DNA of 64,000 nucleotides from Fidelibacterota bacterium (GTDB lineage Bacteria > Fidelibacterota > Marinisomatia > Marinisomatales > UBA1611): positions 7,916 through 71,915 of the forward strand of contig JAOHKG010000002.1 in assembly GCA_028101095.1 (NCBI GenBank), read 5' to 3'. A program made the translations under genes and the position numbers. Below, one piece after another: positions 1 to 64,000 of this stretch. Position 1 is the first letter of the stretch. The number at the start of each line of letters is the position of its first letter. Under the pieces are notes generated by a model. That model was not told where the DNA came from. It ran no database searches and was given only the letters and a program-made list of their open reading frames with translations.

Positions 1-172
1 CCCAAGTTGATCGAATTATAACTAAGTCAAAATTATTCCAATCGACGTTTGAATCATCCCAAGCGACAAACTCGCACTCCCAGCCATTTTGATTCATTGG
101 TGAAATTAATTGATCATCGTAACACTCAAAGTCCGATAAATCTTTAATTGTAAGAAAAGCACATTTAGGCAT
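1..172 (-). CDS. ATP-grasp family ligase-like protein, N-terminal fragment running off the window edge
   Basis: Not in the ORF track because it is open at the edge. Reverse-strand ATG at 172-170 gives MPKCAFLTIKDLSDFECYDDQLISPMNQNGWECEFVAWDDSNVDWNNFDLVIIRSTW, which resembles the pre-ATP-grasp N-terminus of RimK/glutathione-synthetase-like proteins. By-eye recognition only. Confidence 0.35.
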   Translation of the reverse strand, partial: MPKCAFLTIKDLSDFECYDDQLISPMNQNGWECEFVAWDDSNVDWNNFDLVIIRSTW

Positions 173-333
173 AGATTGTAAAATCCTTTAAATTTTTAAA
201 ATAATTTATGTATCATATTATAACAACTTAAATAATTCTATTGTAAAAATTTGTTACACTTTTCTATTTTTTTTATTAATATTACAATAACGAGGTAGGA
301 AATTACCAGTTCAATGCTGGTAAAACTGATTAT

Positions 334-708
334 ATGTCAAAGAGTATACAGAAATCAATTCTCTTAATTGAGAGTGACGAATCTGTTTTAAGCAGTTTGC
401 AAGAAAAACTGAAGATAGCAGGTTATTTAGTCATAAGTGCAAAAGATGGATTCGAAGGGTATGAGCGAGTAAAAAGTGAAAACCCAAGTATAATAATATC
501 TGAACTTGCACTTCCCGTCATGAGTGGAGCAAAAGTAGCTAGACTATTAAAATATGATGAAAGATATAAAGAAATCCCATTTATTTTACTAGGGTCAGAT
601 AATGCTTTGTCAAAAATTAATAAAGAAGAGTACAATATTGAAAAAGTCTTACCAAAACCTTTTCGTTTGGGTGATTTAAAAGATGCGATTGAGACCCTTC
701 TAGGATGA
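334..708 (+). CDS. Stand-alone response-regulator receiver domain protein (CheY-like), with Glu at the phospho-acceptor position
   Basis: 124 aa. Receiver landmarks LLIESDES, IIISELALPVMSG and LPKPF. Confidence 0.85.
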   Translation: MSKSIQKSILLIESDESVLSSLQEKLKIAGYLVISAKDGFEGYERVKSENPSIIISELALPVMSGAKVARLLKYDERYKEIPFILLGSDNALSKINKEEYNIEKVLPKPFRLGDLKDAIETLLG

Positions 709-1499
709 TAGACCCAGTTATTCTTTTTACTTTGTTTGTTTTTGGGATTTCAATTGGAAGTTTCTTAAATGTGGTAATATTTCGACTGCCGAAAAACATG
801 AGTTTGTTTTTTCCTGGTTCTCATTGCTTTTCATGTAAGACACCGGTTCGATTTCGTGATAATATACCTGTTTTGGGTTATTTTATTCTAAAGGGGAAAT
901 GTCGTAGTTGTGAATCAACATTTTCATCTCGTTATGCTCTAGTTGAGTTATTCTCGGGATTAATCACATGCGTCCTTTTTGCCTTATATGGATTCAGCCA
1001 ATATTTTTTCATCTACTCATTTCTTACTTATGCTTTAATTGCGATAACATTTATTGATCTAGATCATTTTATTATTCCAAATGGATTTATAATCCTAGGT
1101 CTTATTAGTATAATGATAATTTACTATTTTGATTTTACACCAATTCACTGGGAGGACGGTGCAACTGGGGCTTTAATTTTTGGAGGTTTTCTTTTTTTCC
1201 TTGGAGTCTTTGGCGAATTTATCCTAAGAAAAGAAAGTATTGGTTTTGGAGATGTGAAACTTGGACTTGTGTTAGGAGGATTGATTGGGATTAAGTATTC
1301 TATTTTGGCACTTTACCTCAGTTTTTTTTCAGCGGGTATTGCAATAATTATTTTAATGGCTTTTAAAAAATTAAACACAGTATCAGGGCAGATACCTTTT
1401 GGTCCATACATTTCAGCAGGAACTCTTTTAACAATATTAACAAGTACTCCAAATGGTGATAATATAATTATTGATTGGTACTTAAGGACGATGTTTTAA
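705..1499 (+). CDS. pilD: Prepilin peptidase / N-methyltransferase (peptidase A24)
   Basis: CFSC...CRSC cysteine pairs, GFGDVKL and IPFGPY aspartyl-protease motifs, multiple TM segments. ATGA overlap with the upstream gene. Confidence 0.9.
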   Translation: MIDPVILFTLFVFGISIGSFLNVVIFRLPKNMSLFFPGSHCFSCKTPVRFRDNIPVLGYFILKGKCRSCESTFSSRYALVELFSGLITCVLFALYGFSQYFFIYSFLTYALIAITFIDLDHFIIPNGFIILGLISIMIIYYFDFTPIHWEDGATGALIFGGFLFFLGVFGEFILRKESIGFGDVKLGLVLGGLIGIKYSILALYLSFFSAGIAIIILMAFKKLNTVSGQIPFGPYISAGTLLTILTSTPNGDNIIIDWYLRTMF

Positions 1500-1500
1500 T

Positions 1501-3165
1501 ATGCCAGCACTAAATAAGTCCTCCATAGGGCAAATGATTATTACGAGTGGGAAAATTGATCAGTCTCAACTAAGAACTGCTCTAGATTATCAAGAAGATA
1601 ATAATGGCTATATCGGTCAAGCTCTTATTGAATGTGGTTTTTTGACATATGAAGAATTTTTACCTTATTTAGGGAAGCAATTAAAAGTCCCGTACTTACA
1701 GCTTGGTTATTATGAGATTGATCAAACTTTAGTTGATATTGTACCGGAAAAGAGTGTTCGAACATACAAAGTTTTTCCTCTTTTTAAGGTTAAAGAAGTT
1801 GTAAATCTTGCGGTTGTAGATCCGCTAGATCCAGAGCCAATAAATTTTGTAAGAGAGTTAACTGGAATGGCTGTTGAGCCAATCCTGTGTAGTGAAGAAG
1901 ATATTGTAAATGCAATTGATCTACATTACGGTATCTCAAGCTTTTTAGAAGCGGACTCAAACTTAGATGATGCTAAAGATATTACGGATTTGTATGATGA
2001 AAGTCAGATTGTTGAATTAGTAGATGGTATTATTACTCAGAGTCAACGCTACAGGTGTTCTGATATTCATATTGAACCAAGAGAAGAAGATATTCGAATT
2101 CGTTTTAGAATTGATGGAAAGTTGCAAGATTTTCAAGTATTTCCAAAATCAATACAAGATGCTCTTATCTCAAGGTTGAAAATTATGTCGAGTATGGATA
2201 TTGCAGAAACCAGACGTCCCCAAGATGGAAGAATACTTTTTCGATCAAAGGTTGGAAGAATCGATCTTCGGTTATCAACATATCCAACGTTGTTTGGTGA
2301 AAAAACAGTTTTACGTTTATTAAACTTACAAGAAGCTCTTTATTCGTTGTCAGATCTAGGTTTTAGAAAAGAAACAGAAGTTCATTTTAATTCAATGCTC
2401 CATGGTGGAGAGGGAATTGTTCTTGTTTCAGGTCCAACGGGAAGTGGTAAAACTACCACGCTTTATTCTACATTAAATAAGCTTGAAAAGCCTGAAGTGA
2501 ACATTGTGACAGTTGAGGATCCAATTGAGTTTGATCTTGCAAATATTAATCAGGCACAAGTAAATGCAAAATCAGGTGTGACTTTTGCAGCTGCACTTCG
2601 ATCAATATTGAGGCAAGATCCAGATGTTATCATGGTTGGAGAGGTTCGAGATGAGGAAACGGTGGACTTAGCTATAAGAGCTGCACTTACAGGTCATTTA
2701 GTCTTTAGTACTATTCATACAAATGATGCCGCTTCAGGATTTGCCCGTTTACTTAACTGGGGAATTGAACCCTTTTTAATTTCATCAACCGTTAAAGGAA
2801 TTTTAGCTCAAAGACTAGTTCGGAAAATTTGTGAAAATTGTAAAATTGAACATGAGATAACTGAAAGAGAAGTTAACTTGTTGAAAATCGATAAGAAAAA
2901 ATACAGAACTACCTATACAGGCAAGGGTTGCCTGTCTTGTCGGAATTCTGGTTACAGAGGAAGACTAGGTATCTATGAATTGTTAATGGTTAATGAAGAA
3001 ATTTCCGAGTTAGTATTAGATGCACAACCGGCGTACAAGATTAAAGAAAAAGCACGTGAGCATGGAATGATGACTCTTCTTGAAGATGGGCTTGCAAAAG
3101 TAAGAGAAGGCACCACTAGTTTGAATGAACTTATTGAAACATTAGGTGCTACAAGGGCAATCTAG
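1501..3165 (+). CDS. pilB: Type IV pilus / T2SS assembly ATPase (PilB/MshE/GspE family)
   Basis: Walker A GPTGSGKTTT, IMVGEVRD Walker B region, CENC...CLSC tetracysteine motif, and an N-terminal tandem MshEN-like 24-aa motif. Confidence 0.92.
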   Translation: MPALNKSSIGQMIITSGKIDQSQLRTALDYQEDNNGYIGQALIECGFLTYEEFLPYLGKQLKVPYLQLGYYEIDQTLVDIVPEKSVRTYKVFPLFKVKEVVNLAVVDPLDPEPINFVRELTGMAVEPILCSEEDIVNAIDLHYGISSFLEADSNLDDAKDITDLYDESQIVELVDGIITQSQRYRCSDIHIEPREEDIRIRFRIDGKLQDFQVFPKSIQDALISRLKIMSSMDIAETRRPQDGRILFRSKVGRIDLRLSTYPTLFGEKTVLRLLNLQEALYSLSDLGFRKETEVHFNSMLHGGEGIVLVSGPTGSGKTTTLYSTLNKLEKPEVNIVTVEDPIEFDLANINQAQVNAKSGVTFAAALRSILRQDPDVIMVGEVRDEETVDLAIRAALTGHLVFSTIHTNDAASGFARLLNWGIEPFLISSTVKGILAQRLVRKICENCKIEHEITEREVNLLKIDKKKYRTTYTGKGCLSCRNSGYRGRLGIYELLMVNEEISELVLDAQPAYKIKEKAREHGMMTLLEDGLAKVREGTTSLNELIETLGATRAI

Positions 3166-4603
3166 GATGATAAGTGTTTTATTCGTTGGTGGAAAAGAAA
3201 AAATTATTCCACAATTCAAAAACCTACCGGTAAAAGTAGACTACGTGCAAAATGGGATGATTGCATTGAATGCTTTGCAGACGTCTTCTTATGAAAGTGT
3301 AATTATTGCGAATAAGCTTCCAATGCTTACTCCATCTAGGTTGGTAAAAGAGGTTCGCAAAATAAACCTATATATTCCAATCTTTTGTTTTATTTCAGAT
3401 GATAAAAGACGATCAGAAATACTTAAAGATTTTGAAAATGGCATGACCTTTTATTTTGAGCCAGAAGCTCAAACAGCTGATGATTTACTGGAATTAGTGC
3501 TTTTAGGAAAACAGTTTATTGATTTTATTTATGATATACCTGAAATAGATAGGCGGTTTTTTGGTCCACAAGGAACAGGGAAAATTGTTGGAATTACTGA
3601 GCCAATGCTTGATCTGTACAGACTCCTTTTTCAAATAAGAAAAAAAACAGTTACTACCATATTATATGGAGAAAGTGGAACTGGAAAAAACTTAGTTGCT
3701 GAATCGCTACACCAAAATAGTTTGCGAAGAGAAAATCCTTTTGTTTCTGTGAATTGTCCAGCGATACCAAAAGAATTATTAGAGAGTGAATTATTTGGGC
3801 ATGTAAAGGGTTCATTCACTGGAGCAGATCAAGATAAAATAGGAAAATTTCAGGCCGCAAATAGTGGTACCATATTTTTAGATGAAATTGGTGATATGGA
3901 TCAAGGACTGCAGGCAAAAGTTCTCCGTGTTCTTGAGTCTAGTGAAATTGAAAAAGTTGGATCAAATGAAACGATAAAAGTGGATGTGAGAATCGTCTCA
4001 GCCACAAATCAAAATATAGAAGAAATGATTGAACAAAATCAATTTAGGCAAGATCTTTATCATAGAATTAATGTTTTTCCAATGACAATCCCTTCTTTAA
4101 TGGACCACCCAGGTGATATCCCTCTTATTGCATATAGGATTATTGATGGTTTGAAAAAAAAGCATGAATCGGAAGTGAATTATATTTCACCTGGTGCATT
4201 AAAATTAATGAAAAACTATCATTGGCCCGGTAATGTTAGGGAATTAGAAAACATACTTGAGCGAGCGGTTCTTCTCACAGATGAAAATGTAATCACCAGT
4301 GGAAATATTTTACCTCTTCTTACAAAGAAGAAAGAAGAAATAATTCAAGAAAAAGAATCGGAATTGAAATTAGATGCGCAAACAGATAATGAATTTGAAA
4401 AAGAGACCTTGCTCAAAACAAAAATAGATAAAAGGTCAGGTTCAACACCACCTAAGACATTAAAAGAGATTGAAAAAAATGCCATTGTAGATGCTTTAAG
4501 TTTCACTGAATGGAATATGAGCAAAGCTGCAAAAGTATTAGGGGTTAGTCGGATGACGCTTTACCGTAAAATTGACTCATATGGAATTCAAGAAAATGAG
4601 TAA
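3146..4603 (+). CDS. Sigma-54-dependent transcriptional activator (NtrC/PilR type) with a degenerate receiver domain
   Basis: GESGTGK Walker A, ESELFGH, GSFTGA (GAFTGA loop), VRELEN, C-terminal Fis-type HTH MSKAAKVLGVSRMTLYRKI. In-frame ATG at 3167, just after the pilB stop, is the more likely start. Confidence 0.88.
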   Translation: MLQGQSRMISVLFVGGKEKIIPQFKNLPVKVDYVQNGMIALNALQTSSYESVIIANKLPMLTPSRLVKEVRKINLYIPIFCFISDDKRRSEILKDFENGMTFYFEPEAQTADDLLELVLLGKQFIDFIYDIPEIDRRFFGPQGTGKIVGITEPMLDLYRLLFQIRKKTVTTILYGESGTGKNLVAESLHQNSLRRENPFVSVNCPAIPKELLESELFGHVKGSFTGADQDKIGKFQAANSGTIFLDEIGDMDQGLQAKVLRVLESSEIEKVGSNETIKVDVRIVSATNQNIEEMIEQNQFRQDLYHRINVFPMTIPSLMDHPGDIPLIAYRIIDGLKKKHESEVNYISPGALKLMKNYHWPGNVRELENILERAVLLTDENVITSGNILPLLTKKKEEIIQEKESELKLDAQTDNEFEKETLLKTKIDKRSGSTPPKTLKEIEKNAIVDALSFTEWNMSKAAKVLGVSRMTLYRKIDSYGIQENE

Positions 4604-5831
4604 AAAACTTCCACAGTTTTCTTACGTTGCCTTTAATAATGATACGGATACAGTAGTTAGGGATAAAGTAAAAGCCTCCAATGAAAAGGCTGCATTTTTA
4701 CAAATACAGCAATTGGGTCTTGAGCCTTTAAATGTAAAAAAAGAAACCACTTCAATACTCGATATAGAAGTTACTTTTTTTGAAAAAATAACTCCGACTC
4801 AAATTTATAATTTCACAAGACAGCTCTCTGTGATGCTTAAAGCAGGAGTTCCGCTAGTCGAGGCAATGGATTCTTTGCATAGTGAATCGGCAGGACCACT
4901 TGTCAACAGAATCATCGACACGATTGTCGAAGATATCTCGGGTGGGTCCGCGCTATCAAAAGCTTTAGAAAAGCACCCTAAAATGTTTGATAGTATGTAT
5001 GTAAATATTGTTCGAGCTGGAGAAAGTGCAGGTGTATTGGATAAAGTCTTATTTCAGTTAGCTGACTTTATTGCAAGTGATTTGAAATTAAGAATGGGGA
5101 TCAAACAAGCAATTAGATATCCATCAATCGTTGTCACTATCACAATTCTAGTAGGGATATTTGCGGTAACATATATCTTACCGAGGTTTTCAACCCTTTT
5201 TGCGAACTCTAATATTGCTTTGCCATTACCGACAAGAATATTGCTCGGGGTAGATACTTTTATCCAAGAATACTGGTATCTATTGATTTTTATTTTTGCT
5301 GCATTATTTGCATCAGTCACAGCTTTTATTCGTAGTAAAAAAGGAAGTTATATTTGGCATAAAACAAAAATTGGTCTTGGTATTATTGGTCCAATTTCGC
5401 TTAAAATGTCTATCTCTAGATTCATACACGTTTTGGAGACGTTAGACAGGACTGGGGTACCTATTTTGGATGCGCTTAAAATCGCGGGTAGAACAACTGG
5501 CAACAATTATATAGAACACAACCTTAATAAAGTTCACCAAGACGTCCGTATGGGGAAAAAATTAGCTTTTTCTTTAACAAAATTCACAACAGGGATATTC
5601 CCGAGTCAAACACTTAAGATGATACAAGTTGGTGAAAGCGCGGGAGCTTTGGGTGATATGCTAAGTGAAATTGGTGAGATGATGGATGCTGAGGTAAAAG
5701 ACCATGTTTTAAAGTTAACGGCAACACTAGAGCCATTGATAAGTGTTTTTATGGGTTTTATGATTTTAACATTAGCATTGTCAATTTTTTTACCAATATG
5801 GGATATGTACGAAGCGATGTCTGCATCCTAG
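4596..5831 (+). CDS. pilC: Type IV pilus platform protein (PilC/GspF family)
   Basis: Two GspF-type repeats with three TM segments. ATG 4596 overlaps the activator stop (ATGAGTAA); the track ORF begins at TTG 4572. Confidence 0.9.
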   Translation: MSKKLPQFSYVAFNNDTDTVVRDKVKASNEKAAFLQIQQLGLEPLNVKKETTSILDIEVTFFEKITPTQIYNFTRQLSVMLKAGVPLVEAMDSLHSESAGPLVNRIIDTIVEDISGGSALSKALEKHPKMFDSMYVNIVRAGESAGVLDKVLFQLADFIASDLKLRMGIKQAIRYPSIVVTITILVGIFAVTYILPRFSTLFANSNIALPLPTRILLGVDTFIQEYWYLLIFIFAALFASVTAFIRSKKGSYIWHKTKIGLGIIGPISLKMSISRFIHVLETLDRTGVPILDALKIAGRTTGNNYIEHNLNKVHQDVRMGKKLAFSLTKFTTGIFPSQTLKMIQVGESAGALGDMLSEIGEMMDAEVKDHVLKLTATLEPLISVFMGFMILTLALSIFLPIWDMYEAMSAS

Positions 5832-5836
5832 AAAGC

Positions 5837-5884
5837 TGTTACACTCTTTGTCCCTAAATGTTACAATTGTTATATAATGTTACA
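5837..5884 (+). promoter_or_regulatory. Three TGTTACA repeats, candidate upstream activating sites for the sigma-54 activator
   Basis: TGTTACA at 5837-5843, 5859-5865 and 5878-5884 (spacings 22 and 19 nt), about 80-125 nt upstream of the sigma-54-like promoter. Confidence 0.35.
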
Positions 5885-5962
5885 TCCTTCCTTAATTATA
5901 AATCGCAGTTTTAACATGTTTTAAGTTGTCTTTTTAAAATTTTTAGTAAAAAAGATATAGTT

Positions 5963-5978
5963 TGGCACAGAAGTTGTA
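5963..5978 (+). promoter_or_regulatory. Sigma-54 (-24/-12)-like promoter upstream of the pilin genes
   Basis: TGGCAC-agaag-TTGT compared with the consensus TGGCAC-N5-TTGC. It lies about 40 nt upstream of the ATG at 6015, and a sigma-54 activator is encoded just upstream. Confidence 0.5.
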
Positions 5979-6014
5979 TAATAGAGGTGTATTACAAAAT
6001 AACTAGGAAATAAG

Positions 6015-6644
6015 ATGAAATTATTTAAAAAACTAAAAAGCAGGAAAGGCCAGTCGCTTGCAGAATTTGCTGTAACAACAGCAATGATGGCAACACTAGC
6101 AACCACTGCTGCACCGAAGTTTTCTGGCGTTGGAGAAGGCGCGAAGGAAAAGAAGACGTATTCGAGTATTGATAAAATTATCAAGTCTGCAAACAATTTT
6201 TATAATGAGAAAGTGACAACAGAAGGACGTGGTCGTTTTCCAGGACAGCTCAAGTATGACTCCGCTGTTCCTGATGGTGGCGGATACAATGATCAGGCAT
6301 TATGCCTTACAAGTCTAGATCTGTTTGAAACGTATGAAAGTTCAGAAGCTTCTAAGTGGGCTTCCATATTTGGTACACAGAATGATGCAGCTCAGACCCC
6401 ATCAGGTAGTAGTGTTAATACTTCTGAAGATCCAGATAGTGATGGATCGTTTACTGAGACCGTAGGAGCAGAAGAGTTTTTAAATGAGTTTGGTGGCAAC
6501 GCAATTAAGAGTCCCTTTCAGGATGGTCACTACATTTATACAGTAATAGCTGGAGGTGGAGCAGGTCAGTCATCGTACTCACCCGTTTTATTTGTGGCTG
6601 ATTTAGAAAGTCCAAAGAACTTTAACAAAAAACTACAACCGTAG
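6015..6644 (+). CDS. Pilin-like protein with an atypical class III signal (G|QSLAEF)
   Basis: 209 aa. N-terminus is KSRKG|QSLAEFAVTTAMMATLATTAAP, with Glu at +5 and a hydrophobic helix. Confidence 0.6.
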   Translation: MKLFKKLKSRKGQSLAEFAVTTAMMATLATTAAPKFSGVGEGAKEKKTYSSIDKIIKSANNFYNEKVTTEGRGRFPGQLKYDSAVPDGGGYNDQALCLTSLDLFETYESSEASKWASIFGTQNDAAQTPSGSSVNTSEDPDSDGSFTETVGAEEFLNEFGGNAIKSPFQDGHYIYTVIAGGGAGQSSYSPVLFVADLESPKNFNKKLQP

Positions 6645-6656
6645 ACAACTAGGAGA

Positions 6657-7100
6657 ATGAAAATGAGAAACAATAATAAAGGTTTTACATTAATAGAATT
6701 GATCATGGTAACGATCATATTAGGAATTTTAGCAGCAGTAGCAGTTCCAAGATACATGGGAACAGTAAATAGAGCAGAAGCAGCAGCAGAAGACGCAGTT
6801 CTATCCGCTTTAGAAGCAAATGCAGAAGCATACGCAATGGAGAAGTTCATGGATACAGGTCGTAAGTCTTATCCTACAAACCCATTTGATGGTGCAAGTG
6901 TAGATGGATATACAACTGGTGCAACATCAGTAGCAAATTCTGGTGATTGGGCTTTTGATGGTACAGTTATTCTTCATAAACGTAATGATGATTCTGTATG
7001 GTCGTGGACTTATACCAGCACGAATGATGCTACAGGTCAAGCGGATGATAGAGGTTCTTTTGGAGCCCGTAGTACTTCATCTGTAAGTAATGTTGATTAA
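6657..7100 (+). CDS. Type IV pilin (probable major pilin)
   Basis: 147 aa. NNKG|FTLIELIMVTIILGILAAVAVP is a canonical prepilin signal. AGGAGA RBS upstream and a strong hairpin downstream. Confidence 0.88.
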   Translation: MKMRNNNKGFTLIELIMVTIILGILAAVAVPRYMGTVNRAEAAAEDAVLSALEANAEAYAMEKFMDTGRKSYPTNPFDGASVDGYTTGATSVANSGDWAFDGTVILHKRNDDSVWSWTYTSTNDATGQADDRGSFGARSTSSVSNVD

Positions 7101-7123
7101 TCATTAAAATATTTAGTTGAAAT

Positions 7124-7167
7124 AGGCTCTAATGCTTTTAACATTAGAGCCTTCATTAAATTTTTTT
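7124..7167 (+). terminator. Hairpin after the pilin gene (probable attenuator/terminator)
   Basis: Perfect 11-bp stem AGGCTCTAATG (7124-7134) / CATTAGAGCCT (7142-7152) with a 7-nt loop. The T7 run at 7161-7167 is not directly adjacent to the stem. Confidence 0.55.
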
Positions 7168-7184
7168 CAAATAGAGTTGAGTAC

Positions 7185-7673
7185 ATGAAATATTTATTAA
7201 AAAAAGGTAACAAAGGTTTTACGATAGCAGAGTTTGTTGTGACTATTGCCTTGATGGGTACGATGATGAGTGTAGTCCTGCCTTCTTTTGATAGTATTAC
7301 ACTAAATATGCAAGCAAGTCAAAATAAAACCAATATGGATATGATACGACAGGTGTTTTTTGGCTACTTTTATGATACACATATGAAGGGTATTGCTCAT
7401 TTACCTCCCTCTCCAACTAATGAAGAAGGATTAATGAGTGAGGAGTGGGCAAATGAAATTATAAATGAAGACATGTCTCTCTCCACTCCAAACGATTTAT
7501 TCTCAGCTGGTGCAGTCCCCAATAATGCAAATGGAAACCCCTTTTCATACGAAACATGGACTGACACTACCTACTTAGGGTCGGATGGTATGAAAGTTGA
7601 CTATTTTGTTCGTATTACTGATATTGATGAAGATAGTCCTTCTTTTGAAGTCTCTTTTACTTCTGCTATCTAA
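7185..7673 (+). CDS. Minor pilin / pseudopilin
   Basis: 162 aa. KKGNKG|FTIAEFVVTIALMG with Glu+5. Confidence 0.75.
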   Translation: MKYLLKKGNKGFTIAEFVVTIALMGTMMSVVLPSFDSITLNMQASQNKTNMDMIRQVFFGYFYDTHMKGIAHLPPSPTNEEGLMSEEWANEIINEDMSLSTPNDLFSAGAVPNNANGNPFSYETWTDTTYLGSDGMKVDYFVRITDIDEDSPSFEVSFTSAI

Positions 7674-7696
7674 TGTAAATATATTAAATTTGGCAA

Positions 7697-8227
7697 ATGG
7701 CCATGAAAATAAAAAATATTCTTAGTAGTATAAAACCCAGCACATTTGCTGGGTTTACTTTTATTGAGTTAGTTATTTTAACTTTAATAATAGGAATCCT
7801 TTCTGCGGTTGCATTAACTAAGTCGAGGGATGATACTAGTAATTTTACAACTAGCATAGCGGTTCAGCAGGTTACAGGAGATATTGATTACTGTAAGTCT
7901 TTATCTTTCTCCAAAAATGATACTATTACAATGGTTTTTGATCTTGAAAATGAATTTTATAAAGTATACACCGGTCATAATAGTACCAGAACACTGATAA
8001 CAGATTTTCCAAATTTTGTAGATAATAAAGTGACCTTTCCCAAGTTTGGGATTAATTCTGTAAATCTATCAAACCTTACATTTTATAGTTCACATTCAAA
8101 TACACAAATAGCGCAAAAAGAATTGCAGTTTCTTCCAGGAGGAATTCCTTTCGTTGGTGGTAATGTGCACGTCAATTCTAAAATAATAACTATAGCAAAC
8201 GAGACAGGAAAGTGGACAGTAAACTAA
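7697..8227 (+). CDS. Minor pilin (GspH/FimT-like)
   Basis: 176 aa. STFAG|FTFIELVILTLIIGILSAVAL. Confidence 0.72.
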   Translation: MAMKIKNILSSIKPSTFAGFTFIELVILTLIIGILSAVALTKSRDDTSNFTTSIAVQQVTGDIDYCKSLSFSKNDTITMVFDLENEFYKVYTGHNSTRTLITDFPNFVDNKVTFPKFGINSVNLSNLTFYSSHSNTQIAQKELQFLPGGIPFVGGNVHVNSKIITIANETGKWTVN

Positions 8228-8706
8228 ATCAAAAAGGATTTACTCTGATTGAAGTTCTCATAATGACAGTTCTCCTAGCTATGGCATTCTTGGTTTTTTT
8301 AGGGTCTCTAAACCTTGGTAGAGATCTACAGAACAAGTCAGAGATAAAAAGTGTGCAAGCAATACTTTTGCACGATTTACAAGAACAAATCAAATCAAGA
8401 AGGTTTGATGAAAATTTAAATACACCTTGGTCAAATAGTTTAGGTCCAGAGGGATCTCAGTCAGGCAGTTCTGAAAATAGTTTATCCGATTTTGATGATG
8501 TTGATGATTTTAAAAATTATCAAATAACGGCATATGCAGATCACCCAGCTTTTGGTGCACAAGTTCATGTTGAGTATGTTAATCGAGCTACAAAGTTCAG
8601 AGTTGTTTCTACAGCTCCCACAGAATATAAGAGAGTGGTTGTGAGCATCTCTCACTCTTCTTTTTCAACTTTAACAGATACCTTGATAATTGGTGCCGGG
8701 CTTTGA
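8212..8706 (+). CDS. Minor pilin (PilV/GspI-like)
   Basis: 164 aa, GTG start. NQKG|FTLIEVLIMTVLLAMAF. Overlaps the upstream gene by 16 nt. Confidence 0.72.
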   Translation: MDSKLNQKGFTLIEVLIMTVLLAMAFLVFLGSLNLGRDLQNKSEIKSVQAILLHDLQEQIKSRRFDENLNTPWSNSLGPEGSQSGSSENSLSDFDDVDDFKNYQITAYADHPAFGAQVHVEYVNRATKFRVVSTAPTEYKRVVVSISHSSFSTLTDTLIIGAGL

Positions 8707-9251
8707 AAAAAATACAATCTGGATTTACATTTATTGAAGTTGTCATCTCCTTGGCGATTGTAGGAGTGATCAGCGGGCTATCCATTTCCATGTTGTTGCA
8801 AGGAACTGAAATCTTTGTTGGCGCTAAGGACGATAGTCATTTAATGAATGAATCTAGAACTGCAATTTGGAGAATTTCTCGAGAAGTGCACAATCTAGCC
8901 AGTAATAACTTTCTAGAGTTATCGAAGAGTAACCGTATTTATCTTAAAGATGCCAAGGCGAGGCAAGTTGATTTCGTTCTCGTTGATGAAAATATAAATA
9001 TTAATAGGAATCAACAGCAGAATGTACTCACTGGATTCTTGGACAATACCCTAACTAATAACTTTAAATATATTAGTAGGGAAAGCATCGCCATAAATAG
9101 CTCAAGCGGGATAAGTGGTAGTGAAGCAAGTACCGTGAATCTTCTAAAGTTAGATTTACAATTTTCTAAAGATAGTCAGAAAATTAATTTAGGAACTCAT
9201 GTTTATCCTTATGGTTTCAAATTTGGAAAAAAAATGAGCTATCATGATTAA
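8703..9251 (+). CDS. Minor pilin (PilW/GspJ-like)
   Basis: 182 aa. TTG start overlaps the upstream stop. IQSG|FTFIEVVISLAIVGV. Confidence 0.72.
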   Translation: MKKIQSGFTFIEVVISLAIVGVISGLSISMLLQGTEIFVGAKDDSHLMNESRTAIWRISREVHNLASNNFLELSKSNRIYLKDAKARQVDFVLVDENININRNQQQNVLTGFLDNTLTNNFKYISRESIAINSSSGISGSEASTVNLLKLDLQFSKDSQKINLGTHVYPYGFKFGKKMSYHD

Positions 9252-10896
9252 TTTCTTTATGAAAAAAATCAAAGATGAATCTGGGATGGCATTGACAGCT
9301 TCTACCATGTTTGTTTTTGTTGTGCTAAGTATAATGGCTTTTTATCTAGCTCGGTTTTCTATACTTAGTAGCGAGAGCGCTGGTCATTATCTACAGAATG
9401 TGCGTGCAAGAAATTTAGTTCAAACAGGCCTTGAGATAGGTCTGCAAACAGTTAGTACCTCTTACTCTTCTTTGCAATCTTCAATTACTGGGAAACTGAA
9501 TAAAGGTACTTACACTGTTTCAGTTGATAATAGCAAAGATGAAGTTAATTCTAATTTAGCTTACAATCATTATTCGCTTTTGAAAAGCACAACGGTAGTT
9601 GGAGGAGTGCATAGGGCCGGACGTTTAATTATAAGTCCTTATCCAAATGCTTTTAATCTTTCTTTATTTTCAGATAATCAAAGCAATGGAACTTTTAATG
9701 CCAATTCTAATAGCTCTATTTCAGGCGACTTTTTTTTTAATGGTACGATTTCAAATGTGACGATGGGAAATAATAGTGTCGCATATTCTAGTTCGAGTTC
9801 TTCTTCTTCCCCCATTATTTTCCATGGATTACCAAAGCCATCCTTTCCTGTTTTAAATCATTCCATTTATACAAATATCTTAGCGACTGTTTCTGGCCAA
9901 TACAATCCCTCTTCTGGTGGAGGGCAAACAGGAAGTGCAACGGCTACGGTTTGGAACCCCAGTGGTGGTCATTGCAATGTTTGTCCTAATGATGCAAACA
10001 GTAATAATAGATATGCTTGCTCTAAAGGGTATGGTGGCTGGTCGAACAGTCATAGTTTTAATGATTTCATTCCAACAGGTAGTATTGCAAATAGAATTAA
10101 AATTAGATTTAAAGGTGCTACCCCTTGTGGTGGGACATGGAATATCTCTCCATCAGTGAATGGGCAAATCATAAACAATGATAGTTGGTATGGTTCGGGA
10201 TGCCAGTGTAATTCCTGTTCGACAAAAGATGTTGTAAGCGCATCTCACACAAATGGTTTTCCGGGATACAAATATGGGGCTAGTAATTCTTTAACTTTTA
10301 GTCATTCGGGTACTCAGACTTGTATTGGGTATGTCCAGGTTATAATAGACTATTCAGCTTCTTCTGTTCCTGGAGTTGCGGAGAATAAATCTATTAATCT
10401 ATCGAGTTTTACGAATAACACGCTAATGCATGATGGTAATTTGACCTTGACTAGTTGTAATATCTCTGGCTCTGGTTATATTCTAGCTTCTGGTAATATC
10501 ACAATCTCTGGAAATACAACCATAGGAGGGGGCGTCAAGATTATATCTGAAAAAGCCCTCACAATAAATGGCAGCAGTTCTATTGGATCTTCTATCTCTA
10601 ACTATTGTGTCCTATATGGGAAAGAGGGTGTTAGTATTCAAGGGAGTACTTTTTTTGGATTAATAATTTCGTTGGGAAATTCACTTTCCTTGACAAGCTC
10701 AACTTTAAATGGAGCAATACTAACTGAGTCTTCAGCGAATACTTTGAGTAATGCAACGATAAATGGGTCTATTGTATCAAAAAATAATTTAAGTTTGACC
10801 TCTAGTAATATAGTAAAAAGTAATTTACCCGATCTTTTTGGATTGAATCTTGGTTTTAAACCTTCAGTTCTCCCAGGGTCTTATTTAGAATATTAA
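9244..10896 (+). CDS. Large PilX/GspK-like pilus-associated protein with a Cys-rich module and a repeat-rich C-terminus
   Basis: 550 aa. DESG|MALTASTMFVFVVLSIM hydrophobic N-terminus without Glu+5. Eight Cys within about 125 aa. C-terminal NISGSGYILASGNITISGNTTIGGG-type repeats. Confidence 0.55.
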   Translation: MINFFMKKIKDESGMALTASTMFVFVVLSIMAFYLARFSILSSESAGHYLQNVRARNLVQTGLEIGLQTVSTSYSSLQSSITGKLNKGTYTVSVDNSKDEVNSNLAYNHYSLLKSTTVVGGVHRAGRLIISPYPNAFNLSLFSDNQSNGTFNANSNSSISGDFFFNGTISNVTMGNNSVAYSSSSSSSSPIIFHGLPKPSFPVLNHSIYTNILATVSGQYNPSSGGGQTGSATATVWNPSGGHCNVCPNDANSNNRYACSKGYGGWSNSHSFNDFIPTGSIANRIKIRFKGATPCGGTWNISPSVNGQIINNDSWYGSGCQCNSCSTKDVVSASHTNGFPGYKYGASNSLTFSHSGTQTCIGYVQVIIDYSASSVPGVAENKSINLSSFTNNTLMHDGNLTLTSCNISGSGYILASGNITISGNTTIGGGVKIISEKALTINGSSSIGSSISNYCVLYGKEGVSIQGSTFFGLIISLGNSLSLTSSTLNGAILTESSANTLSNATINGSIVSKNNLSLTSSNIVKSNLPDLFGLNLGFKPSVLPGSYLEY

Positions 10897-10909
10897 TCTA
10901 GGAGTGACT

Positions 10910-11245
10910 ATGTACAAGTTCTTTATAAAAAATATTTTATGTTTCATGGCTATTGCACCTCTTTTCTCTTCTGAGAGTGAATATACACTTTTTGGCGAAA
11001 GTCGTTATGCTCTATCTGATGGTGATTCTCTTGATGATGTTAGAATTATCTGTAAGAATGATGCCATTCGAAATATGAATCAAAATATTATGATGCTACC
11101 CCCTGATGCAATTAATATTGATTGTCTAGTAAGAAACTTGTTTGATTTGACTTTAGTAGAAGAAAGTATCAATGAAAACCTCCTCTATGTTAAATATGAA
11201 GCTAAAATAAATACAAGCGCCCTTTTTGATACGTGTTCTAAATAA
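10910..11245 (+). CDS. Small exported hypothetical protein
   Basis: AGGAG RBS then ATG 10910 (the track starts at GTG 10904). N-terminal signal-like FFIKNILCFMAIAPLFSS. Confidence 0.5.
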   Translation: MYKFFIKNILCFMAIAPLFSSESEYTLFGESRYALSDGDSLDDVRIICKNDAIRNMNQNIMMLPPDAINIDCLVRNLFDLTLVEESINENLLYVKYEAKINTSALFDTCSK

Positions 11246-11311
11246 AAAACCTCGTTAATTAAGGCGTAAAATAGATCTTATAGTTTTACTAATTTATTTG
11301 TAATATAAAAT

Positions 11312-11737
11312 GTGTATGAATTATCTATCATATTAGTTGCAATTGGAGTAATAACTCTTGTGTTCTCATTCATCTTAATTGTTTTTCCAGAAGCTATATT
11401 AAAATCAGATGAAACTGCGAGTCGCTTATTCCTAACAGATTCTTTTGTAATAAAAAATAGAATTTCTGTTGGGGTTTTTTCCTTTATTGCTTCATGCTTG
11501 ATGTTGTATACATATTTTAATACCAACCTAAATATTTATTTCCTCTCCATTGGAATTGTAGCTTTAATTTATTCTGTGACGTTAGTTTTCTTCCCAATGG
11601 GACTTTTAAAGGTCGAGAGGCATGCAAATAAAATTTATATGACAGATGATTTTTTTTACACTAATAAGAATATTGTTGGCGCAGTGCTGTGCGCTTTATC
11701 TTTCTTTATGATTTACACATTTATGACATTAATTTAA
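11312..11737 (+). CDS. Four-TM membrane protein made of two homologous halves
   Basis: 141 aa, GTG start. The halves align: FPEAILKSDETASRLFLTDSF with FPMGLLKVERHANKIYMTDDF. Confidence 0.55.
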   Translation: MYELSIILVAIGVITLVFSFILIVFPEAILKSDETASRLFLTDSFVIKNRISVGVFSFIASCLMLYTYFNTNLNIYFLSIGIVALIYSVTLVFFPMGLLKVERHANKIYMTDDFFYTNKNIVGAVLCALSFFMIYTFMTLI

Positions 11738-11756
11738 AGGTCTTTATTGACAAAGG

Positions 11757-14700
11757 ATGATTGAATTATTTAAAACGATAGGATTGGATTCCGATCCATT
11801 TACAACTTCTCCTAATGTTGAGAAGTTCTACCCTGCCACACAGCATCGTCAATGCTTAGAAGGGTTAGAGCTTGCAATACGTATGAGACGAGGTCTCTCC
11901 GTAATTCGTGGGGGTATTGGTGTTGGTAAAACGACGGTAAGTAGAAAGCTTATTGAGGTTTTTAAAAACGAGTCCAACACATACAATTTCCATCTTATCT
12001 TAGATCCAAAATTTGATTCGGAGCTGATATTCCTCAAACATATTATTGATCTTTTTGGGATTAAAACTACTGGTGTCGATGTACAAGGGTGCCGCAATAT
12101 AATTGAAAACTACTTACTTAAAACGGGTATTGATGAGAACAAGGTTACGGTTCTAATAGTAGATGAGGGTCAAAATCTTCCAGCAGAAATGATTGATGTT
12201 TTCAGGACGCTTCTTAACTTTGAAACAGATGAATACAAGCTTCTTCAGTTGATTATCTTTGGCCAGCCTGAGATGACAAAGCTTCTGAATGATTATCCGA
12301 ACTTTGAAGACAGGATTGCGTTCAACTTTGAATTAGGCCCAGTATCACTTGAAGATGCAAGGGGACTGGTAGATTATCGTATCGAAAATTCTGGTGGAAA
12401 AAAAGGCGCTTGGTTTAGCGATGAGTCCATTAAAATGATTCATGATGTAACCGATGGGTATCCCAGAAAAATTACTCAACTATGTCATCAATTATTATTG
12501 ACAATGATTGGAGACGAAAGAACGGCAATTGATGCAGAGATGGTCAATCGTGTGACGTCTGGTCAAACTCCAGATGCAGAAAATTTAAAGAAATTATCTC
12601 AAGGCAATAATTATGATGATATTGCTGTAAATAAGCTTTTGGACGTCCTCAGAAAAAAAGATCAAGAAGGAACCAACGCCAAGGAACCGGAAACTGTTGC
12701 AAAAGAGCCTGTGTCGCCAGTCGTTCCTAAAGCACCTGTTGCATCAGCCCCTCCTGCGGAACCTACTGAGGTTGAGAAGCCAAAAGAAATAATTCAGCCT
12801 GTCTTAGAAGAAGAAAGTACAGAGCCGACGGCTCCGCCTGAAGAACCCCCCGTCATAAATGAACCACCCTCTGTGGTTGAAAAGCCAGTTGATTTAGATG
12901 ATGAATGGATTGGGGGCTCTACTGAATCCTTAGCGGCTGAAGTAGAGAAGGATCAAGAGGTGAAACTTGAAGAAAACTCTTCCTTAATTGGAAGCGATAT
13001 TGAAGAGGAAGAGAATGAGGTCCCAGCGTATCAGCAAAAAAGTATTGTTGTTCCTCAAGATCCACTCAATGAGCCTGGTACATTTGATCAAGGGTTACAA
13101 TCATTAAATACTTTTTTTGATCCAGCATCTATTGGTGTGAATATTGATGGAGATCATTTGTCCTCTGTAATGATTAATAACACAAAAGGAGTTAAAACGT
13201 TAATCTCCTATGAATATCAGTTAGAAAAATCATCGGGGGAAGATTTTTTTAATGAGCCCGATAGTTTCTATGAAAAATTTAAAAGAAGTCTAAATCGTTT
13301 AAACGAAAAGTTCTTCCCTATTAAAGAATTACATGGAAGGTCGTTACAAACGATAAGCAACAAATCAAATATTTATTTTTCTCAGAATCATGAAAAAGTA
13401 ATGGTTAAGTTTGTTGAATTAGCTGGGGATGCAAAAAAAGATAAGAAAGAGATTGTTAAGTACACCCTTGGTAAGAAGTTGTCTTTTCCTGTAGATAATG
13501 CGATCTTAAACATCAAGCCGGATAAAGAAGATAAAATTTCAGTAGGTGTAGCAGATAAAAATTCATTACTTAAGGTGACGGATACTCTATCAGAAAATGG
13601 AGTTGATATTCGAGATTGGATGCCTACAGCACAATCTATTTTCAATGCGTATATATGGAACTACAAAGATATAAATATTAAAGGTCAAAATAATATTTTA
13701 TTCAATATTGGTCACACAGAGAGTACCGTTATTGCATGTGAAGGTGATAAAATTAGATCTGTCAATGTTTTGTACTTTGGATATAAAAATTTAATGGATG
13801 TTTTGATTGAAAATAAAATATCAGAGGATCCTGAAAAACTAGAATCTCTTGATGTCCCTTCTACTTTTTTATCGAATCAAGGCATAACAAGTAAGCCGAA
13901 TAAATTAGACAATACACTTAGGCCAACTTTTGATTTATGGAGCCAAGAAATTGAACGAGTAATAAATAGAACGAGAAGAGTAATTAATATCACTGAAAGT
14001 TCTAAAATTCTTGTTTCTGGCCTTGCGGGTAAAATTAAAAATATAGATCTTTTCATCGAAGGGGCAACTCAGATAAGATGTGGTGTCCTCAACCCAGTAA
14101 GAAACCTTACCTTTTCTCCTTTTGATAGTGAGAGGAATTCTATCCCCTTTCATCCAACGTTATTAACTCCTGCGATCGGCGCGGCATTAAGTATTCCTTC
14201 AGGGATAAGTGTTCTGCCAAAAGATCTAGTCAAAGGAAATTATTTTAGATGGGCAACGCGCGTTGTTTCTATGGTTGCTGTTGGTGTTATGTTCTTTGCC
14301 GCTCTCCAAACGTATCAGCTTTTTTCTAAGAACAATCAGCTTAATTTAGACCTACTTCCTGCCTCTATAGGTGCAAGAAAACTTAATAGTGTCAATGAAG
14401 AATTTTCTATTGCGGTTCAAAACCGTAATAATGTTAAGAATCAAATTGAGCTATTAGCCTATGATACGGATTATTTTGATAGGATCATTGCCATCACAAG
14501 ATTTTTAAGTAACCGCCTTCCATCTGAAATTACTTTAGAAAGAATGAGTTTTCAGCAAGGATGGGAAAAAAAGTTACTCCGTAAACAAGGTAGAGCTCTG
14601 CAATCCTTTATTGAAATGGAAGATGAAGACAAGCGGATTGTAAGAATGGTTGGAAACCTAACTGCAAATCCTGCATTAAAAGATCGCTACTTTAATAATT

Positions 14701-14816
14701 TTCTGGAAATTTTAGAAGATTCCAAACTTTTTAAATCTGTTGATGTCATGGAAAAAGGTTCAAAAGCAGATGATGGTCCCAATAATATTCAATATGATAT
14801 TAAGTGTGTTTTCTAA
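11757..14816 (+). CDS. Fusion protein: ExeA/MshM-type AAA ATPase + Pro-rich linker + PilM/MshI-like actin-fold domain + TM + PilN-like domain
   Basis: 1019 aa. GGIGVGKTT Walker A and LIVDEGQNL Walker B at the N-terminus. PEPT-rich linker (about nt 12670-12900). IGVNIDGDHL and LFNIGHTESTV PilM-like motifs. TM segment WATRVVSMVAVGVMFFAAL. Confidence 0.7.
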   Translation: MIELFKTIGLDSDPFTTSPNVEKFYPATQHRQCLEGLELAIRMRRGLSVIRGGIGVGKTTVSRKLIEVFKNESNTYNFHLILDPKFDSELIFLKHIIDLFGIKTTGVDVQGCRNIIENYLLKTGIDENKVTVLIVDEGQNLPAEMIDVFRTLLNFETDEYKLLQLIIFGQPEMTKLLNDYPNFEDRIAFNFELGPVSLEDARGLVDYRIENSGGKKGAWFSDESIKMIHDVTDGYPRKITQLCHQLLLTMIGDERTAIDAEMVNRVTSGQTPDAENLKKLSQGNNYDDIAVNKLLDVLRKKDQEGTNAKEPETVAKEPVSPVVPKAPVASAPPAEPTEVEKPKEIIQPVLEEESTEPTAPPEEPPVINEPPSVVEKPVDLDDEWIGGSTESLAAEVEKDQEVKLEENSSLIGSDIEEEENEVPAYQQKSIVVPQDPLNEPGTFDQGLQSLNTFFDPASIGVNIDGDHLSSVMINNTKGVKTLISYEYQLEKSSGEDFFNEPDSFYEKFKRSLNRLNEKFFPIKELHGRSLQTISNKSNIYFSQNHEKVMVKFVELAGDAKKDKKEIVKYTLGKKLSFPVDNAILNIKPDKEDKISVGVADKNSLLKVTDTLSENGVDIRDWMPTAQSIFNAYIWNYKDINIKGQNNILFNIGHTESTVIACEGDKIRSVNVLYFGYKNLMDVLIENKISEDPEKLESLDVPSTFLSNQGITSKPNKLDNTLRPTFDLWSQEIERVINRTRRVINITESSKILVSGLAGKIKNIDLFIEGATQIRCGVLNPVRNLTFSPFDSERNSIPFHPTLLTPAIGAALSIPSGISVLPKDLVKGNYFRWATRVVSMVAVGVMFFAALQTYQLFSKNNQLNLDLLPASIGARKLNSVNEEFSIAVQNRNNVKNQIELLAYDTDYFDRIIAITRFLSNRLPSEITLERMSFQQGWEKKLLRKQGRALQSFIEMEDEDKRIVRMVGNLTANPALKDRYFNNFLEILEDSKLFKSVDVMEKGSKADDGPNNIQYDIKCVF

Positions 14817-15415
14817 TGAATAAACTTTTTAATAATCATTACAATTTATTTATTTCCATCTCAACGGTGACAATTTTAGCGATAGGAATATGGTACCTGA
14901 CTTTATTTACTAGCCTTAAAACTGAAAATAATAAATTAGCGAGAGATTTAAAGTCTCAAAAATCTAAATCAACTCAAGCCGAAAAAACATTCAATGATTT
15001 AGCTTCAGTCAAAAGAGAATGGTCCGATTATAATTTAGATTTTGAAGATAAGATTAACAGGATTCCAGATATATCAAATCAAAAGAGAATCTTCAATGTT
15101 ATTTTTGACATAATAAAAAAATCTGAAATAAAAGTAGACTCTTGGTCGCCATCAAAATTCCCTGTCGAGGAAAAAACAATATTTATCCCTGATACAAATG
15201 AGGAAATTATGATTTCCAAGTATCCAATAGATATCCAAATTATATGTACCTTCCCTGACTTTGGAATACTTCTAGAAAAGTTGAGGTCTGAAGATACGCG
15301 GCTATCTGTTTCCAATGTAAATATCATAGAAAAAGGTGGCACGGAAAGACAAACAATAAGCTTTATTATTTATACTTATTTCCAAACTGCTTTAACATTA
15401 AAAGTTGTGAATTAG
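14816..15415 (+). CDS. PilO/MshJ-like pilus assembly protein
   Basis: ATG overlaps the upstream stop (TAATG). One N-terminal TM, a coiled-coil-like segment, and the expected position after PilMN. Confidence 0.5.
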   Translation: MNKLFNNHYNLFISISTVTILAIGIWYLTLFTSLKTENNKLARDLKSQKSKSTQAEKTFNDLASVKREWSDYNLDFEDKINRIPDISNQKRIFNVIFDIIKKSEIKVDSWSPSKFPVEEKTIFIPDTNEEIMISKYPIDIQIICTFPDFGILLEKLRSEDTRLSVSNVNIIEKGGTERQTISFIIYTYFQTALTLKVVN

Positions 15416-15426
15416 AATCAAATAAT

Positions 15427-15978
15427 ATGACGAATAGATTAAAATTACTTACAACCGGTCTAGTGCTTTCCTTAATCTTTGCGGTTAATGACTACTATCA
15501 AATGTCGCAGAAACGTCCAAAGCCTAGAGTGACAACAAGAAAGGCAAAACCGAGTATTCAAAAGATTCGAAAGAAATCAAATATTTCTCGTCAAAAGAAA
15601 GTAATTGAAGAAGCCGCTAAATCAAATTTGTCTGCAATGGACACTCATGGTGAATTTTTAGAAATACCTGAAGAAATCCTTCAAATGAGCCAATGGAACA
15701 GAAATCCTTTCATTCAGAAAAAGAATTTGAAGTTGGGTAGTGAGCCTGAAATAATTTCAAATAGAAATTTAAAAGAAGAACAGCCTCGCATGGCTGATTT
15801 TGAACTGCTAAAAATAGAGTCTGTTGCAAAGCTTGATGATAAGGTTTATGTCATCATAAATGGAAATAGATATGAAGAAGGGGATCGTATTGATCGCTAT
15901 ATGATTGAAGATATTTATGATGATAGAGTTGTTTTTCTACTGGGAGATACTCGTGTATTAAAGGGCGTTGGTAAATAA
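15427..15978 (+). CDS. PilP/MshK-like pilus assembly protein
   Basis: 183 aa. N-terminal TM, basic linker, C-terminal beta-rich segment KVYVIINGNRYEEGDRIDRYMIEDIYDDRVVF. Position immediately before the secretin. Confidence 0.45.
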   Translation: MTNRLKLLTTGLVLSLIFAVNDYYQMSQKRPKPRVTTRKAKPSIQKIRKKSNISRQKKVIEEAAKSNLSAMDTHGEFLEIPEEILQMSQWNRNPFIQKKNLKLGSEPEIISNRNLKEEQPRMADFELLKIESVAKLDDKVYVIINGNRYEEGDRIDRYMIEDIYDDRVVFLLGDTRVLKGVGK

Positions 15979-15982
15979 TAAA

Positions 15983-17287
15983 ATGAAGAATCTTTTAATA
16001 ATAATATTTCTTTTTTCTTCTTTTTCTTTTTCTCAAAATAATTTAAATGTTACTTCTATTACAGAGCAGAATGAAGCTGTAAATAGTTTAGATCAGAATA
16101 TGTCTATTAATATGGAAAACTCTGATATAAAAAATGTTCTAATGTTAATCGGTGAACTTACTGGATTAAATATTGTTATCAGTCCTGCTGTAAAAGATAC
16201 GATCACTGCTTCTCTAATTGATGTAACAGTAAAGGCTGCTCTTGATGCAATATTAAAACCAAATGGTTATAGCTACTTTTTCCAAGAAAATATTATTGTT
16301 GTGAAAGGTAGTGATACACAAATGGTTGGAGAGCTAGAAACGGTTGTAGTGAAATTAAATTATATTAATTCAAGTGATTTAATTGGCACTCTTAGTGCTG
16401 TTTTAACCCCTAGGGGAAAGGTGCAACCATTCACACCTCTTGTTTCAAAACAAAGTAATAGCGGATCATCAAATATTATTGTGATCTCTGATATCCAAGA
16501 AAATATTAATTCTGTATTGAAGATTATTGAAACTTTAGATGTTCCGATTCCAAACATAAATATTGCCATCCGGTTTATTGAAACTAATCTAGATACTCTG
16601 AGAGGCTTTGGAATTGATTGGAGTCGAACACCACTAAGCCCCGGAGAATATGGAATCCAAGATTCAAGCACTACTCTTGGAATTAGTCTGGACAATGTCA
16701 CAATTGCAACACTTAATCCACTCCAACTGACAAATGCGCTAAAAATTATGCAAGCTCGAGGCCAGTCAAAGCTTTTATCAAGCCCTCAGGTGACAACTTT
16801 GGATAATCATGAAGCTGAAACGGAAACGGTAACGACTGTATATATCGAAGGAAATATTAGCAACCAAAACCAGCTAGGACAGCAAGGATCTCAAAATCAG
16901 AGTAGCTCCAGCTTAGGTAGTAATATCTTAGTAAACCAAGTCCAGGAGAAAGATATTGGCATAAAGCTAAAAGTTACTCCTAGAATAAATAATGATTCAA
17001 AAATAACAATGCTTGTTGATGCGCAAGTAGAGGCTCTTTTATCTGCTGCAGAAATTGACACTGAAAAACCTAGATCTACAAAAAGAACTGTCAAAACTCA
17101 AGTAACGGTGGTAGATGGTAATACGGCTATCATTGGTGGATTGATTGCCGAAAACACTTTAGAGTCAAAAAAGTTTGTTCCAATATTAAGTTCGATTCCT
17201 TTGTTGGGAAATCTTTTTAAATCTTCTACTATTGAGAAGGAACAACGTGAATTATTAATCTTTATTACACCAACCATAGTTGACTAA
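15983..17287 (+). CDS. pilQ: Secretin (PilQ/MshL/GspD family), short form
   Basis: Signal peptide MKNLLIIIFLFSSFSFSQ. N-domain NIKNVLMLIGELTGLNIVISP. C-terminal secretin hallmark VPILSSIPLLGNLFKS...RELLIFITPTIV. Confidence 0.88.
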   Translation: MKNLLIIIFLFSSFSFSQNNLNVTSITEQNEAVNSLDQNMSINMENSDIKNVLMLIGELTGLNIVISPAVKDTITASLIDVTVKAALDAILKPNGYSYFFQENIIVVKGSDTQMVGELETVVVKLNYINSSDLIGTLSAVLTPRGKVQPFTPLVSKQSNSGSSNIIVISDIQENINSVLKIIETLDVPIPNINIAIRFIETNLDTLRGFGIDWSRTPLSPGEYGIQDSSTTLGISLDNVTIATLNPLQLTNALKIMQARGQSKLLSSPQVTTLDNHEAETETVTTVYIEGNISNQNQLGQQGSQNQSSSSLGSNILVNQVQEKDIGIKLKVTPRINNDSKITMLVDAQVEALLSAAEIDTEKPRSTKRTVKTQVTVVDGNTAIIGGLIAENTLESKKFVPILSSIPLLGNLFKSSTIEKEQRELLIFITPTIVD

Positions 17288-20159
17288 TAGTTTGAAAAAG
17301 CAATTACCTTATATTTCAATCGGTTTAGGTGTCGCTTTATTTGTGGCTTTTTTAGCAGTACTTGATATCTATGATACAATTGAGCATAAATTCTTGGATA
17401 TGCGGTTCAATTCAAGAGGTTTAATTGAAACGAGAGATGATATTGCAACTCTTGACATCGATGTAAGAGCTCTTCAAACAGAAGGGAAATGGGATCCATG
17501 GAGTAGAGAAAAACATATTCCTATGGTTGAGGCTGCGGGCCAACATGGGATGGATATTCTAGCTTTTGATATTTATTTTATCGAACACAGCGAAAGAGAA
17601 TTGAATTATAAATCCCTTCAAAATATTTCAGATTCAGTTGTCACGATTGAATCTGTAAAGAATCTATTCCCAAATCCAGACAATGACTTAGCAAGCGCGG
17701 CAAGTAGTGCTGGAAATGTTTATTTTGCACAAAGCTTTAAGCCTCAGCCCAAAAAAAGTGAAAAAGTAAAGATTCGAACTCCAGAACAAGAAAAACGTTT
17801 GGAAGCGATGACTCGTAAAAAACTTTACAGAGAAGTTGATCCGGATGAATACAAAACTATTTTTGACTTTTATGATGGTGAATTCCCACTGGCTTCTTTT
17901 GTTGATAGTTCAGCCGGTGTTTACTTTTTTCAGGCAAAATCAGATAAAGATGGTGTAATGAGAAAATATCCTCTTATTGGTTTGTACGAGGATAAATTAT
18001 TTCCATCCATATCATTATCAATTGCTTTAGATCATTATGGAACTTCTTTTAATGATGTTGAAATAGTTCCAGGAAAGTATCTTCGTTTTACCCCTGAAAA
18101 ACCAGATGGGTTTGGAAGAAAAATGATTACCATACCAATCAATGAAGAAGGAATGATGCAAGTCAATTGGGCTGGTAATTGGGAAGATGCAGATGGGAAT
18201 TTTGATTTAATGCATTACCCTTATAATGTTCTTAAAGACTTTCAAGAAACTGAATACAGTAATTATGTTCTTGCTGAGTTTAAAAGAATAACAAATATGG
18301 ATTATGATGGAAATGTAAGAGCTGCTTTTAAACCTGCGCTTGGTTTAATTAATGCTGGTAAAAAAGATATAATGGATGCAGCAAAAAGAGCGAATCAGGT
18401 TAGTTCTATTGAAAAATGGATTCTCCAGAACCCGAATGGTACTGCAAAAGAATTTGGGAAGGTTCCGGCATTTGTATTTAATGAAATTAAAAATAATAAC
18501 GTAATAGCCACAGCATTAATTGAAAATTCTGAACAGTCACTCGATGACCTTTTTCGTGAAAATAAAATAGAATTTGAAATTAGCTTAGCTGATTATTCAT
18601 TTGAATCCGTCCGAAAGTTAAAAGAGGATTTTGAAAAAGAAATTGATAACACAGAGGATATTTCAAAGAAAAAAAGTTTTAAAAAGTCCTTAGCCGGTAT
18701 TGCTTTAATCGAACGTAATTATCAAATAATAATTAACCTCAGTAAAAATAATTTAATTACTGAACAAAGACCGTTATTCTTCTATCCAAACTCTCAACAG
18801 CTTTATGCTGGGAGTGTTGCAAAAGGGAATGCTCGTTTAATTGTACCCTTTGAATTCTATGGGAAGAAGTTATACTACGGACTGACTGCTACTGGAACTC
18901 ATGACTTAAATCCGATGCCTTTTAATCCTAGGTACCCTATGGTAGGCCTACACGCAAATGCGTTGAATACTATTCTGAATAATGATTTAATACACGAAGT
19001 TGGAAAGGCTGTTATTGTAATAGTTATTCTTGCTATCGGATTTCTACTTGCTTTTGGCATCCCAGCTCTTACACCAGCTCAAGGGGGTATTGCTACGGGT
19101 GCAATTCTCATCGGATATTCTTATCTATCTTTCTGGCTATTTTCAAATCAAAATATATGGGTTGATTTATTTGGACCCATGTTAACGCTTGTTCTAGGTT
19201 ACTTGGGAATTACCGTTTATAACTATATCCAAGAAGAAAAAAATAAGCAATTTTTGAAAGAGTCTTTTGGTACATATGTTTCACCTGAATTAATTGATCA
19301 AATGTATGATAGTGGAGAGGAACCATCACTTGGAGGAGAAGAAGGGTACCACACGGCTTTCTTTACCGATATACAAAGTTTTTCTGCTTTCTCCGAAAAG
19401 TTATCTGCATCGGACTTAGTATCTTTATTAAATGAATATCTTACGGATATGACAGACGTTCTTTTAGAAAATAAAGGAACATTAGATAAATATATTGGTG
19501 ATGCAATTGTTGCATTTTATGGAGCACCAATTCCAATTGATCAGCATGAATTATGGGCTTGCAAGACCGCCATTAAAATGCAAGATAATCTTGCATTATT
19601 GAGAGAAAAATGGACAAGTGAAGGGGATCAATGGCCTGAAATTGTTCATAATATGCAAAATAGAATTGGAATCAGCTCTGGGCAAATGGTAACGGGTAAT
19701 ATGGGTTCAGAAGCTCGAATGAATTACACCATGATGGGCGATAATGTCAACACTGCAGCAAGATTAGAATCATCGGCAAAACAATATGGGGTTTATATTC
19801 AAATTGCAGATAGTACCTATCAGGCTGTTAAAGATAAAGTTGTAGTTCGAGACCTGGATAATGTGAAAGTTATGGGTAAGAACGAGCCTGTTAAAGTATG
19901 GGAATTGATTTCTGAAAAAGGAAAAGAACCTGACATCTATAAGAAAATACTACCTGCTTATCACGAAGCTCTAGATCTTTACAAAAATCAAGAATGGGCG
20001 AAAGCTATAGAAGCTTTTAAGGCTTCTGAGAAACTTGAAGATATGTTTGGGGGAAGGAAAACTAACCCTAGCCGTATTTATATTCCTCGTTGCGAACACT
20101 ACCTTGAGAACTCTCCAGGTGATGATTGGGATGGTGTTTGGACACTTACAAGCAAATAG
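17280..20159 (+). CDS. CHASE2-domain membrane sensor fused to a class III adenylate cyclase
   Basis: 959 aa. TTG start overlaps the secretin stop by 8 nt. N-terminal TM, long periplasmic region, 3 TM. Cyclase motifs FFTDIQSFSAFSE, KYIGDAIVAFYGAP, MGDNVNTAARLES. TPR-like tail. Confidence 0.85.
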   Translation: MTNSLKKQLPYISIGLGVALFVAFLAVLDIYDTIEHKFLDMRFNSRGLIETRDDIATLDIDVRALQTEGKWDPWSREKHIPMVEAAGQHGMDILAFDIYFIEHSERELNYKSLQNISDSVVTIESVKNLFPNPDNDLASAASSAGNVYFAQSFKPQPKKSEKVKIRTPEQEKRLEAMTRKKLYREVDPDEYKTIFDFYDGEFPLASFVDSSAGVYFFQAKSDKDGVMRKYPLIGLYEDKLFPSISLSIALDHYGTSFNDVEIVPGKYLRFTPEKPDGFGRKMITIPINEEGMMQVNWAGNWEDADGNFDLMHYPYNVLKDFQETEYSNYVLAEFKRITNMDYDGNVRAAFKPALGLINAGKKDIMDAAKRANQVSSIEKWILQNPNGTAKEFGKVPAFVFNEIKNNNVIATALIENSEQSLDDLFRENKIEFEISLADYSFESVRKLKEDFEKEIDNTEDISKKKSFKKSLAGIALIERNYQIIINLSKNNLITEQRPLFFYPNSQQLYAGSVAKGNARLIVPFEFYGKKLYYGLTATGTHDLNPMPFNPRYPMVGLHANALNTILNNDLIHEVGKAVIVIVILAIGFLLAFGIPALTPAQGGIATGAILIGYSYLSFWLFSNQNIWVDLFGPMLTLVLGYLGITVYNYIQEEKNKQFLKESFGTYVSPELIDQMYDSGEEPSLGGEEGYHTAFFTDIQSFSAFSEKLSASDLVSLLNEYLTDMTDVLLENKGTLDKYIGDAIVAFYGAPIPIDQHELWACKTAIKMQDNLALLREKWTSEGDQWPEIVHNMQNRIGISSGQMVTGNMGSEARMNYTMMGDNVNTAARLESSAKQYGVYIQIADSTYQAVKDKVVVRDLDNVKVMGKNEPVKVWELISEKGKEPDIYKKILPAYHEALDLYKNQEWAKAIEAFKASEKLEDMFGGRKTNPSRIYIPRCEHYLENSPGDDWDGVWTLTSK

Positions 20160-20170
20160 AATAAGCTATA

Positions 20171-23100
20171 ATGAGCAAAGGTTTTATACATAAGATTTAC
20201 ATCTTTCTATTTATTATATCTTTCAATGTATGTTTTGGGCAAACATTTGAATTTAGTCAAGCAGTAACCGATTCATTACCTCAAGTTAATGCTAATTCAT
20301 TACAAGTTGGTGACGTGAACAATGATGGCTTCAATGATTTATTTATTTCGGGTTATGATGAACGTCGGTTTGGATTATACTTTGATGTATTAATTGGTAC
20401 GGAATTAGGCGTTCTTTCTCCACTTTCAAATCTAGAAATAATTACTTACCCTGACACAATTGGCGAATTTATGGGAGGTTTAGGTAATATTGCTTTGGCG
20501 GATGTCAATAGAGATGGAAACATTGACACATATATTAACGGTTCTGCAGAATCATATTTATTGCTTAATGGATCAGATGGCTTTGAGTTTACAACTGGGC
20601 TAGAAAGCCGAAGTCTTACATACAGTCATGGGAGTTGGGGTGATGTAAATATGGATGGTACACCTGATTTATTTATGATGGGTGTTGACGAAACTCAAGA
20701 TATTATTTTAAATAAATTATATTTGAATAATGGAGATAGGCTAGAAGAAGATTTTACAACAATTTTTCCCAACTTATTCAATGGTTCAAGTGCGTGGTGT
20801 GATTATGATAACGATGGCGATCCAGATTTAATTATTTGTGGACAGACAGCCAGTTCAGCATCGAGTGTTACAAGATTTTATAAAAATGAACCAACAGGAA
20901 GATTAGTTGAAGATACGAATCAAGATTTCATTGGATTAAAAGCTGGATCTTTTAAATTTTCAGATTTAGATCAAGATGGAGATCAAGATCTAATTATGTC
21001 TGGTTGGAATGTTCTTTTAAACTCAAATGTAACAAAAATTTATAAAAATGAGCCATTAGGAACGTATACTGAAATTGAGTCAGGACTAGACTTTGGTGTT
21101 AGTTATGGATCAATAGAATCAGCTGATTTTGATTTAGATGGTGATATTGATTTTATTATCGCAGGTGCAGATTCTACAGAAAACTTAGCGACGGATGTTC
21201 TAAGACTTAATGCTACTCTTGTGCAGAATAACGGGAATTTTTCTTTTACAGTTCTTCAGAATTATCAAGATGTAAGGATTGCTAATTTCATAGATGTTAA
21301 TTCAGATTTAAAACCGGACCTTGTAACGAATGGTACAACTCAATTTGGTGATATTAATAGTTCATTTACTAAAGTTTATATAAATCAATCAAACTCTAAT
21401 AGTTCTTCTCCAATTGCACCATCAAGCCTAACTGCATTTGCAGTAAGTAATCGAGCTATTTTTACATGGGGTTCTGGTTCTGATGAATCTGATAATTCAA
21501 CTAGTTTAAGATATAATTTGAAAATTGGGAACACTGTAAGTAGATCGAGTCTGTTATCTCCTTCTATAATTTATAGAGGATCAAATGTTGGGCAACGACT
21601 TGTAAGAGAGTTCTCAAATATTCCGCATGGAACATATTATTGGTCTGTGCAGACTCTGGATGCCGCGGGAAATTTATCAGAATGGTCTGATGAAGACACT
21701 TTATTTATTTCAAGGCTTGTGACTTCAACTCAATCACTTCCAGGTGTTTATTTCTCTTCCGCAGGGTGGGCAGACTATAATAATGATAATAAGTTAGACC
21801 TAGCATTGACTGGGATTACTTTTTCAGGAAATAGTATTACAAGTTTATATCAGAACGAGGATGAACTTTTAAATCAAGATTTATCACAAAATATAGATGC
21901 TGTTTTTGGAGGACATCTTTCGTGGGTTGATTATACAAATGATGGGAATTTGGATATTTCTTTATCGGGTTTTCAAATTATAAATTTTAATGGATTTCCG
22001 GCAACCGCATTTTACAAATATCAAAATGGAACTTATGTTTTTGATGCTCAAAATAACGTTACTAATTCTATTTATGGGTACACAATGGGAATTAACGGCG
22101 GATCAAATAATCATTCTTGGGGTGACTTTGATAACGATGGAGATTTTGATTTTGTAATTGGTGGGACAGATTACTACGGACAAAGAAATCTTAAAATCTT
22201 TAAGAATGATGGTGGGAACCTTAGCCTTGATACCACTCAATTAAATTTAATTCCTCTTTTTCCATGTATGGTTAACTGGGTTGATTTAAATAATGACGGA
22301 TATTTAGATCTTGTTTCGGTTGGAGCTGACTCGAATGCGGTTATAAAAATAAACACATACATCAACGATTCATCTTATGTTTTAAAGTTCTCAGATAAAT
22401 GGTCATCAGAACAATATGGTGTAACAGCAGGGGCCTTTGATTTTGGCGATTATAATGATGATGGCTATATTGATTTCTCAATACTAGGCTTGAATAGTAA
22501 CAGCGAGCCCGTATGTAAAATAATAACGAATTCTATAGATGGTTTTTCTAAAGAAGAAGGTCATGAATTACGAGGTTTGTTTAATGGTCGGCCAACTTGG
22601 GGCGATTATGACAATGATGGTGATTTAGATTTGTTAATATCAGGCTTATCAAGTACAGCTGATGGAGGAAGAGATCCTTTTACATCTATCTACTATCAAC
22701 AAAACTCAGTCTTTTCAATTGATGAGACATTAAATATTGATTCTTTAGGATATAGTTTTACTCAGTTTGGCGATTATGATGATGATGGTGATATAGATTT
22801 ATTTGTTTCTGGTTTTAATTCCAGTTCTGATGTTGTTTCAAAGGTCTATGATAATCTAGAAGCGCTAGAAAATAAAAACAATGCTCCGAACAAGCCGTAT
22901 AGTTTGAATATTGACATCGATAAAAAAGATATTCATCTTTCTTGGAGTGCTCCACAAGACATTGGAACGGAAAAAGGCTTTTTTACAAAAGAAAGCGGTC
23001 TCAAATATCAAATTCAGATTGGAACTGAAAATACTAATAATCATAAAATTATTACGGGAAATTATGGGAATAATTCAATTGGTTCGATAAACCTAACTGA

Positions 23101-24262
23101 TAAAATAGTCAGAGGAGTTCCGGAAGGAAATTATTTTTGGAAAGTAAGAGCTTCAGACCATGGATCAAGAAAATCAGATTGGTCTAATGCTGATTACTTT
23201 TATATCGATACTACACCACCTAATGTAGATACAGTTCGAGCTAATTATATTTCAGCACGAGATGTTATTTTAGTTGTGAAATTTAAAGAACAATTTTTTC
23301 TTAATGTGAATATTGACCCTTATGTTTTCGTGACGCATCCTGAAACTCCGGATCTCGATGAGGATGGAGTCACAGATTCAATTGTAGTTACTAAAGAGAG
23401 TTATAATGGTGATGAATGGACAGGATCAGTTTCTTTACCAACTGGATACAATGGTAAAACATTAAATATAAATGTTTCATCTGCTGTTGATGAGAGAGGG
23501 AATCAAATGATTCCAGAATCAATTTATAAAACTCCTGAAACTGTAATCTCTTTAAGTGGTGGCACCTCTATTAGTGAAGATGGTAATGCCTTCTTAATGG
23601 TGCCGCAAAGTGCCATTAAAACTGATGCTGAAATAACGATAAATAATATTGAAACAAGTTTAGATCTAGGGGATTCAACGTATCAGTTGAGTAATCTTTA
23701 TAACATAAAGCCAAATAACTTAGAACTAGAAAAGCCAGTGGTTATTAGAATTGTACTAGGTGATTCACTAATAACAGGTTTAGATAGCATACCATTTATT
23801 GCTAGAGTTGAAGATTCAGGGGAGCTCTTATCTATAGGAGGCTCCAAGGTTACAATAAATAATCAATCTTTTTTACAGGTGCAAACTGATAAATTAGGTA
23901 TGTACGGTGTCTTTGCAGGGACAATCAATACCAAGATAGATAGTCTTTCGAATGATTTAATATGCCAGCCAAGAATCTTTTCTCCAGCAGGGTCAATTTT
24001 TGAGTTTAATAAAACAAATATTCTCTATACTGTGGATCCGGATGAAAACCAAAATAACATAACGGCTAGAATATTTAACCTAAGTGGTAGACTTAAAAGA
24101 GTAATTGAGCCAGAAGTCTCTAATAATATTTCTGGTAATCAAGTCTTGGCATGGGATGGAAGAGATTTTGATGGAAAAGTGGTTAAAAGTGGTCTTTATA
24201 TTGTGACGTTAGAAAAAGAAAGTACGATCTTAAAAACAACAGTAGGTGTTTTGAATAGATGA
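20171..24262 (+). CDS. Secreted FG-GAP/VCBS repeat protein (two seven-repeat sets) with an FlgD-Ig/T9SS-CTD-like C-terminus
   Basis: 1363 aa with a signal peptide. 14 DxNxDGxxDL-type repeats arranged 7+7, each set followed by an FN3-like segment. C-terminus is FNLSGRLKRVIEPE...LAWDGRDFDGKVVKSGLYIVTL. Confidence 0.85.
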   Translation: MSKGFIHKIYIFLFIISFNVCFGQTFEFSQAVTDSLPQVNANSLQVGDVNNDGFNDLFISGYDERRFGLYFDVLIGTELGVLSPLSNLEIITYPDTIGEFMGGLGNIALADVNRDGNIDTYINGSAESYLLLNGSDGFEFTTGLESRSLTYSHGSWGDVNMDGTPDLFMMGVDETQDIILNKLYLNNGDRLEEDFTTIFPNLFNGSSAWCDYDNDGDPDLIICGQTASSASSVTRFYKNEPTGRLVEDTNQDFIGLKAGSFKFSDLDQDGDQDLIMSGWNVLLNSNVTKIYKNEPLGTYTEIESGLDFGVSYGSIESADFDLDGDIDFIIAGADSTENLATDVLRLNATLVQNNGNFSFTVLQNYQDVRIANFIDVNSDLKPDLVTNGTTQFGDINSSFTKVYINQSNSNSSSPIAPSSLTAFAVSNRAIFTWGSGSDESDNSTSLRYNLKIGNTVSRSSLLSPSIIYRGSNVGQRLVREFSNIPHGTYYWSVQTLDAAGNLSEWSDEDTLFISRLVTSTQSLPGVYFSSAGWADYNNDNKLDLALTGITFSGNSITSLYQNEDELLNQDLSQNIDAVFGGHLSWVDYTNDGNLDISLSGFQIINFNGFPATAFYKYQNGTYVFDAQNNVTNSIYGYTMGINGGSNNHSWGDFDNDGDFDFVIGGTDYYGQRNLKIFKNDGGNLSLDTTQLNLIPLFPCMVNWVDLNNDGYLDLVSVGADSNAVIKINTYINDSSYVLKFSDKWSSEQYGVTAGAFDFGDYNDDGYIDFSILGLNSNSEPVCKIITNSIDGFSKEEGHELRGLFNGRPTWGDYDNDGDLDLLISGLSSTADGGRDPFTSIYYQQNSVFSIDETLNIDSLGYSFTQFGDYDDDGDIDLFVSGFNSSSDVVSKVYDNLEALENKNNAPNKPYSLNIDIDKKDIHLSWSAPQDIGTEKGFFTKESGLKYQIQIGTENTNNHKIITGNYGNNSIGSINLTDKIVRGVPEGNYFWKVRASDHGSRKSDWSNADYFYIDTTPPNVDTVRANYISARDVILVVKFKEQFFLNVNIDPYVFVTHPETPDLDEDGVTDSIVVTKESYNGDEWTGSVSLPTGYNGKTLNINVSSAVDERGNQMIPESIYKTPETVISLSGGTSISEDGNAFLMVPQSAIKTDAEITINNIETSLDLGDSTYQLSNLYNIKPNNLELEKPVVIRIVLGDSLITGLDSIPFIARVEDSGELLSIGGSKVTINNQSFLQVQTDKLGMYGVFAGTINTKIDSLSNDLICQPRIFSPAGSIFEFNKTNILYTVDPDENQNNITARIFNLSGRLKRVIEPEVSNNISGNQVLAWDGRDFDGKVVKSGLYIVTLEKESTILKTTVGVLNR

Positions 24263-26997
24263 AGTATTTTTTAATTGTTTCAACACTAATATGTGCTTTG
24301 AGCAGTCAATCATATGATCAGCTCTTTTTTGGAACAAGACCTTTTGGAATGGGTGGTGCTTTTGTTGCAATCGCGGATGATGCAAATGCGATTAGTTGGA
24401 ACCCCTCAGGACTACCTGGTCTACGAAGAAAAGAATTTACTTCTACTTACACAGATTTATATAACATGGGTATTTCTAAATCCTATATTGGTTTTGTTTA
24501 CCCTTTTTCAGATAAAATAGCTTTTGGTCTAGACTGGGGTAACATAGGGTTTGATGATAGTGAGCTACTTTATGGTGAAAATAAGATTGGCTTTGCCGTC
24601 GGATATCAACCTTTTTCAATGTTTTCTGTTGGTATCAATACAAAGTATTTATTCCGTGACATGCAACTAAATGGAACTTCTTATGGTAAAAGTTCAGGAA
24701 TTGGTTATGATCTAGGTTTTCTTTTACAGCCTCACAAAATGTTAAGACTTGGTTTCAGTCTTTATGATTTAGGTGGTACAAATGTTGACTATGAAGATAA
24801 TATATCGGAAACAGTTTTAGAACAGGCTTTAAAGGTAGGTGTCGCTATTCAACCTCTAGAAAATTTGAAATTTGCATTCGATAAAAGTGATAGAAACCAT
24901 TTTGGAGCTGAGTATGTTATTGCAAATAGACTCTCAATCAGGATGGGGTATCAACAAGAATCTTTTGGATCAGCAAATCTAAATATTCTTTCAGTAGGTA
25001 CATCTATTAAATTCAAAAGTATAGTCGTTGAATATGGCTATGAAACTCAAAAATATTTAGATCCAATACATAGAATTTCTTTTGCTCTCCAATTAAGCCC
25101 AGATGTTGTCAGCATTACAACAACTCAAATTTCTCATAATCCAATTTTTAGGTCGTTACATCGCTATTATGAGTCCGAGCCGTTTGCTAAAATTGGAATC
25201 AAAAATATTTCAGATGAAGATTTGCCAGTAGACGTATCTTTATTTGTTCCTACAATGATGGAGAATCCACATAATCAATCTGTTATCCTTCCACCAAAAT
25301 CAGATGATGAGTACGAAATTGACATTTCTTTTTCAAGTGATGTATTGTCCTCAAAAAAAGCAACATTTGATAATCTTGTTCAGCCAGAAGTTCAAGTGAC
25401 GTACAAGCAGGGTGGTGAAGAAAAGCTCGCTCTTAAAAAGTTAGAATCCTCTTACGTGTTAGGGAAAGGAAAATTAACTTGGAGTAATCCGGATATGATT
25501 GCCTGTTATGTTACCCCTGCAGATGCTGTCATTGATAAATTTGCCAGAAATAATATTCAATATTACACTCCTGTGTTAAATGATTACTTCGGACGAAGTA
25601 ACTTGGGAAGAGCTATTATTCTCTATGATGCTTTAGGGACTCACGGGCTGGTTTATAATATAGATTTAGAGACCCCTTTCTTAGATATTGCTGATGATAA
25701 GTCTGCATTTGACACTGTAAAATATCCTGGAGATATGTTAAGGGATAAAATTGGTGACTGCGATGATTTAACAGCCCTTTACGGATCATTATTAGCAAAT
25801 TTAGGAATTGAGACCATGTTCCTAGACGTTTTTAAACCTGGAGCAGGGCACATATTTCTTATGTTTGACAGTGGTGTAAAACCCGATGATGTAGAAAAAT
25901 ATTTTCTTGATGCTTCAGAAGTAGTTGTTTTAAATAATAAGGTGTGGATCCCGATTGAAGCAACACTTGTGGGAAAAAGTTTTTTCTCGGCGTGGAAGCA
26001 AGGCTCCTTAAAATATAATGAAATGAAATCAGAAAACTATGTCAATGAGATTTCAGTCAAAGAAGCCTCCGCAAAATACATAGCAGGTTCCCATATTACT
26101 CCAGATGTACCATTCCCTGAAATTGAAGGTATTAGCCCTTTACTTAAAGAAGATATTAAACAGTACGGGATGTGGCTTGAGCAGATTGTTTATAAATCAG
26201 TGGATAACAGGTTAGAATCTGCAGAGGACTATTATGATGCAGGTGTTAAGTATATGGAATTTGGTAGATACAAAGAAGCAACACAAATGCTTGAAACAAG
26301 TATTAACATGAAGCCAGTGTTCCCTGATGCGATAAATACATTGGGGGTTTGTTTCACTAAAAAAGAAGATTATATCCAAGCAATTTCTTTTTATGAAAAA
26401 GCAATTGATCAATCTGGAGAGCACGCTGGCTATCTATTGAATATTGCTATCGCTCATTTTATGATGGGTAATAAAGGAATGGCAAAGCAAAAATATGATG
26501 AAGTTGTCTTAATTGATCCCGTCTTTGCTGGGAAATTAGATAAAATATTTGGTGCCGCTAAAGCAACGCTTGCTGGAAGTGCTCCTATGCCTGGACAATT
26601 AAGTATCTCTACAGACTTGGAAGACGAGTTGCAAAAAGGTTCAAGCCAAGGTCTTGTAAGCCTAGATATAAAGCCTAAAAAAATTGAAGCTAAGGATATT
26701 CCTAAAGTTTCTCATCGAAAAAGAAGAGCACGGAGTGATAACACTGTAGGTGTTACTTTTGCGAGGTTAGGAAATTACTCTATGGCAATAGATTATTTTA
26801 GAAAAGCCGTTGAACATGACTCAGAGCAATTTGATTATAAAGAAAATTTAGCTGTAGCACTTTACAGAACATATAAATACGATGAAGCAAACAACCTTTA
26901 TAATGAAATAAAAAAGATTAAACCAGAAAAAACAGCGGAATTAAGTTTTATAGAAAGTATGGGGAAAATCACACCAAAGTATAATAAGTTTGATTAA
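24259..26997 (+). CDS. PorV/PorQ-like outer-membrane beta-barrel domain fused to a transglutaminase-like core and TPR repeats
   Basis: 912 aa. N-terminus FGTRPFGMGGAFVAIADDANAISWNPSGL. Mid-region GDCDDLTALYGSLLANLGIE...GHIFLMF...VWIPIEAT. C-terminal TPR-like repeats. Confidence 0.6.
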   Translation: MKYFLIVSTLICALSSQSYDQLFFGTRPFGMGGAFVAIADDANAISWNPSGLPGLRRKEFTSTYTDLYNMGISKSYIGFVYPFSDKIAFGLDWGNIGFDDSELLYGENKIGFAVGYQPFSMFSVGINTKYLFRDMQLNGTSYGKSSGIGYDLGFLLQPHKMLRLGFSLYDLGGTNVDYEDNISETVLEQALKVGVAIQPLENLKFAFDKSDRNHFGAEYVIANRLSIRMGYQQESFGSANLNILSVGTSIKFKSIVVEYGYETQKYLDPIHRISFALQLSPDVVSITTTQISHNPIFRSLHRYYESEPFAKIGIKNISDEDLPVDVSLFVPTMMENPHNQSVILPPKSDDEYEIDISFSSDVLSSKKATFDNLVQPEVQVTYKQGGEEKLALKKLESSYVLGKGKLTWSNPDMIACYVTPADAVIDKFARNNIQYYTPVLNDYFGRSNLGRAIILYDALGTHGLVYNIDLETPFLDIADDKSAFDTVKYPGDMLRDKIGDCDDLTALYGSLLANLGIETMFLDVFKPGAGHIFLMFDSGVKPDDVEKYFLDASEVVVLNNKVWIPIEATLVGKSFFSAWKQGSLKYNEMKSENYVNEISVKEASAKYIAGSHITPDVPFPEIEGISPLLKEDIKQYGMWLEQIVYKSVDNRLESAEDYYDAGVKYMEFGRYKEATQMLETSINMKPVFPDAINTLGVCFTKKEDYIQAISFYEKAIDQSGEHAGYLLNIAIAHFMMGNKGMAKQKYDEVVLIDPVFAGKLDKIFGAAKATLAGSAPMPGQLSISTDLEDELQKGSSQGLVSLDIKPKKIEAKDIPKVSHRKRRARSDNTVGVTFARLGNYSMAIDYFRKAVEHDSEQFDYKENLAVALYRTYKYDEANNLYNEIKKIKPEKTAELSFIESMGKITPKYNKFD

Positions 26998-27024
26998 ATT
27001 AAAACCTAAGCTAAAGGTATAGAT

Positions 27025-27471
27025 ATGAATAGATTAATATATATTATAAGTATTTTATCATTTGGATTTCTTTATTCGCAAGATGAAGAACTAGACATGG
27101 ATGCTATGTGGGATAATACTGTCTGGAATGAGATCGAAGAAGTCTCAACAAAAGAATATGAAGTAGAAAAGGTAACCACTGTCGCTGGAGTTCGTGGAGC
27201 AGAAGCAGAGGATGAAGCGCTTCATCATTTGTATTACAGACAATCCATGAAAGGGCCAAGCGAGATCCAACTCAATAAAGCTTTAGGCAAACTCTTAAAT
27301 ACTTTAGCTACTCTAAAAGAAAAAAAACCTGAAAATAGTAAGATTCCAGAAGTCACTCACTACGTTATTCAAATATATAAAAAATTAAATAATAATGAGA
27401 AAGCAATTGAATTTCAGACTGAGCTTTTAGCTTCCGCACCAGAATCAAAATGGGCGAAGTATTATAAATAA
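27025..27471 (+). CDS. Small secreted hypothetical protein
   Basis: 148 aa with signal-like N-terminus IYIISILSFGFLYSQ. Last gene before the terminator. Confidence 0.5.
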   Translation: MNRLIYIISILSFGFLYSQDEELDMDAMWDNTVWNEIEEVSTKEYEVEKVTTVAGVRGAEAEDEALHHLYYRQSMKGPSEIQLNKALGKLLNTLATLKEKKPENSKIPEVTHYVIQIYKKLNNNEKAIEFQTELLASAPESKWAKYYK

Positions 27472-27490
27472 TTATATTATGGAATTTATT

Positions 27491-27520
27491 AAAAGGGGTT
27501 TCTTAAACCCCTTTTTTTTT
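27491..27520 (+). terminator. Rho-independent terminator
   Basis: GGGGTTT (27495-27501), loop CTT, AAACCCC (27505-27511), followed by a T9 run (27512-27520). Confidence 0.85.
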
Positions 27521-27534
27521 ATCGGAAATCTTAA

Positions 27535-28416
27535 ATGAAAGACATAACATTACTTGTAATGGCCGCTGGAATGGGCTCTAGATATGGTGGCCTCAAGCAG
27601 TTAGAATCAATTGGACCAAACCAAGAAACTATAATTGATTATTCAATATTTGATGCTATCCGCGCTGGGTTCACCAAGGTTGTTTTCATTATAAGAAAAG
27701 ACTTTGAGATGGTTTTCAAAGAAAAAATAAGCAATAAATTTTCAGGAAAAATAAAAGTTGAATATGCTTTTCAAGATATAAATTTTCTACCAGAAGGCTA
27801 TTCTTGCCCTGAAAATAGAGAAAAACCATGGGGCACTGCTCATGCAATCCTTTCTGCGCAAAATCTTATCAATGAGCCATTTGTTGTTATCAATGGTGAT
27901 GATTTTTACGGAATGAATACCTTTAAAGTTGTTGCTGATTATTATAATAATGGATCGGATGGCTTCTCAATGGTCTCGTTTCAATTGGGAAATACATTAT
28001 CTTCAAACGGTTCTGTTAGTAGAGGCATTTGCAATATAATTAATGATAAATTAGAAACAGTAGTTGAAACTCACGGACTTAAAAGAAGCAATAATCAAAT
28101 TATTGGAGATAACCAAATAATAGTAGGCGATGCAGCTCCTGTATCGATGAACGTGTGGGGGTTTACTCCTAGGCTATTCAAATATCTTAATGTAATGTTT
28201 GTTGATTTTCTTGAAAGAGAAGGTACTCAATTAAAAAGCGAATACCTGATTCCAACCGTTGTTAATAATCTGATTCAATCTAAAAAAGAGGATGTTTTTG
28301 TTCTTAATAGTGATGAAGCGTGGTTTGGTGTTACCTACCAAGAAGATCGTGATTTTGTAATGAATGAAATTCTTAAGTTGATTAAAAATAATAGGTATCC
28401 TCAAAAAATATTTTAA
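27535..28416 (+). CDS. Sugar-phosphate nucleotidyltransferase family protein
   Basis: N-terminal LVMAAGMGSRYGGLKQLE (GxGxR NTP-transferase signature). Confidence 0.7.
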   Translation: MKDITLLVMAAGMGSRYGGLKQLESIGPNQETIIDYSIFDAIRAGFTKVVFIIRKDFEMVFKEKISNKFSGKIKVEYAFQDINFLPEGYSCPENREKPWGTAHAILSAQNLINEPFVVINGDDFYGMNTFKVVADYYNNGSDGFSMVSFQLGNTLSSNGSVSRGICNIINDKLETVVETHGLKRSNNQIIGDNQIIVGDAAPVSMNVWGFTPRLFKYLNVMFVDFLEREGTQLKSEYLIPTVVNNLIQSKKEDVFVLNSDEAWFGVTYQEDRDFVMNEILKLIKNNRYPQKIF

Positions 28417-28448
28417 CCTAATAAATTAATCATAATAGGTCGGTTTTT

Positions 28449-29276
28449 ATGAATATATCTGTTGTAATACCTTCTTTTAATAGAAAAAATACTCTCTCTA
28501 GGTCTATTGATTCAGTTCTCAAGCAAACCTATAAACCCTCCGAAATTATTCTAGTAGATGACGGGTCAACAGATGGTACAAGAGGTTTTATTCTCAGTTC
28601 GTATCCTAACATAAAATATTTCTTTCAACCAAAAAAAGGTGTTAGCTCTGCTAGAAACAAAGGAATCTTAGAATCATCCTCTGAATGGATTGCTTTTCTA
28701 GACTCAGATGATGAATGGATGCCCCAAAAGCTAGAAAAACAAAAAAAACAATTAGAAAAACATTCGGGAATATTTATTTCACATACCAACGAAATTTGGA
28801 TAAGAAACGGAGTACGAGTAAACCAAATGAAAAAGCATCAGAAATATGGTGGTTATATCTTTGATAAATGTCTTGACATTTGCAGGATGTCTCCTTCATC
28901 AGTTCTAATTCATAAAAGAGTGATAAGTGATATTGGTGTTTTTGATGAAACGCTTCAGGTCTGTGAAGACTATGATCTATGGCTAAGAATAACCTCTAAA
29001 TATTCTGTCCTTTTTGAAAAAGAACTTTTGATAATCAAATATGGAGGGCACAAAGACCAATTATCAAAAGTAAAAGAAGGAATTGAGCAATTTAGAATCC
29101 AATCTTTAGAAAAAATATTAACAACAAACTATTTAACGAAAGATCAATTTACAACTACAAAGAACATGCTAATTAGGAAGCTCTCCATATATTCAAAAGG
29201 TCTTGAAAAACGGAATAAATTTGATGAATTAGCATTGGTTAAAAAAAAGATTCTAAATTGGACTATTACCCAATAA
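28449..29276 (+). CDS. Family 2 glycosyltransferase
   Basis: SVVIPSFNR, VDDGSTDGT and a LDSDDEW DXD motif. Confidence 0.85.
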   Translation: MNISVVIPSFNRKNTLSRSIDSVLKQTYKPSEIILVDDGSTDGTRGFILSSYPNIKYFFQPKKGVSSARNKGILESSSEWIAFLDSDDEWMPQKLEKQKKQLEKHSGIFISHTNEIWIRNGVRVNQMKKHQKYGGYIFDKCLDICRMSPSSVLIHKRVISDIGVFDETLQVCEDYDLWLRITSKYSVLFEKELLIIKYGGHKDQLSKVKEGIEQFRIQSLEKILTTNYLTKDQFTTTKNMLIRKLSIYSKGLEKRNKFDELALVKKKILNWTITQ

Positions 29277-29384
29277 ATAAATTAGATTATAGATCCACTA
29301 TTTAAATAATAGTAGTGTGTTAGGACTTAATTGATCCTAGTTTTTTAAAAAAATATAAAAGTATAAACTATTTTTGGAGAGTAC

Positions 29385-32300
29385 ATGAAATCTATTATTA
29401 AAGCAATTAGCTGCGCTTTTTTAATTGTTCAATTGTTACCTGCTGCAGAATGGATATCGCTGGGTTCGGATAAACCAGTAGAACCTAGTTGGGTTGTCGA
29501 TAAATTGTCGGAAGACCTATTAAAAGTTTCTTTTAGTTTAGATGGTTACCATTTAGAAAATTTAAAAAATGGTAAAAATAAAATTTCATTCCCAAATAGT
29601 GTTTCAGATCTTAAGGCTGGAGCACCAGATCTTCCTCTGAATGCAAAATCAATTATTATACCAAACTTAACAAATATCAGTTTTTCAATTACAGAATCGG
29701 AATATATTGAAGTTGAGATAGATAATATTGTACCATCTAAAGGTAATCTTACCAGAAATATAGACCCTAACTCAATACCTATTTCCTACGGTAAAGAATA
29801 TGAGACAGACAATTGGTATCCGCAAGACATAGTCTTTATGAGAGAACCTTATATTATGAGGTCGGTAAGAGGACAAGCCATAGTGATGAAGCCTGTTCAA
29901 TATAACCCCATCAAAAAAATAGCTAGGATTTATACAAATATTACTATTTTATTAGAACCTAATAATGAAAGACCCGTTGACCCGCTCACGGATATTCCTG
30001 AAAAAGTTGCATCACGTGAATTTGAAGAAATGTACAAGAGGCATTTCATAAACTATGATGTAATGGAAAGATATGTGACTTTAAATGAACAGGGATCAAT
30101 GTTAGTTATAAGCCACGGTGATTTTATCGAAGAGATGGAAACATTTGTTAATTGGAAAAACTTTAAAGGTATCCAAACAGAATTAGTTGATGTTGCAGAA
30201 ATTGGAGATGTAGATCAGATTGCTCAATTTATTTCAGACCATTATTATGAAAATGGTACCGCTTTTGTCCTTCTAGTTGGAGACATTAACCAAATTGAAT
30301 CAATACGAAGATCGGAGGGAGCAGGGTCGAATAGTCCATCAGATAACACCTTCTCTTTTGTTGCTGGTAATGATTATTATCCTGACTTGATGATTGGTCG
30401 TTTTTCCGGAGAAACTCCAGCACATATTCAAACAATGGTAGATAGGACGATATCTTATGAAATGAATCCAGATCCAAATGCAAACTGGTATAAAAAAGGA
30501 AGTGGTTTTGCCTCGAATCAAGGGCCTGGTGATGATAATGAAAGTGATTTAGAGCATCTTAATAATATCAGAGATCTCTTATTGGATTATACATATGTTG
30601 AAATAGATCAAGTCTATGATCCGAGTGGTACAGTAGCAGATGGAGAACTTGCAATTAATGAGGGACGATCTATTATTAACTACACAGGTCATGGATCTAA
30701 TAGCTCGTGGGGTAATGGTTGCCCTATGAACAACACAAACGTTGATGGCCTAAATAATACTGGTAAATGGCCTTTTATTTGGTCAGTTGCATGTGTTAAT
30801 GGAGAGTTTCACTTGGGTACATGTTTTGCTGAAACGTGGTTACGTGCAACAGATTCAGACGGAAACCCGACAGGAGCAATTGCCACGTTAATGTCAACTG
30901 TCAATCAAGGATGGAATCCTCCGATGGAAGGGCAAGATGAAATGAATGCTATTTTCGTTGAATCTTACTCTGAAAATATCAAAAGAACATTTGGCGGAAT
31001 TTCTTTTAATGGAATGAATCAGATGAATGATAGTTATGGCTCTGCCGGCTATGATGAAACATTCTATTGGACTCTTTTTGGAGACCCTTCAGTTGTTTTA
31101 AGATCCGACATCCCAGAAGATTTAGAAGTCTCACATGATGAAGTCCTTTTGATAGGATCCTCTGAAATGAATGTTAATGTAAGCCAAAGTGGTGCTTTAG
31201 TTGCAGTATCTAATGATGGTCTTTTATTGGGCTCCGCATATACTAACGCCTCGGGTGATGTGAATATTTTATTTTCTAATAGCGTAGAAATCCCCGGTGA
31301 GCTTAGTATTCTTGTTACAGCGTATAATAAGATACCGTATGAATCTTCTGTGAATGTAATTGCGCCTGAGGGGGCATACATACTTGTGAATAACATAACC
31401 TTAACAAATTCAGAGCAAGAAGATCAATTATTTTTTGGTGAAACCGCACTTATTTATGCAACTATTCAAAACGTAGGGCAGGATACATCATCTGATTTAA
31501 ATATTATTTTGGGTCATGAGAATGGGATGGTTAATATTGTTAATAGTGAAATTTATAATACAAGTATACCCCCGGAGTCAGAGGTGGTTATTGGACCTTA
31601 CGAAGTCGAAGTTAATTGGAACTTAGAAAATGGCACCCAAGTAGACTTGGTTTTATCTGTTCAAGATGAATCTCAAACTTGGGAATATGAAACAGAGATG
31701 TTTGTTGCTGCACCTGTTTTTCAGACTCAAATGGTAAATATTATAGATAATGCGAATGGTGTTTTTGACCCAGGTGAAACGGTTACTTTAGAGCTGTCTT
31801 TAGAAAATATTGGTGGAGCACCCCTTCTAAACCCAACTTTCAATATATCAACATCTGATCCGTTTTTATCCTTAGGAGACCCTGTTTTCGACAATACATT
31901 GATATGGAATAATATTGATGGTGATAATAACATTGTTAATTTAACTATCGAAATTTTTGCTTCTTCGGATGCTCCATTAGGTCATACTTCAATTGCTGGT
32001 CTTATAATTGGATCTGTTGATAGCAATTATGAACATGTTTATCCTCTACCAATTACCTTGGGGTTGATGGTAGAAGATTTTGAAACTGCCAATTTTATGA
32101 CTTATTCTTGGATGCACTCGGGTGACTCTGATTGGGTTATCCACACGGACTCTTATTCAGGTAGTTTCTCTGCTATGTCTGGTGATGTTGGGCATAATCA
32201 AAGTTCACAATTATCTATTGACATGAATATTATTTTTGGAGGAGAGTTAACATTTTGGTCTAAAATTTCTTCTGAGCAAGAGGGTAACTCCAATGATTAT

Positions 32301-32684
32301 TTAGAATTTTTTATTGATGATCAGCCTCAAAACTTGTTAATTAGTGGAGAATCTGATTGGGCGGAATATAGTATTGATCTACCGATAGGAGAGCACTCTT
32401 TAAGCTGGGAATATACTAAAAATGATGCAACAACCTCTGGCCAAGATTGTGCTTGGATTGATAAAATACAATTTCCTCCAGGAGCTATTCCTCCTCTAAA
32501 CATTAGCTTTGGAGATGTGAACAATGATGATGTTGTTAATGTCCTAGATGTTATCGTTACCGTTAACTATTTGATTGGTTATCTTCAATTTGATCAGCAG
32601 CAAATACAAAATGCAGACATGAACCTTGATGGAGCAGTATCTATAAATGATATTTTAATGATAGTCGAAAGCGCTCTACAGTAA
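29385..32684 (+). CDS. Peptidase C25 (gingipain-like) with a C-terminal dockerin-like repeat pair
   Basis: 1099 aa with a signal peptide. Catalytic His NYTGHGSNSSWG and Cys WSVACVNGEF. CARDB/Ig-like segments. C-terminal GDVNNDDVVNVLDVIVTVNYLIG and ADMNLDGAVSINDILMIV. Confidence 0.8.
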   Translation: MKSIIKAISCAFLIVQLLPAAEWISLGSDKPVEPSWVVDKLSEDLLKVSFSLDGYHLENLKNGKNKISFPNSVSDLKAGAPDLPLNAKSIIIPNLTNISFSITESEYIEVEIDNIVPSKGNLTRNIDPNSIPISYGKEYETDNWYPQDIVFMREPYIMRSVRGQAIVMKPVQYNPIKKIARIYTNITILLEPNNERPVDPLTDIPEKVASREFEEMYKRHFINYDVMERYVTLNEQGSMLVISHGDFIEEMETFVNWKNFKGIQTELVDVAEIGDVDQIAQFISDHYYENGTAFVLLVGDINQIESIRRSEGAGSNSPSDNTFSFVAGNDYYPDLMIGRFSGETPAHIQTMVDRTISYEMNPDPNANWYKKGSGFASNQGPGDDNESDLEHLNNIRDLLLDYTYVEIDQVYDPSGTVADGELAINEGRSIINYTGHGSNSSWGNGCPMNNTNVDGLNNTGKWPFIWSVACVNGEFHLGTCFAETWLRATDSDGNPTGAIATLMSTVNQGWNPPMEGQDEMNAIFVESYSENIKRTFGGISFNGMNQMNDSYGSAGYDETFYWTLFGDPSVVLRSDIPEDLEVSHDEVLLIGSSEMNVNVSQSGALVAVSNDGLLLGSAYTNASGDVNILFSNSVEIPGELSILVTAYNKIPYESSVNVIAPEGAYILVNNITLTNSEQEDQLFFGETALIYATIQNVGQDTSSDLNIILGHENGMVNIVNSEIYNTSIPPESEVVIGPYEVEVNWNLENGTQVDLVLSVQDESQTWEYETEMFVAAPVFQTQMVNIIDNANGVFDPGETVTLELSLENIGGAPLLNPTFNISTSDPFLSLGDPVFDNTLIWNNIDGDNNIVNLTIEIFASSDAPLGHTSIAGLIIGSVDSNYEHVYPLPITLGLMVEDFETANFMTYSWMHSGDSDWVIHTDSYSGSFSAMSGDVGHNQSSQLSIDMNIIFGGELTFWSKISSEQEGNSNDYLEFFIDDQPQNLLISGESDWAEYSIDLPIGEHSLSWEYTKNDATTSGQDCAWIDKIQFPPGAIPPLNISFGDVNNDDVVNVLDVIVTVNYLIGYLQFDQQQIQNADMNLDGAVSINDILMIVESALQ

Positions 32685-32742
32685 TAAAGAATTTTATCAA
32701 TCCACCTTATCTTCTTTTAACTTAATTCTACAACTTTTTATT

Positions 32743-33417
32743 TTGAGTGACACCTTAACTACGACCTCAATTTTTATATTGGGTTGCCTACATGCCCTTG
32801 AACCAGGTCATGGTAAAACTTTTTTATTAGCCTATACTGTAGGAGGGAAGCTTGATTTTAATAAGATATTACTCCTAACACTTAGTTTATTAGTCTCTCA
32901 CTTTGTGGTTCTGAGTACAATTTCTTTAATTTTTAATATTCTATTAAGTGAGTTTAAGAATGAGTTCATTTATGAGTTCGCTCATTTAATTGGACCAGTA
33001 ATTATTATTCTTTTTGGCTCCTTTATTTTAGGGAAAGCCATCTATAAAAAGAATCACAATCATTCCGATGATTGTGGTCATCAGCATGGAAAAATTCCTA
33101 AGTCTACAATGGAGAGCCCAGTTGCGGTTGGCTTACTAACAGGTATGCTTCCTTGTGCTTCTTCGCTTGCCGTTGTAATGATGACAGGTATGAACGCTTC
33201 TTATGTGTCCATAATAAGCTTTATTTTTATTTATGTTTTAGGTATTGCGCTAGTTTTATTTATTGTGGTAATTGCTTTTAATTTCACAAAAAATATTTTT
33301 GCGCAAAGATTTGGATATTATTCTCAGCGTTTTAACCCAGAAATAGTAAGTGGTATTTTAATCGTACTAGTTGGTTTTATTTATTTAAGCTACAATTGGT
33401 TTGGACATGCGCATTAG
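32743..33417 (+). CDS. NicO/RcnA-type nickel-cobalt transporter family membrane protein
   Basis: TTG start. LHALEPGHGKT signature, His-rich loop HNHSDDCGHQHGK, multiple TM. Confidence 0.6.
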   Translation: MSDTLTTTSIFILGCLHALEPGHGKTFLLAYTVGGKLDFNKILLLTLSLLVSHFVVLSTISLIFNILLSEFKNEFIYEFAHLIGPVIIILFGSFILGKAIYKKNHNHSDDCGHQHGKIPKSTMESPVAVGLLTGMLPCASSLAVVMMTGMNASYVSIISFIFIYVLGIALVLFIVVIAFNFTKNIFAQRFGYYSQRFNPEIVSGILIVLVGFIYLSYNWFGHAH

Positions 33418-33423
33418 GTTTTA

Positions 33424-35820
33424 ATGGTGTTTTTCAAGTTTAATGCTTCTAAGGGCTTATTAAGTTTATTAATATGTTCCAATTTTTTATTTCCGAATCA
33501 GAAATATAAACCAATCAATAGTTCTTCTCTTAGGAGCAAAGCGATCATAGCTAACAGAATAATTAAGGCTCCAATTATTGATGGTATTTCAGAAACAGAG
33601 ATATGGGGCTCATTAAAAGAAACAACAGATTTTTATCAAATTAACCCAAATGAGCTCTCGGAACCTTCAGAGCGCACTTCGGCTAAGGTTGGTTACACAG
33701 ATAAAGCTCTATATATTTTATTGAAATCCTATGATCTTAAACCACAAAAAATAAAAAAAACTTTAGTTCGCAGAGATAGTTGGGTTGATGGGTTTCAAGA
33801 TAATTCTGATTGGGTTGGTGTTACAATTGATTCTCGGAATGATGACTATAATGGTTATTTTTTTGGAGTAAATGCATCTGGGGCAAAAATAGATGTAGCT
33901 TTATCAGGGGATGATGAATACGATACCACTTGGGATGTTGTTTGGAACGTTGCGGTCTCCATTAATGAAGATAGTTGGACCGCTGAATTTGAATTACCAT
34001 TTTCAATCTTTCAATACGGGAATTCAGATGATATGGAATGGGGTATAGAGTTTTTAAGAGGTCTCCATAGACTGCAAGAGACTATAAGTTGGCCTGGTAA
34101 GCCCAAAGTAGTAAGAGGTATAATACTTCCTTTAGGCCGTCTATTAGGACTAAATGGAATTTCCAATCAAAATCAATTAGAGCTCATGCCATATACTTTA
34201 GTTGGTATGAGTAATAAAACAAAATTTAATTTAGGTTTAGACGCACGATATAGTTTGACAACAAACTCTGTTTTAAAAGCAACGATAAACCCTGACTTTG
34301 GTCAAGTTGAAGCAGACCCCTCAGTTGTTAATTTGACTGCTTTTGAAACATTTTATGAAGAGAAGCGTCCATTTTTTTCAGAGGGTTCAGATTTTTTTAG
34401 TCAACGCATTAATTTATTTAATTCGAGGCGTATTGGAAAAACTCCAAATTTTGATGTTCCAGAAGAAGGTGATCTGAAGGATGTACCAGACTTTACAACA
34501 ATTTTAGGTGCGTCAAAGATAATGGGTACTTTTAATTCAGGTATTAATTATGGCGTTATTGGTGCTATAACATCAGAAGAAAAAGCTCTCTTAGTTGATT
34601 CAACAACTGAAAGAGAGCATTTAGTTGAGCCTGAAGCATACCATTCAATTGGTAGAATAGAATTCCCAATTTTTAATAATATATCGAGATTTGGTATAAT
34701 GGGAACGAATGTGTCCCGGAAAGATACTAGCGGTGCAACTGTCATAAGTGGAGATTGGGATCTTGGGTTTTTTGAAAATAAATTATTTTCAAATGGTCAG
34801 ATAGTCAAAACAAAATCAAATGATATTTTAGGTAATGCACTCAGGTTTAATGTGGGTTATTTAAATCCTGTCTGGTGGAGCTTTCGCTTTTGGTATGGAG
34901 ATCTAGATGATTCGTTTGAAATAAATGATTTAGGTTACTCAAGAAGGAATAATATTTCTTGGACTGGTATAATGGTAGATTTTCGGAATCAAGTTACTCG
35001 CGGAATTTTTATAAATAATAATATAAAATTTATTTATAATACTGCCAAGAATGGTCAGGGTATTAATCTAGAAAGGGAGTTAGAAGTAAAACAAAATAAT
35101 CTATTAAAAAATTATTGGAAAATCAGTTTTGGCGCAGGAATAGATCTAAAAGCATATAATGATAATGACCTCTATATAGATGAAGATGCTTGGACTTATG
35201 AAGCAGAAGAGATGAGACGTCTTGGATTTAATTTGCAAACAGATCGTAGAAAAAGTGTAGTTTTGAGTTATGGAGGTGGCATTGGATATGGGAAGAATCG
35301 AGGATTTGGTTATAGAAAAGAAATGGGACTGGTCATAAAACCTTTTGAATCTTTAAATATAGAAACAGAACTCATAGAGGATTTTAGCCCAAGTGCTATG
35401 CAATATGTTGATGTGATAAAGAGTGAGATTGACACCGCAAGAGTCTATGCGGAATCGAATCTTTTAACTCGAGATGTTGCATTGCGTCTAAATTGGACAT
35501 TTAGCCCAGAGATGACATTAGAGTGCTATGTTCAGCCATTTTATGCTGAGATGAATTATGAGCAGTTTTCACGTTTAACAAGTCCTCAGAGTTCGGACTT
35601 AGAAGACTATCCGTATCTAGAAGACAATGATAATCCAAATTTTAAATATTCAAACACAATTGGAACTTTTGTTTTCAGATGGGAATATAGATCTGGAAGT
35701 ACTATTTATGTAGTCTATAATCTCAATCAAGAAAATTCTTACTCTTTTACGGATAGAAAATGGTCTTTATCAAATAAGAATGCTATTTACTTTAAATTAA
35801 ACTACTGGTTTAAATACTAA
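33424..35820 (+). CDS. DUF5916 / CBM9-like domain outer-membrane-associated protein
   Basis: 798 aa. N-terminal IIDGISETEIW-type CBM9-like start, beta-rich sequence, aromatic C-terminus LNYWFKY. Confidence 0.45.
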   Translation: MVFFKFNASKGLLSLLICSNFLFPNQKYKPINSSSLRSKAIIANRIIKAPIIDGISETEIWGSLKETTDFYQINPNELSEPSERTSAKVGYTDKALYILLKSYDLKPQKIKKTLVRRDSWVDGFQDNSDWVGVTIDSRNDDYNGYFFGVNASGAKIDVALSGDDEYDTTWDVVWNVAVSINEDSWTAEFELPFSIFQYGNSDDMEWGIEFLRGLHRLQETISWPGKPKVVRGIILPLGRLLGLNGISNQNQLELMPYTLVGMSNKTKFNLGLDARYSLTTNSVLKATINPDFGQVEADPSVVNLTAFETFYEEKRPFFSEGSDFFSQRINLFNSRRIGKTPNFDVPEEGDLKDVPDFTTILGASKIMGTFNSGINYGVIGAITSEEKALLVDSTTEREHLVEPEAYHSIGRIEFPIFNNISRFGIMGTNVSRKDTSGATVISGDWDLGFFENKLFSNGQIVKTKSNDILGNALRFNVGYLNPVWWSFRFWYGDLDDSFEINDLGYSRRNNISWTGIMVDFRNQVTRGIFINNNIKFIYNTAKNGQGINLERELEVKQNNLLKNYWKISFGAGIDLKAYNDNDLYIDEDAWTYEAEEMRRLGFNLQTDRRKSVVLSYGGGIGYGKNRGFGYRKEMGLVIKPFESLNIETELIEDFSPSAMQYVDVIKSEIDTARVYAESNLLTRDVALRLNWTFSPEMTLECYVQPFYAEMNYEQFSRLTSPQSSDLEDYPYLEDNDNPNFKYSNTIGTFVFRWEYRSGSTIYVVYNLNQENSYSFTDRKWSLSNKNAIYFKLNYWFKY

Positions 35821-35826
35821 AATAAA

Positions 35827-36540
35827 ATGTTAGTCGAAATCCTTAAAATAATAAAAGCACTTCCTAGCCAGCATTTAATATATGGTGTTATAAGCACTGT
35901 ATTATGCATTGCTGCTGCATGGGTTTATAGCAAAAGCTCAGAAAAATTAAAAAAAATTATTATTCAAGCTGTCTCATATCTTGTTATCTTTAATGAAGTT
36001 GCATTCCAAATAAATATGGTTTTTTATGGTATTTGGTCAATAAAGACATCTCTTCCCTTAGAAATGTGTTACATCTCAGCTCTATTGATACCGTTTTACA
36101 GTATGAATAATCAATCAAGGACTCTTAAAAATTGGTTCTTTTTTGCTGGTTTTTGTGGTTCTCTTTTTGCTTTTATAAACACCAATCTATCTGAGTTTGA
36201 GCAAATATACATATCTATTCACTACTTCTTTGCGCACGGGCTTGTGATTTTCATAGCTTTTAGCATTATAGTCGATGGCTATAGGCCAGTTTGGAAAGAC
36301 TATTATAACGTAATAAAAAGGACTACCTTATTAGTCTTAATAATTATAATCCTAAATATTTTATTAGGTAGTAATTATATGTTCACGTTTGAAAAACCTG
36401 AAGGTATAAATTTTACTTTACTAATGCCCGAGTGGCCTTATTATTTTTTAATCATGTTGTTAGTTGGGCTGACTTCATATACCGTGATGATGCTATTTAT
36501 GTTTTTACCTAAAACAAATAACGCTCATAACGATCATTAG
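35827..36540 (+). CDS. Multi-pass integral membrane protein (possibly TIGR02206/YwaF-like)
   Basis: 237 aa with about 7 hydrophobic segments. The family call is tentative. Confidence 0.45.
   Translation: MLVEILKIIKALPSQHLIYGVISTVLCIAAAWVYSKSSEKLKKIIIQAVSYLVIFNEVAFQINMVFYGIWSIKTSLPLEMCYISALLIPFYSMNNQSRTLKNWFFFAGFCGSLFAFINTNLSEFEQIYISIHYFFAHGLVIFIAFSIIVDGYRPVWKDYYNVIKRTTLLVLIIIILNILLGSNYMFTFEKPEGINFTLLMPEWPYYFLIMLLVGLTSYTVMMLFMFLPKTNNAHNDH
36520..36537 (+). promoter_or_regulatory. Tandem 9-bp direct repeat (site A) upstream of the lipid-modification operon
   Basis: AACGCTCAT AACGATCAT, followed by TTGCAT/TTGACA (-35-like, 36544-36554) and the ATG at 36578. Confidence 0.5.
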
Positions 36541-36577
36541 AGATTGCATTGACAATCTTAAATTAATAGATTAGAAC

Positions 36578-37096
36578 ATGAATATAAATAACATTATAAA
36601 TATAATCGGATTTCAATTATGCTGGTGGTCTTGTGTTTTATTCGCAAAAACAGATTACTATTATACTGGCCCTTTTTTTATGGCTTGCTTCATTTTTTTC
36701 CATCTATGGAAGGTATCGAAAAAGAATTTTGAGATCAAGTTAATATTAATTTTTTCAATATTAGGTACTGTCATTGATAGTCTTATTATGCAAACAAAAA
36801 TTTTAAGTTATGAAGGGTTATATTCATCGGCTTTACCGATTGCTCCACTTTGGATAACTGCCATGTGGTGCGGCTTTGCTGCGACAGTAAACCATTCAAT
36901 GTCATGGTTGGATAAAAAATGGTTTCTCTCGGTTATTCTTGGTGCCGTATTTGGACCGTTATCCTACATTACCGCTGCAAAATTTGAAGCTATTAGTTTA
37001 TCTTCAGACATTACAATAGTTGTCGTTGTACTTGCTGTGGTATGGGGTTTGAGTATGCCTTTAATATTCTGGGTAAATGGTAAAATAAAGATTTGA
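36578..37096 (+). CDS. DUF2878-like membrane protein
   Basis: 172 aa, 4-5 TM, NIIGFQLCWWSCVLF start. Position at the head of a CFA-synthase cluster. Confidence 0.5.
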   Translation: MNINNIINIIGFQLCWWSCVLFAKTDYYYTGPFFMACFIFFHLWKVSKKNFEIKLILIFSILGTVIDSLIMQTKILSYEGLYSSALPIAPLWITAMWCGFAATVNHSMSWLDKKWFLSVILGAVFGPLSYITAAKFEAISLSSDITIVVVVLAVVWGLSMPLIFWVNGKIKI

Positions 37097-37097
37097 A

Positions 37098-37805
37098 ATG
37101 AAGCTTATACTTTTAAATAAACTTACTATTTTTATTTGTTTTCATGTCACTTGTTTATATGGAGAAATATCAAGTAATAAGTCTTATAATTTATTTAGTT
37201 CATTATTAGACGAAAAAGAATGGGTCTTGGATGAAAATATTGAAGATATAACTATAAGTAAAAAAGCTTTAAATAGTAAAAATATTTTTGCACTTAAAGT
37301 TGAGAAAAAAAGTTTTATTCCAATTCACACTATTCAAGAAGTTTTGAAAGATATAAATAGATATGATGAGTTTTTATCTAACTCAAAAACTGTGAAGTCA
37401 CTTAGGCTAAATCATTCTGATAATTGGGTTGACGCTTATCAATATATTTCAAGTAACATACCGTTTTTAAGTGACCGGAAATATTGTTTTAGAATATCAT
37501 CAGAACAAATCAATAAGGATGACTCGTTATCAATTGTACACTGGTTTCTCTTGGATCAAAATGAGTGTGATATTGTAGGTGAAATGTATGAAAATAATGC
37601 AATTTATCTTCATTTTGGAGCTGGATTATGGTTGGCCGAAAAACAAAGCGACGGTTCATCTATCATATCATATATTATTTATATCGACCCTGGAGGAGCT
37701 ATCCCAACTTTTGTAATTGACAAAGCAAATAGGATAAGCGTAACAACTATTTTAGAAGATGTTCTAACAGAAGCATCCAGACGAATTAAAAAAAGAGGTA
37801 AGTAA
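37098..37805 (+). CDS. START-domain lipid-binding protein (SRPBCC superfamily)
   Basis: 235 aa with a signal-like N-terminus. IQEVLKDINRYDEFL and IPFLSDRKYCFRI resemble START motifs. Confidence 0.55.
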   Translation: MKLILLNKLTIFICFHVTCLYGEISSNKSYNLFSSLLDEKEWVLDENIEDITISKKALNSKNIFALKVEKKSFIPIHTIQEVLKDINRYDEFLSNSKTVKSLRLNHSDNWVDAYQYISSNIPFLSDRKYCFRISSEQINKDDSLSIVHWFLLDQNECDIVGEMYENNAIYLHFGAGLWLAEKQSDGSSIISYIIYIDPGGAIPTFVIDKANRISVTTILEDVLTEASRRIKKRGK

Positions 37806-38353
37806 TGGGAAAAAAAATAAGCCGTACAACTTTCACTCTATTTCTTCTTTCTATATTTGGATGTTTGAATAGTAATCAGAATGGAGATAAAAGTATAATG
37901 AAAACAGTGGAATATGTAGATATTGAAAGATTTATGGGCGATTGGTACGTCATAGCCAACATTCCTACGTTTATTGAAAAGGAAGCTACTAATGCAATTG
38001 AATCGTATCGATTAGATAGTGATGGAAATATAGCCACAACTTTCACTTTTTTTAAAAAATCTTCTCCAGAAAAAAAAGTAAAATATACCCCCAAAGGTTT
38101 TATTGTCAATAAAAAAAGTAATGCAGAGTGGGCTATGCAATTCTTATGGCCTTTTAAATCAAAGTTTTTGATAATTAATTTAGATGAAAATTACCAAACT
38201 ACCGTTATTGGTCACCCAAGTAAGAAATATGTTTGGATTATGTCACGGAACCCCATAATTGAAGATAAAAAGTATAAATCTATATTGGATTTTCTCTCAT
38301 CTATAGGATATGATATTGCAGAAATAAAGGACGTCCCCCAAGATTGGGATTAA
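37805..38353 (+). CDS. blc: Bacterial lipocalin (Blc-like) lipoprotein
   Basis: Lipobox-like LLSIFGC. FMGDWYVIANIPTFIEKEATNAIESYRLDSDGNI lipocalin signature. Confidence 0.8.
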   Translation: MGKKISRTTFTLFLLSIFGCLNSNQNGDKSIMKTVEYVDIERFMGDWYVIANIPTFIEKEATNAIESYRLDSDGNIATTFTFFKKSSPEKKVKYTPKGFIVNKKSNAEWAMQFLWPFKSKFLIINLDENYQTTVIGHPSKKYVWIMSRNPIIEDKKYKSILDFLSSIGYDIAEIKDVPQDWD

Positions 38354-38381
38354 CCATTTCAAAGTCGTAAAGATATAAACT

Positions 38382-39632
38382 ATGAAAATTGCAATTATAG
38401 GTTCAGGTATTTCAGGGCTTACATCTGGGTACTTATTAAGTCGAAAAAACAATGTTACTGTATTTGAAAAAAATAATTACATAGGTGGACATACCCATAC
38501 TCATTCATTAGAATTTGAAAATAGAACTTATTCTGTAGACTCAGGGTTTATTGTTTACAATGAGAGAACTTATCCAAACTTTATTAAAATTTTGGATCAA
38601 TTGAATGTAAAACGCCAAATAACTAGAATGGGATTTAGTGTTAAGTCAGAAATACATGATTTAGAGTATGCCGGACATTCTTTAAATGGTCTTTTTGCTC
38701 AAAGATCTAATTTAGTAAAACCATCATATCTTAATATGCTTAGAAGTATGTTAAGGTTTAACAGGCAATCAAGAAAAGATTTAGCTATGTTAAGTCCGCA
38801 CTTAACACTCGGCCATTACCTAGAAAATAATAATTACCCTGAAACGTTTATAAAAAATTTCATTATCCCGATAGGAGCAGCGGTATGGTCAACTAAGCCT
38901 ACTGACATGATGGATATGTCTGCGATCTTTTTTATTAGGTTTTTTGAAAACCATGGAATGCTCCAAATAATTGACCGTCCTAAATGGTGGGTAATTAAAA
39001 ATGGTTCTAAATCTTATGTAAAAAGTATTACCAAAAATTTTTATAGTAAAATTAGATTATCTACTCCTGTTGTAAATGTTGAAAGAGTGGATGGTAAAGT
39101 TAGAATCAGTTCTGGAAGGAATAAGGTTACAGAAGAGTTTTTTGATGCAGTTATCTTTGCAACTCATAGTGATCAATCTTTAAAGTTATTAAAAGATCCT
39201 TCAAACCTTGAAAATGAAATTTTAAGCTCAATACCTTATCAAAATAACAAAGCTATTTTACATTATGATGATTCAATCTTACCTAAGAGAAAAAATGCAT
39301 GGTCAAGTTGGAATTATTTATTAGATAGAGATGAGAATCAGCCACTCTCACTTACCTACAATATGAATATTTTACAGGGAATAGATTGTAAAAGAACCTT
39401 CTGTGTTTCCCTTAATAGTGAGAAGTTAATTGACCCTAAAAAAATCCTAAAAACGCTTGATTATGATCATCCTTTATTCAATATTAAAGGTCTAGAAGCT
39501 CAAAAGCGAAAGCATGAGATCAGTGGGATTAATAATACTTATTATTGCGGTGCCTATTGGAGGAATGGTTTTCATGAAGATGGTGTTGTGAGTGCATTAG
39601 ATGTTTGCGCAGATTTTGGTGAATTTTTATGA
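38382..39632 (+). CDS. FAD/NAD-binding oxidoreductase (amine-oxidase/COG2907-like)
   Basis: KIAIIGSGISGLTSGY...VFEKNNYIGGHTHT dinucleotide-binding fold. Confidence 0.8.
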   Translation: MKIAIIGSGISGLTSGYLLSRKNNVTVFEKNNYIGGHTHTHSLEFENRTYSVDSGFIVYNERTYPNFIKILDQLNVKRQITRMGFSVKSEIHDLEYAGHSLNGLFAQRSNLVKPSYLNMLRSMLRFNRQSRKDLAMLSPHLTLGHYLENNNYPETFIKNFIIPIGAAVWSTKPTDMMDMSAIFFIRFFENHGMLQIIDRPKWWVIKNGSKSYVKSITKNFYSKIRLSTPVVNVERVDGKVRISSGRNKVTEEFFDAVIFATHSDQSLKLLKDPSNLENEILSSIPYQNNKAILHYDDSILPKRKNAWSSWNYLLDRDENQPLSLTYNMNILQGIDCKRTFCVSLNSEKLIDPKKILKTLDYDHPLFNIKGLEAQKRKHEISGINNTYYCGAYWRNGFHEDGVVSALDVCADFGEFL

Positions 39633-40405
39633 GTCTTTCATTAAAAAGTTATTTATATACAGGTACAATACAGCATAAAAGGTATACACCCGTCAAGCAT
39701 TTTTTTACTTATCCTTTATTTTTTGCTTATATAGACCTGGATTCTATCAGTTCAACATTAAAAAAATCATGGTTTTGGAATATTAATAAACCTGCAATTA
39801 TATCATTTAATCGAGAGGATTATCATGGAGATAAGAATACTGATTTATCATCATCTGTTCGTGATACAATTCTTGAAAAAACAGGAACCAGGCCAAATGG
39901 CCCCATTAGACTTTTAACCCACTTGAGGTATTTTGGTTATTGTTTTAATCCTGTTAGTTTTTATTATTGTTTTGACAGTGAAGATAAAGAGTTAGAAGTT
40001 ATTTTAGCAGAGGTTACAAATACTCCATGGAAAGAAAGACATGCCTATGTTATTGATAAAAAATCAAAAAAAGAGGCTCTGGCATTTGATATTGATTTAG
40101 AAAAAAAATTGCATGTAAGCCCTTTTTGGGGGATGGATCATCGTTATAAATGGATGTTCTCACCTCCGGAAAAAAAGCTATTAATAAATATGAAAAATTT
40201 TAAAGAAGAATCAAAAGTTTTTGATGCAACTTTAAAGCTAGACCGTCTACCCTTAACTAGAAAAATGCTTTTAAAACAGATAATTAAGTTTCCTTTTATA
40301 ACGATTGTAGTTGTAATGAGAATTCATTTAAATGCAATTTTACTGTGGGTTAAAAGAGTTCCTTTCCATGTACATCCAAATAAAATACAAAATGAGAATA
40401 AATAA
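39629..40405 (+). CDS. DUF1365 family protein
   Basis: YTGTIQHKRYTPVKHFFTYPLFFAYIDLD, typical of a DUF1365 N-terminus. ATGA overlap with the upstream gene. Confidence 0.75.
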   Translation: MSLSLKSYLYTGTIQHKRYTPVKHFFTYPLFFAYIDLDSISSTLKKSWFWNINKPAIISFNREDYHGDKNTDLSSSVRDTILEKTGTRPNGPIRLLTHLRYFGYCFNPVSFYYCFDSEDKELEVILAEVTNTPWKERHAYVIDKKSKKEALAFDIDLEKKLHVSPFWGMDHRYKWMFSPPEKKLLINMKNFKEESKVFDATLKLDRLPLTRKMLLKQIIKFPFITIVVVMRIHLNAILLWVKRVPFHVHPNKIQNENK

Positions 40406-40410
40406 GAATT

Positions 40411-41682
40411 ATGAACCAAAATTATCAAATAAAAGAATTAGCAGATTCAGTTAGCTCTTCGAAAAAGAGTACTTTATTATCTTCTGTTTTCAAAAAGGCT
40501 CTAATTAAAAAATTTAAAAATATTGAGATTGGGTTTATTGAGCTAATTGATAAAAATAATAAATATTATTTTGGAAAAAGTTCTGATAAGCTAAAAGCCT
40601 CTATTACTGTTAATTCCCAAGAATTTTATGTTTTTTTAGGTAGTGGTGGAACTCTTGGGGTTTCAGAATCTTATATGGCAGGATATTGGGAGTCCGACAA
40701 CTTGGTAGCTCTTTTGCAAATTGTTTTGAAAAACAGACCAGTTCTAGAATCTCTTGATTCAGGTATTGCCAAGCTAATTCAGCCAATAAACAAAAAAATT
40801 CATAAAAATCGACAAAATACTTTGAAAGGAAGTAAAAATAATATTCTAGCTCATTATGATTTGAGTAATGAGTTTTATAAACTTTGGTTGGATTCAACAA
40901 TGACTTATTCTTGTGGTTATTTCAAAAATACCCAATCTACGCTGAAAGAAGCTTCTATTGAAAAAATAGATAGAATTTGTCGGAAATTAGAGTTGTCTGA
41001 AAGTGATACCCTACTAGAGATCGGAACAGGTTGGGGCAGTTTTTCTGCTTATGCAGCGGAAAATTATGGTTGCAGTATTGTAACCACTACGATTTCGGAT
41101 GCTCAATATGAATACGCTGAATCACTTTTTAAAAAGAAAGGCTTAGAATCTAAAATTAAATTAATCAATATGGATTACCGTAAATTAGAAGGTCAATATG
41201 ATAAAATAGTTTCCGTAGAAATGATTGAAGCTGTTGGGTACCAATACATTCCAGAGTACTTAAAAAAAATTAACTTATTATTAAAACCAAACGGAAAAGC
41301 TGCGATACAAGCTATCACATATAATGACCAGAATTTTGATACTTATAAAAATTCGGTTGACTTTATTAAAAAATATATTTTCCCTGGTTCATGCCTAGTG
41401 TCACTTGCTCAAGTAATAGATGTATTAAAAGTTTACACCGACATGGCTCTAGTTGATATGGAAGATATTACTATTCATTATGCAGAAACCTTAAAACAAT
41501 GGCGAGGAAACTTCCTAGAGGTTATCCCAGAAGTTAAAAAATTAGGATTTTCAAATTCGTTTATTAAAATGTGGGAATTTTATTTTGTTTTCTGTGAGGC
41601 TGGCTTTCTAGAGCGTAATATAGGAGACATCCAAATGATTTTAGCAAAAAGTAACACAAGAGATATAAGGATTAATTATTAA
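40411..41682 (+). CDS. cfa: Cyclopropane-fatty-acyl-phospholipid synthase family methyltransferase
   Basis: HYDLSNEFYKLWLDSTMTYSCGYF and SAM motif LLEIGTGWG. Confidence 0.85.
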   Translation: MNQNYQIKELADSVSSSKKSTLLSSVFKKALIKKFKNIEIGFIELIDKNNKYYFGKSSDKLKASITVNSQEFYVFLGSGGTLGVSESYMAGYWESDNLVALLQIVLKNRPVLESLDSGIAKLIQPINKKIHKNRQNTLKGSKNNILAHYDLSNEFYKLWLDSTMTYSCGYFKNTQSTLKEASIEKIDRICRKLELSESDTLLEIGTGWGSFSAYAAENYGCSIVTTTISDAQYEYAESLFKKKGLESKIKLINMDYRKLEGQYDKIVSVEMIEAVGYQYIPEYLKKINLLLKPNGKAAIQAITYNDQNFDTYKNSVDFIKKYIFPGSCLVSLAQVIDVLKVYTDMALVDMEDITIHYAETLKQWRGNFLEVIPEVKKLGFSNSFIKMWEFYFVFCEAGFLERNIGDIQMILAKSNTRDIRINY

Positions 41683-41684
41683 TT

Positions 41685-42719
41685 ATGGTAAAAACGTTAA
41701 TTCAATTGGCTGAAAAAGGTTTAATTCCTGATTTTTTAATTAGAATTGGAATTAAAAAGTTATCCAAAGTTCGTCTTGATTGGGCTAAAAACTCTACTCC
41801 AGGTCAAGTTGCTAAAAGGCATCAAGATTGGGTTGAGACGCTTAAAAATAGTCCAATTGCACTGGTGCCAGAAAAAGCGAACGAACAACATTATGAGGTG
41901 CCTCCATCTTTTTTTAAGTATTGTTTAGGTCCTAATCTAAAATATAGCTCGGGCTATTGGCCTAAAAATGTTCATAGTCTAGAAGGCTCTGAGAATGCGA
42001 TGTTAGAACTAAGTTGTGAGAGAGCTGAAATTAGAAATGGTCATAAAATTTTAGAGTTAGGCTGTGGCTGGGGCTCACTTACATGTTTTATGGCTATGAA
42101 ATATCCTGAAAGTCATATCACAGCGGTTAGTAATTCGAAAGATCAAAAGAAGCATATTCTAAAAAGATGTGCAGAAAATCAAATTAAAAATGTTGAAGTG
42201 ATTACCGCTGATATGAATGATTTTGATATTAAAGAAAGTTTTGATAGAGTTGTTTCAATCGAAATGTTTGAGCACATGCGCAACTATAAAGTCTTATTGT
42301 CTAAGGTCGCTGGTTTTTTAAAAAGTGGAGGTAAGGTTTTTATTCATATCTTTACACATCAATTTTTAGCATACCCATTTGAAGATCAAGGTGATGGTGA
42401 CTGGATGGCTAGAGAGTTTTTCAGCGGTGGAATGATGCCATCACATAACCTTCTGTTGCACTTTCAAGAGGATGTAAAAATTGATTGTATTTGGAGATTA
42501 TCAGGGACTCATTATGAAAAAACCTCTTTAGCTTGGTTGAAAAAGATGGATAAGAATAAAAAACAAATAATTAAGATATTCAACAAAACTTATGGAGAAG
42601 ATCAGGCCCAACTTTGGTTTCAAAGATGGAGAATTTTTTATTTATCATGTGAGCAACTTTTTGGATATGAAAATGGAACTGAGTGGGGTGTTTCGCATTA
42701 CAGGTTTGTAAAAAAATAA
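41685..42719 (+). CDS. Second CFA-synthase/mycolic-acid-methyltransferase family SAM-dependent methyltransferase
   Basis: EQHYEVPPSFFKYCLGPNLKYSSGYW and SAM motif ILELGCGWG. Confidence 0.8.
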   Translation: MVKTLIQLAEKGLIPDFLIRIGIKKLSKVRLDWAKNSTPGQVAKRHQDWVETLKNSPIALVPEKANEQHYEVPPSFFKYCLGPNLKYSSGYWPKNVHSLEGSENAMLELSCERAEIRNGHKILELGCGWGSLTCFMAMKYPESHITAVSNSKDQKKHILKRCAENQIKNVEVITADMNDFDIKESFDRVVSIEMFEHMRNYKVLLSKVAGFLKSGGKVFIHIFTHQFLAYPFEDQGDGDWMAREFFSGGMMPSHNLLLHFQEDVKIDCIWRLSGTHYEKTSLAWLKKMDKNKKQIIKIFNKTYGEDQAQLWFQRWRIFYLSCEQLFGYENGTEWGVSHYRFVKK

Positions 42720-42734
42720 ATTGGATTAACATAT

Positions 42735-43451
42735 ATGTATATTTTACTTTTCATATTTTTTCATTGGTATTTCTCGCTGTTCTTTCAGACATTTTTTTTA
42801 CATAGGTATGCTTCTCATAATATGTTTAAAATGAATATGTTCTGGGAAAAAGTATTTTTCTTTTTTACTTTTATTTTTCAAGGATCCTCGTTCCTTAACC
42901 CTGCTGCATACGCGATAATGCATAGGCGTCACCACTCTTTTACAGATACAGAAAAAGACCCTCATTCACCTTTATTCATTAAAAACATTATTTTATTTAA
43001 TATTGCAACAGCGACGAGGTATAGAGAATTAGTTGAAAAGATCAATCAAGGAAGAATTAAAGAAAAAAATTTACCAAGATGGCCTTTCCTTGAAAAATTA
43101 GGGGAATCATTACTGATAAGAGCTCTTTTTATTCTTATTTATTTTAGCTTTTACTATTCATTTACGACTGCCTCCTGGCAATATATATTTTTACCTCTAA
43201 ATATTTTTATGGGGCCGCTTCATGGATTTATTGTGAACTGGTTTGGTCATAAGACGGGGTACAGAAATTTTCCTGAATTAGAAGATAATTCAAAAAACTC
43301 ATTGCCAATAGATTTTTTAATGATGGGGGAGTTATATCAGAATAATCATCACAAAAAGCCAAATGATATTAATTTTGCTAAACGTTTATTTGAAGTAGAC
43401 TTTGGATTTTTAATATCAGAATTATTTAAAAAGATGAGGATAATATATTGA
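42735..43451 (+). CDS. Membrane fatty-acid desaturase family protein (short)
   Basis: His boxes HRYASH, HRRHH and QNNHH, with hydrophobic segments. Confidence 0.7.
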   Translation: MYILLFIFFHWYFSLFFQTFFLHRYASHNMFKMNMFWEKVFFFFTFIFQGSSFLNPAAYAIMHRRHHSFTDTEKDPHSPLFIKNIILFNIATATRYRELVEKINQGRIKEKNLPRWPFLEKLGESLLIRALFILIYFSFYYSFTTASWQYIFLPLNIFMGPLHGFIVNWFGHKTGYRNFPELEDNSKNSLPIDFLMMGELYQNNHHKKPNDINFAKRLFEVDFGFLISELFKKMRIIY

Positions 43452-44338
43452 AAGTAATTAATCATAACCCTAAAGACTATTTAGCTATAAGTTTCATTTT
43501 TTTTATTTCTTGCTTACTCTCTTACGGAGTAGGATTTGAAATGCCGACATATTCTGGGTTTCCCATTATTTTCATCTGTATGGTGTTTAGTTTTTTAGTT
43601 CATTGGATTGCTTTTATCCCCTCATATTTTTTTAAGACTGAAAAATTTTATGATATTTCAGGAACATTAGCATATTTGATTGTCATAGGTTCCGCAACAC
43701 TTTTAACAAAAAAATTATCGGGAGAACAATTTTTTCTTCGATCGTATATTATCTCAATATTAGTAATTATTTGGGCCTTGAGATTAGGGCTATTTTTATT
43801 TATTCGCGTTTTAAAGAATGGCGAAGACCGTCGTTTTAGAGAGCCAATGAAATCATTTTCTAAATTTCTTCTATGGTGGAGTATGTCAGCATTATGGGTC
43901 TTTCTCACAACGCTTAATGCGGTTACTCTTATAATTAATAATTATAAAATAACTTATGATTATTTTTTCTTTATTGGTATTTCACTCTGGATTTCAGGTT
44001 TCATTATTGAATTAATCTCAGATGAGCAAAAAAGAAGGTTTAAAAAAGACGATAAAAATAAAGAATTATTTATTTCTTCAGGCTTGTGGAGCTTATCTAG
44101 GCATCCAAATTATTTTGGAGAGATAGTGATTTGGATAGGTGTTTTCGTCATATCAATACCAGCATTACATGGAATGCAATTCTTAAGTATTCTATCACCT
44201 ATTTTTGTCTACTTTTTGTTAACCCGAATCAGTGGTGTCAACCTACTTGAAGAAAGAGCGGATCTCAAATGGGGAAATTTGGAAGGTTATAAGCGTTATA
44301 AAAAAAATACCTCCATACTCTTCCCGTATAAATCATAG
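43448..44338 (+). CDS. DUF1295 / steroid-5-alpha-reductase-like membrane protein
   Basis: SRHPNYFGEI motif, multi-TM. 4-nt overlap with the upstream gene. Confidence 0.75.
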   Translation: MKVINHNPKDYLAISFIFFISCLLSYGVGFEMPTYSGFPIIFICMVFSFLVHWIAFIPSYFFKTEKFYDISGTLAYLIVIGSATLLTKKLSGEQFFLRSYIISILVIIWALRLGLFLFIRVLKNGEDRRFREPMKSFSKFLLWWSMSALWVFLTTLNAVTLIINNYKITYDYFFFIGISLWISGFIIELISDEQKRRFKKDDKNKELFISSGLWSLSRHPNYFGEIVIWIGVFVISIPALHGMQFLSILSPIFVYFLLTRISGVNLLEERADLKWGNLEGYKRYKKNTSILFPYKS

Positions 44339-44341
44339 TAT

Positions 44342-44923
44342 ATGTCAAAAAATTTAAAGTTAATATTAAATTTTTTTATTTTTACAAACTTATCACTTAA
44401 CCATCTTATGGCAATTGAAACACCGAAATATAGGTTACTAAAAAAAGATAATAAAATTCAAATAAGAGATTACGAATCAGCTATCGTAGCTAAGACTTAT
44501 GTAACTGATAATTTTAAAGAAGCATCGTCTACTGGTTTTAGGCGAATTGCTAATTACATTTTTGGTGGAAACAGTAAGGGCAAAAGCATTTCAATGACTG
44601 CGCCAGTTCTAGTCTCTAAAGATAATGATACTAATAAACATGAAATCCTCTTTTTTATGCCTCGTGAATATAAAATTGAAACATTACCCAAGCCTTCTCT
44701 AGAAAGCGTAGTCGTTGAAGATAGGTCTCTAGGGAAAGTAGCATCTATAAGTTTTGGGGGCTGGGCAACTGAAAAGAATATTCTCTACAATAAGGAAATA
44801 TTAAAAAAATATCTAAAGAAAAATAGTTATGAGATTTTAGATAATTTTATGGTGGCACAGTATAACTCTCCTTGGGCTATTCCTCCTTTTAGGAGAAATG
44901 AAATCCTTGTGAAAATTAATTAA
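44342..44923 (+). CDS. SOUL heme-binding-family protein
   Basis: IETPKYRLL, FRRIANYIFGGN and ISMTAPV motifs. Confidence 0.75.
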   Translation: MSKNLKLILNFFIFTNLSLNHLMAIETPKYRLLKKDNKIQIRDYESAIVAKTYVTDNFKEASSTGFRRIANYIFGGNSKGKSISMTAPVLVSKDNDTNKHEILFFMPREYKIETLPKPSLESVVVEDRSLGKVASISFGGWATEKNILYNKEILKKYLKKNSYEILDNFMVAQYNSPWAIPPFRRNEILVKIN

Positions 44924-44963
44924 ACTCAATTAAACTTATCACCTAATTAAAAGGATAATTAAA

Positions 44964-45305
44964 ATGCTAATAAAAATAGAAATCCTAATTGAAGCATTAA
45001 AAATAGTAGCTGCAGTCGCTGTTTTTTTTGTTTGGGTTGTTAGATATGATAATATAAAAAAAGAGTTTGAGAAGTTTGGTTTTCCAAGCTGGTTTAGAGA
45101 TATGATAGGTATCCTTAAAATATCATTTACATTTATGCTGCATTCAGCTAATAATTATACTGTCTTATTAGGCTCTTTTGGGATTGTATCTCTGATGATT
45201 GGAGCAATTCTTACACATGTTAAAATAAAAAATCCAATAACAGAAATGTTTCCTGCAATATCAATGTTGTCCATAGGGATCCTTATATTATACTCGAGCC
45301 TATAA
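44964..45305 (+). CDS. Small DoxX-like membrane protein
   Basis: 113 aa, 3-4 TM. Tentative family call. Confidence 0.4.
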   Translation: MLIKIEILIEALKIVAAVAVFFVWVVRYDNIKKEFEKFGFPSWFRDMIGILKISFTFMLHSANNYTVLLGSFGIVSLMIGAILTHVKIKNPITEMFPAISMLSIGILILYSSL

Positions 45306-45315
45306 TTTAGAATAA

Positions 45316-45333
45316 ATCGCTCAAATCGCTCAA
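45316..45333 (+). promoter_or_regulatory. Tandem 9-bp direct repeat (site B)
   Basis: ATCGCTCAA ATCGCTCAA. Followed by TTGCTT (45341-45346), a 17-nt spacer and TATATT (45364-45369), then the ATG at 45395. Confidence 0.5.
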
Positions 45334-45394
45334 ATTTTATTTGCTTACTTTCTCTAGCTTTTATATATTTTTATATTAATAATTAAGATAAAAT

Positions 45395-45868
45395 ATGACT
45401 TTTCAACAAAAAGTAGTACTAAATAATATTCAGCCCTTAGACGTAATTAGATCTTTTCATAATCATAATTTTGTGGAATTTTTAATCAGTGGGCAACCGG
45501 TAAAAATTAACTCTTGGAAAGGCATTGACGATAATAAAAAAGCCTCTTTTTCATTCTGGTTTTTTGGTTGGAGAAAGATGAATGTTATTCATAAAAATTA
45601 TCATGTCTCTAGGGATAACCTCAGTTTTGAGGACTGTGGTACTGACTTACCTTTTGGGCTCTTAGAATGGAAACATGAACATGTTGTTAGGCCTTACGGA
45701 AATGGGTCAATTATCGAGGACAATGTTACGATGGATAGGTCTTCATTTGTTAAAAGAGTCTTTATTTACCCAATTATGTTGTTCCCAATTTTTATTAGGC
45801 GCATCACTTACAAGATTTGGTTTTATTTTTTAGAAGGAAAAAAATGGAGTTCATTTAAAACATCATGA
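45395..45868 (+). CDS. SRPBCC-fold ligand-binding protein (COG4276-like), tentative
   Basis: 157 aa. LLEWKHEHVV resembles the W-x-H-x-H motif of that family. Confidence 0.4.
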   Translation: MTFQQKVVLNNIQPLDVIRSFHNHNFVEFLISGQPVKINSWKGIDDNKKASFSFWFFGWRKMNVIHKNYHVSRDNLSFEDCGTDLPFGLLEWKHEHVVRPYGNGSIIEDNVTMDRSSFVKRVFIYPIMLFPIFIRRITYKIWFYFLEGKKWSSFKTS

Positions 45869-46353
45869 GACTAACACTTAAAATTTTCACTTATCTTATA
45901 TTTATAGTCCAGATATTCTCGAAGCCTGAGTCAGGAGAAGGAGTCTTGAATGATACTTGGAGATCTGAAAATAATTCTAAATACAAAGTCTGGTTTCAAA
46001 ATTGGTCAAGTTACACAAGATTATTCATTACTATTAATGAAGATACTTTATCAGTTCAAGCTAACAAATATGCGGTTACCAATAAAGAAAAGCCTTACTT
46101 ATTTCCGGCAACTTTCAGTCAAATACTTAAAAGGCAGATTATAGGTAACATAGATTGGGAGGACAACATTTCTTGGGAAGACGGACACGTTAATACCTTT
46201 ACCTACATAGTTGATCGGTCAAATCCTAAAATAGCTCTACCTGTTAAGTTTGAAGGTATTGCAGTCCTTGAAAATGGAAAGCTACGTCTAGAGCTTATCT
46301 CGAGCCGTGATTTAAAATACCACATGCAACTAGTTCCAACATCTGTAGAATAA
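45865..46353 (+). CDS. Exported hypothetical protein
   Basis: 162 aa with a signal-like N-terminus. ATGA overlap with the upstream gene. Confidence 0.45.
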   Translation: MRLTLKIFTYLIFIVQIFSKPESGEGVLNDTWRSENNSKYKVWFQNWSSYTRLFITINEDTLSVQANKYAVTNKEKPYLFPATFSQILKRQIIGNIDWEDNISWEDGHVNTFTYIVDRSNPKIALPVKFEGIAVLENGKLRLELISSRDLKYHMQLVPTSVE

Positions 46354-46367
46354 ATTTGTAGTTTCTA

Positions 46368-46874
46368 TTGAAAAAAAAATATTATAGTAGTCCTATTGTT
46401 ACACTTTCTGAAGAAAATCTCAAAACCAAAAATAATAAAAGTAAAAATGTTGTAACACTAGATGCTCCTGATTGGGTCAACATAATACCGATCACGGCTT
46501 TTAATGAAGTTGTTTTTGTTGAGCAGTTAAGGTATGGAACGGGAAAAGTTACTTTAGAAATCCCTGGGGGAATGGTAGACAGTGGTGAAACAAATCAAAT
46601 GGCCGCAGAAAGAGAGTTGCTCGAAGAAACTGGTTTCCAGGTAGAAAATGTTATTGAACTTGGTAGCTTATCTCCAAATCCCGCCTTATTCACAAACAAA
46701 GTAACTAGTTATGTAGGACATAGTGCCAAAAAAAATAAAGATATTTCTTCTAATGATAAAAATATTAAGGTACATCTAATTCCAATAAAAGATGTTAATC
46801 TATTAATAAATAATGGTGAAATAGATCACGCCCTAGTCGTTGCAGCCTTTTTCCTGTTTAGGAATAGAGGGTAA
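46368..46874 (+). CDS. NUDIX hydrolase
   Basis: Nudix box GGMVDSGETNQMAAERELLEETGF. TTG start. Confidence 0.8.
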   Translation: MKKKYYSSPIVTLSEENLKTKNNKSKNVVTLDAPDWVNIIPITAFNEVVFVEQLRYGTGKVTLEIPGGMVDSGETNQMAAERELLEETGFQVENVIELGSLSPNPALFTNKVTSYVGHSAKKNKDISSNDKNIKVHLIPIKDVNLLINNGEIDHALVVAAFFLFRNRG

Positions 46875-46892
46875 AACGCTCAAAACGCTTAA
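46875..46892 (+). promoter_or_regulatory. Tandem 9-bp direct repeat (site C)
   Basis: AACGCTCAA AACGCTTAA, immediately after the NUDIX stop codon. Confidence 0.5.
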
Positions 46893-46898
46893 AAATCC

Positions 46899-46928
46899 TT
46901 GACACTTATGTCCCTTATCTATTATATT
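46899..46928 (+). promoter_or_regulatory. Sigma-70-type promoter
   Basis: TTGACA (46899-46904), an 18-nt spacer, TATATT (46923-46928). AAGGAG RBS at 46940-46945 before the ATG at 46951. Confidence 0.55.
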
Positions 46929-46950
46929 TGATCAAGATAAAGGAGTTCTT

Positions 46951-47232
46951 ATGAATATTTTACAAGCAGTATCAGAAGGTGCAGATTTAAAACATGCCAA
47001 TGAGAGGCGTGAGGTTAAAAATAACTTTGACGCACGGAAAGCAGATCAAGATTTAAGAGCTTGTCCTTCGTGCAAAGCAGTCTGGGAGATTATGGTTTTT
47101 AATCAAACAATTGATTATAAATATTATCACAATTTTCCAAGATATGGTAAAAAGAGAGGCGTCTGTCCAAGCTGTGCAATTAGAACTAAGAATAAATATT
47201 ATCACAATTCAGAAGTGCTAGATCCTTCATGA
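46951..47232 (+). CDS. Small zinc-ribbon-like protein (two CPSC motifs)
   Basis: 93 aa with CPSCKAVWE and CPSCAIRT. Good RBS. Confidence 0.55.
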   Translation: MNILQAVSEGADLKHANERREVKNNFDARKADQDLRACPSCKAVWEIMVFNQTIDYKYYHNFPRYGKKRGVCPSCAIRTKNKYYHNSEVLDPS

Positions 47233-47531
47233 GCTTATCTTTCATAGATCATATTGCAATAGAGTCTACCGACATTCCGAAATCAGTTGCATGGTATTCC
47301 AATAAATTTGATTGTGAAATAAAGCATCAAGATACTACTTGGGCACTTTTATCGTTTCAAAATATATCCGTAGCTCTTGTAACTCCCGGTGATCATCCTC
47401 CACATTTTGCAGTATATGATAAGAAACTCGGAGCATCAAAAAATTTACAAATTCACAGAGATGGAATAGGGTATAAATATGATAAAGACCCTGACAAAAA
47501 TGTAGTAGAATTGATTGATAGGAAAACATAA
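47229..47531 (+). CDS. Glyoxalase/VOC-family small protein
   Basis: 100 aa. IDHIAIESTDI start typical of the VOC fold, and HFAV. Confidence 0.55.
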   Translation: MSLSFIDHIAIESTDIPKSVAWYSNKFDCEIKHQDTTWALLSFQNISVALVTPGDHPPHFAVYDKKLGASKNLQIHRDGIGYKYDKDPDKNVVELIDRKT

Positions 47532-47554
47532 TTGTGGCAAGCGTTCAAGTGGTG

Positions 47555-47710
47555 ATGGAAAAAAATTATTGTATTGTTTCTGCCTTCGATGAAGATGCAA
47601 ACGATTTAGCTGAAAAAGTTCAACATTTGCTTTCGGATGGTTGGTCAATCTCAGGTGGAATAGCCTCCCTGAATAGTAAGCTGTATCAAACATTAGTAAA
47701 GGGTATCTAA
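47555..47710 (+). CDS. Small DUF1737-like protein (below the ORF-track size cutoff)
   Basis: 51 aa: MEKNYCIVSAFDEDANDLAEKVQHLLSDGWSISGGIASLNSKLYQTLVKGI. Its stop overlaps the next start (TAATG). Confidence 0.45.
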   Translation: MEKNYCIVSAFDEDANDLAEKVQHLLSDGWSISGGIASLNSKLYQTLVKGI

Positions 47711-48408
47711 TGAATGTATTAATTATTGGTGCTTCTGGTGGCATTGGAACTGTACTAGTTGATGACTTAGTAGACCTTTCCTTCAATCTCCTCCTTGGTT
47801 ACCGGTCAAATAAGCCGGTAATCAAATCTACTGAGTCACAGCTAGTCAATGCTGAAAGTTTTCAAGACGTCCACAATTTCGTTCAGAGTGGATTAGAAAA
47901 ATTTGGTAGGGTTGACGCAATTGTTAACTTGCCTGGAAATTTAATATTAAAACCCGCGCACCTCTGTTCAGAAGAAGAATTTTATGATACGGTCAATAAA
48001 AATTTGAAATCAGCTTTTGCTGTTGTGAGAGCTGCTGGGTCCCTCTTGAAAGACTGTTCAGTAGTTTTATTATCTACCGCTGCAACAAATATAGGTTTAG
48101 CGAATCATGAACTAATATCGAGTGCGAAAGCCGGAGTAGAAGGCCTAGCTAAATCTGCTGCAAAAACTTACGCACGCAAAAATCTTAGGTTTAATTGTGT
48201 AGCTCCGGGTTTAGTAGACACTCCGCTGTCTTCTAGAATTACAAGTAATCCCATCGCACTCAAATCAAGTCAAAAAATGCATGCTCTTGGTAGGATAGGT
48301 AAACCTAGTCATGTAAGCAACATGATAAAATTTTTAATTAAATCCGAAAATGATTGGATAACAGGCCAGAACTTCGTTGTTGATGGTGGATTATCTTCTA
48401 CAAAATAA
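47710..48408 (+). CDS. Short-chain dehydrogenase/reductase family protein (divergent)
   Basis: VLIIGASGGIG cofactor motif and NCVAPGLVDTP. The YxxxK position reads ISSAK. Confidence 0.7.
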   Translation: MNVLIIGASGGIGTVLVDDLVDLSFNLLLGYRSNKPVIKSTESQLVNAESFQDVHNFVQSGLEKFGRVDAIVNLPGNLILKPAHLCSEEEFYDTVNKNLKSAFAVVRAAGSLLKDCSVVLLSTAATNIGLANHELISSAKAGVEGLAKSAAKTYARKNLRFNCVAPGLVDTPLSSRITSNPIALKSSQKMHALGRIGKPSHVSNMIKFLIKSENDWITGQNFVVDGGLSSTK

Positions 48409-48426
48409 TAAGTAAAGGAAAATAAG

Positions 48427-48750
48427 ATGAAAAAAGTAGCACTAAGAAAGAACAGGTTTGAAAAGTCAGAGTTCAAAGAGACCGAATGGACAAAAAAGTC
48501 TAAAAATCTGGGTGAATATGTATTTAGAAGAATTTCACTTGACCAGTCAGACAAATCTCTGCAGGAAGTAAGACCAAGACATATACTAAGCAAGCTCATA
48601 ATTGGCAGTGGTGAAATACAGAATTACGTTTGTGACTACCTTGCAATGGTTGAGCAACAAACTGCGGGAAGTGCTAACTATTTAAATATGGATAATGCAC
48701 CAAAAGATTTCAAAAATCTCCAAAAGAGTATAGTTGTTCCACTTTCATAG
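48427..48750 (+). CDS. Hypothetical protein
   Basis: 107-aa ORF with an AAGGAAAATAAG ATG context. No motif recognised. Confidence 0.4.
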   Translation: MKKVALRKNRFEKSEFKETEWTKKSKNLGEYVFRRISLDQSDKSLQEVRPRHILSKLIIGSGEIQNYVCDYLAMVEQQTAGSANYLNMDNAPKDFKNLQKSIVVPLS

Positions 48751-49352
48751 TGAACATTAATTCATTCTATCACAATTACATCAAAAGGTATATTATGTTA
48801 GCCTCTATAGCCACTATGGCTTCAGGTGCGGTCTCACTTTTATTTTCTAAAAGTACTATTGTTGCTGAACCAGGGAAAATATCACAAGCCTCATTTTATG
48901 ATATAGATATTGAGTTAAATAACGGAGAAAATTTTTCTCTAAGCAATTTAAAAGGGAAAAAAATAATGATAGTTAATGTTGCCTCGAAGTGTGGTTTTAC
49001 GTCACAATATTCAAAGCTCCAAGAGCTATACAAAAAAATGGATGGTGAACTTGAAATTATAGCAATACCTTGTAATGATTTTGGAAGACAAGAGCCTGGA
49101 TCTGCCGAGCAAATTAAAACTTTCTGTGACCTAAACTATAATATAACATTTCCAATTGCTGCAAAACAAAGTACGAGAGCAGACAGTCAGTTGTATGATT
49201 GGCTTTCAAAACCTTCAAAAAATGGTTGGAATGATAAACTACCTTCTTGGAATTTTTGTAAGTATCTCATTGACGAAAAAGGTGAGCTCACACATTTTTT
49301 CAAGAGCAGTGTCAGCCCTTCAGGAAAAGAAATTTTATCAGCATTAAAATAA
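48750..49352 (+). CDS. Glutathione peroxidase family protein (Cys type)
   Basis: VNVASKCGFT with a TGT Cys codon, and a WNFCKYLI motif. The true start may be the internal ATG at 48795. Confidence 0.85.
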   Translation: MNINSFYHNYIKRYIMLASIATMASGAVSLLFSKSTIVAEPGKISQASFYDIDIELNNGENFSLSNLKGKKIMIVNVASKCGFTSQYSKLQELYKKMDGELEIIAIPCNDFGRQEPGSAEQIKTFCDLNYNITFPIAAKQSTRADSQLYDWLSKPSKNGWNDKLPSWNFCKYLIDEKGELTHFFKSSVSPSGKEILSALK

Positions 49353-49376
49353 ATTAATTCTTATTATAGATAAATA

Positions 49377-49508
49377 TTGAAAAAGCAGTTCCTTCCAGAA
49401 AAAAAATGCCCAGTTTGTGGCTTTAATTTTACTTGGAGAAAGAAATGGAAACTGAATTGGGAATCAGTTAGATATTGTAGTAAAAAGTGTAGTTCAAATA
49501 GAAATTAA
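49377..49508 (+). CDS. DUF2256-like zinc-ribbon mini-protein (not in the ORF track)
   Basis: TTG start, 43 aa: (M)[42 protein letters not shown]. CxxC...CxxxC with an RKKW motif. Sits 8 nt upstream of the cryptochrome/photolyase-family gene. Confidence 0.55.
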
Positions 49509-49516
49509 ATTTTACA

Positions 49517-51001
49517 ATGAAATTTACTTTAATCTATCCAAATCAATTATTCTATAATCACCCTGCTATTAGCAAAAATCAGCAAATTGTTCTAGTTGAA
49601 GATCCTCTTTTTTTTGGAGATACTCAATATCCTCTTAAGTTTCATAAAAAAAAAATAGTGCTTCATCTCGCTTCGATTGAATCGTTTAAAAAAGAATTAA
49701 TTGATAGAGGCTATAGTGTAATAAAATATAATTATTCTGATTTAATTGAGAAAAATCACAACATAAAATTATTAAAATCTCTGAAAGCAACAGAGATCTC
49801 CCTAGCCAGAGTAGTGGACTATACCCTAGAAAAAAGACTAGTCAAAGCAGCAAAATATCTCAAGATTAAAATTAATTGGTTTGAAACTCCAGGCTTTTTT
49901 CTAAATGCTGAAGAAGTAGTCGAAAATTTTGGTAAGAAGAAAAAATACTTAATGAACAGTTTCTATATCAATCAACGTAAAAAACTAAATATTTTACTAG
50001 ACGATAATTATAATCCAATTGGAGGAAAGTGGAGTTTTGATTTAGAAAATAGAAAAAAGCTTCCAAAGAATATTGTTATTCCAAAAATATCACAAATCTG
50101 TTACAAAAAAAATGAAATTGAAAAATCTATCAAAACTGTAGAAGATATTTTTTCTTCAAACTTAGGTACTGTAAAGAATTTTAACTTTCCAATTTCTAGG
50201 TTACAAGCTCAAAAATCATTTAGAGAATTTTTAGAAAAGAGGCTTCATTTATTCGGCGTGTATGAAGATGCCATCGCAAAAGAAAATAATTTTGTTTTTC
50301 ATAGTATTATTACCCCGTACTTAAATATTGGCTTGATTACTCCAGATGAAATAGTTAGTGAAACTTTAGAATATGCGAATCAAAACGAAATTCCTTTGAA
50401 CTCTTTGGAAGGTTTTATACGTCAAATTATTGGTTGGAGAGAATTTATAAGAGGTATTTACACTACAGATGGAGTAAGACAACGTAACGGTAATTTTTGG
50501 AAATTTAATAGAGAAATTCCCAATGCTTTTTATACTGGAGATACAGGGCTCGATCCTCTGGATAATACTATTAAACATTGCCTTGAAAGTGGATATACAC
50601 ATCATATAGAAAGACTTATGATATTAGGTAACATTATGGTTTTGTTGGGGATTAAGCCGGAATCAGTCTACAATTGGTTTATGGAGATTTTCATTGATTC
50701 TTATGACTGGGTAATGGTTCCCAATATATTTGGTATGAGCCAATACGCAGATGGAGGGCTCATGTCTACTAAGCCGTATATTAGCGGAAGTAATTATATT
50801 TTAAAAATGAGTAACTATAAAAAAGGTGAATGGAGTGAAACATGGGATGCTTTATACTGGAATTTTATTAATAAGAACAGAGAGTTTTTCAAAAAAAATC
50901 CGCGAATGAGCATGATGGTTTCTATGTATGATAGGCAAAAACTAGATAAAAAAAATCGAGATGCTTATATCGTAAAAACTTTTATAAATTCACTTTTCTA
51001 G
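49517..51001 (+). CDS. Cryptochrome/photolyase-family protein (COG3046 / CryPro-FeS-BCP-related)
   Basis: 494 aa. GWREFIRGIY, GYTHHIERLMILGN and STKPYISGSNYILKMSNY are typical of the photolyase-related COG3046 group. Confidence 0.8.
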   Translation: MKFTLIYPNQLFYNHPAISKNQQIVLVEDPLFFGDTQYPLKFHKKKIVLHLASIESFKKELIDRGYSVIKYNYSDLIEKNHNIKLLKSLKATEISLARVVDYTLEKRLVKAAKYLKIKINWFETPGFFLNAEEVVENFGKKKKYLMNSFYINQRKKLNILLDDNYNPIGGKWSFDLENRKKLPKNIVIPKISQICYKKNEIEKSIKTVEDIFSSNLGTVKNFNFPISRLQAQKSFREFLEKRLHLFGVYEDAIAKENNFVFHSIITPYLNIGLITPDEIVSETLEYANQNEIPLNSLEGFIRQIIGWREFIRGIYTTDGVRQRNGNFWKFNREIPNAFYTGDTGLDPLDNTIKHCLESGYTHHIERLMILGNIMVLLGIKPESVYNWFMEIFIDSYDWVMVPNIFGMSQYADGGLMSTKPYISGSNYILKMSNYKKGEWSETWDALYWNFINKNREFFKKNPRMSMMVSMYDRQKLDKKNRDAYIVKTFINSLF

Positions 51002-51051
51002 AGTTGATATCAAAGAATTTCTATGAATAGATTTTCGTCACCTACAACAAG

Positions 51052-51069
51052 AAAGTTCAAAACGCTCAT
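51052..51069 (+). promoter_or_regulatory. Tandem 9-bp direct repeat (site D, one degenerate copy) upstream of the regulator gene
   Basis: AAAGTTCAA AACGCTCAT, followed by TTGCAT (51071-51076) and the ATG at 51112. Confidence 0.4.
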
Positions 51070-51111
51070 TTTGCATTTTAATTATAATTATTTTATACGT
51101 ATATTTATATA

Positions 51112-52008
51112 ATGAGATATCTTAATTCAAATGATGTTGCCGAAATCCTCGGAGTAAATATATCCACACTAAAAAGATGGACTGAAAACAAAACTATTCA
51201 GTGCACTAAAACTGCTGGAGGTCATAGAAAATTCACAATGCAGCATATTAGAGATTTTTATAAGTCAAATAAAGATTCTTCTAAAAATCTTGGTCTTGGT
51301 CTAGAAAAACTCAAGCATAAAAGAATTTATGATTTAATAAATAGGGCTAAATATAAAGATTTATCAGAAATATTAGCGGATTCAAGCATTGAGTCCGATG
51401 AGTTAAGTGTCAATACCATCATTAATGGGCTCTTTATGAAAGGAGTTGCTGTCGAAATTATATGCGATGAAATTGTAGAACCCGGTAGTATAATTGTTGA
51501 AAATGCCCTTAGGAATGATTATTTAAGTCATGCAGAAGCCTTTATTAGTAGAAAACTAATTACTCGAAGTGTAGAAATTTTGAATATTAGCAAACCAAAT
51601 AACACAGATAATACTCGTTCTGTATTATGTATTAACTTCGAAGACAACCTTCCTGATTTAGGTGTAGTTATGTCGGAAGCCGTTCTCCGGCATTCTGGAT
51701 TTAATGTTTTTAATACTGGTTCCCATGCTGAATTAGGAAATTTAGAAAAAGTAGTAGAGAATAAATCAATAGATTTAATTCTATTTTATTTGTGTAACAT
51801 GCAATGTTGCATGGCGACCGTTGAGCAAAATATGAGTAAAACTGAAGATCAAATCCTTAATATATTCTCACTTGTTAATAGTATGAAAAACACCAAAGTT
51901 ATATTTGGAGGCTCAGGATTGAGTCTTATGCCAAGCCTTCATGGAAAAATCGATTTAACTTTTGATACTTTTTTAGATCTTAAGTCGCTAGTCAAGAGCG
52001 TTTCCTAG
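51112..52008 (+). CDS. MerR-type HTH regulator with a C-terminal cobalamin-binding-like domain (LitR/CarH architecture)
   Basis: N-terminus YLNSNDVAEILGVNISTLKRWTE...GGHRKF. C-terminal Rossmann-like VLCINFEDNLPDLGVVMSEAVL...IDLILF...VIFGGSG. Confidence 0.65.
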   Translation: MRYLNSNDVAEILGVNISTLKRWTENKTIQCTKTAGGHRKFTMQHIRDFYKSNKDSSKNLGLGLEKLKHKRIYDLINRAKYKDLSEILADSSIESDELSVNTIINGLFMKGVAVEIICDEIVEPGSIIVENALRNDYLSHAEAFISRKLITRSVEILNISKPNNTDNTRSVLCINFEDNLPDLGVVMSEAVLRHSGFNVFNTGSHAELGNLEKVVENKSIDLILFYLCNMQCCMATVEQNMSKTEDQILNIFSLVNSMKNTKVIFGGSGLSLMPSLHGKIDLTFDTFLDLKSLVKSVS

Positions 52009-52027
52009 AAAACTTTATTATCTATTT

Positions 52028-53359
52028 TTGAGCAGGATTAGATTACTTAAAAGTGGCCAGCACTCGGGGCAAGCAGTCTTATACTGGATGGTCCGAGATA
52101 AAAGAGCCTCGGATAATCATGCTTTAATCACTGCCCAAAAAATAGCACTGAAAAATAAAGCCTCGTTAATTGTATGTTTCCAGTATGTAGGTGAATTTAA
52201 AAAAGCAAATCTAAGACAATATGAATTCTTATTTAAAGGTCTAGAGGAGACTTCTAATAATCTATCTAATTTGAATATAGACTTTCATTTATTGCAAGGA
52301 GCTGCAGAAGATGTAATTCCAAAAATAATAAACCAACTGTCTGTTGGCTCCATAGTTACAGATTACAGTCCTCTTAAAGTTTATAAAAAACGGTTAAAAA
52401 AAGTACTTGATAAAATTACTATTCCTATATGTCAAGTAGACTCCCATAATATTGTTCCAGTATGGGTTGCCTCTGAAAAAAAAGAGTTTGCAGCTCACAC
52501 AATCCGAAAAAAGATTCATAAAAGACTAGACGAATATTTGACAGATATACCAGAGTTAGTAACCCATCCTTATAATCCAAAAAATAAATCTGAACCTATT
52601 TCATGGTCTTCATTGTACAAAAATTTAACAATTGATTCCAAGATTACTTCAGTCAGTTGGATGCAACCAGGGGAAGAAAAAGCAAAAGAAAGGTTGAACT
52701 ACTTATTAAAGTCATTAAAGGATTACCATATAAATAGAAATAACCCAAATTTGAATGCACTAAGTAATTTAAGTCCATACTTTCATTTTGGGCATTTATC
52801 ACCACAAAAGGTTGCTTTCGAAATTAAAAGTTCTTCTCTACCTGAAGAAGATAAAAATGTATTCCTTGAAGAAATGATAATTCGAAGAGAATTAGCAGAT
52901 AACTTTTGTGAATATGAAAGTAAATATGATTTCTTCGAAGGGTTCCATCCTTGGGCTCAAAAAACATTGAATGAACACAGAAACGATGAAAGAGAGTATC
53001 TTTATCCGGCAGAGCAATTTGAGGAGGGCGAGACGCATGATCCTTTATGGAATGCAGCTCAACTCCAAATGGTTAAACTTGGTAAGATGCATGGTTATAT
53101 GAGGATGTACTGGGCAAAAAAAATATTAGAATGGACACCAAGCCCAGAAATTGCTATGCAAATAGCAATTGACCTCAATGATAAGTACGAATTAGATGGA
53201 AGAGATCCCAGCGGATACACTGGAATAGCATGGAGTATTGGAGGTATTCATGATAGAGCATGGTTTGAGAGACCTGTTTTTGGTAAAATACGATTTATGA
53301 ATTTTAATGGATGCAAATCAAAATTTAATGTAAAGCAATATATTGAAATGCATAGTTGA
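52028..53359 (+). CDS. phr: Class II CPD deoxyribodipyrimidine photolyase
   Basis: TTG start. VLYWMVRDKRASDNHAL, LSPYFHFGHLSPQ and MRMYWAKKILEW, as in class II enzymes. Confidence 0.85.
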   Translation: MSRIRLLKSGQHSGQAVLYWMVRDKRASDNHALITAQKIALKNKASLIVCFQYVGEFKKANLRQYEFLFKGLEETSNNLSNLNIDFHLLQGAAEDVIPKIINQLSVGSIVTDYSPLKVYKKRLKKVLDKITIPICQVDSHNIVPVWVASEKKEFAAHTIRKKIHKRLDEYLTDIPELVTHPYNPKNKSEPISWSSLYKNLTIDSKITSVSWMQPGEEKAKERLNYLLKSLKDYHINRNNPNLNALSNLSPYFHFGHLSPQKVAFEIKSSSLPEEDKNVFLEEMIIRRELADNFCEYESKYDFFEGFHPWAQKTLNEHRNDEREYLYPAEQFEEGETHDPLWNAAQLQMVKLGKMHGYMRMYWAKKILEWTPSPEIAMQIAIDLNDKYELDGRDPSGYTGIAWSIGGIHDRAWFERPVFGKIRFMNFNGCKSKFNVKQYIEMHS

Positions 53360-53394
53360 AGATTAGACTCCAATATAAAACATAACGGTTCATT

Positions 53395-53997
53395 GTGGAA
53401 AAAAAAGAAGACTCAATTAAATTTTGGGAGAATAAATACGCTCTTGATAATACAGGTTGGGATTTGAATGGTCCAACTCCTGTTTTTGATAATATTTCAA
53501 AAAATATAAAGAAAGGTAAAGTTTGTATTCTTGGATGTGGGCGTGGTTATGATGCTGTCATGTTTGCAGAAAGAGGTTTTTCTGTTACTGCAGTAGACTT
53601 TGCGCCTAGTGCTGTGGAAGCACTGAATAACTTAGTTAACAAGAAACCAAAAAATTTAACAGTACTCCAGAAAGATATATTTAGTCTTGAAAATAACTAT
53701 TTTGAATATTTTGATTATATAATAGAGCAAACTTGCTTCTGCGCAATACATCCAAAACGAAGACCTGACTATGCGAGGCTCGTTACTAATATTATTAAGA
53801 AAAATGGATACTTAATTGGTCTTTGGCTTCCTCTAAATAAAAAAATAAAAGAAGGAGGTCCCCCCTATGGAACCACAATTAAAGAGGTTAAAGCCCATTT
53901 TACTAAAAAGTGGATTGTTGATAGAGAAGAATTTTCTGAGTTCTCAATTCCTTCAAGAAAAAATAATGAAAAACTAATTATATTTAAGAAAATATGA
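53395..53997 (+). CDS. TPMT/HOL-type SAM-dependent methyltransferase
   Basis: GTG start. WENKYALDNTGWDLNGPTPVF then VCILGCGRGYDAVMFAERGFSVTAVDFAPSAV. Confidence 0.65.
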   Translation: MEKKEDSIKFWENKYALDNTGWDLNGPTPVFDNISKNIKKGKVCILGCGRGYDAVMFAERGFSVTAVDFAPSAVEALNNLVNKKPKNLTVLQKDIFSLENNYFEYFDYIIEQTCFCAIHPKRRPDYARLVTNIIKKNGYLIGLWLPLNKKIKEGGPPYGTTIKEVKAHFTKKWIVDREEFSEFSIPSRKNNEKLIIFKKI

Positions 53998-54022
53998 CCA
54001 ATAATTTTTCTTAATTTTATTT

Positions 54023-54799
54023 ATGAATCAGGATTTAATTTTAGCAAAAAAGGCTGCGATAGAAGCTGGAAAAGTAATTCTGAAATATTACAAAGCTGAT
54101 TATGATATTAAAGAAAAAAGTTATCATAATCCTGTAACTACTGCTGATCATGCTTCAGATAAAATACTTAAGTTAATATTAACGACTGAAAGACCTAATT
54201 ATGGTTGGCTTTCTGAAGAAACAGTTGACTCACCAGCGCGTCTTTCAAAAGAAAAAGTTTGGGTTGTTGATCCAATTGATGGAACAAAAGAATTTATTGA
54301 AGGAGTCCCTAATTTTGTAGTTAGTATAGGATTAGTCAAAAATGGGTACCCTATATTAGGTATTTTGTATAATCCGGTAACAAAAGAACTCTTTTCAGGA
54401 AGTTTAGCAGAGGGTGCTTATTTAAACGGAGATAGGATAAATTGTGTTGAAAAGTCTAAGCTCTCTGAAATGGTTATTCTTAATAGCCGTTCTGAAACAC
54501 GAAGAGGTCTCTGGGAACCATATAAAAATATTTTTAGTGATTTAAAAGCTGTTGGGTCTGTAGCTTATAAGTTAGGTTTAACCGCTGCGGGAAAATCTGA
54601 TATTTTTGCATCTTTAAGGCCCAAAAATGAATGGGATATATGCGCCGGCAATTGCATAATAAATGAAGCGAAAGGTAAACTTATTGATTTGCATGGTAAT
54701 ACTAGAGTCTATAACCAACCGAATACATTAATTACGCCAGGGCTTATTGCAGGTGAGATTTCATCCGTAGATAGAACATTAAAAGTACTGAAAGTATAA
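54023..54799 (+). CDS. Inositol monophosphatase / CysQ family phosphatase
   Basis: WLSEE, WVVDPIDGTKEF and WDICAG motifs. Confidence 0.85.
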   Translation: MNQDLILAKKAAIEAGKVILKYYKADYDIKEKSYHNPVTTADHASDKILKLILTTERPNYGWLSEETVDSPARLSKEKVWVVDPIDGTKEFIEGVPNFVVSIGLVKNGYPILGILYNPVTKELFSGSLAEGAYLNGDRINCVEKSKLSEMVILNSRSETRRGLWEPYKNIFSDLKAVGSVAYKLGLTAAGKSDIFASLRPKNEWDICAGNCIINEAKGKLIDLHGNTRVYNQPNTLITPGLIAGEISSVDRTLKVLKV

Positions 54800-54927
54800 C
54801 GATCTTAGCTTTCAATGCTATCAGAGAAATTGTAACATTAATTAAAAATAACCCTAATTTAGGACCATTATTATTACCTATTCTTAATAGTGTATTGATT
54901 TTTATTAAAATAAGATAGTGAGAAATC

Positions 54928-55887
54928 ATGTTAGATAATTCAGATAATTCGATTAAATGTTTAGATAACGGCTTTGTCAGGCTTGTTGATTCAATGGGTG
55001 GAGATGATGCAATTGTCCAAGCGGCAAGAGTAAGCTACGGAAAAGGAACAAGCAAAGTATCCCAAGATAGAGGCTTAATTAGATATTTAATGAGGCATAG
55101 GCATACTACCCCATTTGAGATGGTGGAGTTTAAATTTCATTGTAAGATGCCGATTTTTGTAGCCAGACAATGGGTTAGACATAGAACAGCGAACATAAAT
55201 GAGTACTCTCTAAGATATTCTGAGGCTAGAGATGATTTCTATATACCTAAAAAAGAACATATTCAATTCCAGAGTGCATTAAATAAACAAGGAAGAATGG
55301 GTGAAGTCTCAGATGAGTTAAAAAAGAAGGTTCAGTCTTATTTTGAAGAAATTTCTGACAGAAGTTTTGAAATATATTCGGAGTTAAACCAAGCTGGAGT
55401 TGCAAGGGAGTTAGCAAGAGCGGTTTTACCTGTAAATTTGTATACAGAATGGTACTGGAAAAATGATTTACATAATTTACTACATTTTGTAGGCCTTCGC
55501 TCTGATAGTCATGCTCAATATGAGATTCGAGTTTTTTCAGATGCTATGGCAGAGTCAATTAAAGCAGTTGCTCCATTCGCATGGGAAGCATACCAAGATT
55601 ATGCTGTGAAAGGCCTAAGGTTCTCAAGAATTGAACAGGGTATACTTGAACAAAATTTACCAAATAGAGTAATTGATGATATTGTTGGTGATGTGGATTA
55701 TCAAATTACTGCGACCCTCCATAGCAATAAACCTCGAAAAGAGGAAGATTTGTTTCCATTATACCAACAGCAAGGAGGAAAAGATACTGTTGAGGACTTT
55801 AATCTTAAATGGGAATCGGGTGAAATAAAAACAGGAAACGTCAGAGAATTACGTGAGTTTAAAGGAAAACTGACTTCTTTAAAGTGA
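54928..55887 (+). CDS. thyX: Flavin-dependent thymidylate synthase
   Basis: RHRHTTPFE and WVRHRTANINEYSLRYS (ThyX motif region). 319-aa long form. Confidence 0.88.
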   Translation: MLDNSDNSIKCLDNGFVRLVDSMGGDDAIVQAARVSYGKGTSKVSQDRGLIRYLMRHRHTTPFEMVEFKFHCKMPIFVARQWVRHRTANINEYSLRYSEARDDFYIPKKEHIQFQSALNKQGRMGEVSDELKKKVQSYFEEISDRSFEIYSELNQAGVARELARAVLPVNLYTEWYWKNDLHNLLHFVGLRSDSHAQYEIRVFSDAMAESIKAVAPFAWEAYQDYAVKGLRFSRIEQGILEQNLPNRVIDDIVGDVDYQITATLHSNKPRKEEDLFPLYQQQGGKDTVEDFNLKWESGEIKTGNVRELREFKGKLTSLK

Positions 55888-55920
55888 TATTCTAAAATAT
55901 AAAACATAACTAATAGATTT

Positions 55921-58128
55921 TTGTTTAATCGCACAGAGATTATAGATAAGAACTTTACTTTTAGAGTGAGTTCTGGTGAGTTTCCAAAATCTCATTTAAA
56001 CTATAAGTTTGATTATTTGGATGTTAATAAACACAAATTAATCCAAATTTTCGAATCACAGGTTTCCAGTCGTCACATAGATATAAAAGCTCGTTTATTA
56101 AAAGACAAAGGAAGATGTTTTTATACTATTGGTAGTTCGGGTCATGAAGGTAATGCAGTATTTGGAAATATATTCCCATATACAGATATGGCATTTTTGC
56201 ATTACAGAAGTGGACCTTTTTTTATAGAAAGATCAAAACAAATAAACAAAACTACCCCTATATATGATTTGGCTTTATCTTTTATGGCTTCTTCAGATGA
56301 TCCTATTAGTGGAGGGCGTCATAAAGTCTTTGGAAGTAAGGACTTAAATATTCCCCCTCAAACAAGCACTATAGCCAGTCACCTACCGAAAGCGGTAGGT
56401 GCTGCATTTTCAATCGATAGAAGTGTTAATCTGGACTTAGTAGAAAAGAAATTAGAACACAATAGCATAGTCCTATGTAGTTTTGGTGATGCAAGTTCAA
56501 ATCATGCATCGGCTTTAAGTGCAATAAATACAGCTTCATGGATAAGAGCTAAAGGAGGCCATGTTCCAATTATCTTTATTTGTGAAGATAATGGTCTTGG
56601 TATTTCAGTAAAGACAGAAGAGCATTGGATACAGCAAAATTTTTCAAATAGACCATATTTAAACTATATTAGCGTCGATGGATTAAACTTATTTGACCTA
56701 ATCAAAAAGTCAAAAAAAGCTGAAAAAATTTCAAGATTGGAGAGAAAACCTGTTTTTTTACATATGAAGACTGTTCGATTAATGGGTCATGCAGGATCAG
56801 ATGTAGAATCTGGATATCAAACTTTGAAACAAATTGAAGATGCCGAGTTTAATGATCCTCTATTACATTCAGCTAGAATACTCATCGAAAATAAGTTACT
56901 GGATAAAGAAAGTATCTTAAATATTTACGAAAATACTCGTAACCAAGTTAAGCATGTTTTTAACTATTCTATAAATAGACCAAAATTAGAAACTGCGGCC
57001 CAAGTAATGACTTCGATCACTCAGAATAAAAATCCATATTCAATACCTAAAAAACCTAGTGAAGAAATTCGAAGTCAAATATTTGGTAAAGAATATCGTA
57101 GAATAGATATGCCACAACATATGGCTAAATTAATTAATTATGCATTATGTGATCTTTTGTTGCGTTATCCTAACACATTGATCTTTGGAGAAGATGTGGC
57201 TAAAAAAGGAGGTGTCTATCACGTAACTGCAGATTTACATAAAAAATTCGGCTCTCGACGAGTATTTGATAGTCCCTTAGATGAAACTTCTATAATAGGG
57301 TTTGGAATAGGATTTGGGCATAACGGATTTATTCCTATACCCGAAATTCAGTTTTTAGCATATTTTCATAATGCGGAAGATCAGCTAAGAGGAGAGGCTG
57401 CAACACTAGCATTTTTTTCTGAAGGACAATTTTCAAATCCAATGGTACTACGTATACCAGGGCTTGCGTATCAAAAAGGTTTTGGTGGACATTTTCATAA
57501 TGATAATTCATTAACTATTTTTAGAGATATGCCAGGAGTCATTCTTGCTGTTCCTTCTAATGGTTTAGATGCGGTAAAAATGTTGAGGTCTGCTGTAAGA
57601 GAAGCTTCAATAAGTGGGAGAGTTATAGTTTTTATTGAACCGATTGCTTTGTATATGATAAAGGATCTACACACTGAAAAAGATGGTAAATGGAGCTTTA
57701 ATTATCCGAATCAAGATGAAGAAATATCGATAGGTAAATTCAAATCTTATGGTTCAGGGAATGCATTGATAATAATAACTTATGGGAATGGTTTATATTT
57801 ATCGCTTCAAGCAAAAAAAATTATTGAGAAAAAAACAAAAAAAAGTATAAAAGTTGTTGACCTGAGATGGCTTTCTGATATTAATTACGTGGCACTAGTT
57901 AATGAAATAAATTCTTGTAAGAAAATCTTAATTGTAGATGAGTGCAGAAAAATTGGTTGCCATGGTGAAGGTGTCTTTTATGAATTGAGTAAGAAATTAA
58001 CATCTAAAGTTAAAATTAAGTTACACGCAGCAAAAAATAGTTATATATCATTAGGAGTAGCTGCAACCGCAACATTACCAAGCAAAGAATCAATATCTAA
58101 AAAGGGTATTGAGTTTATTAATGAGTAA
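55921..58128 (+). CDS. Fused 2-oxoacid dehydrogenase E1 component (alpha + beta halves, TPP-dependent)
   Basis: 735 aa, TTG start. GSSGHEGNAV and GDASSNHASALSAINTASW in the TPP-binding half. The E1-beta/transketolase-like half has FGEDVAKKGGVYHVT and SPLDETSIIGFGIG. Confidence 0.8.
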   Translation: MFNRTEIIDKNFTFRVSSGEFPKSHLNYKFDYLDVNKHKLIQIFESQVSSRHIDIKARLLKDKGRCFYTIGSSGHEGNAVFGNIFPYTDMAFLHYRSGPFFIERSKQINKTTPIYDLALSFMASSDDPISGGRHKVFGSKDLNIPPQTSTIASHLPKAVGAAFSIDRSVNLDLVEKKLEHNSIVLCSFGDASSNHASALSAINTASWIRAKGGHVPIIFICEDNGLGISVKTEEHWIQQNFSNRPYLNYISVDGLNLFDLIKKSKKAEKISRLERKPVFLHMKTVRLMGHAGSDVESGYQTLKQIEDAEFNDPLLHSARILIENKLLDKESILNIYENTRNQVKHVFNYSINRPKLETAAQVMTSITQNKNPYSIPKKPSEEIRSQIFGKEYRRIDMPQHMAKLINYALCDLLLRYPNTLIFGEDVAKKGGVYHVTADLHKKFGSRRVFDSPLDETSIIGFGIGFGHNGFIPIPEIQFLAYFHNAEDQLRGEAATLAFFSEGQFSNPMVLRIPGLAYQKGFGGHFHNDNSLTIFRDMPGVILAVPSNGLDAVKMLRSAVREASISGRVIVFIEPIALYMIKDLHTEKDGKWSFNYPNQDEEISIGKFKSYGSGNALIIITYGNGLYLSLQAKKIIEKKTKKSIKVVDLRWLSDINYVALVNEINSCKKILIVDECRKIGCHGEGVFYELSKKLTSKVKIKLHAAKNSYISLGVAATATLPSKESISKKGIEFINE

Positions 58129-59134
58129 GAAAAGAATTATTGTTGTTTCTCCAGGTCGTGGTACATATACAAGAGAAACCTCAGGTTATTTAAAAAGCTG
58201 TAATGCTCTTGCTAAATATCACATTAGTTGGATGGATGAGATGAGGCTAAAAAAAGGATATAAAACTCTAACAGAGCTTGATAATTCGATTTTTAAAACT
58301 AACATTCATATGCGTGGAGAAAATGCATCAACTCTTATTTATGGATGCAGTATTTCAGACTTCTTATCTATTGATCAATCAAAGTATCAAATTGTTGGTG
58401 TTGCGGGAAATTCCATGGGTTGGTATACTGCTCTTGCTTTAAGTGGTGCTGTTACAATAGAAAATAGTTATAGAATAATCCATCAAATGGGTGCGATGAT
58501 GGAAAAAGAAATTATTGGTGGGCAAATAATTTATCCATTCATGAATAAAGATTGGAGCCTAGATAAATTAAAAAAAATAGAGATTTTAAAGAAAATTGAA
58601 GAAGTCAGTGCACATGTTTCGATAAATCTAGGAGGTTATCTCGTGATTGGGGGTAGTCAGAATTCGTTAAACAAATTACTTAAGGAACTTCCAAAAATAG
58701 AGAAATTTCCATTTCAGATTCCATTTCATGCTGCATTTCATACTCCATTGATGAAAGAAGTTTCCAAGAGAGCCTTTAAACAAATATCTGTTTCTTTCTT
58801 CAATAAACCAAAAATTCCTCTTATCGATGGGAGAGGTCATATTTGGTCACCTTTTAGTACAAATGAAAAAGAGCTTCAAGATTATACTCTAGAGGATCAA
58901 GTATTGAATACTTTTGATTTCACAAGGACTCTCGAAGTTGCACTTAAGGAATACTGTCCAGATCATATAGTTTTACTCGGGCCAGGAAATACATTAGGTG
59001 GATCAATTGGGCAAATAATGATTAAAAATGATTGGCTTAAAATTAATTCAAAAGATAGTTTTATTAAATTTCAAAAAAAAGACCCTTATCTTATTTCAAT
59101 GGGTGAACCTTCACAAAGGAGCTATTTATTCTAG
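58121..59134 (+). CDS. Malonyl-CoA:ACP transacylase-like acyltransferase
   Basis: VVSPGRGTY, nucleophile elbow GNSMGWYTA, and FHAAFHTPLM. ATG 58121 overlaps the E1 stop (ATGAGTAA); the track starts at TTG 58109. Confidence 0.7.
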   Translation: MSKKRIIVVSPGRGTYTRETSGYLKSCNALAKYHISWMDEMRLKKGYKTLTELDNSIFKTNIHMRGENASTLIYGCSISDFLSIDQSKYQIVGVAGNSMGWYTALALSGAVTIENSYRIIHQMGAMMEKEIIGGQIIYPFMNKDWSLDKLKKIEILKKIEEVSAHVSINLGGYLVIGGSQNSLNKLLKELPKIEKFPFQIPFHAAFHTPLMKEVSKRAFKQISVSFFNKPKIPLIDGRGHIWSPFSTNEKELQDYTLEDQVLNTFDFTRTLEVALKEYCPDHIVLLGPGNTLGGSIGQIMIKNDWLKINSKDSFIKFQKKDPYLISMGEPSQRSYLF

Positions 59135-60255
59135 AGGGTAAAAACATAGAAGTACTTGATTCTACATTAAGAGAGGGCGAGCAGACACCAGGAGTTTTTT
59201 TTACTATTGATCAAAAATTAAGCCTTGCAAAAAAATTAGATTTATTTGGGATTGATTTTATAGAGATAGGTCATCCTGCAGTAGCGCCAGACATTTATGA
59301 AGCTGTTGAAGCCCTTAACTCACTTGAACTTAAAGCAAAAAAAATAGTCCATGGCAGAAGCTCAAAATCAGACATAAATGACGCTAGAGTTTTAGGAGTT
59401 GAATGGATCGGAATATTTTATGGTACTTCACCATTAAGTCGGAAATATAAATTTAATGTAAACAAGGTAACGTGCCTTAGTCAGATTGAAAAAGCTATTA
59501 AATATGCTAAAGACCAGGGTTTAAAATTAAGATTTACTGCTGAAGATGCAAGTCGAACAGAAGAAAGCTTTCTAATTAAGGTGGCTACTTTAGCTCAAAA
59601 GTCAGGTGCAGATAGATTTAGCTTTGCTGATACAGTTGGCTGTTTGACTCCATCAAAAAGTAAAAGAATTATTTCAAAAATTGTACGTGAAATTGATATT
59701 CCAGTTCATGTTCATTTTCATAATGATTTTGGAATGGGAACAGCAAATTCGCTTTCAGCTTTAGAGGGAGGAGCTCAATGCGTTGATTTAACTATAAATG
59801 GGCTTGGTGAAAGATGTGGCCTCGCACCTCTTGCAGAAGTTATCACCGCTTTAGTCAGCATATATAGCAGAAGAAAAGATTGCTGGAACTTAGAACTGAT
59901 ACCTACCTTAACAGATCTTGTAAATAAAATATGTAACTTTAATTCAAAAGTTAACCAGCCAATAATTGGTGAAAATGCATTCACACATAAAGCTGGAATT
60001 CATTCAAAAGGGATTTTAAAAAATCCTGTGACATATGAAGCTTTTTCACCACAAATAGTTAAAAGAGATAGAAAGATTTTGATCAATAAATTTTCTGGTG
60101 TATCTACCCTTGAAGGTAAATTGAAAAGTCTCAACTTAAAATTAACAAAAAAGGAATTAGGTCGAGCAATAACTAAAATAAAGTCTTTCAAGACTAAAAA
60201 TGATTGGTCTGAAAAAGAACTTCACCTACTTGTTGAGAATATTAAAGAGAGTTAA
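59128..60255 (+). CDS. Homocitrate/citramalate/isopropylmalate synthase-like (HMGL-like, short form); proposed ATT start
   Basis: The frame is open from 59107 and encodes EVLDSTLREGEQTPGV...IEIGHPA upstream of the track start GTG 59581. HFHNDFGMGTAN lies downstream. AAGGAG (59116-59121) sits 6 nt before ATT 59128. Confidence 0.6.
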   Translation: MLEGKNIEVLDSTLREGEQTPGVFFTIDQKLSLAKKLDLFGIDFIEIGHPAVAPDIYEAVEALNSLELKAKKIVHGRSSKSDINDARVLGVEWIGIFYGTSPLSRKYKFNVNKVTCLSQIEKAIKYAKDQGLKLRFTAEDASRTEESFLIKVATLAQKSGADRFSFADTVGCLTPSKSKRIISKIVREIDIPVHVHFHNDFGMGTANSLSALEGGAQCVDLTINGLGERCGLAPLAEVITALVSIYSRRKDCWNLELIPTLTDLVNKICNFNSKVNQPIIGENAFTHKAGIHSKGILKNPVTYEAFSPQIVKRDRKILINKFSGVSTLEGKLKSLNLKLTKKELGRAITKIKSFKTKNDWSEKELHLLVENIKES

Positions 60256-60664
60256 AATTTTCTATTTGCTCTATAGCTGCTAACCCAACTTCGTAACCTT
60301 TATTTCCTCGATTATCTAAAGATCTTGAAAGAGCTAACTCCTTATTCTGACAAGTCAGAACCCCAAAAAGGATTGGTAGAGTGTTCATAATGGTAACATC
60401 CATCATACCTTTTGAAACGGCTTCGCAAATAAAATTATAGTGATCTGTTTCTCCTTTTATTACGCAACCAAGTGAAATAATAGCATCAAGACTATTTTTC
60501 TTTGCTAATATGTTTACGAGAGCAGGAATCTCAAATGCTCCAGGAACCCTATAAATCTGGATTTCTTTTTTCTCGATTCCTTTTTCTGACAGTGCTTTAA
60601 GGCAACCATCCAATAGACCTTTTGTTACAGGTTTATTAAAAGTGCTGATAACTATTCCAATCAT
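60242..60664 (-). CDS. ribH: 6,7-dimethyl-8-ribityllumazine synthase
   Basis: 140 aa. VPGAFEIP and LGCVIKGETDHY motifs. Last gene of the rib operon. Confidence 0.9.
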   Translation of the reverse strand: MIGIVISTFNKPVTKGLLDGCLKALSEKGIEKKEIQIYRVPGAFEIPALVNILAKKNSLDAIISLGCVIKGETDHYNFICEAVSKGMMDVTIMNTLPILFGVLTCQNKELALSRSLDNRGNKGYEVGLAAIEQIENFNSL

Positions 60665-61860
60665 GAGTCTAACAAATGTCCCAGTTTATTTTTTTTTGTA
60701 TTAAGATAGTTTTTATTATTTTCACCTGCTTTAACCTCTATTGGTTCTCGATTGACTATTTCTAAACCATGGCCTTTTAAACCAATTAATTTTTTTGGAT
60801 TATTTGTCAAAACTGTAATTTTAGTAGCTCCGAGGTCTTTAAGAATTTGTGCTCCTACTCCATAATCCCGTAAATCTGGTTTGAAGCCAAGTTTTTCATT
60901 TGCCTCAACAGTATCAAGTCCTTCTTCTTGTAACTTATATGCTTTAATTTTATGCTTTAACCCAATCCCCCGTCCTTCTTGTTTAAGATAAACAATAATC
61001 CCTGACCCATTACTATTAATTGCAGTCATTGCAGCATTTAATTGCTCTCCACAGTCACATCGAAGTGAATGAAAAACATCTCCAGTTAAACATTCTGAAT
61101 GCATCCTAACCAGAACTGAATCAGCAGATAAGTAATCCCCTTTTGTTAAAGCAAGATGGGAGTGACTATCAAAAATATCTTCATAAAGATGTAATTTGAA
61201 ATCGCCCATTTTAGTTGGAAGTTTTATTTCCTCTACTTTTTCAACAAGTTTTTGCTTTTTCCTGCGAAAGTGAATAAGGTCGTCAATTGAAATAATTTTT
61301 AAATTATGTTTTTCAGAAAATTTTTGTAAAGATTCGCCGCGGGACATAGATCCGTCATCATCCATTATTTCACAAATAACTCCGCTTGGTTTGAGACCGG
61401 ACAATATAGATAAGTCAATACTTGCTTCAGTATGCCCGGCTCTCCTCAATACTCCACCATCTTTTCCAACAATTGGGAAAAGATGACCAGGTCTTGCTAG
61501 ATCTTTTGCTTTTGATTTATTATGTAATAAAACTCGAATAGTTTCTGATCTGTCGAAAGCGGAGATACCAGTTGTCGTATTATTTTTAGCATCAACACTT
61601 ACTGTAAAATTAGTTTCATGTAAGCTAGTATTCTTATTCTGAACTATTTCTAGATCTAACTCTAAGGCTCTCTCTTTAGTTAAAGATACACAAATTAAGC
61701 CCCGACCCTCTTTTGCCATAAAATTAATTTTTTCAGGTGTTACTAATTCAGAAGCCATTACTAAGTCTCCTTCATTTTCTCGATCTTTACTATCAACAAC
61801 AATAATTTGTTTACCGTTTCTTATATCTTCAACCGCCGATTCTATAGTACTGAACTTCAT
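60661..61860 (-). CDS. ribBA: Bifunctional 3,4-dihydroxy-2-butanone-4-phosphate synthase / GTP cyclohydrolase II
   Basis: DRENEGDLV and GHTEA in the DHBP synthase half. CLTGDVFHSLRCDCG zinc site in the cyclohydrolase half. Confidence 0.92.
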   Translation of the reverse strand: MKFSTIESAVEDIRNGKQIIVVDSKDRENEGDLVMASELVTPEKINFMAKEGRGLICVSLTKERALELDLEIVQNKNTSLHETNFTVSVDAKNNTTTGISAFDRSETIRVLLHNKSKAKDLARPGHLFPIVGKDGGVLRRAGHTEASIDLSILSGLKPSGVICEIMDDDGSMSRGESLQKFSEKHNLKIISIDDLIHFRRKKQKLVEKVEEIKLPTKMGDFKLHLYEDIFDSHSHLALTKGDYLSADSVLVRMHSECLTGDVFHSLRCDCGEQLNAAMTAINSNGSGIIVYLKQEGRGIGLKHKIKAYKLQEEGLDTVEANEKLGFKPDLRDYGVGAQILKDLGATKITVLTNNPKKLIGLKGHGLEIVNREPIEVKAGENNKNYLNTKKNKLGHLLDS

Positions 61861-61861
61861 T

Positions 61862-62449
61862 TTAGACCCCTGTTAAACTTTCTAAGTATTTACCTAGAAT
61901 ATCTACTTCAACATTTATAGTATCATTAATTTTTTTATTACTCCAACTTGTGACTTCTAAAGTGTGCGGAATGAGTGCTACTGAAAAATCAGTTTCTGTT
62001 TTATCTGCGATTGTTAAGCTTATTCCATCTAAGCAGATAGACCCTTTCTTAACTAAATATCTTTTTATATCCTTTTTTAACTCAAATCTCCATACTGCTG
62101 ATTTATCATCAAATGTCATATCCTTAATTTTTACTACTGTATCGATATGACCCTGTACAATATGGCCGCCCATTCTCGATGTAGGTAATAATGCTCTTTC
62201 TAAATTGATAGAATAGCCAGGAACCCAATTTTTTGCATTTGTTTTTTTTAAAGTCTCTTGTACAAGCTGTACTTTAAAGGACTTTTTTTCTAACATAGTA
62301 ACGGTAAGGCATATTCCTGAGCATGATATACTATCATTAACTTTTAAATCTGATAAAACCAGAGATGCATCTATTTCAATCTCCAACCCATCTAGGTTAG
62401 TTAGGATTTCTCTGATGACACCAACTTCTTCAATTATTCCTGTAAACAT
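61862..62449 (-). CDS. ribE: Riboflavin synthase alpha chain
   Basis: MFTGIIEEVG start and an internal duplication with GHIVQGHID. Confidence 0.9.
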   Translation of the reverse strand: MFTGIIEEVGVIREILTNLDGLEIEIDASLVLSDLKVNDSISCSGICLTVTMLEKKSFKVQLVQETLKKTNAKNWVPGYSINLERALLPTSRMGGHIVQGHIDTVVKIKDMTFDDKSAVWRFELKKDIKRYLVKKGSICLDGISLTIADKTETDFSVALIPHTLEVTSWSNKKINDTINVEVDILGKYLESLTGV

Positions 62450-63461
62450 GTTCCTTCTTCAAGTATGTAATCTTAATATCATTATCAAATTGTTCTATTT
62501 TATCTAAATGCAGATCTAATGTATCATTTATTTTCTTTAAGCCATCATAAAGCGGTTTCCCACTAGCCGTTAATTTTGGTGCATAATATATGTGCAATTC
62601 ATCAAATAGATTAGTATCTATGAAACGAGATAGTGTTTTACCTCCGCCTTCAACAAACAAAGATTGAAAAGACATATCAAAAAGTTTTTTTAGAATAATT
62701 TCAATGTTTTTAGAATGATTAAGGCTTAAAATATCATTTGAAAATACAATTGGATTATGCTTAAAAACATTTGCTTTATTATCTAATTTATTTTTTAAAT
62801 CTATCAAAATAATTTTAGGGTCTTTTTTTCCAAGTCCATGGCTAGTTAAGGAAGGGTTATCATTAATAATTGTATTGGTCCCAACCATAATCGCATCGCA
62901 ATTAGCCCTCATTTGGTAGCTTGAAGACCTTGATTTTTCATTAGTTATCCACTTTGATTGACCATCTTTTTCAGCAATAAAACCATTGAGCGTTGAGGCT
63001 ATTTTTAAAATAACATATGGTCTTTTTTTCTCATAAAATGTAAAAAAGCGTTTATTTATTTTTTTTGCATTTTGAGAACACACTCCTTCAGTGATAGAGA
63101 TCCCTTTTTCGGATATCAGTTTTGCGCCACCGCCTGCTTTAGGATTGATTTCTAAATTAGCAATAACTACTCTTTTAAATATCTTATTGTCAATTAAATC
63201 TGTGCAAGCACCGGTTTTCCCTTTATGGGCGCAAGGTTCTAACGTTACAAAAAGAGTACAGTTTTTATATTTCTTATTCAGGTTTTTTATTGCTACAACT
63301 TCTGCATGATCACCTCCATACTCTTGAGTATGACCTCTTGAAATAATTTCTCCATTAAAAACAATTATCGCACCAACTTTAGGGTTTGGATATACCTCAG
63401 GTCCTGCTTTTTCTGCTTCTAAAAGAGCAGCGCTCATATATTTCTCATCATTTTCATACAT
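62430..63461 (-). CDS. ribD: Bifunctional diaminohydroxyphosphoribosylaminopyrimidine deaminase / 5-amino-6-(5-phosphoribosylamino)uracil reductase
   Basis: HAEVVAI ... TLEPCAHKGKTGAC deaminase zinc motif, plus a C-terminal reductase domain. Confidence 0.9.
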   Translation of the reverse strand: MYENDEKYMSAALLEAEKAGPEVYPNPKVGAIIVFNGEIISRGHTQEYGGDHAEVVAIKNLNKKYKNCTLFVTLEPCAHKGKTGACTDLIDNKIFKRVVIANLEINPKAGGGAKLISEKGISITEGVCSQNAKKINKRFFTFYEKKRPYVILKIASTLNGFIAEKDGQSKWITNEKSRSSSYQMRANCDAIMVGTNTIINDNPSLTSHGLGKKDPKIILIDLKNKLDNKANVFKHNPIVFSNDILSLNHSKNIEIILKKLFDMSFQSLFVEGGGKTLSRFIDTNLFDELHIYYAPKLTASGKPLYDGLKKINDTLDLHLDKIEQFDNDIKITYLKKEHVYRNN

Positions 63462-63540
63462 TTTTTTGCCTTGAAATGAATAAACGTTGATTTTTCAACT
63501 ACATTTTGGTCTTAATATTAACAAATAAATTTGGACAATT

Positions 63541-64000
63541 ATGAAAGCTTACGGACCTGATTTTTACAATATTACAGATTTACTCTCATCTGAAGAATTA
63601 CTTGTACAGAAAACAGCATATGAATTTGTAAAAAATGAATTTATGCCAACTATCCAAGAGCATCATGATAAAGGAACCTTCCCATTTGAATTAATACCTA
63701 AATTAGGTGAGCTGGGGTTTATTGGGTCAGCCCTTCCTGAAGAATCTGGTGGTTCAGGTGTTAGTAATGTTGCTTATGGCTTAATTTTGCATGAATTAGA
63801 AAGAGGGGATACTGGACTTCGATCATTTGCGAGCGTTCAAGGTGCACTAGTAATGTACCCCATACACGAATATGGTTCGGTTGAACAAAAGAAAAAATGG
63901 CTAACGAGTTTAGGATCTGGAGAGAAGATAGGGTGTTTTGGATTAACTGAACCCAATTATGGCTCTAATCCTGGAGGTATGGTAACTAGGTGTGTGAAAG
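63541..64000 (+). CDS. Acyl-CoA dehydrogenase (glutaryl-CoA dehydrogenase-like), 5' part running off the window
   Basis: Not in the track because it is open-ended. ATG 63541 gives MKAYGPDFYNITDLLSSEE...RSFASVQGALVMYPIHEYGSVEQKKKWL...GCFGLTEPNYGSNP. Confidence 0.8.
   Translation, partial: MKAYGPDFYNITDLLSSEELLVQKTAYEFVKNEFMPTIQEHHDKGTFPFELIPKLGELGFIGSALPEESGGSGVSNVAYGLILHELERGDTGLRSFASVQGALVMYPIHEYGSVEQKKKWLTSLGSGEKIGCFGLTEPNYGSNPGGMVTRCVK

What the first reader, a model, noticed from the sequence alone, without database searches (positions are those of the whole stretch)
334..27520. Pilus locus runs without a break into a CHASE2 cyclase, a double-propeller adhesin and a PorV-like/transglutaminase fusion: possibly one ~27-kb surface system
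All genes from 334 to 27471 are co-directional. Most junctions are overlaps or a few nt: ATGA at 705 and 24259, TAATG at 14816, and the secretin stop at 17287 overlapping the cyclase start at 17280. The cyclase-to-FG-GAP gap is 11 nt. After the pilin hairpin at 7124, the first canonical hairpin-plus-T-tract terminator is at 27491-27520. So a second-messenger sensor, a giant secreted FG-GAP protein and an outer-membrane fusion protein appear transcriptionally welded to pilus assembly genes. No PilT-type retraction ATPase is present in the window. I do not recognise this combination as a described system.
Basis: partly seen in the sequence, partly recalled or inferred. Interest (0 to 1): 0.72.

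Follow-up and report, generated by a model that had tools for sequence, protein, structure and literature searches.

The report
Pilus operon fused to envelope-sensing module
In marine Marinimicrobia, a type IV pilus operon runs straight into a four-gene module (CHASE2 adenylate cyclase, giant propeller surface protein, PorV-like outer-membrane fusion protein, small TPR protein); that module also occurs without pilus genes in other phyla and looks like an undescribed outer-membrane-to-cAMP sensing device.

Summary
All 22 genes from 334 to 27471 are co-directional, the quoted junctions are exact, and a strong terminator lies at 27491-27515.

In about 44 dereplicated groups of Marinimicrobia loci (genome and metagenome scans), the block secretin / CHASE2 cyclase / FG-GAP protein / PorV-like fusion / 148-aa TPR protein is conserved. 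It is kept through at least three internal rearrangements. The gene after the 148-aa protein differs between lineages (7 families).

The 27 kb is nevertheless a composite. Homologues of the 912-aa fusion protein fall into ten clades. The fusion has a PorV-type barrel, an Ig-like domain, a transglutaminase-like domain with an invariant GDCDD motif, and TPR repeats. Outside Marinimicrobia, 0 of 25 testable groups have a secretin. Yet 21 of 23 have a propeller protein with the same C-terminal domain just upstream, 30 of 36 have the small TPR protein, and 18 of 23 have a CHASE2 sensor within 7 kb. The CHASE2 output domain varies: cyclase, sigma-54 activator or PP2C phosphatase.

My best reading is an MSHA-like type IV filament operon joined to a separately conserved trans-envelope sensing and adhesin module. 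The closest precedent is the NsrA (outer-membrane barrel) / CHASE2 cyclase pathway of Sinorhizobium and the FecR-TPR-CHASE2 clusters of Campylobacterota. One Marinimicrobia locus (L022) even carries a FecR-domain gene in front of the cyclase. The mechanism is inferred, not shown.

The parts
334..708 (+). Stand-alone receiver (REC) response regulator
   Evidence: Pfam Response_reg 50.6 bits
705..1499 (+). Prepilin peptidase (PilD-like)
   Evidence: Pfam A24_N_bact + Peptidase_A24
1501..3165 (+). Assembly ATPase of PilB/GspE/MshE type, with an N-terminal MshEN c-di-GMP-binding motif
   Evidence: T2SSE 429 bits and MshEN; NF053729 c-di-GMP motif 40.2 bits vs cut-off 38
3146..4603 (+). Sigma-54 enhancer-binding protein (PilR/NtrC-like)
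   Evidence: Sigma54_activat, AAA_lid_14, HTH_8; aligns to NtrC from residue 28
4572..5831 (+). Platform protein (PilC/GspF)
   Evidence: T2SSF, two stretches
5837..5884 (+). Three TGTTACA repeats (5837, 5859, 5878); candidate enhancer-binding sites
   Evidence: 19 matches in the window vs 9.1 +/- 2.9 expected; three are clustered here. The binding role is inferred.
5963..5977 (+). Sigma-54-type -24/-12 promoter element TGGCAC-N5-TTGT, 38 nt before the first pilin-like gene
   Evidence: Only exact match to TGGCACNNNNNTTGY in 64 kb; lies in the only long (183-nt) gap of the locus
6015..6644 (+). 209-aa pilin-like protein (leader ...KG|QSLAEF, Glu at +5)
   Evidence: Read from the sequence; no Pfam hit; homologue follows p148 in L081/L082
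6657..7100 (+). Major-pilin candidate (N_methyl motif)
   Evidence: Pfam N_methyl 34.9 bits
7124..7152 (+). Stable hairpin after the pilin gene, with a T-run 9 nt further on; probable attenuator
   Evidence: -17.6 kcal/mol, z = -5.3
7185..9251 (+). Four minor pilin genes (7185-7673, 7697-8227, 8212-8706, 8703-9251)
   Evidence: N_methyl hits for three; the prepilin motif of the fourth was read directly
9244..10896 (+). 550-aa membrane-anchored protein with a Cys-rich and repeat-rich C-terminus; candidate pilus-associated adhesin
   Evidence: No family hit. Only 38 clusters of relatives, some with the C-terminal part replaced by a Laminin_G_3 domain. Same position in L135. The role is inferred.
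10904..11737 (+). Two small genes (113 aa with a signal peptide; 141 aa with four hydrophobic segments); function unknown
   Evidence: No family hit; equivalents of 113 and 142 aa in L135
11757..14816 (+). Fusion of an ExeA/MshM-like AAA_22 ATPase with PilM-like and PilN-like parts
   Evidence: AAA_22 62 bits; weak PilM-family hits at 521-895
14816..15415 (+). PilO-like protein (ATG at 14816 overlapping the TAA stop; the longest ORF starts at 14804)
   Evidence: Pfam PilO 24.1 bits; sequence
15427..15978 (+). 183-aa protein with a GspB/ExeB-like C-terminal domain
   Evidence: Weak T2SSB hit; stronger in the L027 homologue (28.6 bits)
15968..17287 (+). Secretin (N0/STN + secretin domain)
   Evidence: Secretin 140.8 bits; GspD and PilQ models score equally
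17280..20159 (+). Membrane CHASE2 sensor fused to a class III nucleotide cyclase; predicted adenylate cyclase of class IIIb
   Evidence: CHASE2 97.3 bits and Guanylate_cyc 82.8 bits. Catalytic motifs FTDIQSF, KYIGDA, NRIGISSG and YTMMGDNVNTAAR were read from the sequence and interpreted from background knowledge of class III cyclases.
20171..24262 (+). 1363-aa secreted FG-GAP propeller protein. It ends in a conserved ~230-aa module whose last part is a FlgD_ig-type domain resembling a T9SS C-terminal sorting domain.
   Evidence: FG-GAP_3 125 bits; FlgD_ig 22.1 bits (below cut-off); TIGR04183 16.6 bits (below cut-off); C-terminal module aligned across clades
24259..26997 (+). 912-aa outer-membrane fusion protein: PorV-type barrel (about 58-291), Ig-like sandwich (310-401), transglutaminase-like domain (411-606; C501, H531, E567), TPR repeats (627-902)
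   Evidence: NF033709 95.9 bits; AF2 pLDDT 85.8; best fold hits are the PorV chains 6h3i_F and 8gl6_F; invariant GDCDD; Transglut_core in 17/19 members; TG2/FXIII/PNGase fold hits
27025..27471 (+). 148-aa secreted small TPR-like protein, the constant downstream partner of the fusion protein
   Evidence: tblastn orthologues at the same position in both major clades; weak TPR and PorW-region hits
27491..27515 (+). Intrinsic terminator (11-bp stem followed by a T-run) marking the end of the block
   Evidence: In relatives the next gene is usually on the other strand (40/55).

Best explanation
The region is a composite operon.

Part A (334-17287) is an MSHA-like type IV filament machine. It has a prepilin peptidase, an MshE-type ATPase with a c-di-GMP-binding N-terminus, a platform protein, pilins and a secretin. 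It also has an ExeA-like AAA_22/PilM/PilN fusion, PilO and a GspB-like protein. Its structural genes are probably driven by a sigma-54 promoter at 5963-5977, under the locus-encoded activator.

Part B (17280-27471) is a four-gene envelope module that is conserved on its own in several phyla.

Inferred mechanism for Part B:
- The FG-GAP propeller protein is exported and held at the cell surface through its conserved C-terminal domain by the PorV-type barrel of the 912-aa protein. This would mirror the way PorV binds cargo C-terminal domains in type IX secretion.
- The Ig-like, transglutaminase-like and TPR domains of the 912-aa protein, together with the 148-aa TPR protein, face the periplasm.
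- They report the state of this surface complex to the periplasmic CHASE2 domain of the cyclase, which converts it into cAMP.

In Marinimicrobia the module has been built into the pilus operon, so the adhesin, its sensor and the pilus are made together.

Shown: gene content, domain identities, conservation and linkage. Inferred: co-transcription, topology, protein contacts, the direction of signalling and the target of cAMP.
For: Composite nature:
- Marinimicrobia loci keep PilO / GspB-like / secretin / cyclase / FG-GAP / fusion / p148.
- Outside that clade, a secretin is found in 0 of 25 testable groups. A cargo gene carrying the same C-terminal domain lies upstream in 21/23. A p148-like gene follows in 30/36. 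A CHASE2 gene lies within 7 kb in 18/23.
- A CHASE2 gene is present in 6 of the 10 clades defined at 48% identity.

Sensor link:
- The CHASE2 partner changes its output domain: cyclase (L048, L049, L051 and others), sigma-54 activator (L131), SpoIIE phosphatase (L133).
- It also changes position relative to the other genes, so what is conserved is CHASE2 together with the fusion protein.

Integration in Marinimicrobia:
- Three gene orders keep the linkage.
- The FG-GAP/fusion ATGA overlap is kept in 39/40 loci.
- Seven different gene families follow p148.

Domains:
- PorV family and fold, including a cargo-CTD-bound PorV structure as a top hit.
- Transglutaminase-like triad.
- The C-terminal cargo module is conserved across clades even when the propeller type differs (FG-GAP vs Reg_prop).

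Precedent:
- CHASE2 cyclases of S. meliloti sense a signal through the outer-membrane barrel protein NsrA (PMC13001267).
- L022 has a FecR-domain gene directly before its CHASE2 cyclase, followed by FG-GAP, fusion and p148.

Promoter and terminator.
Against: - No transcript data. Operon structure rests on spacing, one promoter-like site and terminators, in a genome where unrelated genes are also tightly packed and co-directional.
- No cAMP receptor (cNMP-binding protein) was seen among the window ORFs scanned (a few ORFs were not scanned), so the output pathway is unknown.
- The cargo C-terminal domain scores below the curated thresholds for T9SS sorting domains.
- Whether these genomes have T9SS core genes could not be checked.
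- The periplasmic location of the post-barrel domains is assumed from PorV/FadL topology, not computed.
- The non-Marinimicrobia sample is dominated by one clade (31 of 45 loci).
- Four of the ten clades showed no CHASE2 gene within the DNA available.
- Transglutaminase fold matches are weak (E about 1e-3, TM 0.2-0.3).
Confidence: 0.6

Rival explanations
1. One indivisible 27-kb pilus system. The cyclase, FG-GAP protein, fusion protein and p148 would be dedicated pilus parts. For example, the TPR part could act as a secretin pilotin like PilF/PilW/Tgl/MshN, and the FG-GAP protein could be a pilus-associated adhesin.
For: - Unbroken tight junctions and conserved linkage through rearrangements in Marinimicrobia.
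- In L027/L087/L092 the cyclase lies between a PilO-related gene and the GspB-like/secretin pair.
- In L081/L082 pilin genes follow p148 after about 22 nt.
- The TPR region gives weak hits to PilW, Tgl and PilF.
Against: - The same fusion / p148 / CHASE2 / cargo set occurs with no secretin or pilus gene in 0/25 testable groups of nine other clades, including two near-complete genomes.
- TPR hits are generic.
Confidence: 0.15
2. The filament genes are a type II secretion system and the FG-GAP protein is its substrate. The downstream genes would then be cargo and accessory factors of that secretion system.
For: - ATPase and secretin score equally well against GspE/GspD and PilB/PilQ models.
- ExeA-like AAA_22 and GspB-like parts are known from type II secretion.
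- No PilT was found in the window.
- In L091 the secretin gene directly precedes the FG-GAP gene.
Against: - The FG-GAP protein and its relatives carry a T9SS-like C-terminal domain and pair with a PorV-type barrel.
- They occur without any secretin elsewhere.
- A hairpin after the pilin gene and a large tip-type protein fit a pilus better. This point is an inference.
Confidence: 0.07
3. Mere neighbours. The module sits next to the pilus genes by descent in one phylum, has its own promoter and no functional tie to the pilus.
For: - The module is autonomous elsewhere.
- The whole 59-kb stretch is co-directional and compact.
- L022 shows the module with a FecR-domain gene instead of a secretin in front of the cyclase.
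Against: - Neighbours on the 3' side were replaced repeatedly (7 families), while the secretin-module link persisted across about 44 groups with fusion-protein identity down to 60%.
- Rearrangements interleave module and pilus genes instead of separating them.
- Junctions of -8 to +11 nt leave little room for a promoter.
Confidence: 0.13

Closest known systems
NsrA / CHASE2 adenylate cyclases (CyaD1, CyaD2, CyaK) of Sinorhizobium meliloti, and the CHASE2-cyclase / FecR-domain outer-membrane protein / TPR protein / phosphodiesterase clusters of Campylobacterota
   Same: - An inner-membrane CHASE2 cyclase is genetically tied to an outer-membrane beta-barrel protein and a TPR protein.
- In S. meliloti, signal perception by the cyclases goes through the outer-membrane protein (PMC13001267; PMC9239204).
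- One Marinimicrobia locus (L022) has a FecR-domain gene directly upstream of the cyclase.
   Different: - The barrel here is of the PorV/FadL type and is fused to Ig-like, transglutaminase-like and TPR domains.
- No FecR domain is present in the window.
- No phosphodiesterase gene is present.
- A giant propeller protein with a T9SS-like C-terminal domain is a constant partner.
- The CHASE2 output can be a cyclase, a sigma-54 activator or a PP2C phosphatase.
PorV (and PorP/SprF-type) outer-membrane partners of type IX secretion cargo
   Same: - Family-level sequence match above the cut-off.
- The best structural matches are PorV chains, including one bound to a cargo C-terminal domain.
- The gene is adjacent to, and overlaps, a cargo gene with a C-terminal Ig-like sorting-type domain.
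   Different: - Canonical PorV is a barrel only. This protein carries about 620 extra residues.
- The cargo domain is below T9SS model thresholds.
- The T9SS core could not be examined.
- Linkage to a CHASE2 sensor is not a known PorV feature.
MSHA / type IVa pilus and type II secretion gene clusters (type IV filament superfamily)
   Same: Prepilin peptidase, MshE-type ATPase with MshEN, platform protein, major and minor pilins, PilM/N/O-like parts, an ExeA/MshM-like AAA_22, and a secretin.
   Different: - AAA_22 is fused to PilM/PilN.
- There is no retraction ATPase in the window.
- The operon continues into the four-gene module.
Lap system (LapA adhesin, LapE pore, LapG transglutaminase-like periplasmic protease, LapD second-messenger receptor)
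   Same: The logic is similar: a giant surface adhesin, an outer-membrane anchor, a transglutaminase-like cysteine-protease fold in the envelope, and an inner-membrane nucleotide-signalling protein. There is a weak profile hit at the catalytic GDC motif to 4u65, deposited as a putative cysteine protease; from memory this is a LapG-type enzyme, which the tool output does not state.
   Different: - No homology to LapD or LapE.
- The nucleotide is made (cAMP) rather than sensed (c-di-GMP).
- The similarity is analogy only.

Membership tests
Type IV filament systems (T4P / T2SS class) | Prepilin peptidase, GspE/PilB ATPase, GspF/PilC platform and pilins with an N-terminal methylation motif | tested here: met
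   Pfam hits above cut-offs
Type IV filament systems (T4P / T2SS class) | Outer-membrane secretin and alignment proteins (PilM/N/O or GspL/M) | tested here: met
   Secretin 140.8 bits; PilO 24.1 bits; weak PilM-family hits within the 1019-aa fusion
Type IV filament systems (T4P / T2SS class) | Assignment to pilus versus secretion subtype (equivalog-level scores) | tested here: inconclusive
   PilB 559 vs GspE 544 bits and PilQ 184 vs GspD 185 bits, all below equivalog cut-offs
Retractile type IVa pili | PilT/PilU retraction ATPase | tested here: not met
   None among the window ORFs scanned (a few ORFs were not scanned). The rest of the genome could not be examined, so this says nothing about the organism.
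PorV/PorQ family (T9SS outer-membrane partner) | Family HMM score above the curated cut-off | tested here: met
   NF033709 95.9 bits vs cut-off 90, residues 25-278
PorV/PorQ family (T9SS outer-membrane partner) | PorV/FadL-type barrel fold | tested here: met
   AF2 model pLDDT 85.8; Foldseek 6h3i_F TM 0.66 and 8gl6_F TM 0.62 (normalised to target)
PorV/PorQ family (T9SS outer-membrane partner) | T9SS core (SprA/Sov, PorU, PorK-N) present in the same genome | not testable with these tools
   Only the window is available. Related contigs do encode Por_Secre_tail proteins. The C25 peptidase at 29385-32684 scores far below PorU cut-offs.
T9SS cargo (type A C-terminal sorting domain) | C-terminal domain matching TIGR04183 / Por_Secre_tail above threshold | tested here: inconclusive
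   TIGR04183 16.6 bits vs 23; FlgD_ig 22.1 bits vs 27. Homologous cargo in L078 and L046 carries clearer FlgD_ig / Por_Secre_tail signals.
Transglutaminase-like (papain-like) superfamily | Conserved Cys-His-Asp/Glu triad in the expected order | tested here: met
   C501 invariant; H531 and E567 at 90% or more in 35 diverse members
Transglutaminase-like (papain-like) superfamily | Family HMM or fold match | tested here: inconclusive
   Transglut_core in 17/19 trimmed domains, but sub-threshold (best E 1.1e-5). Foldseek hits to TG2, FXIIIa, PNGase and 3isr at E about 1e-3 with low TM.
CHASE2 receptor class III cyclases | CHASE2 domain between membrane segments plus a class III catalytic domain | tested here: met
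   CHASE2 97.3 bits; Guanylate_cyc 82.8 bits
CHASE2 receptor class III cyclases | Catalytic and adenine-specifying residues intact | tested here: met
   The two metal-binding Asp, the Lys, the Asn-Arg pair and a Thr at the class IIIb position were read in the sequence. Assignment rests on background knowledge; no enzymatic test.
NsrA-type / FecR-TPR-CHASE2 signalling clusters | FecR-domain outer-membrane protein next to the CHASE2 cyclase | tested here: not met
   No FecR hit in the window. Present in the related locus L022 only.
NsrA-type / FecR-TPR-CHASE2 signalling clusters | Outer-membrane barrel protein and TPR protein clustered with the CHASE2 sensor | tested here: met
   Fusion protein and p148 adjacent to CHASE2 genes in 6 of 10 clades

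The most novel reading that the evidence does not exclude
The PorV-barrel / Ig-like / transglutaminase-like / TPR protein, its small TPR partner and the propeller protein with the conserved C-terminal module form a previously unrecognised surface receptor. Its occupancy or mechanical load is read across the periplasm by CHASE2 domains. This would give CHASE2, a sensor domain with no known ligand in most bacteria, a general protein-partner mode of activation. In Marinimicrobia this receptor would be hard-wired into the pilus operon, so that particle attachment and cAMP signalling are coupled.
Probability: 0.3. Interest if true: 0.8.

Novelty: new variant of a known kind. Interest (0 to 1): 0.62.

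Why it matters
- CHASE2 is a widespread sensor domain whose input is largely unknown. A recurrent, rearrangement-resistant partnership with a specific outer-membrane fusion protein and a surface propeller protein gives a concrete, testable candidate input.
- It extends the single studied case (NsrA in Sinorhizobium) to other phyla and to other output domains.
- It suggests a new use of the PorV fold outside canonical type IX secretion.
- Marinimicrobia (SAR406) are abundant, uncultured ocean bacteria thought to live on particles. An operon that co-produces a pilus, a giant adhesin and a cAMP sensor is a plausible attachment-sensing device and a useful marker for metatranscriptomic studies.

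Tried and rejected
- Exact look-up of the window's 912-aa protein found nothing. The first homologue search returned only relatives of 73% identity or more, so it could not show depth.
A 10-sequence alignment worked.
- A single-sequence search of the middle domain against PDB sequences gave nothing.
- A whole-protein Foldseek search was dominated by TPR and barrel hits, so the middle domain had to be modelled separately.
- I considered that the C25 peptidase at 29385-32684 might be PorU, which is adjacent to porV in Bacteroidota (from memory). I rejected this because its scores are far below cut-offs and the linkage is not conserved.
- I considered the fusion protein as a dedicated secretin pilotin. 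I rejected this as its general role because secretins are absent elsewhere.
- I looked for a cAMP receptor, riboswitches or other RNAs and tRNAs in the window. None were found.
- Literature searches for CHASE2+PorV, CHASE2+FG-GAP and PorV+transglutaminase-like returned no paper. The NsrA paper itself (PMC5952392) is not held.

Full report
**What is there.** The window has about 33% G+C. Its proteins match MAGs and single-cell genomes named Candidatus Marinimicrobia / Neomarinimicrobiota. From 334 to 27471 there are 22 co-directional genes:
- a REC-only response regulator, a prepilin peptidase, and a PilB/GspE-type ATPase whose N-terminus passes the curated threshold for an MshE-type c-di-GMP-binding motif;
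- a sigma-54 activator and PilC;
- a 183-nt gap;
- a pilin-like 209-aa gene, a 147-aa pilin, four minor pilins, a 550-aa membrane-anchored protein and two small genes;
- an AAA_22/PilM/PilN fusion, PilO, a GspB-like protein and a secretin;
- a CHASE2 class III cyclase, a 1363-aa FG-GAP protein, a 912-aa protein and a 148-aa protein.

**Check of the observation.** Every quoted junction is exact. The hairpin after the pilin gene is unusually stable (z = -5.3). The 27491-27515 terminator is the strongest in the region.

Two cautions apply. First, all genes up to 59.1 kb share the strand, and the unrelated downstream genes are also tightly spaced (median gap 19 nt against 1 nt). Orientation alone therefore proves little. 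Second, weaker terminator-like hairpins exist inside the block, for example at 7733-7756.

The 183-nt gap holds the only exact TGGCAC-N5-TTGY match in 64 kb (5963-5977). Three TGTTACA repeats lie 85-125 nt upstream of it. Together with the locus-encoded activator, this suggests a sigma-54 promoter for the structural genes. That is an inference.

**Synteny in relatives.** A scan of species-representative genomes with the 912-aa protein gave 43 Marinimicrobia loci at 60-86% identity. Metagenome contigs added more.
- Every locus with enough flank keeps PilO / GspB-like / secretin / cyclase / FG-GAP / fusion / p148.
- Junctions stay tight. The FG-GAP/fusion overlap is ATGA in 39 of 40 loci. Cyclase to FG-GAP is mostly 4-25 nt, and secretin to cyclase is -8 to +11 nt.
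- After p148 the next gene belongs to seven different families and is on the opposite strand in 40 of 55 loci. The 3' border of the block is therefore real.

Linkage survives rearrangement.
- In L027, L087 and L092 the cyclase lies before the GspB-like/secretin pair. It follows a gene homologous to the C-terminal extension of PilO in other loci.
- In L091 the secretin directly precedes the FG-GAP gene.
- In L081 and L082 pilin genes follow p148 after about 22 nt.
- The upstream half (minor pilins through AAA_22) is conserved in L135.

**The block is a composite.** A search of 1.8 billion representative proteins with residues 1-640 of the 912-aa protein found 492 representatives below 1e-30. 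Many align end to end at 26-41% identity. Their contexts sort into ten clades at 48% identity.

After 95% dereplication, the non-Marinimicrobia groups with sufficient flank show the following:

| Feature near the fusion gene | Groups |
|---|---|
| Secretin | 0 of 25 |
| Large propeller protein ending in the same C-terminal domain, directly upstream | 21 of 23 |
| p148-like small TPR gene, directly downstream | 30 of 36 |
| CHASE2 gene within 7 kb downstream | 18 of 23 |

The CHASE2 protein is a cyclase in most of these loci. It is a sigma-54 activator in a Gemmatimonadota genome (L131). It is a SpoIIE/PP2C phosphatase in L133. Its position relative to the other genes also differs between clades. 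The constant association is therefore the CHASE2 sensor domain with the fusion protein, not a particular output.

The cargo proteins vary in their propellers (FG-GAP or Reg_prop). They share a C-terminal module of about 230 residues ending in a QPRxFSP...WDGRD...GLY Ig-like domain.

**The 912-aa protein.** AlphaFold2 with a 35-sequence alignment gives pLDDT 85.8. The model shows a barrel (about 58-291), an Ig-like sandwich (310-401), an alpha/beta domain (411-606) and TPR repeats.
- The barrel's best PDB matches are the PorV chains of the type IX translocon, including the complex with a bound cargo C-terminal domain. FadL follows.
- The middle domain was modelled alone at pLDDT 93.2. It gives weak but repeated matches to transglutaminase 2, factor XIIIa, PNGase and a putative cysteine protease.
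- 17 of 19 diverse members give sub-threshold Transglut_core hits.
- G499-D500-C501-D503 are invariant, and H531 and E567 are nearly so.

I accept 'transglutaminase-like' as a fold-level statement. Catalytic activity is untested.

**The cyclase.** The catalytic motifs of class III cyclases are intact. The adenine-specifying pair reads Lys/Thr, as in class IIIb adenylate cyclases (sequence, interpreted from background knowledge). No cNMP-binding protein was seen among the window ORFs scanned.

**How it probably works.** The filament genes resemble the MSHA / type IVa class. The models cannot separate a pilus from type II secretion.

For the module I propose three steps.
1. The barrel holds the exported propeller protein by its C-terminal domain.
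2. The periplasmic Ig-like, transglutaminase-like and TPR part, together with p148, contacts the CHASE2 domain.
3. The cyclase turns the state of that surface complex into cAMP.

All three steps are inferences from domain identities and conserved linkage.

There is precedent. CHASE2 cyclases of Sinorhizobium meliloti perceive a plant protein signal through the outer-membrane barrel protein NsrA (PMC13001267). Campylobacterota cluster CHASE2 cyclases with a FecR-domain outer-membrane protein, a TPR protein and a phosphodiesterase (PMC9239204). Locus L022 bridges the two worlds. There a FecR-domain gene directly precedes a CHASE2 cyclase, followed by FG-GAP, fusion and p148.

**Rivals.** Three rivals are listed with their evidence: an indivisible pilus system, a type II secretion system exporting the FG-GAP protein, and pure neighbourhood by descent. 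The first two conflict with the secretin-free occurrences. The third conflicts with the persistence and interleaving of the linkage while flanks turned over.

**Novelty and limits.** Full-text searches found no paper combining CHASE2 with PorV or FG-GAP, or PorV with transglutaminase-like domains. The library is incomplete, so this is absence of evidence only.

I rate it a new variant of a known kind: outer-membrane-assisted CHASE2 signalling, here with a PorV-type fusion protein and a T9SS-like cargo, inserted into a pilus operon in one phylum.

Main limits:
- there is no expression data;
- there is no view of the rest of the genome (T9SS core, PilT, cAMP receptors);
- one clade dominates the outgroup sample;
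- the topology is assumed rather than computed.

Noticed in passing
window 5837-5884, 5963-5977 and 252-258: A sigma-54-type -24/-12 element is the only exact match in the window. Three TGTTACA repeats lie upstream of it, and a fourth copy lies upstream of the first gene of the locus. These are possible binding sites for the locus-encoded activator.
   Followed up: partly
window 7733-7756: A 10-bp G+C-containing hairpin followed by a T-rich tail lies inside the second minor-pilin gene. It is the best terminator-like site inside the block after the pilin hairpin.
   Followed up: no
window 9244-10896; proteins P0317-P0332; L135 641-1765; L136 734-2623: The 550-aa protein after the minor pilins has few relatives (38 clusters). 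In some of them the C-terminal part is replaced by a Laminin_G_3 domain, a pattern typical of exchangeable adhesin modules. In L136 such a gene is followed by glycoside hydrolases instead of pilus assembly genes.
   Followed up: partly
window 29385-32684: A 1099-aa gingipain-type C25 peptidase with propeptide, Ig-like domain and a C-terminal dockerin. It has only a weak resemblance to the T9SS sortase PorU. It is linked to the block in only a few close relatives.
   Followed up: partly
window 38382-53359: A run of lipid-modification and light-related genes: amine-oxidase-like flavoprotein, DUF1365, two cyclopropane-fatty-acid-synthase-like methyltransferases, desaturase, DUF1295, SOUL haem-binding protein, two photolyase-family genes, and a MerR/B12-binding (CarH-like) regulator. 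It looks like a light-response cluster.
   Followed up: no
window about 59500-60300: Gene orientation flips from + to -, and GC skew changes sign at the same place (cumulative skew peaks near 60 kb).
   Followed up: no
L046 / L047 6132-10001: The cargo protein next to the fusion protein carries the conserved QPRVF-type Ig-like domain and, after it, a second canonical T9SS-type C-terminal domain (NPFNP ... K-x-x-L-K-A-K end). The conserved domain may therefore not itself be the secretion signal.
   Followed up: no
L049 8728-11671: In a 5.66-Mb genome the fusion-protein gene is truncated (556 aa, barrel missing), directly after two transposase genes. The p148-like and CHASE2 cyclase genes downstream are intact.
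   Followed up: no
L022 476-3631: A Marinimicrobia variant in which the cyclase has a shorter, more canonical CHASE2 domain and is preceded by a FecR-domain protein instead of a secretin.
   Followed up: partly
L134 12538-15978 and L050 6920-8362: In clades without a CHASE2 neighbour, the fusion protein is followed by other signalling-type proteins: a WD40 / caspase-like Peptidase_C14 protein in L134 and a REC-HD response regulator in L050.
   Followed up: no
proteins P0239, P0249, P0253, P0254, P0257, P0261, P0268: The Ig-like plus transglutaminase-like middle domain also occurs without the barrel, inside much longer proteins (1100-1780 aa).
   Followed up: no

Follow-up and report, generated by a model that had tools for sequence, protein, structure and literature searches.

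The 64-kb stretch of DNA analysed here (the window, whose positions serve as coordinates throughout) contains a single open reading frame, 11757..14816 on the + strand, that begins with ATG, has zero internal stops and encodes 1019 aa, in which an MshM/ExeA/GspA-type AAA ATPase is joined to PilM- and PilN-like modules. The fused frame is real, as the original prediction of a single 1019-aa polypeptide had it, and the database annotation, 'AAA family ATPase' only, is corrected here to AAA-PilM-PilN fusion. With a probability of roughly 0.7, we read the protein as the inner-membrane alignment subunit of an MSH-like type IV filament machine encoded at a single locus, with the machine's accessory MshM/ExeA-type AAA ATPase attached covalently to the N-terminus of this subunit. 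MSH pili and many type II secretion systems (T2SS) are characterised by ExeA/GspA/MshM-type ATPases, whose mode of action is not well understood, least of all in the forms that lack a periplasmic domain. A fusion that evolution has fixed in a phylum abundant in the ocean (Marinimicrobia, SAR406) is a clue to their function. A literature search for a fusion of ExeA and PilM returned no match.

The assignment of AAA, PilM and PilN domains is supported, the PilN tail being its weakest part, and the domain order proposed earlier (AAA, linker, PilM, TM helix, PilN-like tail) was upheld by profiles, fold search and topology. The features of the protein are as follows.

11757..12581, + strand: MshM/ExeA/GspA-type AAA ATPase domain (aa 1-275), from AAA_22, TIGR03015 and BLASTP with MshM
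12582..12656, + strand: fusion junction (~aa 275-288) and conserved helix motif IAVNKLLDVLRK (aa 289-300)
12657..13076, + strand: hypervariable acidic Pro/Glu/Val-rich linker (aa 301-440), from conservation, pLDDT and composition
12897-12917, + strand: conserved DDEWIGG island within the linker (aa 381-387), I385 and G386 invariant
13089..14216, + strand: PilM-like actin/FtsA-fold cytoplasmic domain (aa 445-820), from family profile against the PDB and Foldseek
14205..14324, + strand: ISVLP (aa 817-821), basic FRWATR and single TM helix (aa 832-856)
14325..14813, + strand: PilN-like periplasmic part (aa 857-1019), a coiled-coil helix followed by beta-beta-alpha-beta-beta in the AF2 model (pLDDT ~75-85)

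All motifs quoted in the original prediction were found where it had put them (GGIGVGKTT, aa 52-60; LIVDEGQ, aa 133-139; IIFGQPEM, aa 166-173; IGVNIDGD, aa 459-466), and LFNIGHTES lies at aa 648-656.

End-to-end alignment extended over 116 database homologues, each longer than 900 aa. Among 41 species-representative GTDB Marinimicrobia loci, 30 carried complete single ORFs of 936-1057 aa, 11 were open into a contig end and 0 were split, with the AAA and PilMN parts in the same frame in 41/41. Because the fused frame is conserved across homologues, a missed stop or frameshift, the concern raised together with the prediction, is excluded. An artefactual joining of separate AAA and PilM-PilN genes in the linker would draw on the hypervariable, low-complexity character of that segment, on the 11/41 related contigs that end within the fusion gene, and on one metagenome contig (L001) where a stop lies in frame 42 codons ahead of the PilMN start as called, 18 nt from the contig end. 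Against this, the same single frame recurs in 30 complete loci, obtained independently in different studies and from different species, which are 25-100% identical in the C-terminal half; more than 115 protein clusters carry the fused form; and true split relatives have their stop before the motif helix, outside the linker. This explanation is effectively refuted. Rather than being one genome's peculiarity, the fusion is fixed in a whole Marinimicrobia clade. The host organisms of the family are uncultured.

The AAA domain contains Walker A (G52-T60), Walker B (D136-E137), FGQPEM (aa 168-173) and GYPRKI (aa 234-239), and its Walker A and Walker B residues are invariant across 48 homologues. 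The match to AAA_22 (Pfam) was above threshold (E 8e-17, 62.2 bits versus a cut-off of 27). BLASTP against Aeromonas MshM gave 29% identity over 270 aa (E 7e-36); this reference is the AAA gene between the MshL and TPR/MshE genes of the Aeromonas caviae MSHA locus, its MshL being identified by TIGR02519 (279 versus a cut-off of 250), and was used instead of E. coli K-12 GspA, which had no BLASTP similarity. TIGR03015 matched the fusion protein with E 1.5e-47 and 162.3 bits, under the equivalog cut-off of 324.5 bits that would mark an XrtA/PEP-CTERM ATPase; Aeromonas MshM likewise stayed under it (232.6), and the match of the AAA domain reflects a shared superfamily only. No Pfam match to PF01471 peptidoglycan-binding or related domains was found in the fusion protein, whose periplasmic part is PilN-like, unlike that of GspA/ExeA proper. 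One homologue (P0005) bears the JGI source label 'type II secretory pathway predicted ATPase ExeA'. In a genome scan, the nearest AAA relatives outside Marinimicrobia (Acidobacteria, Pyrinomonadaceae) were standalone and outside any pilus locus, and were set aside.

MshM of V. cholerae (VC0403) and of Aeromonas has the same ~270-aa AAA_22 domain, with GxxGxGKT, DE[GA]Q, FGQPE and PRxI, and keeps the same locus company, an MshE-type c-di-GMP-binding ATPase and a secretin. While MshM is free-standing and encoded after mshL (order I-J-K-L-M-N-E, also in L069), the window AAA domain is fused to, and encoded ahead of, the MshI equivalent.

The PilM/MshI-like actin-fold region that had been predicted was recovered at the level of the family. 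Compared with the PDB, the family profile matched M. xanthus PilM (3jc8, E 1.7e-18) and Thermus PilM (2ych, E 2.8e-9), and in a Foldseek search with an AlphaFold model (pLDDT 83.9) the best ten PDB matches were all PilM (E 8e-19 to 8e-17, target TM 0.62-0.78). The full-length AlphaFold model, of low confidence in the AAA domain (pLDDT 41-75) and in the linker, was left out of the fold search and of contact inference for that reason. Taken alone, the fusion protein missed the Pfam and NCBIfam cut-offs for PilM: TIGR01175 matched weakly (E 0.0019, 17.3 bits against a cut-off of 133 bits) and PF11104 (PilM_2, cut-off 27 bits) gave no match at E<=1. PF11104 was matched by 23/48 family members at E<0.01, and NF045709, the Amuc_1101 PilM-like family, gave a weak match to the fusion protein itself (E 1.6e-9). 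At the PilM phosphate-2 position, N/H-I-G stands in place of D-I-G. BLASTP of the C-terminal half against the ORF at the Aeromonas mshI position was not significant, the call of that ORF in GC-rich DNA being uncertain.

The segment aa 832-856 forms the only Kyte-Doolittle window-19 peak clearly in the TM range and lies within a long helix of the AlphaFold model. Upstream of it stands ISVLP, which we take to be the counterpart of INLLP in the PilN N-terminal motif, and both P821 and R831 are conserved in the homologue alignment. The topology is that of PilN, with a cytoplasmic motif, one TM helix, a long helix, a periplasmic fold and a PilO gene next. For the predicted TM helix and PilN-like tail, topology and predicted fold thus agree with the proposal, while the sequence match to PilN (PF05137, 15.9 bits, E 0.014) stays under the gathering score of 22.8. 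Sub-threshold PilN matches (E<=1) recurred in 16/20 family tails, the best with E 4.7e-5, and no other family recurred; a profile of the PilN tail retrieved no PilN from PDB sequences and gave chance-level matches only, such as the IF3 C-domain (E 0.05). In the domain scans as a whole, AAA_22 was above its cut-off, PilM_2 and PilN were below theirs for the window protein, and the latter two drew support from the family, at sub-threshold level for PilN.

PilM-PilN single chains occur several times among the homologues, and those of the MshI, GspL-like and Amuc_1101 families share the actin-like domain, TM helix, ferredoxin-like periplasmic domain and adjacent PilO. None of them has an N-terminal AAA domain, whereas the window family adds the N-terminal motif and a long acidic linker.

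The boundary between the modules had been placed within the Pro/Glu linker; it lies instead at ~aa 275-288, ahead of the conserved helix motif, in which A290, V291, N292, K293, L294, L295, V297 and L298 are each at least 90% conserved in the homologue alignment. The Pro/Glu/Val-rich stretch does exist, but is longer than the ~100 aa (nt ~12670-12900) originally assigned to it, extending over aa 301-440 (nt 12657-13076). It consists of 21% Glu, 16% Pro and 11% Val, with a net charge of -26; its alignment columns have a conservation of 0.06-0.4 with many gaps, and disorder is predicted (pLDDT <50 over aa 272-431 of the full-length model). Linkers of this kind also occur in relatives that are not fused, an E[DE]LIG island being present in some of them, and the gene arrangements described below indicate that the linker is ancestrally part of the PilM-PilN half. 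In the full-length model neither the motif helix nor the DDEWIGG island was docked with confidence, so that no intramolecular contact is supported.

A survey of homologues found the fused state in one Marinimicrobia clade and split pairs in a contig from an outgroup that has the same operon, in KSB1 loci and in other Marinimicrobia loci. In the split state, a ~275-aa AAA gene immediately precedes a PilM-PilN gene, and the two either overlap by 8 nt or are separated by 18-25 nt. The original prediction that these modules are separate genes elsewhere was correct and could be seen directly in the orthologous operon (L063/L064), where the AAA gene (9184-10008) overlaps the PilMN gene (10001-12079) at ATGCCTAA and the flanks are those of the window: pilins, 141-aa membrane protein, PilO, HR-like protein, secretin, CHASE2 cyclase, FG-GAP and TPR genes. 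The standalone AAA protein of L063 stops at a position aligned with ~aa 277 of the fusion. Split-state PilM-PilN products begin with the motif helix, in the form ELATNRLLxxLR at the extreme N-terminus, followed by the linker. Split pairs in KSB1, the outgroup and the second Marinimicrobia locus thus differ from the window in being two genes rather than one, with the same modules, order, motif and linker, and with PilO, a small protein and a secretin downstream.

Fused AAA domains are monophyletic (48/48), with split-state AAAs as sisters, and the AAA domain of the window gene shares 40-48% identity with the standalone AAA genes upstream of PilMN genes. The AAA|PilMN adjacency was present in 5/5 motif-bearing relatives examined, including KSB1 and the second Marinimicrobia pilus locus, and an AAA gene lay directly upstream in 0/3 motif-less PilM-PilN fusions, in a comparison of these 5 and 3 loci only. 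Because the split pair shares motif and linker, the window gene represents a coupled gene pair that has fused in a specific lineage, and the ancestral state indicated by these arrangements is two adjacent, often 8-nt-overlapping genes. The split AAA | PilM-PilN state of this operon is a new finding here. P0121 and P0122, seemingly standalone close relatives that resembled the split state, were set aside as uninformative, their contigs ending 24-143 nt upstream; L001 does have an in-frame stop in linker-like sequence. A word-index search with the split-state protein P0127 returned 3 proteins only.

The genes around the fusion are the following, all on the + strand.

705-1499, + strand: prepilin peptidase
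1501-3165, + strand: MshE-type assembly ATPase (NF053729)
3146-4603, + strand: sigma-54 activator
4572-5831, + strand: GspF/PilC platform
6015-9251, + strand: six pilin-like genes
11312..11737, + strand: 141-aa membrane protein with two ~70-aa repeats, directly upstream of the fusion gene, from synteny
14804..15415, + strand: PilO-like partner (Pfam PilO, E 4.2e-5, 24.1 bits versus a cut-off of 22; syntenic), its first 13 nt shared with the end of the fusion gene
15427..15978, + strand: 183-aa protein with a TM anchor and small C-terminal beta domain, from weak profile matches and conserved position
15968..17287, + strand: short secretin of 439 aa with N0/STN and Secretin domains (Pfam Secretin E 4e-41, STN, GspD N0)

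These machine genes lie on a single strand within 17 kb, and by its predicted gene content the locus is a complete single-locus type IV filament system. The 141-aa protein matched no Pfam or NCBIfam profile; its gene keeps its syntenic place in almost every Marinimicrobia locus, as well as in L063, where the pair is split. The 183-aa protein has a conserved place between PilO and the secretin and gives weak matches to T2SSB (E 4e-4), NF037978 GspB (0.002) and the SctD C-terminus (0.0012); it is a candidate PilP/GspB/GspC-HR-like secretin connector, the HR-like assignment being weak. The secretin missed all equivalog cut-offs tried: GspD (184.6 versus 351), PilQ (184 versus 284) and MshL (TIGR02519, 95.1 versus 250.2). 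A tRNA scan of the window found none. A CHASE2 cyclase is encoded in every syntenic locus, and downstream there are always large genes of the FG-GAP and TPR/PorV kinds; the single-locus filament or secretion machine of Marinimicrobia is thus complete and conserved, and is linked to this cyclase and to large surface proteins.

In the TXSScan model for MSH systems, mshA, mshE, mshG and mshL, as well as mshM, are mandatory (Denise et al. 2019; PMC6668835). The window contains an MshE-related ATPase that passes the c-di-GMP motif model NF053729 (40.2 versus a cut-off of 38), an MshM-like ATPase and a platform protein, all in a single locus; an MshL-type secretin, for which the GspD and PilQ models score higher, and an MshA-type pilin were not found in it.

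GspL has a cytoplasmic actin-like, TM and ferredoxin-like plan, the same as that of the C-terminal half of the fusion. This half could then be GspL-type and the locus a T2SS exporting folded proteins such as FG-GAP, with the AAA domain acting like GspA in secretin assembly through the cell wall. Besides the shared plan, a weak T2SSL match (E 0.027), GspL cytoplasmic domains among the Foldseek matches (E 3e-8 to 1e-7) and the weak GspB matches of the 183-aa protein point this way, as do the single-locus organisation, the downstream FG-GAP and TPR/PorV genes, the lack of a PilT-like ATPase in the 64-kb window, and the pilins, which match by their N-terminal helix only and most closely GspG (E 3.9e-12). 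However, PilM is the better match both by sequence profile (E 1.7e-18 versus 0.055 for GspL) and by structure (E ~1e-18 versus 1e-8, over the full two-lobed fold). Moreover, the equivalog cut-offs for GspC, GspK, GspG and GspD are all missed in the locus, the ATPase bears an MshE-type c-di-GMP motif, and the fusion is without a peptidoglycan-binding domain. We consider a T2SS unlikely.

In the MSH-like alignment subunit that we favour, one Marinimicrobia clade lost the stop/start overlap and merged the two frames, keeping all motifs including Walker A and B. A flexible tether of ~140 residues would hold the AAA module beneath the ring that PilM forms in the cytoplasm, in a putative chain running from AAA through PilM, TM, PilN, PilO and the HR-domain protein to secretin N0. 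GspA/ExeA-GspB form the same chain, from a cytoplasmic AAA ATPase through one TM helix and a periplasmic domain to an HR protein and secretin N0; in the fusion, a cysteine-peptidase-like or PF01471 periplasmic domain is lacking, a whole PilM domain has been inserted and the portion in the periplasm resembles PilN. Published work describes the GspA-GspB-secretin logic, fusions of GspA with GspB that occur naturally, and an HR fold common to PilP and GspC (PMC9239104). Since the chain logic is the same as in GspA (AAA-TM-periplasm), GspB (HR) and secretin, nucleotide changes in the AAA domain would act on the alignment complex. Its nucleotide state might influence how the alignment complex and secretin assemble or which state they adopt, or the recruitment of the MshE motor; the module itself would not polymerise pilins. 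Fusion would fix a 1:1 stoichiometry and the co-localisation of partners that would already interact in split systems.

Adjacent overlapping genes and their fusion suggest that the ATPase works at the PilM-PilN scaffold. The fixed fusion, the translationally coupled split operon and the shared junction motif together suggest that these ATPases act at PilM, which forms the alignment complex's cytoplasmic face, and the motif helix, DDEWIGG island and Walker motifs offer testable elements.

In P. aeruginosa, PA5037 (PA14_66580) is likewise an ExeA-like ATPase linked to pilMNOPQ, likened here by description, but is a separate gene of different architecture. Deletion of the ExeA-like gene by pilMNOPQ lowers piliation and leaves PilQ multimers unaffected (PMC6321873), which by analogy argues against a simple role of the AAA module in secretin multimerisation. 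Deletion of mshM in V. cholerae does not reduce surface MSHA pili (PMC4624765), and thus the partner AAA protein may play a regulatory part or be dispensable. These mutants are also consistent with an AAA module that serves as a regulatory or retraction-type energy source in the PilM ring rather than as a secretin-assembly factor, replacing PilT or gating MshE by cAMP/c-di-GMP: in P. aeruginosa pili are fewer and PilQ multimers normal (PMC6321873), and in V. cholerae transposon insertions in mshM and mshI suppress a c-di-GMP-linked motility phenotype with pili retained (PMC4624765). The absence of PilT from the window, the CHASE2 cyclase that is always co-encoded, the c-di-GMP motif of MshE and the conserved linker island, which suggests a further binding partner, fit as well. 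However, no action of ExeA-type AAA proteins on pilins or on platform proteins is known, and a PilT gene may sit elsewhere in the genome, the second Marinimicrobia pilus locus carrying two; such a role seems improbable.

Relative to the accessory ATPase preferred here, a bolder possibility, to which we give little credence, is that the AAA module makes a second ATPase layer, built stoichiometrically into the type IV filament machine as an integral energy-transducing part. Each PilM subunit would bring one AAA domain, and these domains would make up or feed a ring beneath that of PilM, docking through the ATNRLLxxLR helix and the DDEWIGG island. ATP turnover would be coupled via PilN, PilO and the HR protein to secretin opening or filament dynamics, possibly offsetting the absence of PilT in the locus. 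If true, this arrangement would reveal the job of MshM, PA5037 and periplasm-less GspA proteins generally.

At positions 11757-14816 (+) the window holds one open reading frame, with an ATG start, 1019 codons and zero internal stops, in keeping with the original prediction that a single polypeptide fuses an ExeA/MshM-type AAA ATPase to PilM and PilN modules; every motif that the prediction had quoted was found at its position. The window has a G+C content of 31-37%, and the + strand holds nearly all of its genes as far as ~60 kb. More than 115 full-length homologues (930-1100 aa, 35-98% identity) are present in the protein database, under names no more specific than 'AAA family ATPase' or 'hypothetical', and the organism, where stated, is Candidatus Neomarinimicrobiota. 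A scan of GTDB with one genome per species recovered 41 Marinimicrobia loci; a few come from bins labelled archaeal. The AAA and PilM-PilN halves share a frame in all 41: the ORF is complete in 30 (936-1057 aa) and open into a contig end in 11, and split genes were found in none of these species-representative loci. The possibility of a missed stop or frameshift between the modules, for which a check had been proposed, is answered by this uniformity of frame. The fusion is genuine and evolutionarily fixed.

The window carries a complete single-locus machine, in which the fusion gene lies between the pilin-like genes and the secretin.

Genes of the locus (window coordinates)
334-708: response regulator, single-domain and separate
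705-1499: prepilin peptidase
1501-3165: MshE-type ATPase, c-di-GMP motif model passed
3146-4603: sigma-54 activator (enhancer-binding protein)
4572-5831: platform protein (GspF/PilC)
6015-9251: six pilin-like genes
9244-10896: 550-aa protein, no family match
10904-11245: small ORF, 113 aa, no family match
11312-11737: 141-aa membrane protein of two ~70-aa repeats with four predicted hydrophobic helices, no family match
11757-14816 (+): fusion gene
14804-15415: PilO
15427-15978: 183-aa TM protein, weak GspB/HR-type matches
15968-17287: secretin, 439 aa
17280-20159: CHASE2 cyclase (adenylate/guanylate)
20171-24262: FG-GAP protein, 1363 aa; weak match to the T9SS-type C-terminal sorting signal (TIGR04183, 16.6; cut-off 23)
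24259-26997: PorV-TPR protein, 912 aa, with an N-terminal PorV/PorQ-family barrel (95.9, cut-off 90) and C-terminal TPR repeats

Synteny extends across the clade from the 141-aa protein through the FG-GAP gene. Neither a PilT-like gene nor a second ExeA-like gene was found in the window. The system is MSH-like through its MshE and MshM hallmarks; it is not certified as MSH, T2SS or T4aP, since neither the secretin nor the pilins meet equivalog cut-offs. The filament or secretion system appears, as the locus suggests, to be tied to cyclic-nucleotide signalling and T9SS-like surface proteins; the CHASE2 cyclase, FG-GAP and PorV-TPR genes (17280-26997) always lie 3′ of the secretin. Further downstream, 29385-32684 encodes a 1099-aa gingipain-like C25 peptidase (propeptide, catalytic and Ig-like domains) with a C-terminal type I dockerin.

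Several neighbouring genes have features of their own. The sigma-54 activator gene sits between the MshE-type ATPase and platform genes and overlaps both; within the first ~147 residues of its product no Pfam match was obtained and a receiver domain was not detected. In the first pilin-like gene (6015-6644, 209 aa) the prepilin junction is non-canonical, G|QSLAEF where G|FTLIE would be usual, and a Pfam N_methyl match was not found; related loci keep this gene as the first of the pilin block, at 39-74% identity. In nearly every related locus, among them the outgroup in which the two halves are separate genes, the gene for the 141-aa protein immediately precedes the AAA or fusion gene.

Domains of the 1019-aa protein
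aa 1-275: AAA domain, Pfam AAA_22 at 62.2 bits (cut-off 27)
aa 289-300 (window 12621-12656): junction motif IAVNKLLDVLRK, with eight positions conserved at 90% or more, predicted helical
aa 301-440: linker, hypervariable in sequence and length, predicted disordered
aa 381-387 (window 12897-12917): DD[DE]WIGG island, sharply conserved inside the gap-rich acidic linker
aa 445-820: PilM-like domain
aa 817-1019: TM helix and PilN-like tail, assigned from hydrophobicity, the structural model and a sub-threshold PilN match

The AAA domain is the best-conserved part of the protein (column conservation ~0.9), and its Walker A (G52-T60) and Walker B (D136, E137) motifs are invariant in 48 homologues. 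It matches TIGR03015 with E 1.5e-47, under the equivalog cut-off. An MshM reference was obtained by tblastn of plasmid records, which matched a mislabelled Aeromonas caviae chromosome within an MSHA locus (MshL equivalog passed at 279, cut-off 250) that also has a TPR gene and an MshE with the c-di-GMP motif. The AAA domain is 29% identical to this MshM over 270 aa (BLASTP, E 7e-36). BLASTP detected no similarity between the AAA domain and the annotated 'cryptic' GspA of E. coli K-12 (gspA, L061:3930-5399), in which no Walker A is evident at the corresponding position.

The PilM-like domain is matched weakly by the window sequence alone (Amuc_1101 PilM-like family, E 1.6e-9; TIGR01175, E 0.0019; T2SSL, E 0.027), and Pfam PilM_2 is matched by 23 of 48 family members. 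A family profile built from 117 members retrieved solved PilM structures from the PDB (3jc8, E 1.7e-18; 2ych, 2.8e-9; P. aeruginosa PilM, ~1e-4), with GspL at 0.055 at best. An AlphaFold model of aa 431-1019 (mean pLDDT 83.9) was compared with the PDB using Foldseek; PilM fills the top ten places (E 8e-19 to 8e-17, target TM 0.62-0.78), followed by FtsA and then the GspL cytoplasmic domain (~3e-8).

The sole strong hydrophobic segment, aa 832-856, is preceded by ISVLP and FRW. Beyond it the model forms one long helix and then a beta-beta-alpha-beta-beta fold, the layout of PilN and PilO. Against PilN the window tail reaches 15.9 bits, below the cut-off of 22.8; 16 of 20 family tails match PilN (best 4.7e-5), the only family that recurs among these 20. 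A PDB sequence search with the tail gave no match. In the linker (21% Glu, 16% Pro, net charge -26), the DD[DE]WIGG island has invariant I385 and G386 across 48 sequences and looks like a putative short linear binding motif; some non-fused relatives carry E[DE]LIG at a similar position.

When 1.84 billion representatives were searched by phmmer with the C-terminal half, only 95 matches came back, and our own domain HMMs divided these into AAA-fused and AAA-less PilM-PilN proteins. In many of the latter, ..ELATNRLL[DE][IL]LR stands at the start and leads into an extended acidic linker, which in some cases has an E[DE]LIG island; in the window protein this motif and linker lie C-terminal to the AAA domain. 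IAVNKLLDVLRK is the same motif as the one, ELATNRLLxxLR, at the extreme N-terminus of PilM-PilN proteins encoded after a standalone AAA_22; in the sets scanned, 44 of 83 proteins longer than 500 aa have the motif within their first 60 residues. A ~275-aa AAA_22 gene lies directly upstream of all five motif-bearing PilM-PilN genes examined.

Split AAA and PilM-PilN genes (locus, PilM-PilN protein, spacing)
L063/L064, P0127: 8-nt overlap (ATGCCTAA); orthologous operon
L065, P0146: 8-nt overlap; KSB1, assigned by homology
L068, P0175: 8-nt overlap; KSB1
L066, P0157: 18-nt gap; second Marinimicrobia pilus locus, with two PilT-like genes and a prepilin peptidase
L067, P0180: 25-nt gap

As a control, none of three motif-less PilM-PilN fusions has an AAA gene directly upstream; one such locus, L069, shows the classical MSH order PilMN-PilO-x-secretin-AAA-TPR-MshE. 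L063 contains the whole orthologous operon: pilins, large 550-aa protein, 141-aa membrane protein, AAA and then PilM-PilN, followed by PilO, a small protein, secretin, CHASE2 cyclase, FG-GAP and TPR genes. Its identities to the window are below those inside the fused clade (e.g. secretin 51%, cyclase 41%). The standalone AAAs encoded next to PilM-PilN genes share 40-48% identity with the window AAA domain, compared with 28.5% for MshM, and neighbour joining places all 48 fused AAA domains in one monophyletic group whose sister groups are the split AAAs. Taken together, the split-state contexts, the shared motif and linker, the AAA identities and the monophyly show that a translationally coupled gene pair merged in one fusion event, with the junction at ~aa 275-288. 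The Pro/Glu linker is ancestral to the PilM-PilN partner and is no fusion scar.

The AAA-PilM-PilN architecture was not found described in the literature searched; the architecture is new, and its parts are known. Domain order, membrane topology plan, ATPase-motif conservation, partner genes and the split/fused relationship are established, and in such an arrangement the AAA module would be tethered beneath the PilM ring. The resulting chain, AAA-PilM-TM-PilN-PilO-(HR protein)-secretin, would by analogy mirror the GspA-GspB-secretin logic, for which natural GspAB fusions are on record (PMC9239104). Fusion would fix the proximity and stoichiometry of partners that probably interact already, and it is informative as a clue, since modules joined here would interact as separate proteins elsewhere. 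The ATPase may act in assembly of the secretin or the alignment complex, in gating or in recruiting the motor. Published genetics speak against a role in assembly that is both simple and essential (PMC4624765, PMC6321873).

Two further observations concern the continuity of the fusion gene. In 11 of the 41 Marinimicrobia loci (L003-L043) the contig ends inside it, mostly in or just past the AAA domain or linker, which may reflect assembly failure at the hypervariable linker or strain heterogeneity. In the metagenome contig L001 (positions 1-143), an in-frame stop is followed by 41 linker-like acidic codons and then the called PilM-PilN start. The contig ends upstream of this stop, which sits 18 nt from the contig end and could reflect either an error in sequencing or a fused gene that has secondarily split again.

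Follow-up and report, generated by a model that had tools for sequence, protein, structure and literature searches.

The gene at 24259..26997 (+ strand) of the 64-kb window, by which we mean the whole stretch of DNA analyzed, raises the question of what is accomplished by a protein in which an outer-membrane beta-barrel, a thiol-enzyme core and a TPR array are joined, and how such a protein is tied to the large FG-GAP gene that ends where it begins. According to the ORF listing, it encodes a 912-aa precursor with an ATG start. An earlier note on this DNA had described the three-part architecture (PorV/PorQ-family barrel, transglutaminase-type core and TPR), and all three calls hold far beyond chance; the ORF, the motifs and the Cys, His and Glu positions were each found where that note had put them. 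HMM domain assignment, which it had proposed as a check, places the barrel over its curated cut-off and the TPR part over cut-off as well.

All features of this gene lie on the + strand. A predicted Sec signal peptide, MKYFLIVSTLICALSSQSY (24259..24315, read by eye from the sequence), is followed by the barrel (24328..25107, residues 24-283), which starts with a FadL/PorV-type N-terminal motif, FGTRPFGMGGAFVAIADDANAISWNPSGL (residues 24-52), and was assigned by NCBIfam NF033709 and a match to solved PorV. The conserved module that comes next consists of an Ig-like beta-sandwich (25111..25479, residues 285-407), recognized from an AlphaFold2 model and Foldseek, and a transglutaminase-fold catalytic core (25480..26088, residues ~408-610), for which conservation, the model, Foldseek and Pfam matches across the family were used. 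The C-terminal part holds two TPR blocks separated by a low-complexity linker. Block 1 (26206..26523, residues ~650-755) is matched by Pfam TPR_12, TPR_8 and ANAPC3, with NCBIfam TPR-type matches over 640-756, and block 2 (26716..26943, residues ~820-895) by Pfam TPR_2, TPR_1, TPR_19 and TPR_16 over 830-890. The TPR models above the Pfam cut-off are TPR_2 (68.2 bits, E 2.4e-19), TPR_1 (58.7 bits, E 3.6e-16) and TPR_12 (51.2 bits).

A PorV/PorQ-family barrel with a fused C-terminal part

The N-terminal 260 residues are homologous to PorV and PorQ, with which they share the N-terminal motif. The NCBIfam model for the PorV/PorQ family, NF033709, scores 95.9 bits on the whole protein and 101.4 bits on the barrel alone (curated cut-off 90), and all 13 barrel orthologues searched, from 4 phyla, match it (best E 9.9e-33). 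When a profile of these 13 barrels was used, solved PorV (6h3i_F) was found with an E-value of 2.5e-12 in two stretches, PorV 35-237 and 326-395, one in its N-terminal and one in its C-terminal part. Nothing in the window barrel corresponds to PorV residues ~238-325, and it is the shorter of the two. Because the equivalog models for PorV (NF033710, 36.6-42.4 bits against a cut-off of 250), PorQ (NF033711, 31.9 bits against 220) and PorV2 (NF052325, 41.4-46.4 bits against 325) all score far under their cut-offs, the window barrel is a member of the PorV/PorQ family but not PorV itself.

Barrels of the PorV/PorQ type have hitherto been known as shuttles or anchors in the type IX secretion of Bacteroidota. 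The window barrel differs from them in carrying ~630 extra fused residues (Ig, enzyme and TPR), and barrels of its type occur in phyla outside Bacteroidota; we know of no described PorV or PorQ with such a fused part. The fusion had been called unusual in the earlier note, a description that was not borne out: the best 120 of 290 homologues of the 912-aa protein are all full-length (73-99% identical, from Marinimicrobia), and the same barrel is found on 41 of the best 150 representatives of the module. PorV/PorQ-type barrels can thus be permanently fused to a predicted enzyme, and this is seen in Marinimicrobia, KSB1, Latescibacterota and Gemmatimonadota, phyla that are abundant in oceans and sediments and almost entirely uncultured.

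PorV/FadL-type barrels have an even number of strands, which places whatever follows the last strand in the periplasm. A count of strands in the window barrel by amphipathic moment gave 12 segments, some of them merged and some missed. By the even-strand rule for such barrels, the Ig-enzyme-TPR part would be periplasmic.

The Ig and transglutaminase-type module

Three short motifs carry the predicted catalytic residues, assigned from motif position and conservation: GDCDD (residues 499-503) with the predicted nucleophile Cys501 (codon 25759..25761), GHIFLMF (residues 530-536) with the predicted catalytic His531 (25849..25851), and VWIPIEAT (residues 562-569) with Glu567 (25957..25959), the predicted third member of the triad. 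All three residues are invariant in 145 homologues that share 28-42% identity with the query, and the third position is Glu in every one of these sequences instead of the usual Asp, making this a variant triad. The G-D-C-D-D motif, whose acidic residues flank the nucleophile, is near-invariant in the same set, in which Tyr466 and Asp485 are also invariant. An invariant triad argues for catalysis, and the module is taken here as a predicted enzyme.

The AlphaFold2 model of the Ig and core parts together (m25ffeb337d0f, pLDDT 89.6) has strands at module residues 2-123. Ig-like sandwiches, including complement C3, PapD and factor XIII, dominated the Foldseek search with the whole module, and for this reason the core was refolded alone and searched separately. 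In the resulting core model (mb417d1f4e7c1, AlphaFold2; pLDDT 92.1, pTM 0.91), helix 100-113 begins with the Cys and strand 130-136 with the His, and the Glu comes directly after strand 160-165, a placement that in this model is canonical for the transglutaminase fold. Nearly all Foldseek neighbors of the core (3isr, PNGase, 3kd4, Rad4, TglA, CPR-C4, LapG, PeiP/W and TG2) are transglutaminase-fold cysteine enzymes, with probabilities of up to 0.99 and a modest best E-value of 5.7e-3. The window core model shares with the transglutaminase superfamily (PF01841, PF04473; 3isr, 3kd4, PNGase 2f4o/1x3w, TG2) not only the fold but also a nucleophile Cys at a helix N-terminus and a His on a neighboring strand, and the core comes after an Ig-like sandwich, an arrangement also seen in TG2 and factor XIII. 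It differs from that superfamily in the invariant Glu for Asp, the G-D-C-D-D motif, Tyr466 and Asp485.

Sequence profiles give weak matches in line with the fold model. Among 23 diverse members of the family, 21 match Pfam Transglut_core and 20 match DUF553, with weak E-values, and one member (P0203) passes the Transglut_core cut-off (24.9 versus 23 bits). The window protein scores 16.7 bits on DUF553 (cut-off 20.5) and reaches no Pfam cut-off for the transglutaminase superfamily; on this ground the Ig and core module is a separate, previously undescribed family without a Pfam model of its own. No match to the module was found among PDB sequences, with either a single sequence or a 23-sequence profile, or in plasmid records by tblastn, and the literature searched held nothing relevant on PorV combined with a transglutaminase-like domain. 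One annotated relative was found in NF058533, the 'anti-phage protein ProA' model, of which positions 15-306 of 1903 are matched by all 23 diverse module sequences (best E 1.9e-14). From this it seems that a homologous Ig and transglutaminase-like module lies within the N-terminal ~300 residues of ProA, although the match covers that N-terminal sixth alone (18.7 bits against a cut-off of 1500) and the rest of ProA is absent; neither the literature searched nor plasmid records yielded anything on ProA.

With ~2,000 clusters at 50% identity, the module defines a large family that has an invariant Cys-His-Glu triad, and whose members are labeled just 'TPR protein' in databases. A scan with a 4-sequence alignment found relatives encoded at 181 loci in species-representative genomes. 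The fusion partners of the module are PorV-like barrels, small barrels, or Reg_prop, NHL or CBM9 parts; some relatives carry Reg_prop and Y_Y_Y propellers, of the fold type of PorZ/BT4663, and short forms have a different, small OMP-like N-terminal part. Modules that have neither a barrel nor a CTD-bearing neighbor are common as well. Every form examined has a signal peptide, and the family is thus extracytoplasmic. In the cases examined, a beta-propeller is always fused to the module or encoded next to it.

A cassette conserved in four phyla

The ATG of the 912-aa gene overlaps the TGA stop of the upstream gene as ATGA, as the earlier note had seen. This upstream gene (20171..24262, +) encodes a 1363-aa FG-GAP/Ig-domain protein matched by FG-GAP_3 in 12 stretches (E 1.4e-36), and the dedicated pairing that had been supposed is well conserved: an FG-GAP gene with a CTD-like tail lies directly upstream of the barrel gene at 63 of 63 testable loci in four phyla, and in the window, as in the KSB1 and Gemmatimonadota examples, the two genes overlap or abut. 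Two more genes belong to the cassette, neither of which the earlier note had picked up. A small TPR gene follows downstream at 66 of 68 testable loci; in the window (27025..27471, +) it encodes a 148-aa secreted protein with weak matches to TPR_8 and to the PorW/SprE C-terminal model, and its KSB1 orthologue matches TPR_6, TPR_19 and YfiO. A CHASE2 nucleotide cyclase gene is present on the same strand at 57 of 80 loci, represented in the window by a 959-aa protein (17280..20159, +) with a CHASE2 sensor (E 1.4e-27) and a class III cyclase domain (Guanylate_cyc, E 3.1e-23).

Loci with the cassette belong to Marinimicrobia, KSB1, Latescibacterota and Gemmatimonadota, with 30-45% protein identity and rearranged gene order: in Marinimicrobia the CHASE2 gene lies upstream, and in the other three phyla it follows the small TPR gene. 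Some phyla have a second FG-GAP propeller gene (~500 aa) in the cassette, which brings it to four to five genes. Like the module, both the small TPR protein and the CHASE2 domain lie outside the cytoplasm. The link among these proteins, drawn entirely from synteny, suggests an uncharacterized system for envelope sensing or adhesin control; the literature searched held nothing relevant on CHASE2 together with FG-GAP. One barrel-less, NHL-fused relative (L081) also adjoins a CHASE2 cyclase and a small TPR gene. CHASE2 is not a universal partner of the module, since two relatives of other architectures, P0135 (L082) and P0132 (L083), have no CHASE2 gene nearby.

Linkage this close to universal, with FG-GAP, small TPR and CHASE2 genes in four phyla, would go unexplained, as would the propeller fusions, if the protein were an envelope-maintenance enzyme unrelated to its neighbors. 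In that reading, the barrel would anchor a periplasmic amidase or endopeptidase in the outer membrane, its substrate would be peptidoglycan or tethers between outer membrane and cell wall, and the TPR array would serve as a scaffold. Two fold neighbors of the core, PeiP and PeiW, are pseudomurein endoisopeptidases, and the OmpA-type layout, used for cell-wall contact, likewise has a barrel at the N-terminus and a periplasmic domain after it. No peptidoglycan-binding domain was detected in the 912-aa protein with Pfam or NCBIfam, and we regard this role as highly improbable.

The C-terminal Ig domain of the FG-GAP protein (23981-24259, +; residues ~1271-1363) resembles the CTDs of type IX secretion cargo. 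That the upstream gene encodes a CTD-bearing cargo, as the earlier note had it, is plausible, but the domain in the window lies under the curated cut-offs of FlgD_ig (22.1 bits, cut-off 27) and of the T9SS tail model TIGR04183 (16.6 bits, cut-off 23). Orthologues from KSB1 and Gemmatimonadota (L051 and L063) pass FlgD_ig with 35.7 and 37.8 bits, and do not reach the cut-off of PF18962 (17.4 bits). A CTD HMM scores 115 bits on the window FG-GAP protein and 80-135 bits on the FG-GAP orthologues, against 30-47 bits for domains of this type on other proteins of the same loci. This far stronger conservation is consistent with a domain that has a specific docking partner.

Proposed periplasmic signaling and the alternatives

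We consider it most reasonable, with a probability of about 40%, that the barrel docks the C-terminal domain of the FG-GAP protein while the enzyme and the TPR array lie on the periplasmic side and act together with the CHASE2 cyclase. The 912-aa protein would then be the subunit in the outer membrane of an envelope module encoded by four to five conserved genes. Its barrel would hold the uncleaved C-terminal Ig domain of the FG-GAP protein at the cell surface, in the manner of PorQ-PorZ or PorV-PorU, a pairing that the window gene parallels, its partner protein having a CTD-type Ig domain at the C-terminus. In that precedent PorU and PorZ retain their CTDs, with PorV and PorQ as the barrels that hold them (PMC8545088). 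Beyond the last barrel strand, the Ig sandwich, the Cys501-His531-Glu567 enzyme and the TPR array would hang into the periplasm, where the enzyme may cleave or transamidate a periplasmic partner and the TPR array, with the small TPR protein, may serve as a scaffold for contact with the CHASE2 domain in the periplasm. Cyclic-nucleotide synthesis would thereby be coupled to the state of the surface propeller, or the reverse. The output of such a cyclase arises in the cytoplasm, and since the signal is made there, any direction of information flow between surface protein and cyclase is a guess. Because the small TPR and CHASE2 genes are conserved, and also stand next to the barrel-less NHL-fused form, they point to a signaling-linked periplasmic enzyme rather than to a peptidase specific for type IX secretion.

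The main competing reading keeps the enzyme at the surface. It takes the 912-aa protein as a self-contained substitute for the type IX attachment complex, in which the barrel receives CTD cargo at the surface and a PorU-like enzyme removes the CTD, or uses transamidation to anchor the FG-GAP protein covalently on a glycolipid or protein of the cell surface, or does both. Transglutaminase-fold thiol enzymes work via an acyl-enzyme intermediate, a chemistry that suits transpeptidation; the barrel belongs to the right family, and the partner has a CTD-type domain that exceeds the FlgD_ig cut-off in the two orthologues named above. The element types also parallel PorU-PorV-PorQ-PorZ of Porphyromonas gingivalis, which likewise combine a PorV/Q-type barrel, a cysteine enzyme and a beta-propeller protein ending in a CTD (PMC8545088), and the relatives with Reg_prop and Y_Y_Y propellers extend this parallel. 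However, PorU is a C25 (gingipain-like) enzyme that works at the surface, held there by its own CTD, whereas the window enzyme has a transglutaminase fold and gives no C25 match. Fused behind an N-terminal barrel of a type with an even number of strands, it is expected on the periplasmic side, where the TPR arrays, the co-conserved small TPR protein and the CHASE2 domain also lie. The cassette propellers are of the FG-GAP type, and its CHASE2 cyclase and small TPR protein have no counterpart in the P. gingivalis complex; a conserved cyclase is unexplained by this reading. The many modules that lack both barrel and CTD-bearing neighbor also speak against it, as does the linkage to a single CTD protein at loci that have other CTD-type proteins. 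The scan of 36 proteins in the 64-kb window turned up no T9SS core gene. We judge the whole attachment substitute unlikely; a PorU-like surface sortase role is possible, if less likely than a periplasmic one. Of the dedicated cargo-processing or anchoring module that had been proposed for this locus, the pairing with the FG-GAP gene stands, while PorU-like removal of the CTD would call for an enzyme at the surface where a periplasmic one is expected.

A periplasmic position is shared by a third reading, a release switch in which the outer-membrane-tethered enzyme, as a protease, cuts the FG-GAP adhesin or a segment that retains it, so that release or activation comes under the control of CHASE2 cyclase signals. 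The nucleophile of LapG is flanked by acidic residues, and the acidic flanks in G-D-C-D-D could, as a conjecture, form a metal site. LapG is a periplasmic transglutaminase-fold protease with calcium near its active site, and in the LapA/LapD/LapG system this thiol enzyme is genetically tied to a giant surface adhesin of repeats and to a second-messenger protein of the inner membrane that has a periplasmic domain (PMC4359373). The cassette has comparable ties, and its upstream gene always encodes a giant repeat protein. LapG structures (4fgp, 4fgo and 4fgq) are among the Foldseek neighbors of the core, but with E-values of 0.16 or weaker, and the BTLCP/LapG model PF06035 matches neither the 912-aa protein nor any of the 23 members at E-values up to 1. 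LapG is soluble, in contrast to the window enzyme with its outer-membrane barrel. LapD is a c-di-GMP receptor, whereas the CHASE2 cyclase makes its messenger instead of receiving it, and the cassette has no LapD-like inside-out receptor. In place of the T1SS signal and N-terminal retention module of LapA, the FG-GAP protein has a C-terminal CTD-type domain and no recognizable LapA-type retention module. Given these differences and a calcium site that is itself conjectural, a switch of the Lap kind seems to us quite unlikely.

The periplasmic signaling reading can be carried a step further, to a trans-envelope device in which an integrin-like FG-GAP propeller is displayed via its CTD on the barrel, the enzyme and TPR array turn its state of engagement into proteolysis or transamidation, and the CHASE2 domain of the inner-membrane cyclase reads this, which sets cAMP levels. 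We offer this stronger form as a speculation and think it rather improbable; if true, it would give the CHASE2 sensor domain its first defined input and would mean that PorV-like barrels work outside classical type IX secretion. To our knowledge, what CHASE2 responds to has been an open question since the domain was first described, and linkage to the cassette provides a concrete lead on what it senses. The linkage to giant FG-GAP proteins suggests a possible coupling of contact with surfaces or particles to second-messenger signaling.

Several other genes of the window were considered. A type IV pilus cluster was rejected as part of the conserved unit, being adjacent in Marinimicrobia only; in that phylum, the output of the signaling might be a pilus-related behavior. 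The literature searched held nothing relevant on type IX secretion in Marinimicrobia. A separate gene at 29385-32684 carries C25 and dockerin domains by Pfam/NCBIfam-type matches. The genes at 49.5-59 kb had been guessed from their sizes to be gldK/L/M/N, which proved wrong: they encode photolyases, a CarH-like regulator, a methyltransferase, CysQ, ThyX, PDH E1 and a FabD-like protein.

Architecture of the barrel fusion protein

The fusion gene at 24259..26997 lies on the forward strand, as do nearly all genes of the window, and encodes 912 amino acids. Its start codon and the TGA stop of the upstream 1363-aa FG-GAP gene (20171..24262) overlap in the sequence ATGA, and G+C content is even throughout the region (~0.30-0.37). 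The reading frame, the overlap and the motifs quoted in the earlier note were all located where that note had placed them, with the Cys501 codon at nucleotides 25759-25761, the His531 codon at 25849-25851 and Glu567 within VWIPIEAT. The best 120 of 290 database relatives are full-length proteins of Candidatus Marinimicrobia (SAR406) with 73-99% identity, and the closest are annotated at source merely as 'tetratricopeptide repeat protein'. The three-part architecture previously proposed, consisting of a PorV/PorQ barrel, a transglutaminase-type core and TPRs, holds on both HMM and fold evidence, with clear TPR repeats at residues ~650-755 and ~820-895.

Residues 24-283 match the NCBIfam PorV/PorQ family model above the curated cut-off of 90 bits (95.9 bits for the whole protein and 101.4 for the barrel alone), as do all 13 orthologous barrels compared from four phyla (best E 9.9e-33). 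A profile of the orthologous barrels matches the solved PorV structure 6h3i chain F (E 2.5e-12) across both PorV halves, leaving PorV residues ~238-325 without a counterpart; the similarity of FadL to this profile is confined to the N-terminal motif. Because the PorV, PorQ and PorV2 equivalog models give 32-46 bits, far under their cut-offs of 220-325, the barrel is best classified by sequence as a branch of its own within the PorV/PorQ superfamily, shorter than PorV and distinct from it. Manual reading gave 14 candidate strands, and a crude amphipathicity scan, which merged some strands and missed others, gave 12 segments.

A family of transglutaminase-fold modules

The region between barrel and TPRs (residues 285-645, hereafter the module) has no significant match of its own in Pfam, NCBIfam or PDB sequences, the sole hit being the transglutaminase-like DUF553 at 16.7 bits (cut-off 20.5). 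An exhaustive HMMER search against 1.84 billion representative proteins retrieved 2,029 representatives at E ≤ 1e-3, 1,634 at ≤ 1e-10 and 405 at ≤ 1e-30. When 145 of these, 28-42% identical to the query module, were aligned, Tyr466, Asp485, Cys501, Asp503, His531 and Glu567 were found to be invariant, and the motif G-D-C-D-D together with Trp563, Pro565 and Thr569 nearly so. Since the triad is invariant, a purely structural, non-catalytic role is unlikely.

An AlphaFold2 model of the module, built from a 23-sequence alignment (pLDDT 89.6, pTM 0.88), places an Ig-like beta-sandwich at the N-terminus and an alpha/beta core after it. When the entire module was searched with Foldseek, most hits were Ig-like sandwiches, but transglutaminase 2 and factor XIII, in which a sandwich likewise precedes the catalytic core, also appeared. 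In the core refolded alone (residues 402-624; pLDDT 92.1, pTM 0.91), Cys501 starts a helix, His531 starts the next-but-one strand, and Glu567 immediately follows the neighboring strand. Such a placement of Cys-helix, His and acid is a hallmark of papain- and transglutaminase-fold enzymes. The Foldseek neighbors of the core are nearly all transglutaminase-fold proteins, including the putative cysteine proteases 3isr and 3kd4, PNGase, Rad4/XPC, TglA, CPR-C4, LapG, PeiP, PeiW, TG2 and vasohibins, at modest E-values (best 5.7e-3) with probabilities up to 0.99. Scanned individually against Pfam, 21 of 23 diverse module sequences match Transglut_core, with one member passing its cut-off, and 20 match DUF553. 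We conclude that the module is a predicted thiol enzyme of the transglutaminase fold, in which the usual triad is varied to Cys-His-Glu and an Ig-like domain stands in front, and that it constitutes its own family.

The only named family sharing the module is the NCBIfam 'anti-phage protein ProA' (NF058533), whose N-terminal ~300 of 1903 positions are matched by all 23 module sequences (best E 1.9e-14), in our protein by module residues 28-321 (window ~25192-26073). This suggests that a phage-defence protein makes use of the same Ig and transglutaminase-like module; nothing further on ProA was found in the literature or in plasmid records.

The fusion to a barrel had been thought unusual, which is not borne out: among the best 150 module representatives, 41 have a homologous N-terminal barrel, with the module beginning near residue 300, and 87 have TPR-like C-termini. 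Other forms carry an OMP-like N-terminal part of ~200 residues with weak OMP_b-brl matches, or large N-terminal parts made of Reg_prop and Y_Y_Y propellers, NHL propellers with TPRs, or CBM9. Every non-barrel form inspected starts with a signal peptide, so the family is predicted to be extracytoplasmic. One barrel-less representative (P0137), composed of an NHL propeller, TPR, module and TPR, has a divergent CHASE2 cyclase beside it and a small TPR protein after it; judging from this case, the CHASE2 link does not depend on the barrel. CHASE2 was not found near two other architectures, one of which is followed by an NHL-type propeller gene. The most general companion of the module, fused or adjacent, seems to be a beta-propeller.

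A conserved cassette and its proposed role

A module scan of GTDB species-representative genomes gave 181 loci encoding a module relative, and the window genes were compared with six-frame ORFs of the best 80, which belong to Marinimicrobia, KSB1, Latescibacterota and Gemmatimonadota. In all 63 loci with enough flank, an FG-GAP protein with a C-terminal sorting-type Ig domain (CTD) lies directly upstream of the fusion gene, so the dedicated pairing suggested in the earlier note holds. In 66 of 68 loci the next gene downstream encodes a homologue of the small TPR protein (148 aa; 27025..27471 in the window), and a same-strand CHASE2 cyclase (17280..20159 in the window) is present in 57 of 80, the rest being mostly truncated contigs. 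In Marinimicrobia the cyclase gene precedes the FG-GAP gene, and in the other phyla it comes after the small TPR gene; as gene order varies by lineage, the linkage is taken to have survived rearrangement at 30-45% protein identity. A cell-wall enzyme working independently of these neighbors is a further reading, which we hold to be quite improbable.

Examples from KSB1 and Gemmatimonadota have a second FG-GAP propeller of ~500 aa, without a CTD, between the giant FG-GAP gene and the fusion gene, and the giant tails match Pfam FlgD_ig at 35.7 and 37.8 bits (cut-off 27). With a local HMM of the FG-GAP tails, the orthologues score 80-135 bits, much higher than other large proteins of these loci that end likewise (30-47 bits); because those proteins carry the same tail type, the CTD would be a general sorting-type domain. 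The catalytic domain of the cyclase contains ...LDKYIGDAI... and ...NYTMMGDNVNTAARLE..., with a Lys four before the metal-binding Asp and a Thr three before the conserved Gly. We take this to be the adenylate-cyclase (class IIIb) pattern, by which the messenger is probably cAMP.

The fusion protein thus keeps a strict partnership with the CTD-ended FG-GAP protein, the small secreted TPR protein and the CHASE2 cyclase, and its thiol enzyme, judged from the model, looks catalytically competent. FadL/PorV-type barrels have an even number of strands and both ends in the periplasm, so the Ig-enzyme-TPR part would be expected to hang into the periplasm, as the C-terminal domain of OmpA does; this orientation fits the location expected of the TPR arrays, the CHASE2 domain and the small TPR protein. 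PorU and PorZ of Porphyromonas retain their CTDs and are anchored at the cell surface by PorV and PorQ (PMC8545088). By analogy, the barrel may be the docking site for the C-terminal domain of the FG-GAP protein encoded with it, and the fusion would physically join a propeller protein at the surface to an enzyme and scaffold in the periplasm that work with the CHASE2 cyclase. Candidate targets of the enzyme, for cleavage or for cross-linking, are the FG-GAP proteins, the small TPR protein and the CHASE2 domain. We give this overall model a probability of about 0.4.

The cargo-processing role first proposed would make the protein a PorU-like surface sortase. Its parts resemble those of the PorU-PorV-PorQ-PorZ attachment complex, and in some relatives the module is fused to propellers of the PorZ type, yet such a sortase needs a surface location, gives no account of the CHASE2 cyclase or the small TPR protein, and does not suit the forms that lack a barrel. 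On these grounds the specific CTD-peptidase role is not supported, and we regard the sortase as unlikely. The nearest functional precedent is the LapG/LapA/LapD system, in which a periplasmic transglutaminase-fold protease is linked both to a giant adhesin and to a second-messenger protein (PMC4359373). The protein itself falls outside the LapG family, and a Lap-like release protease seems slightly less probable still than the sortase.

A literature search returned nothing describing the PorV-like fusion, the module family or the cassette. The parts of the protein fall into known superfamilies; what appears undescribed is the module family with its Cys-His-Glu triad, the permanent joining of this module to a PorV-like barrel, and the conserved association with genes for FG-GAP proteins, small TPR proteins and CHASE2 cyclases.

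Surroundings of the cassette

What looks like a complete cluster for a type IV or MSHA-like pilus (334-17287) directly precedes the cassette. Its genes, all on the forward strand, encode a response regulator, prepilin peptidase, MshE-type ATPase, sigma-54 activator, PilC/GspF platform protein, three N_methyl pilins, small unknown proteins, a 550-aa unknown protein, a 1019-aa AAA_22 protein, PilO, a T2SSB-like protein and secretin. The cluster was rejected as part of the conserved unit because it adjoins the cassette in Marinimicrobia only. In three loci (L030-L032) a secretin is placed between the cyclase and FG-GAP genes, and in another (L044) pilins follow the small TPR gene.

Genes for nucleotidyltransferase-like and glycosyltransferase-like proteins lie downstream, as does that for a 1099-aa peptidase C25 of the gingipain family (29385-32684), which has a propeptide, an Ig-like domain and, in place of a T9SS tail, a C-terminal type I dockerin. 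It matches PorU and PorU2 weakly (55 and 40 bits), far under their cut-offs, and no T9SS core components were found among the window proteins scanned. A small protein in a Gemmatimonadota locus (L063, 24-1343) combines dockerin, cohesin and a tail of the FlgD_ig type; these phyla may merit a look for cohesin-dockerin pairs. At the position of these window genes, eight Marinimicrobia loci (L004, L008, L009, L011, L013, L025, L033 and L034; about 4-17 kb, minus strand) have convergent genes downstream of the small TPR gene for very large proteins (1300-1900 aa) that end in the same CTD-type domain (30-37 bits, local HMM).

Three cassette contigs, L037 and L041 (62-74% identity to the window) and L072 (about 34%), come from MAGs labeled 'Thaumarchaeota archaeon', 'Balneolaceae' and 'Enterobacterales', which look like binning or labeling errors and not true hosts. 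Elsewhere in the window, a 798-aa DUF5916 protein (33424-35820, E 7e-58) is preceded by a DsbD_2-type membrane protein, and a light-related-looking cluster (49517-53359) encodes a 494-aa cryptochrome/photolyase-like protein, a 298-aa MerR/CarH-like protein that has a B12-binding-type region, and a 443-aa class 2 photolyase (TIGR00591, 595 bits).
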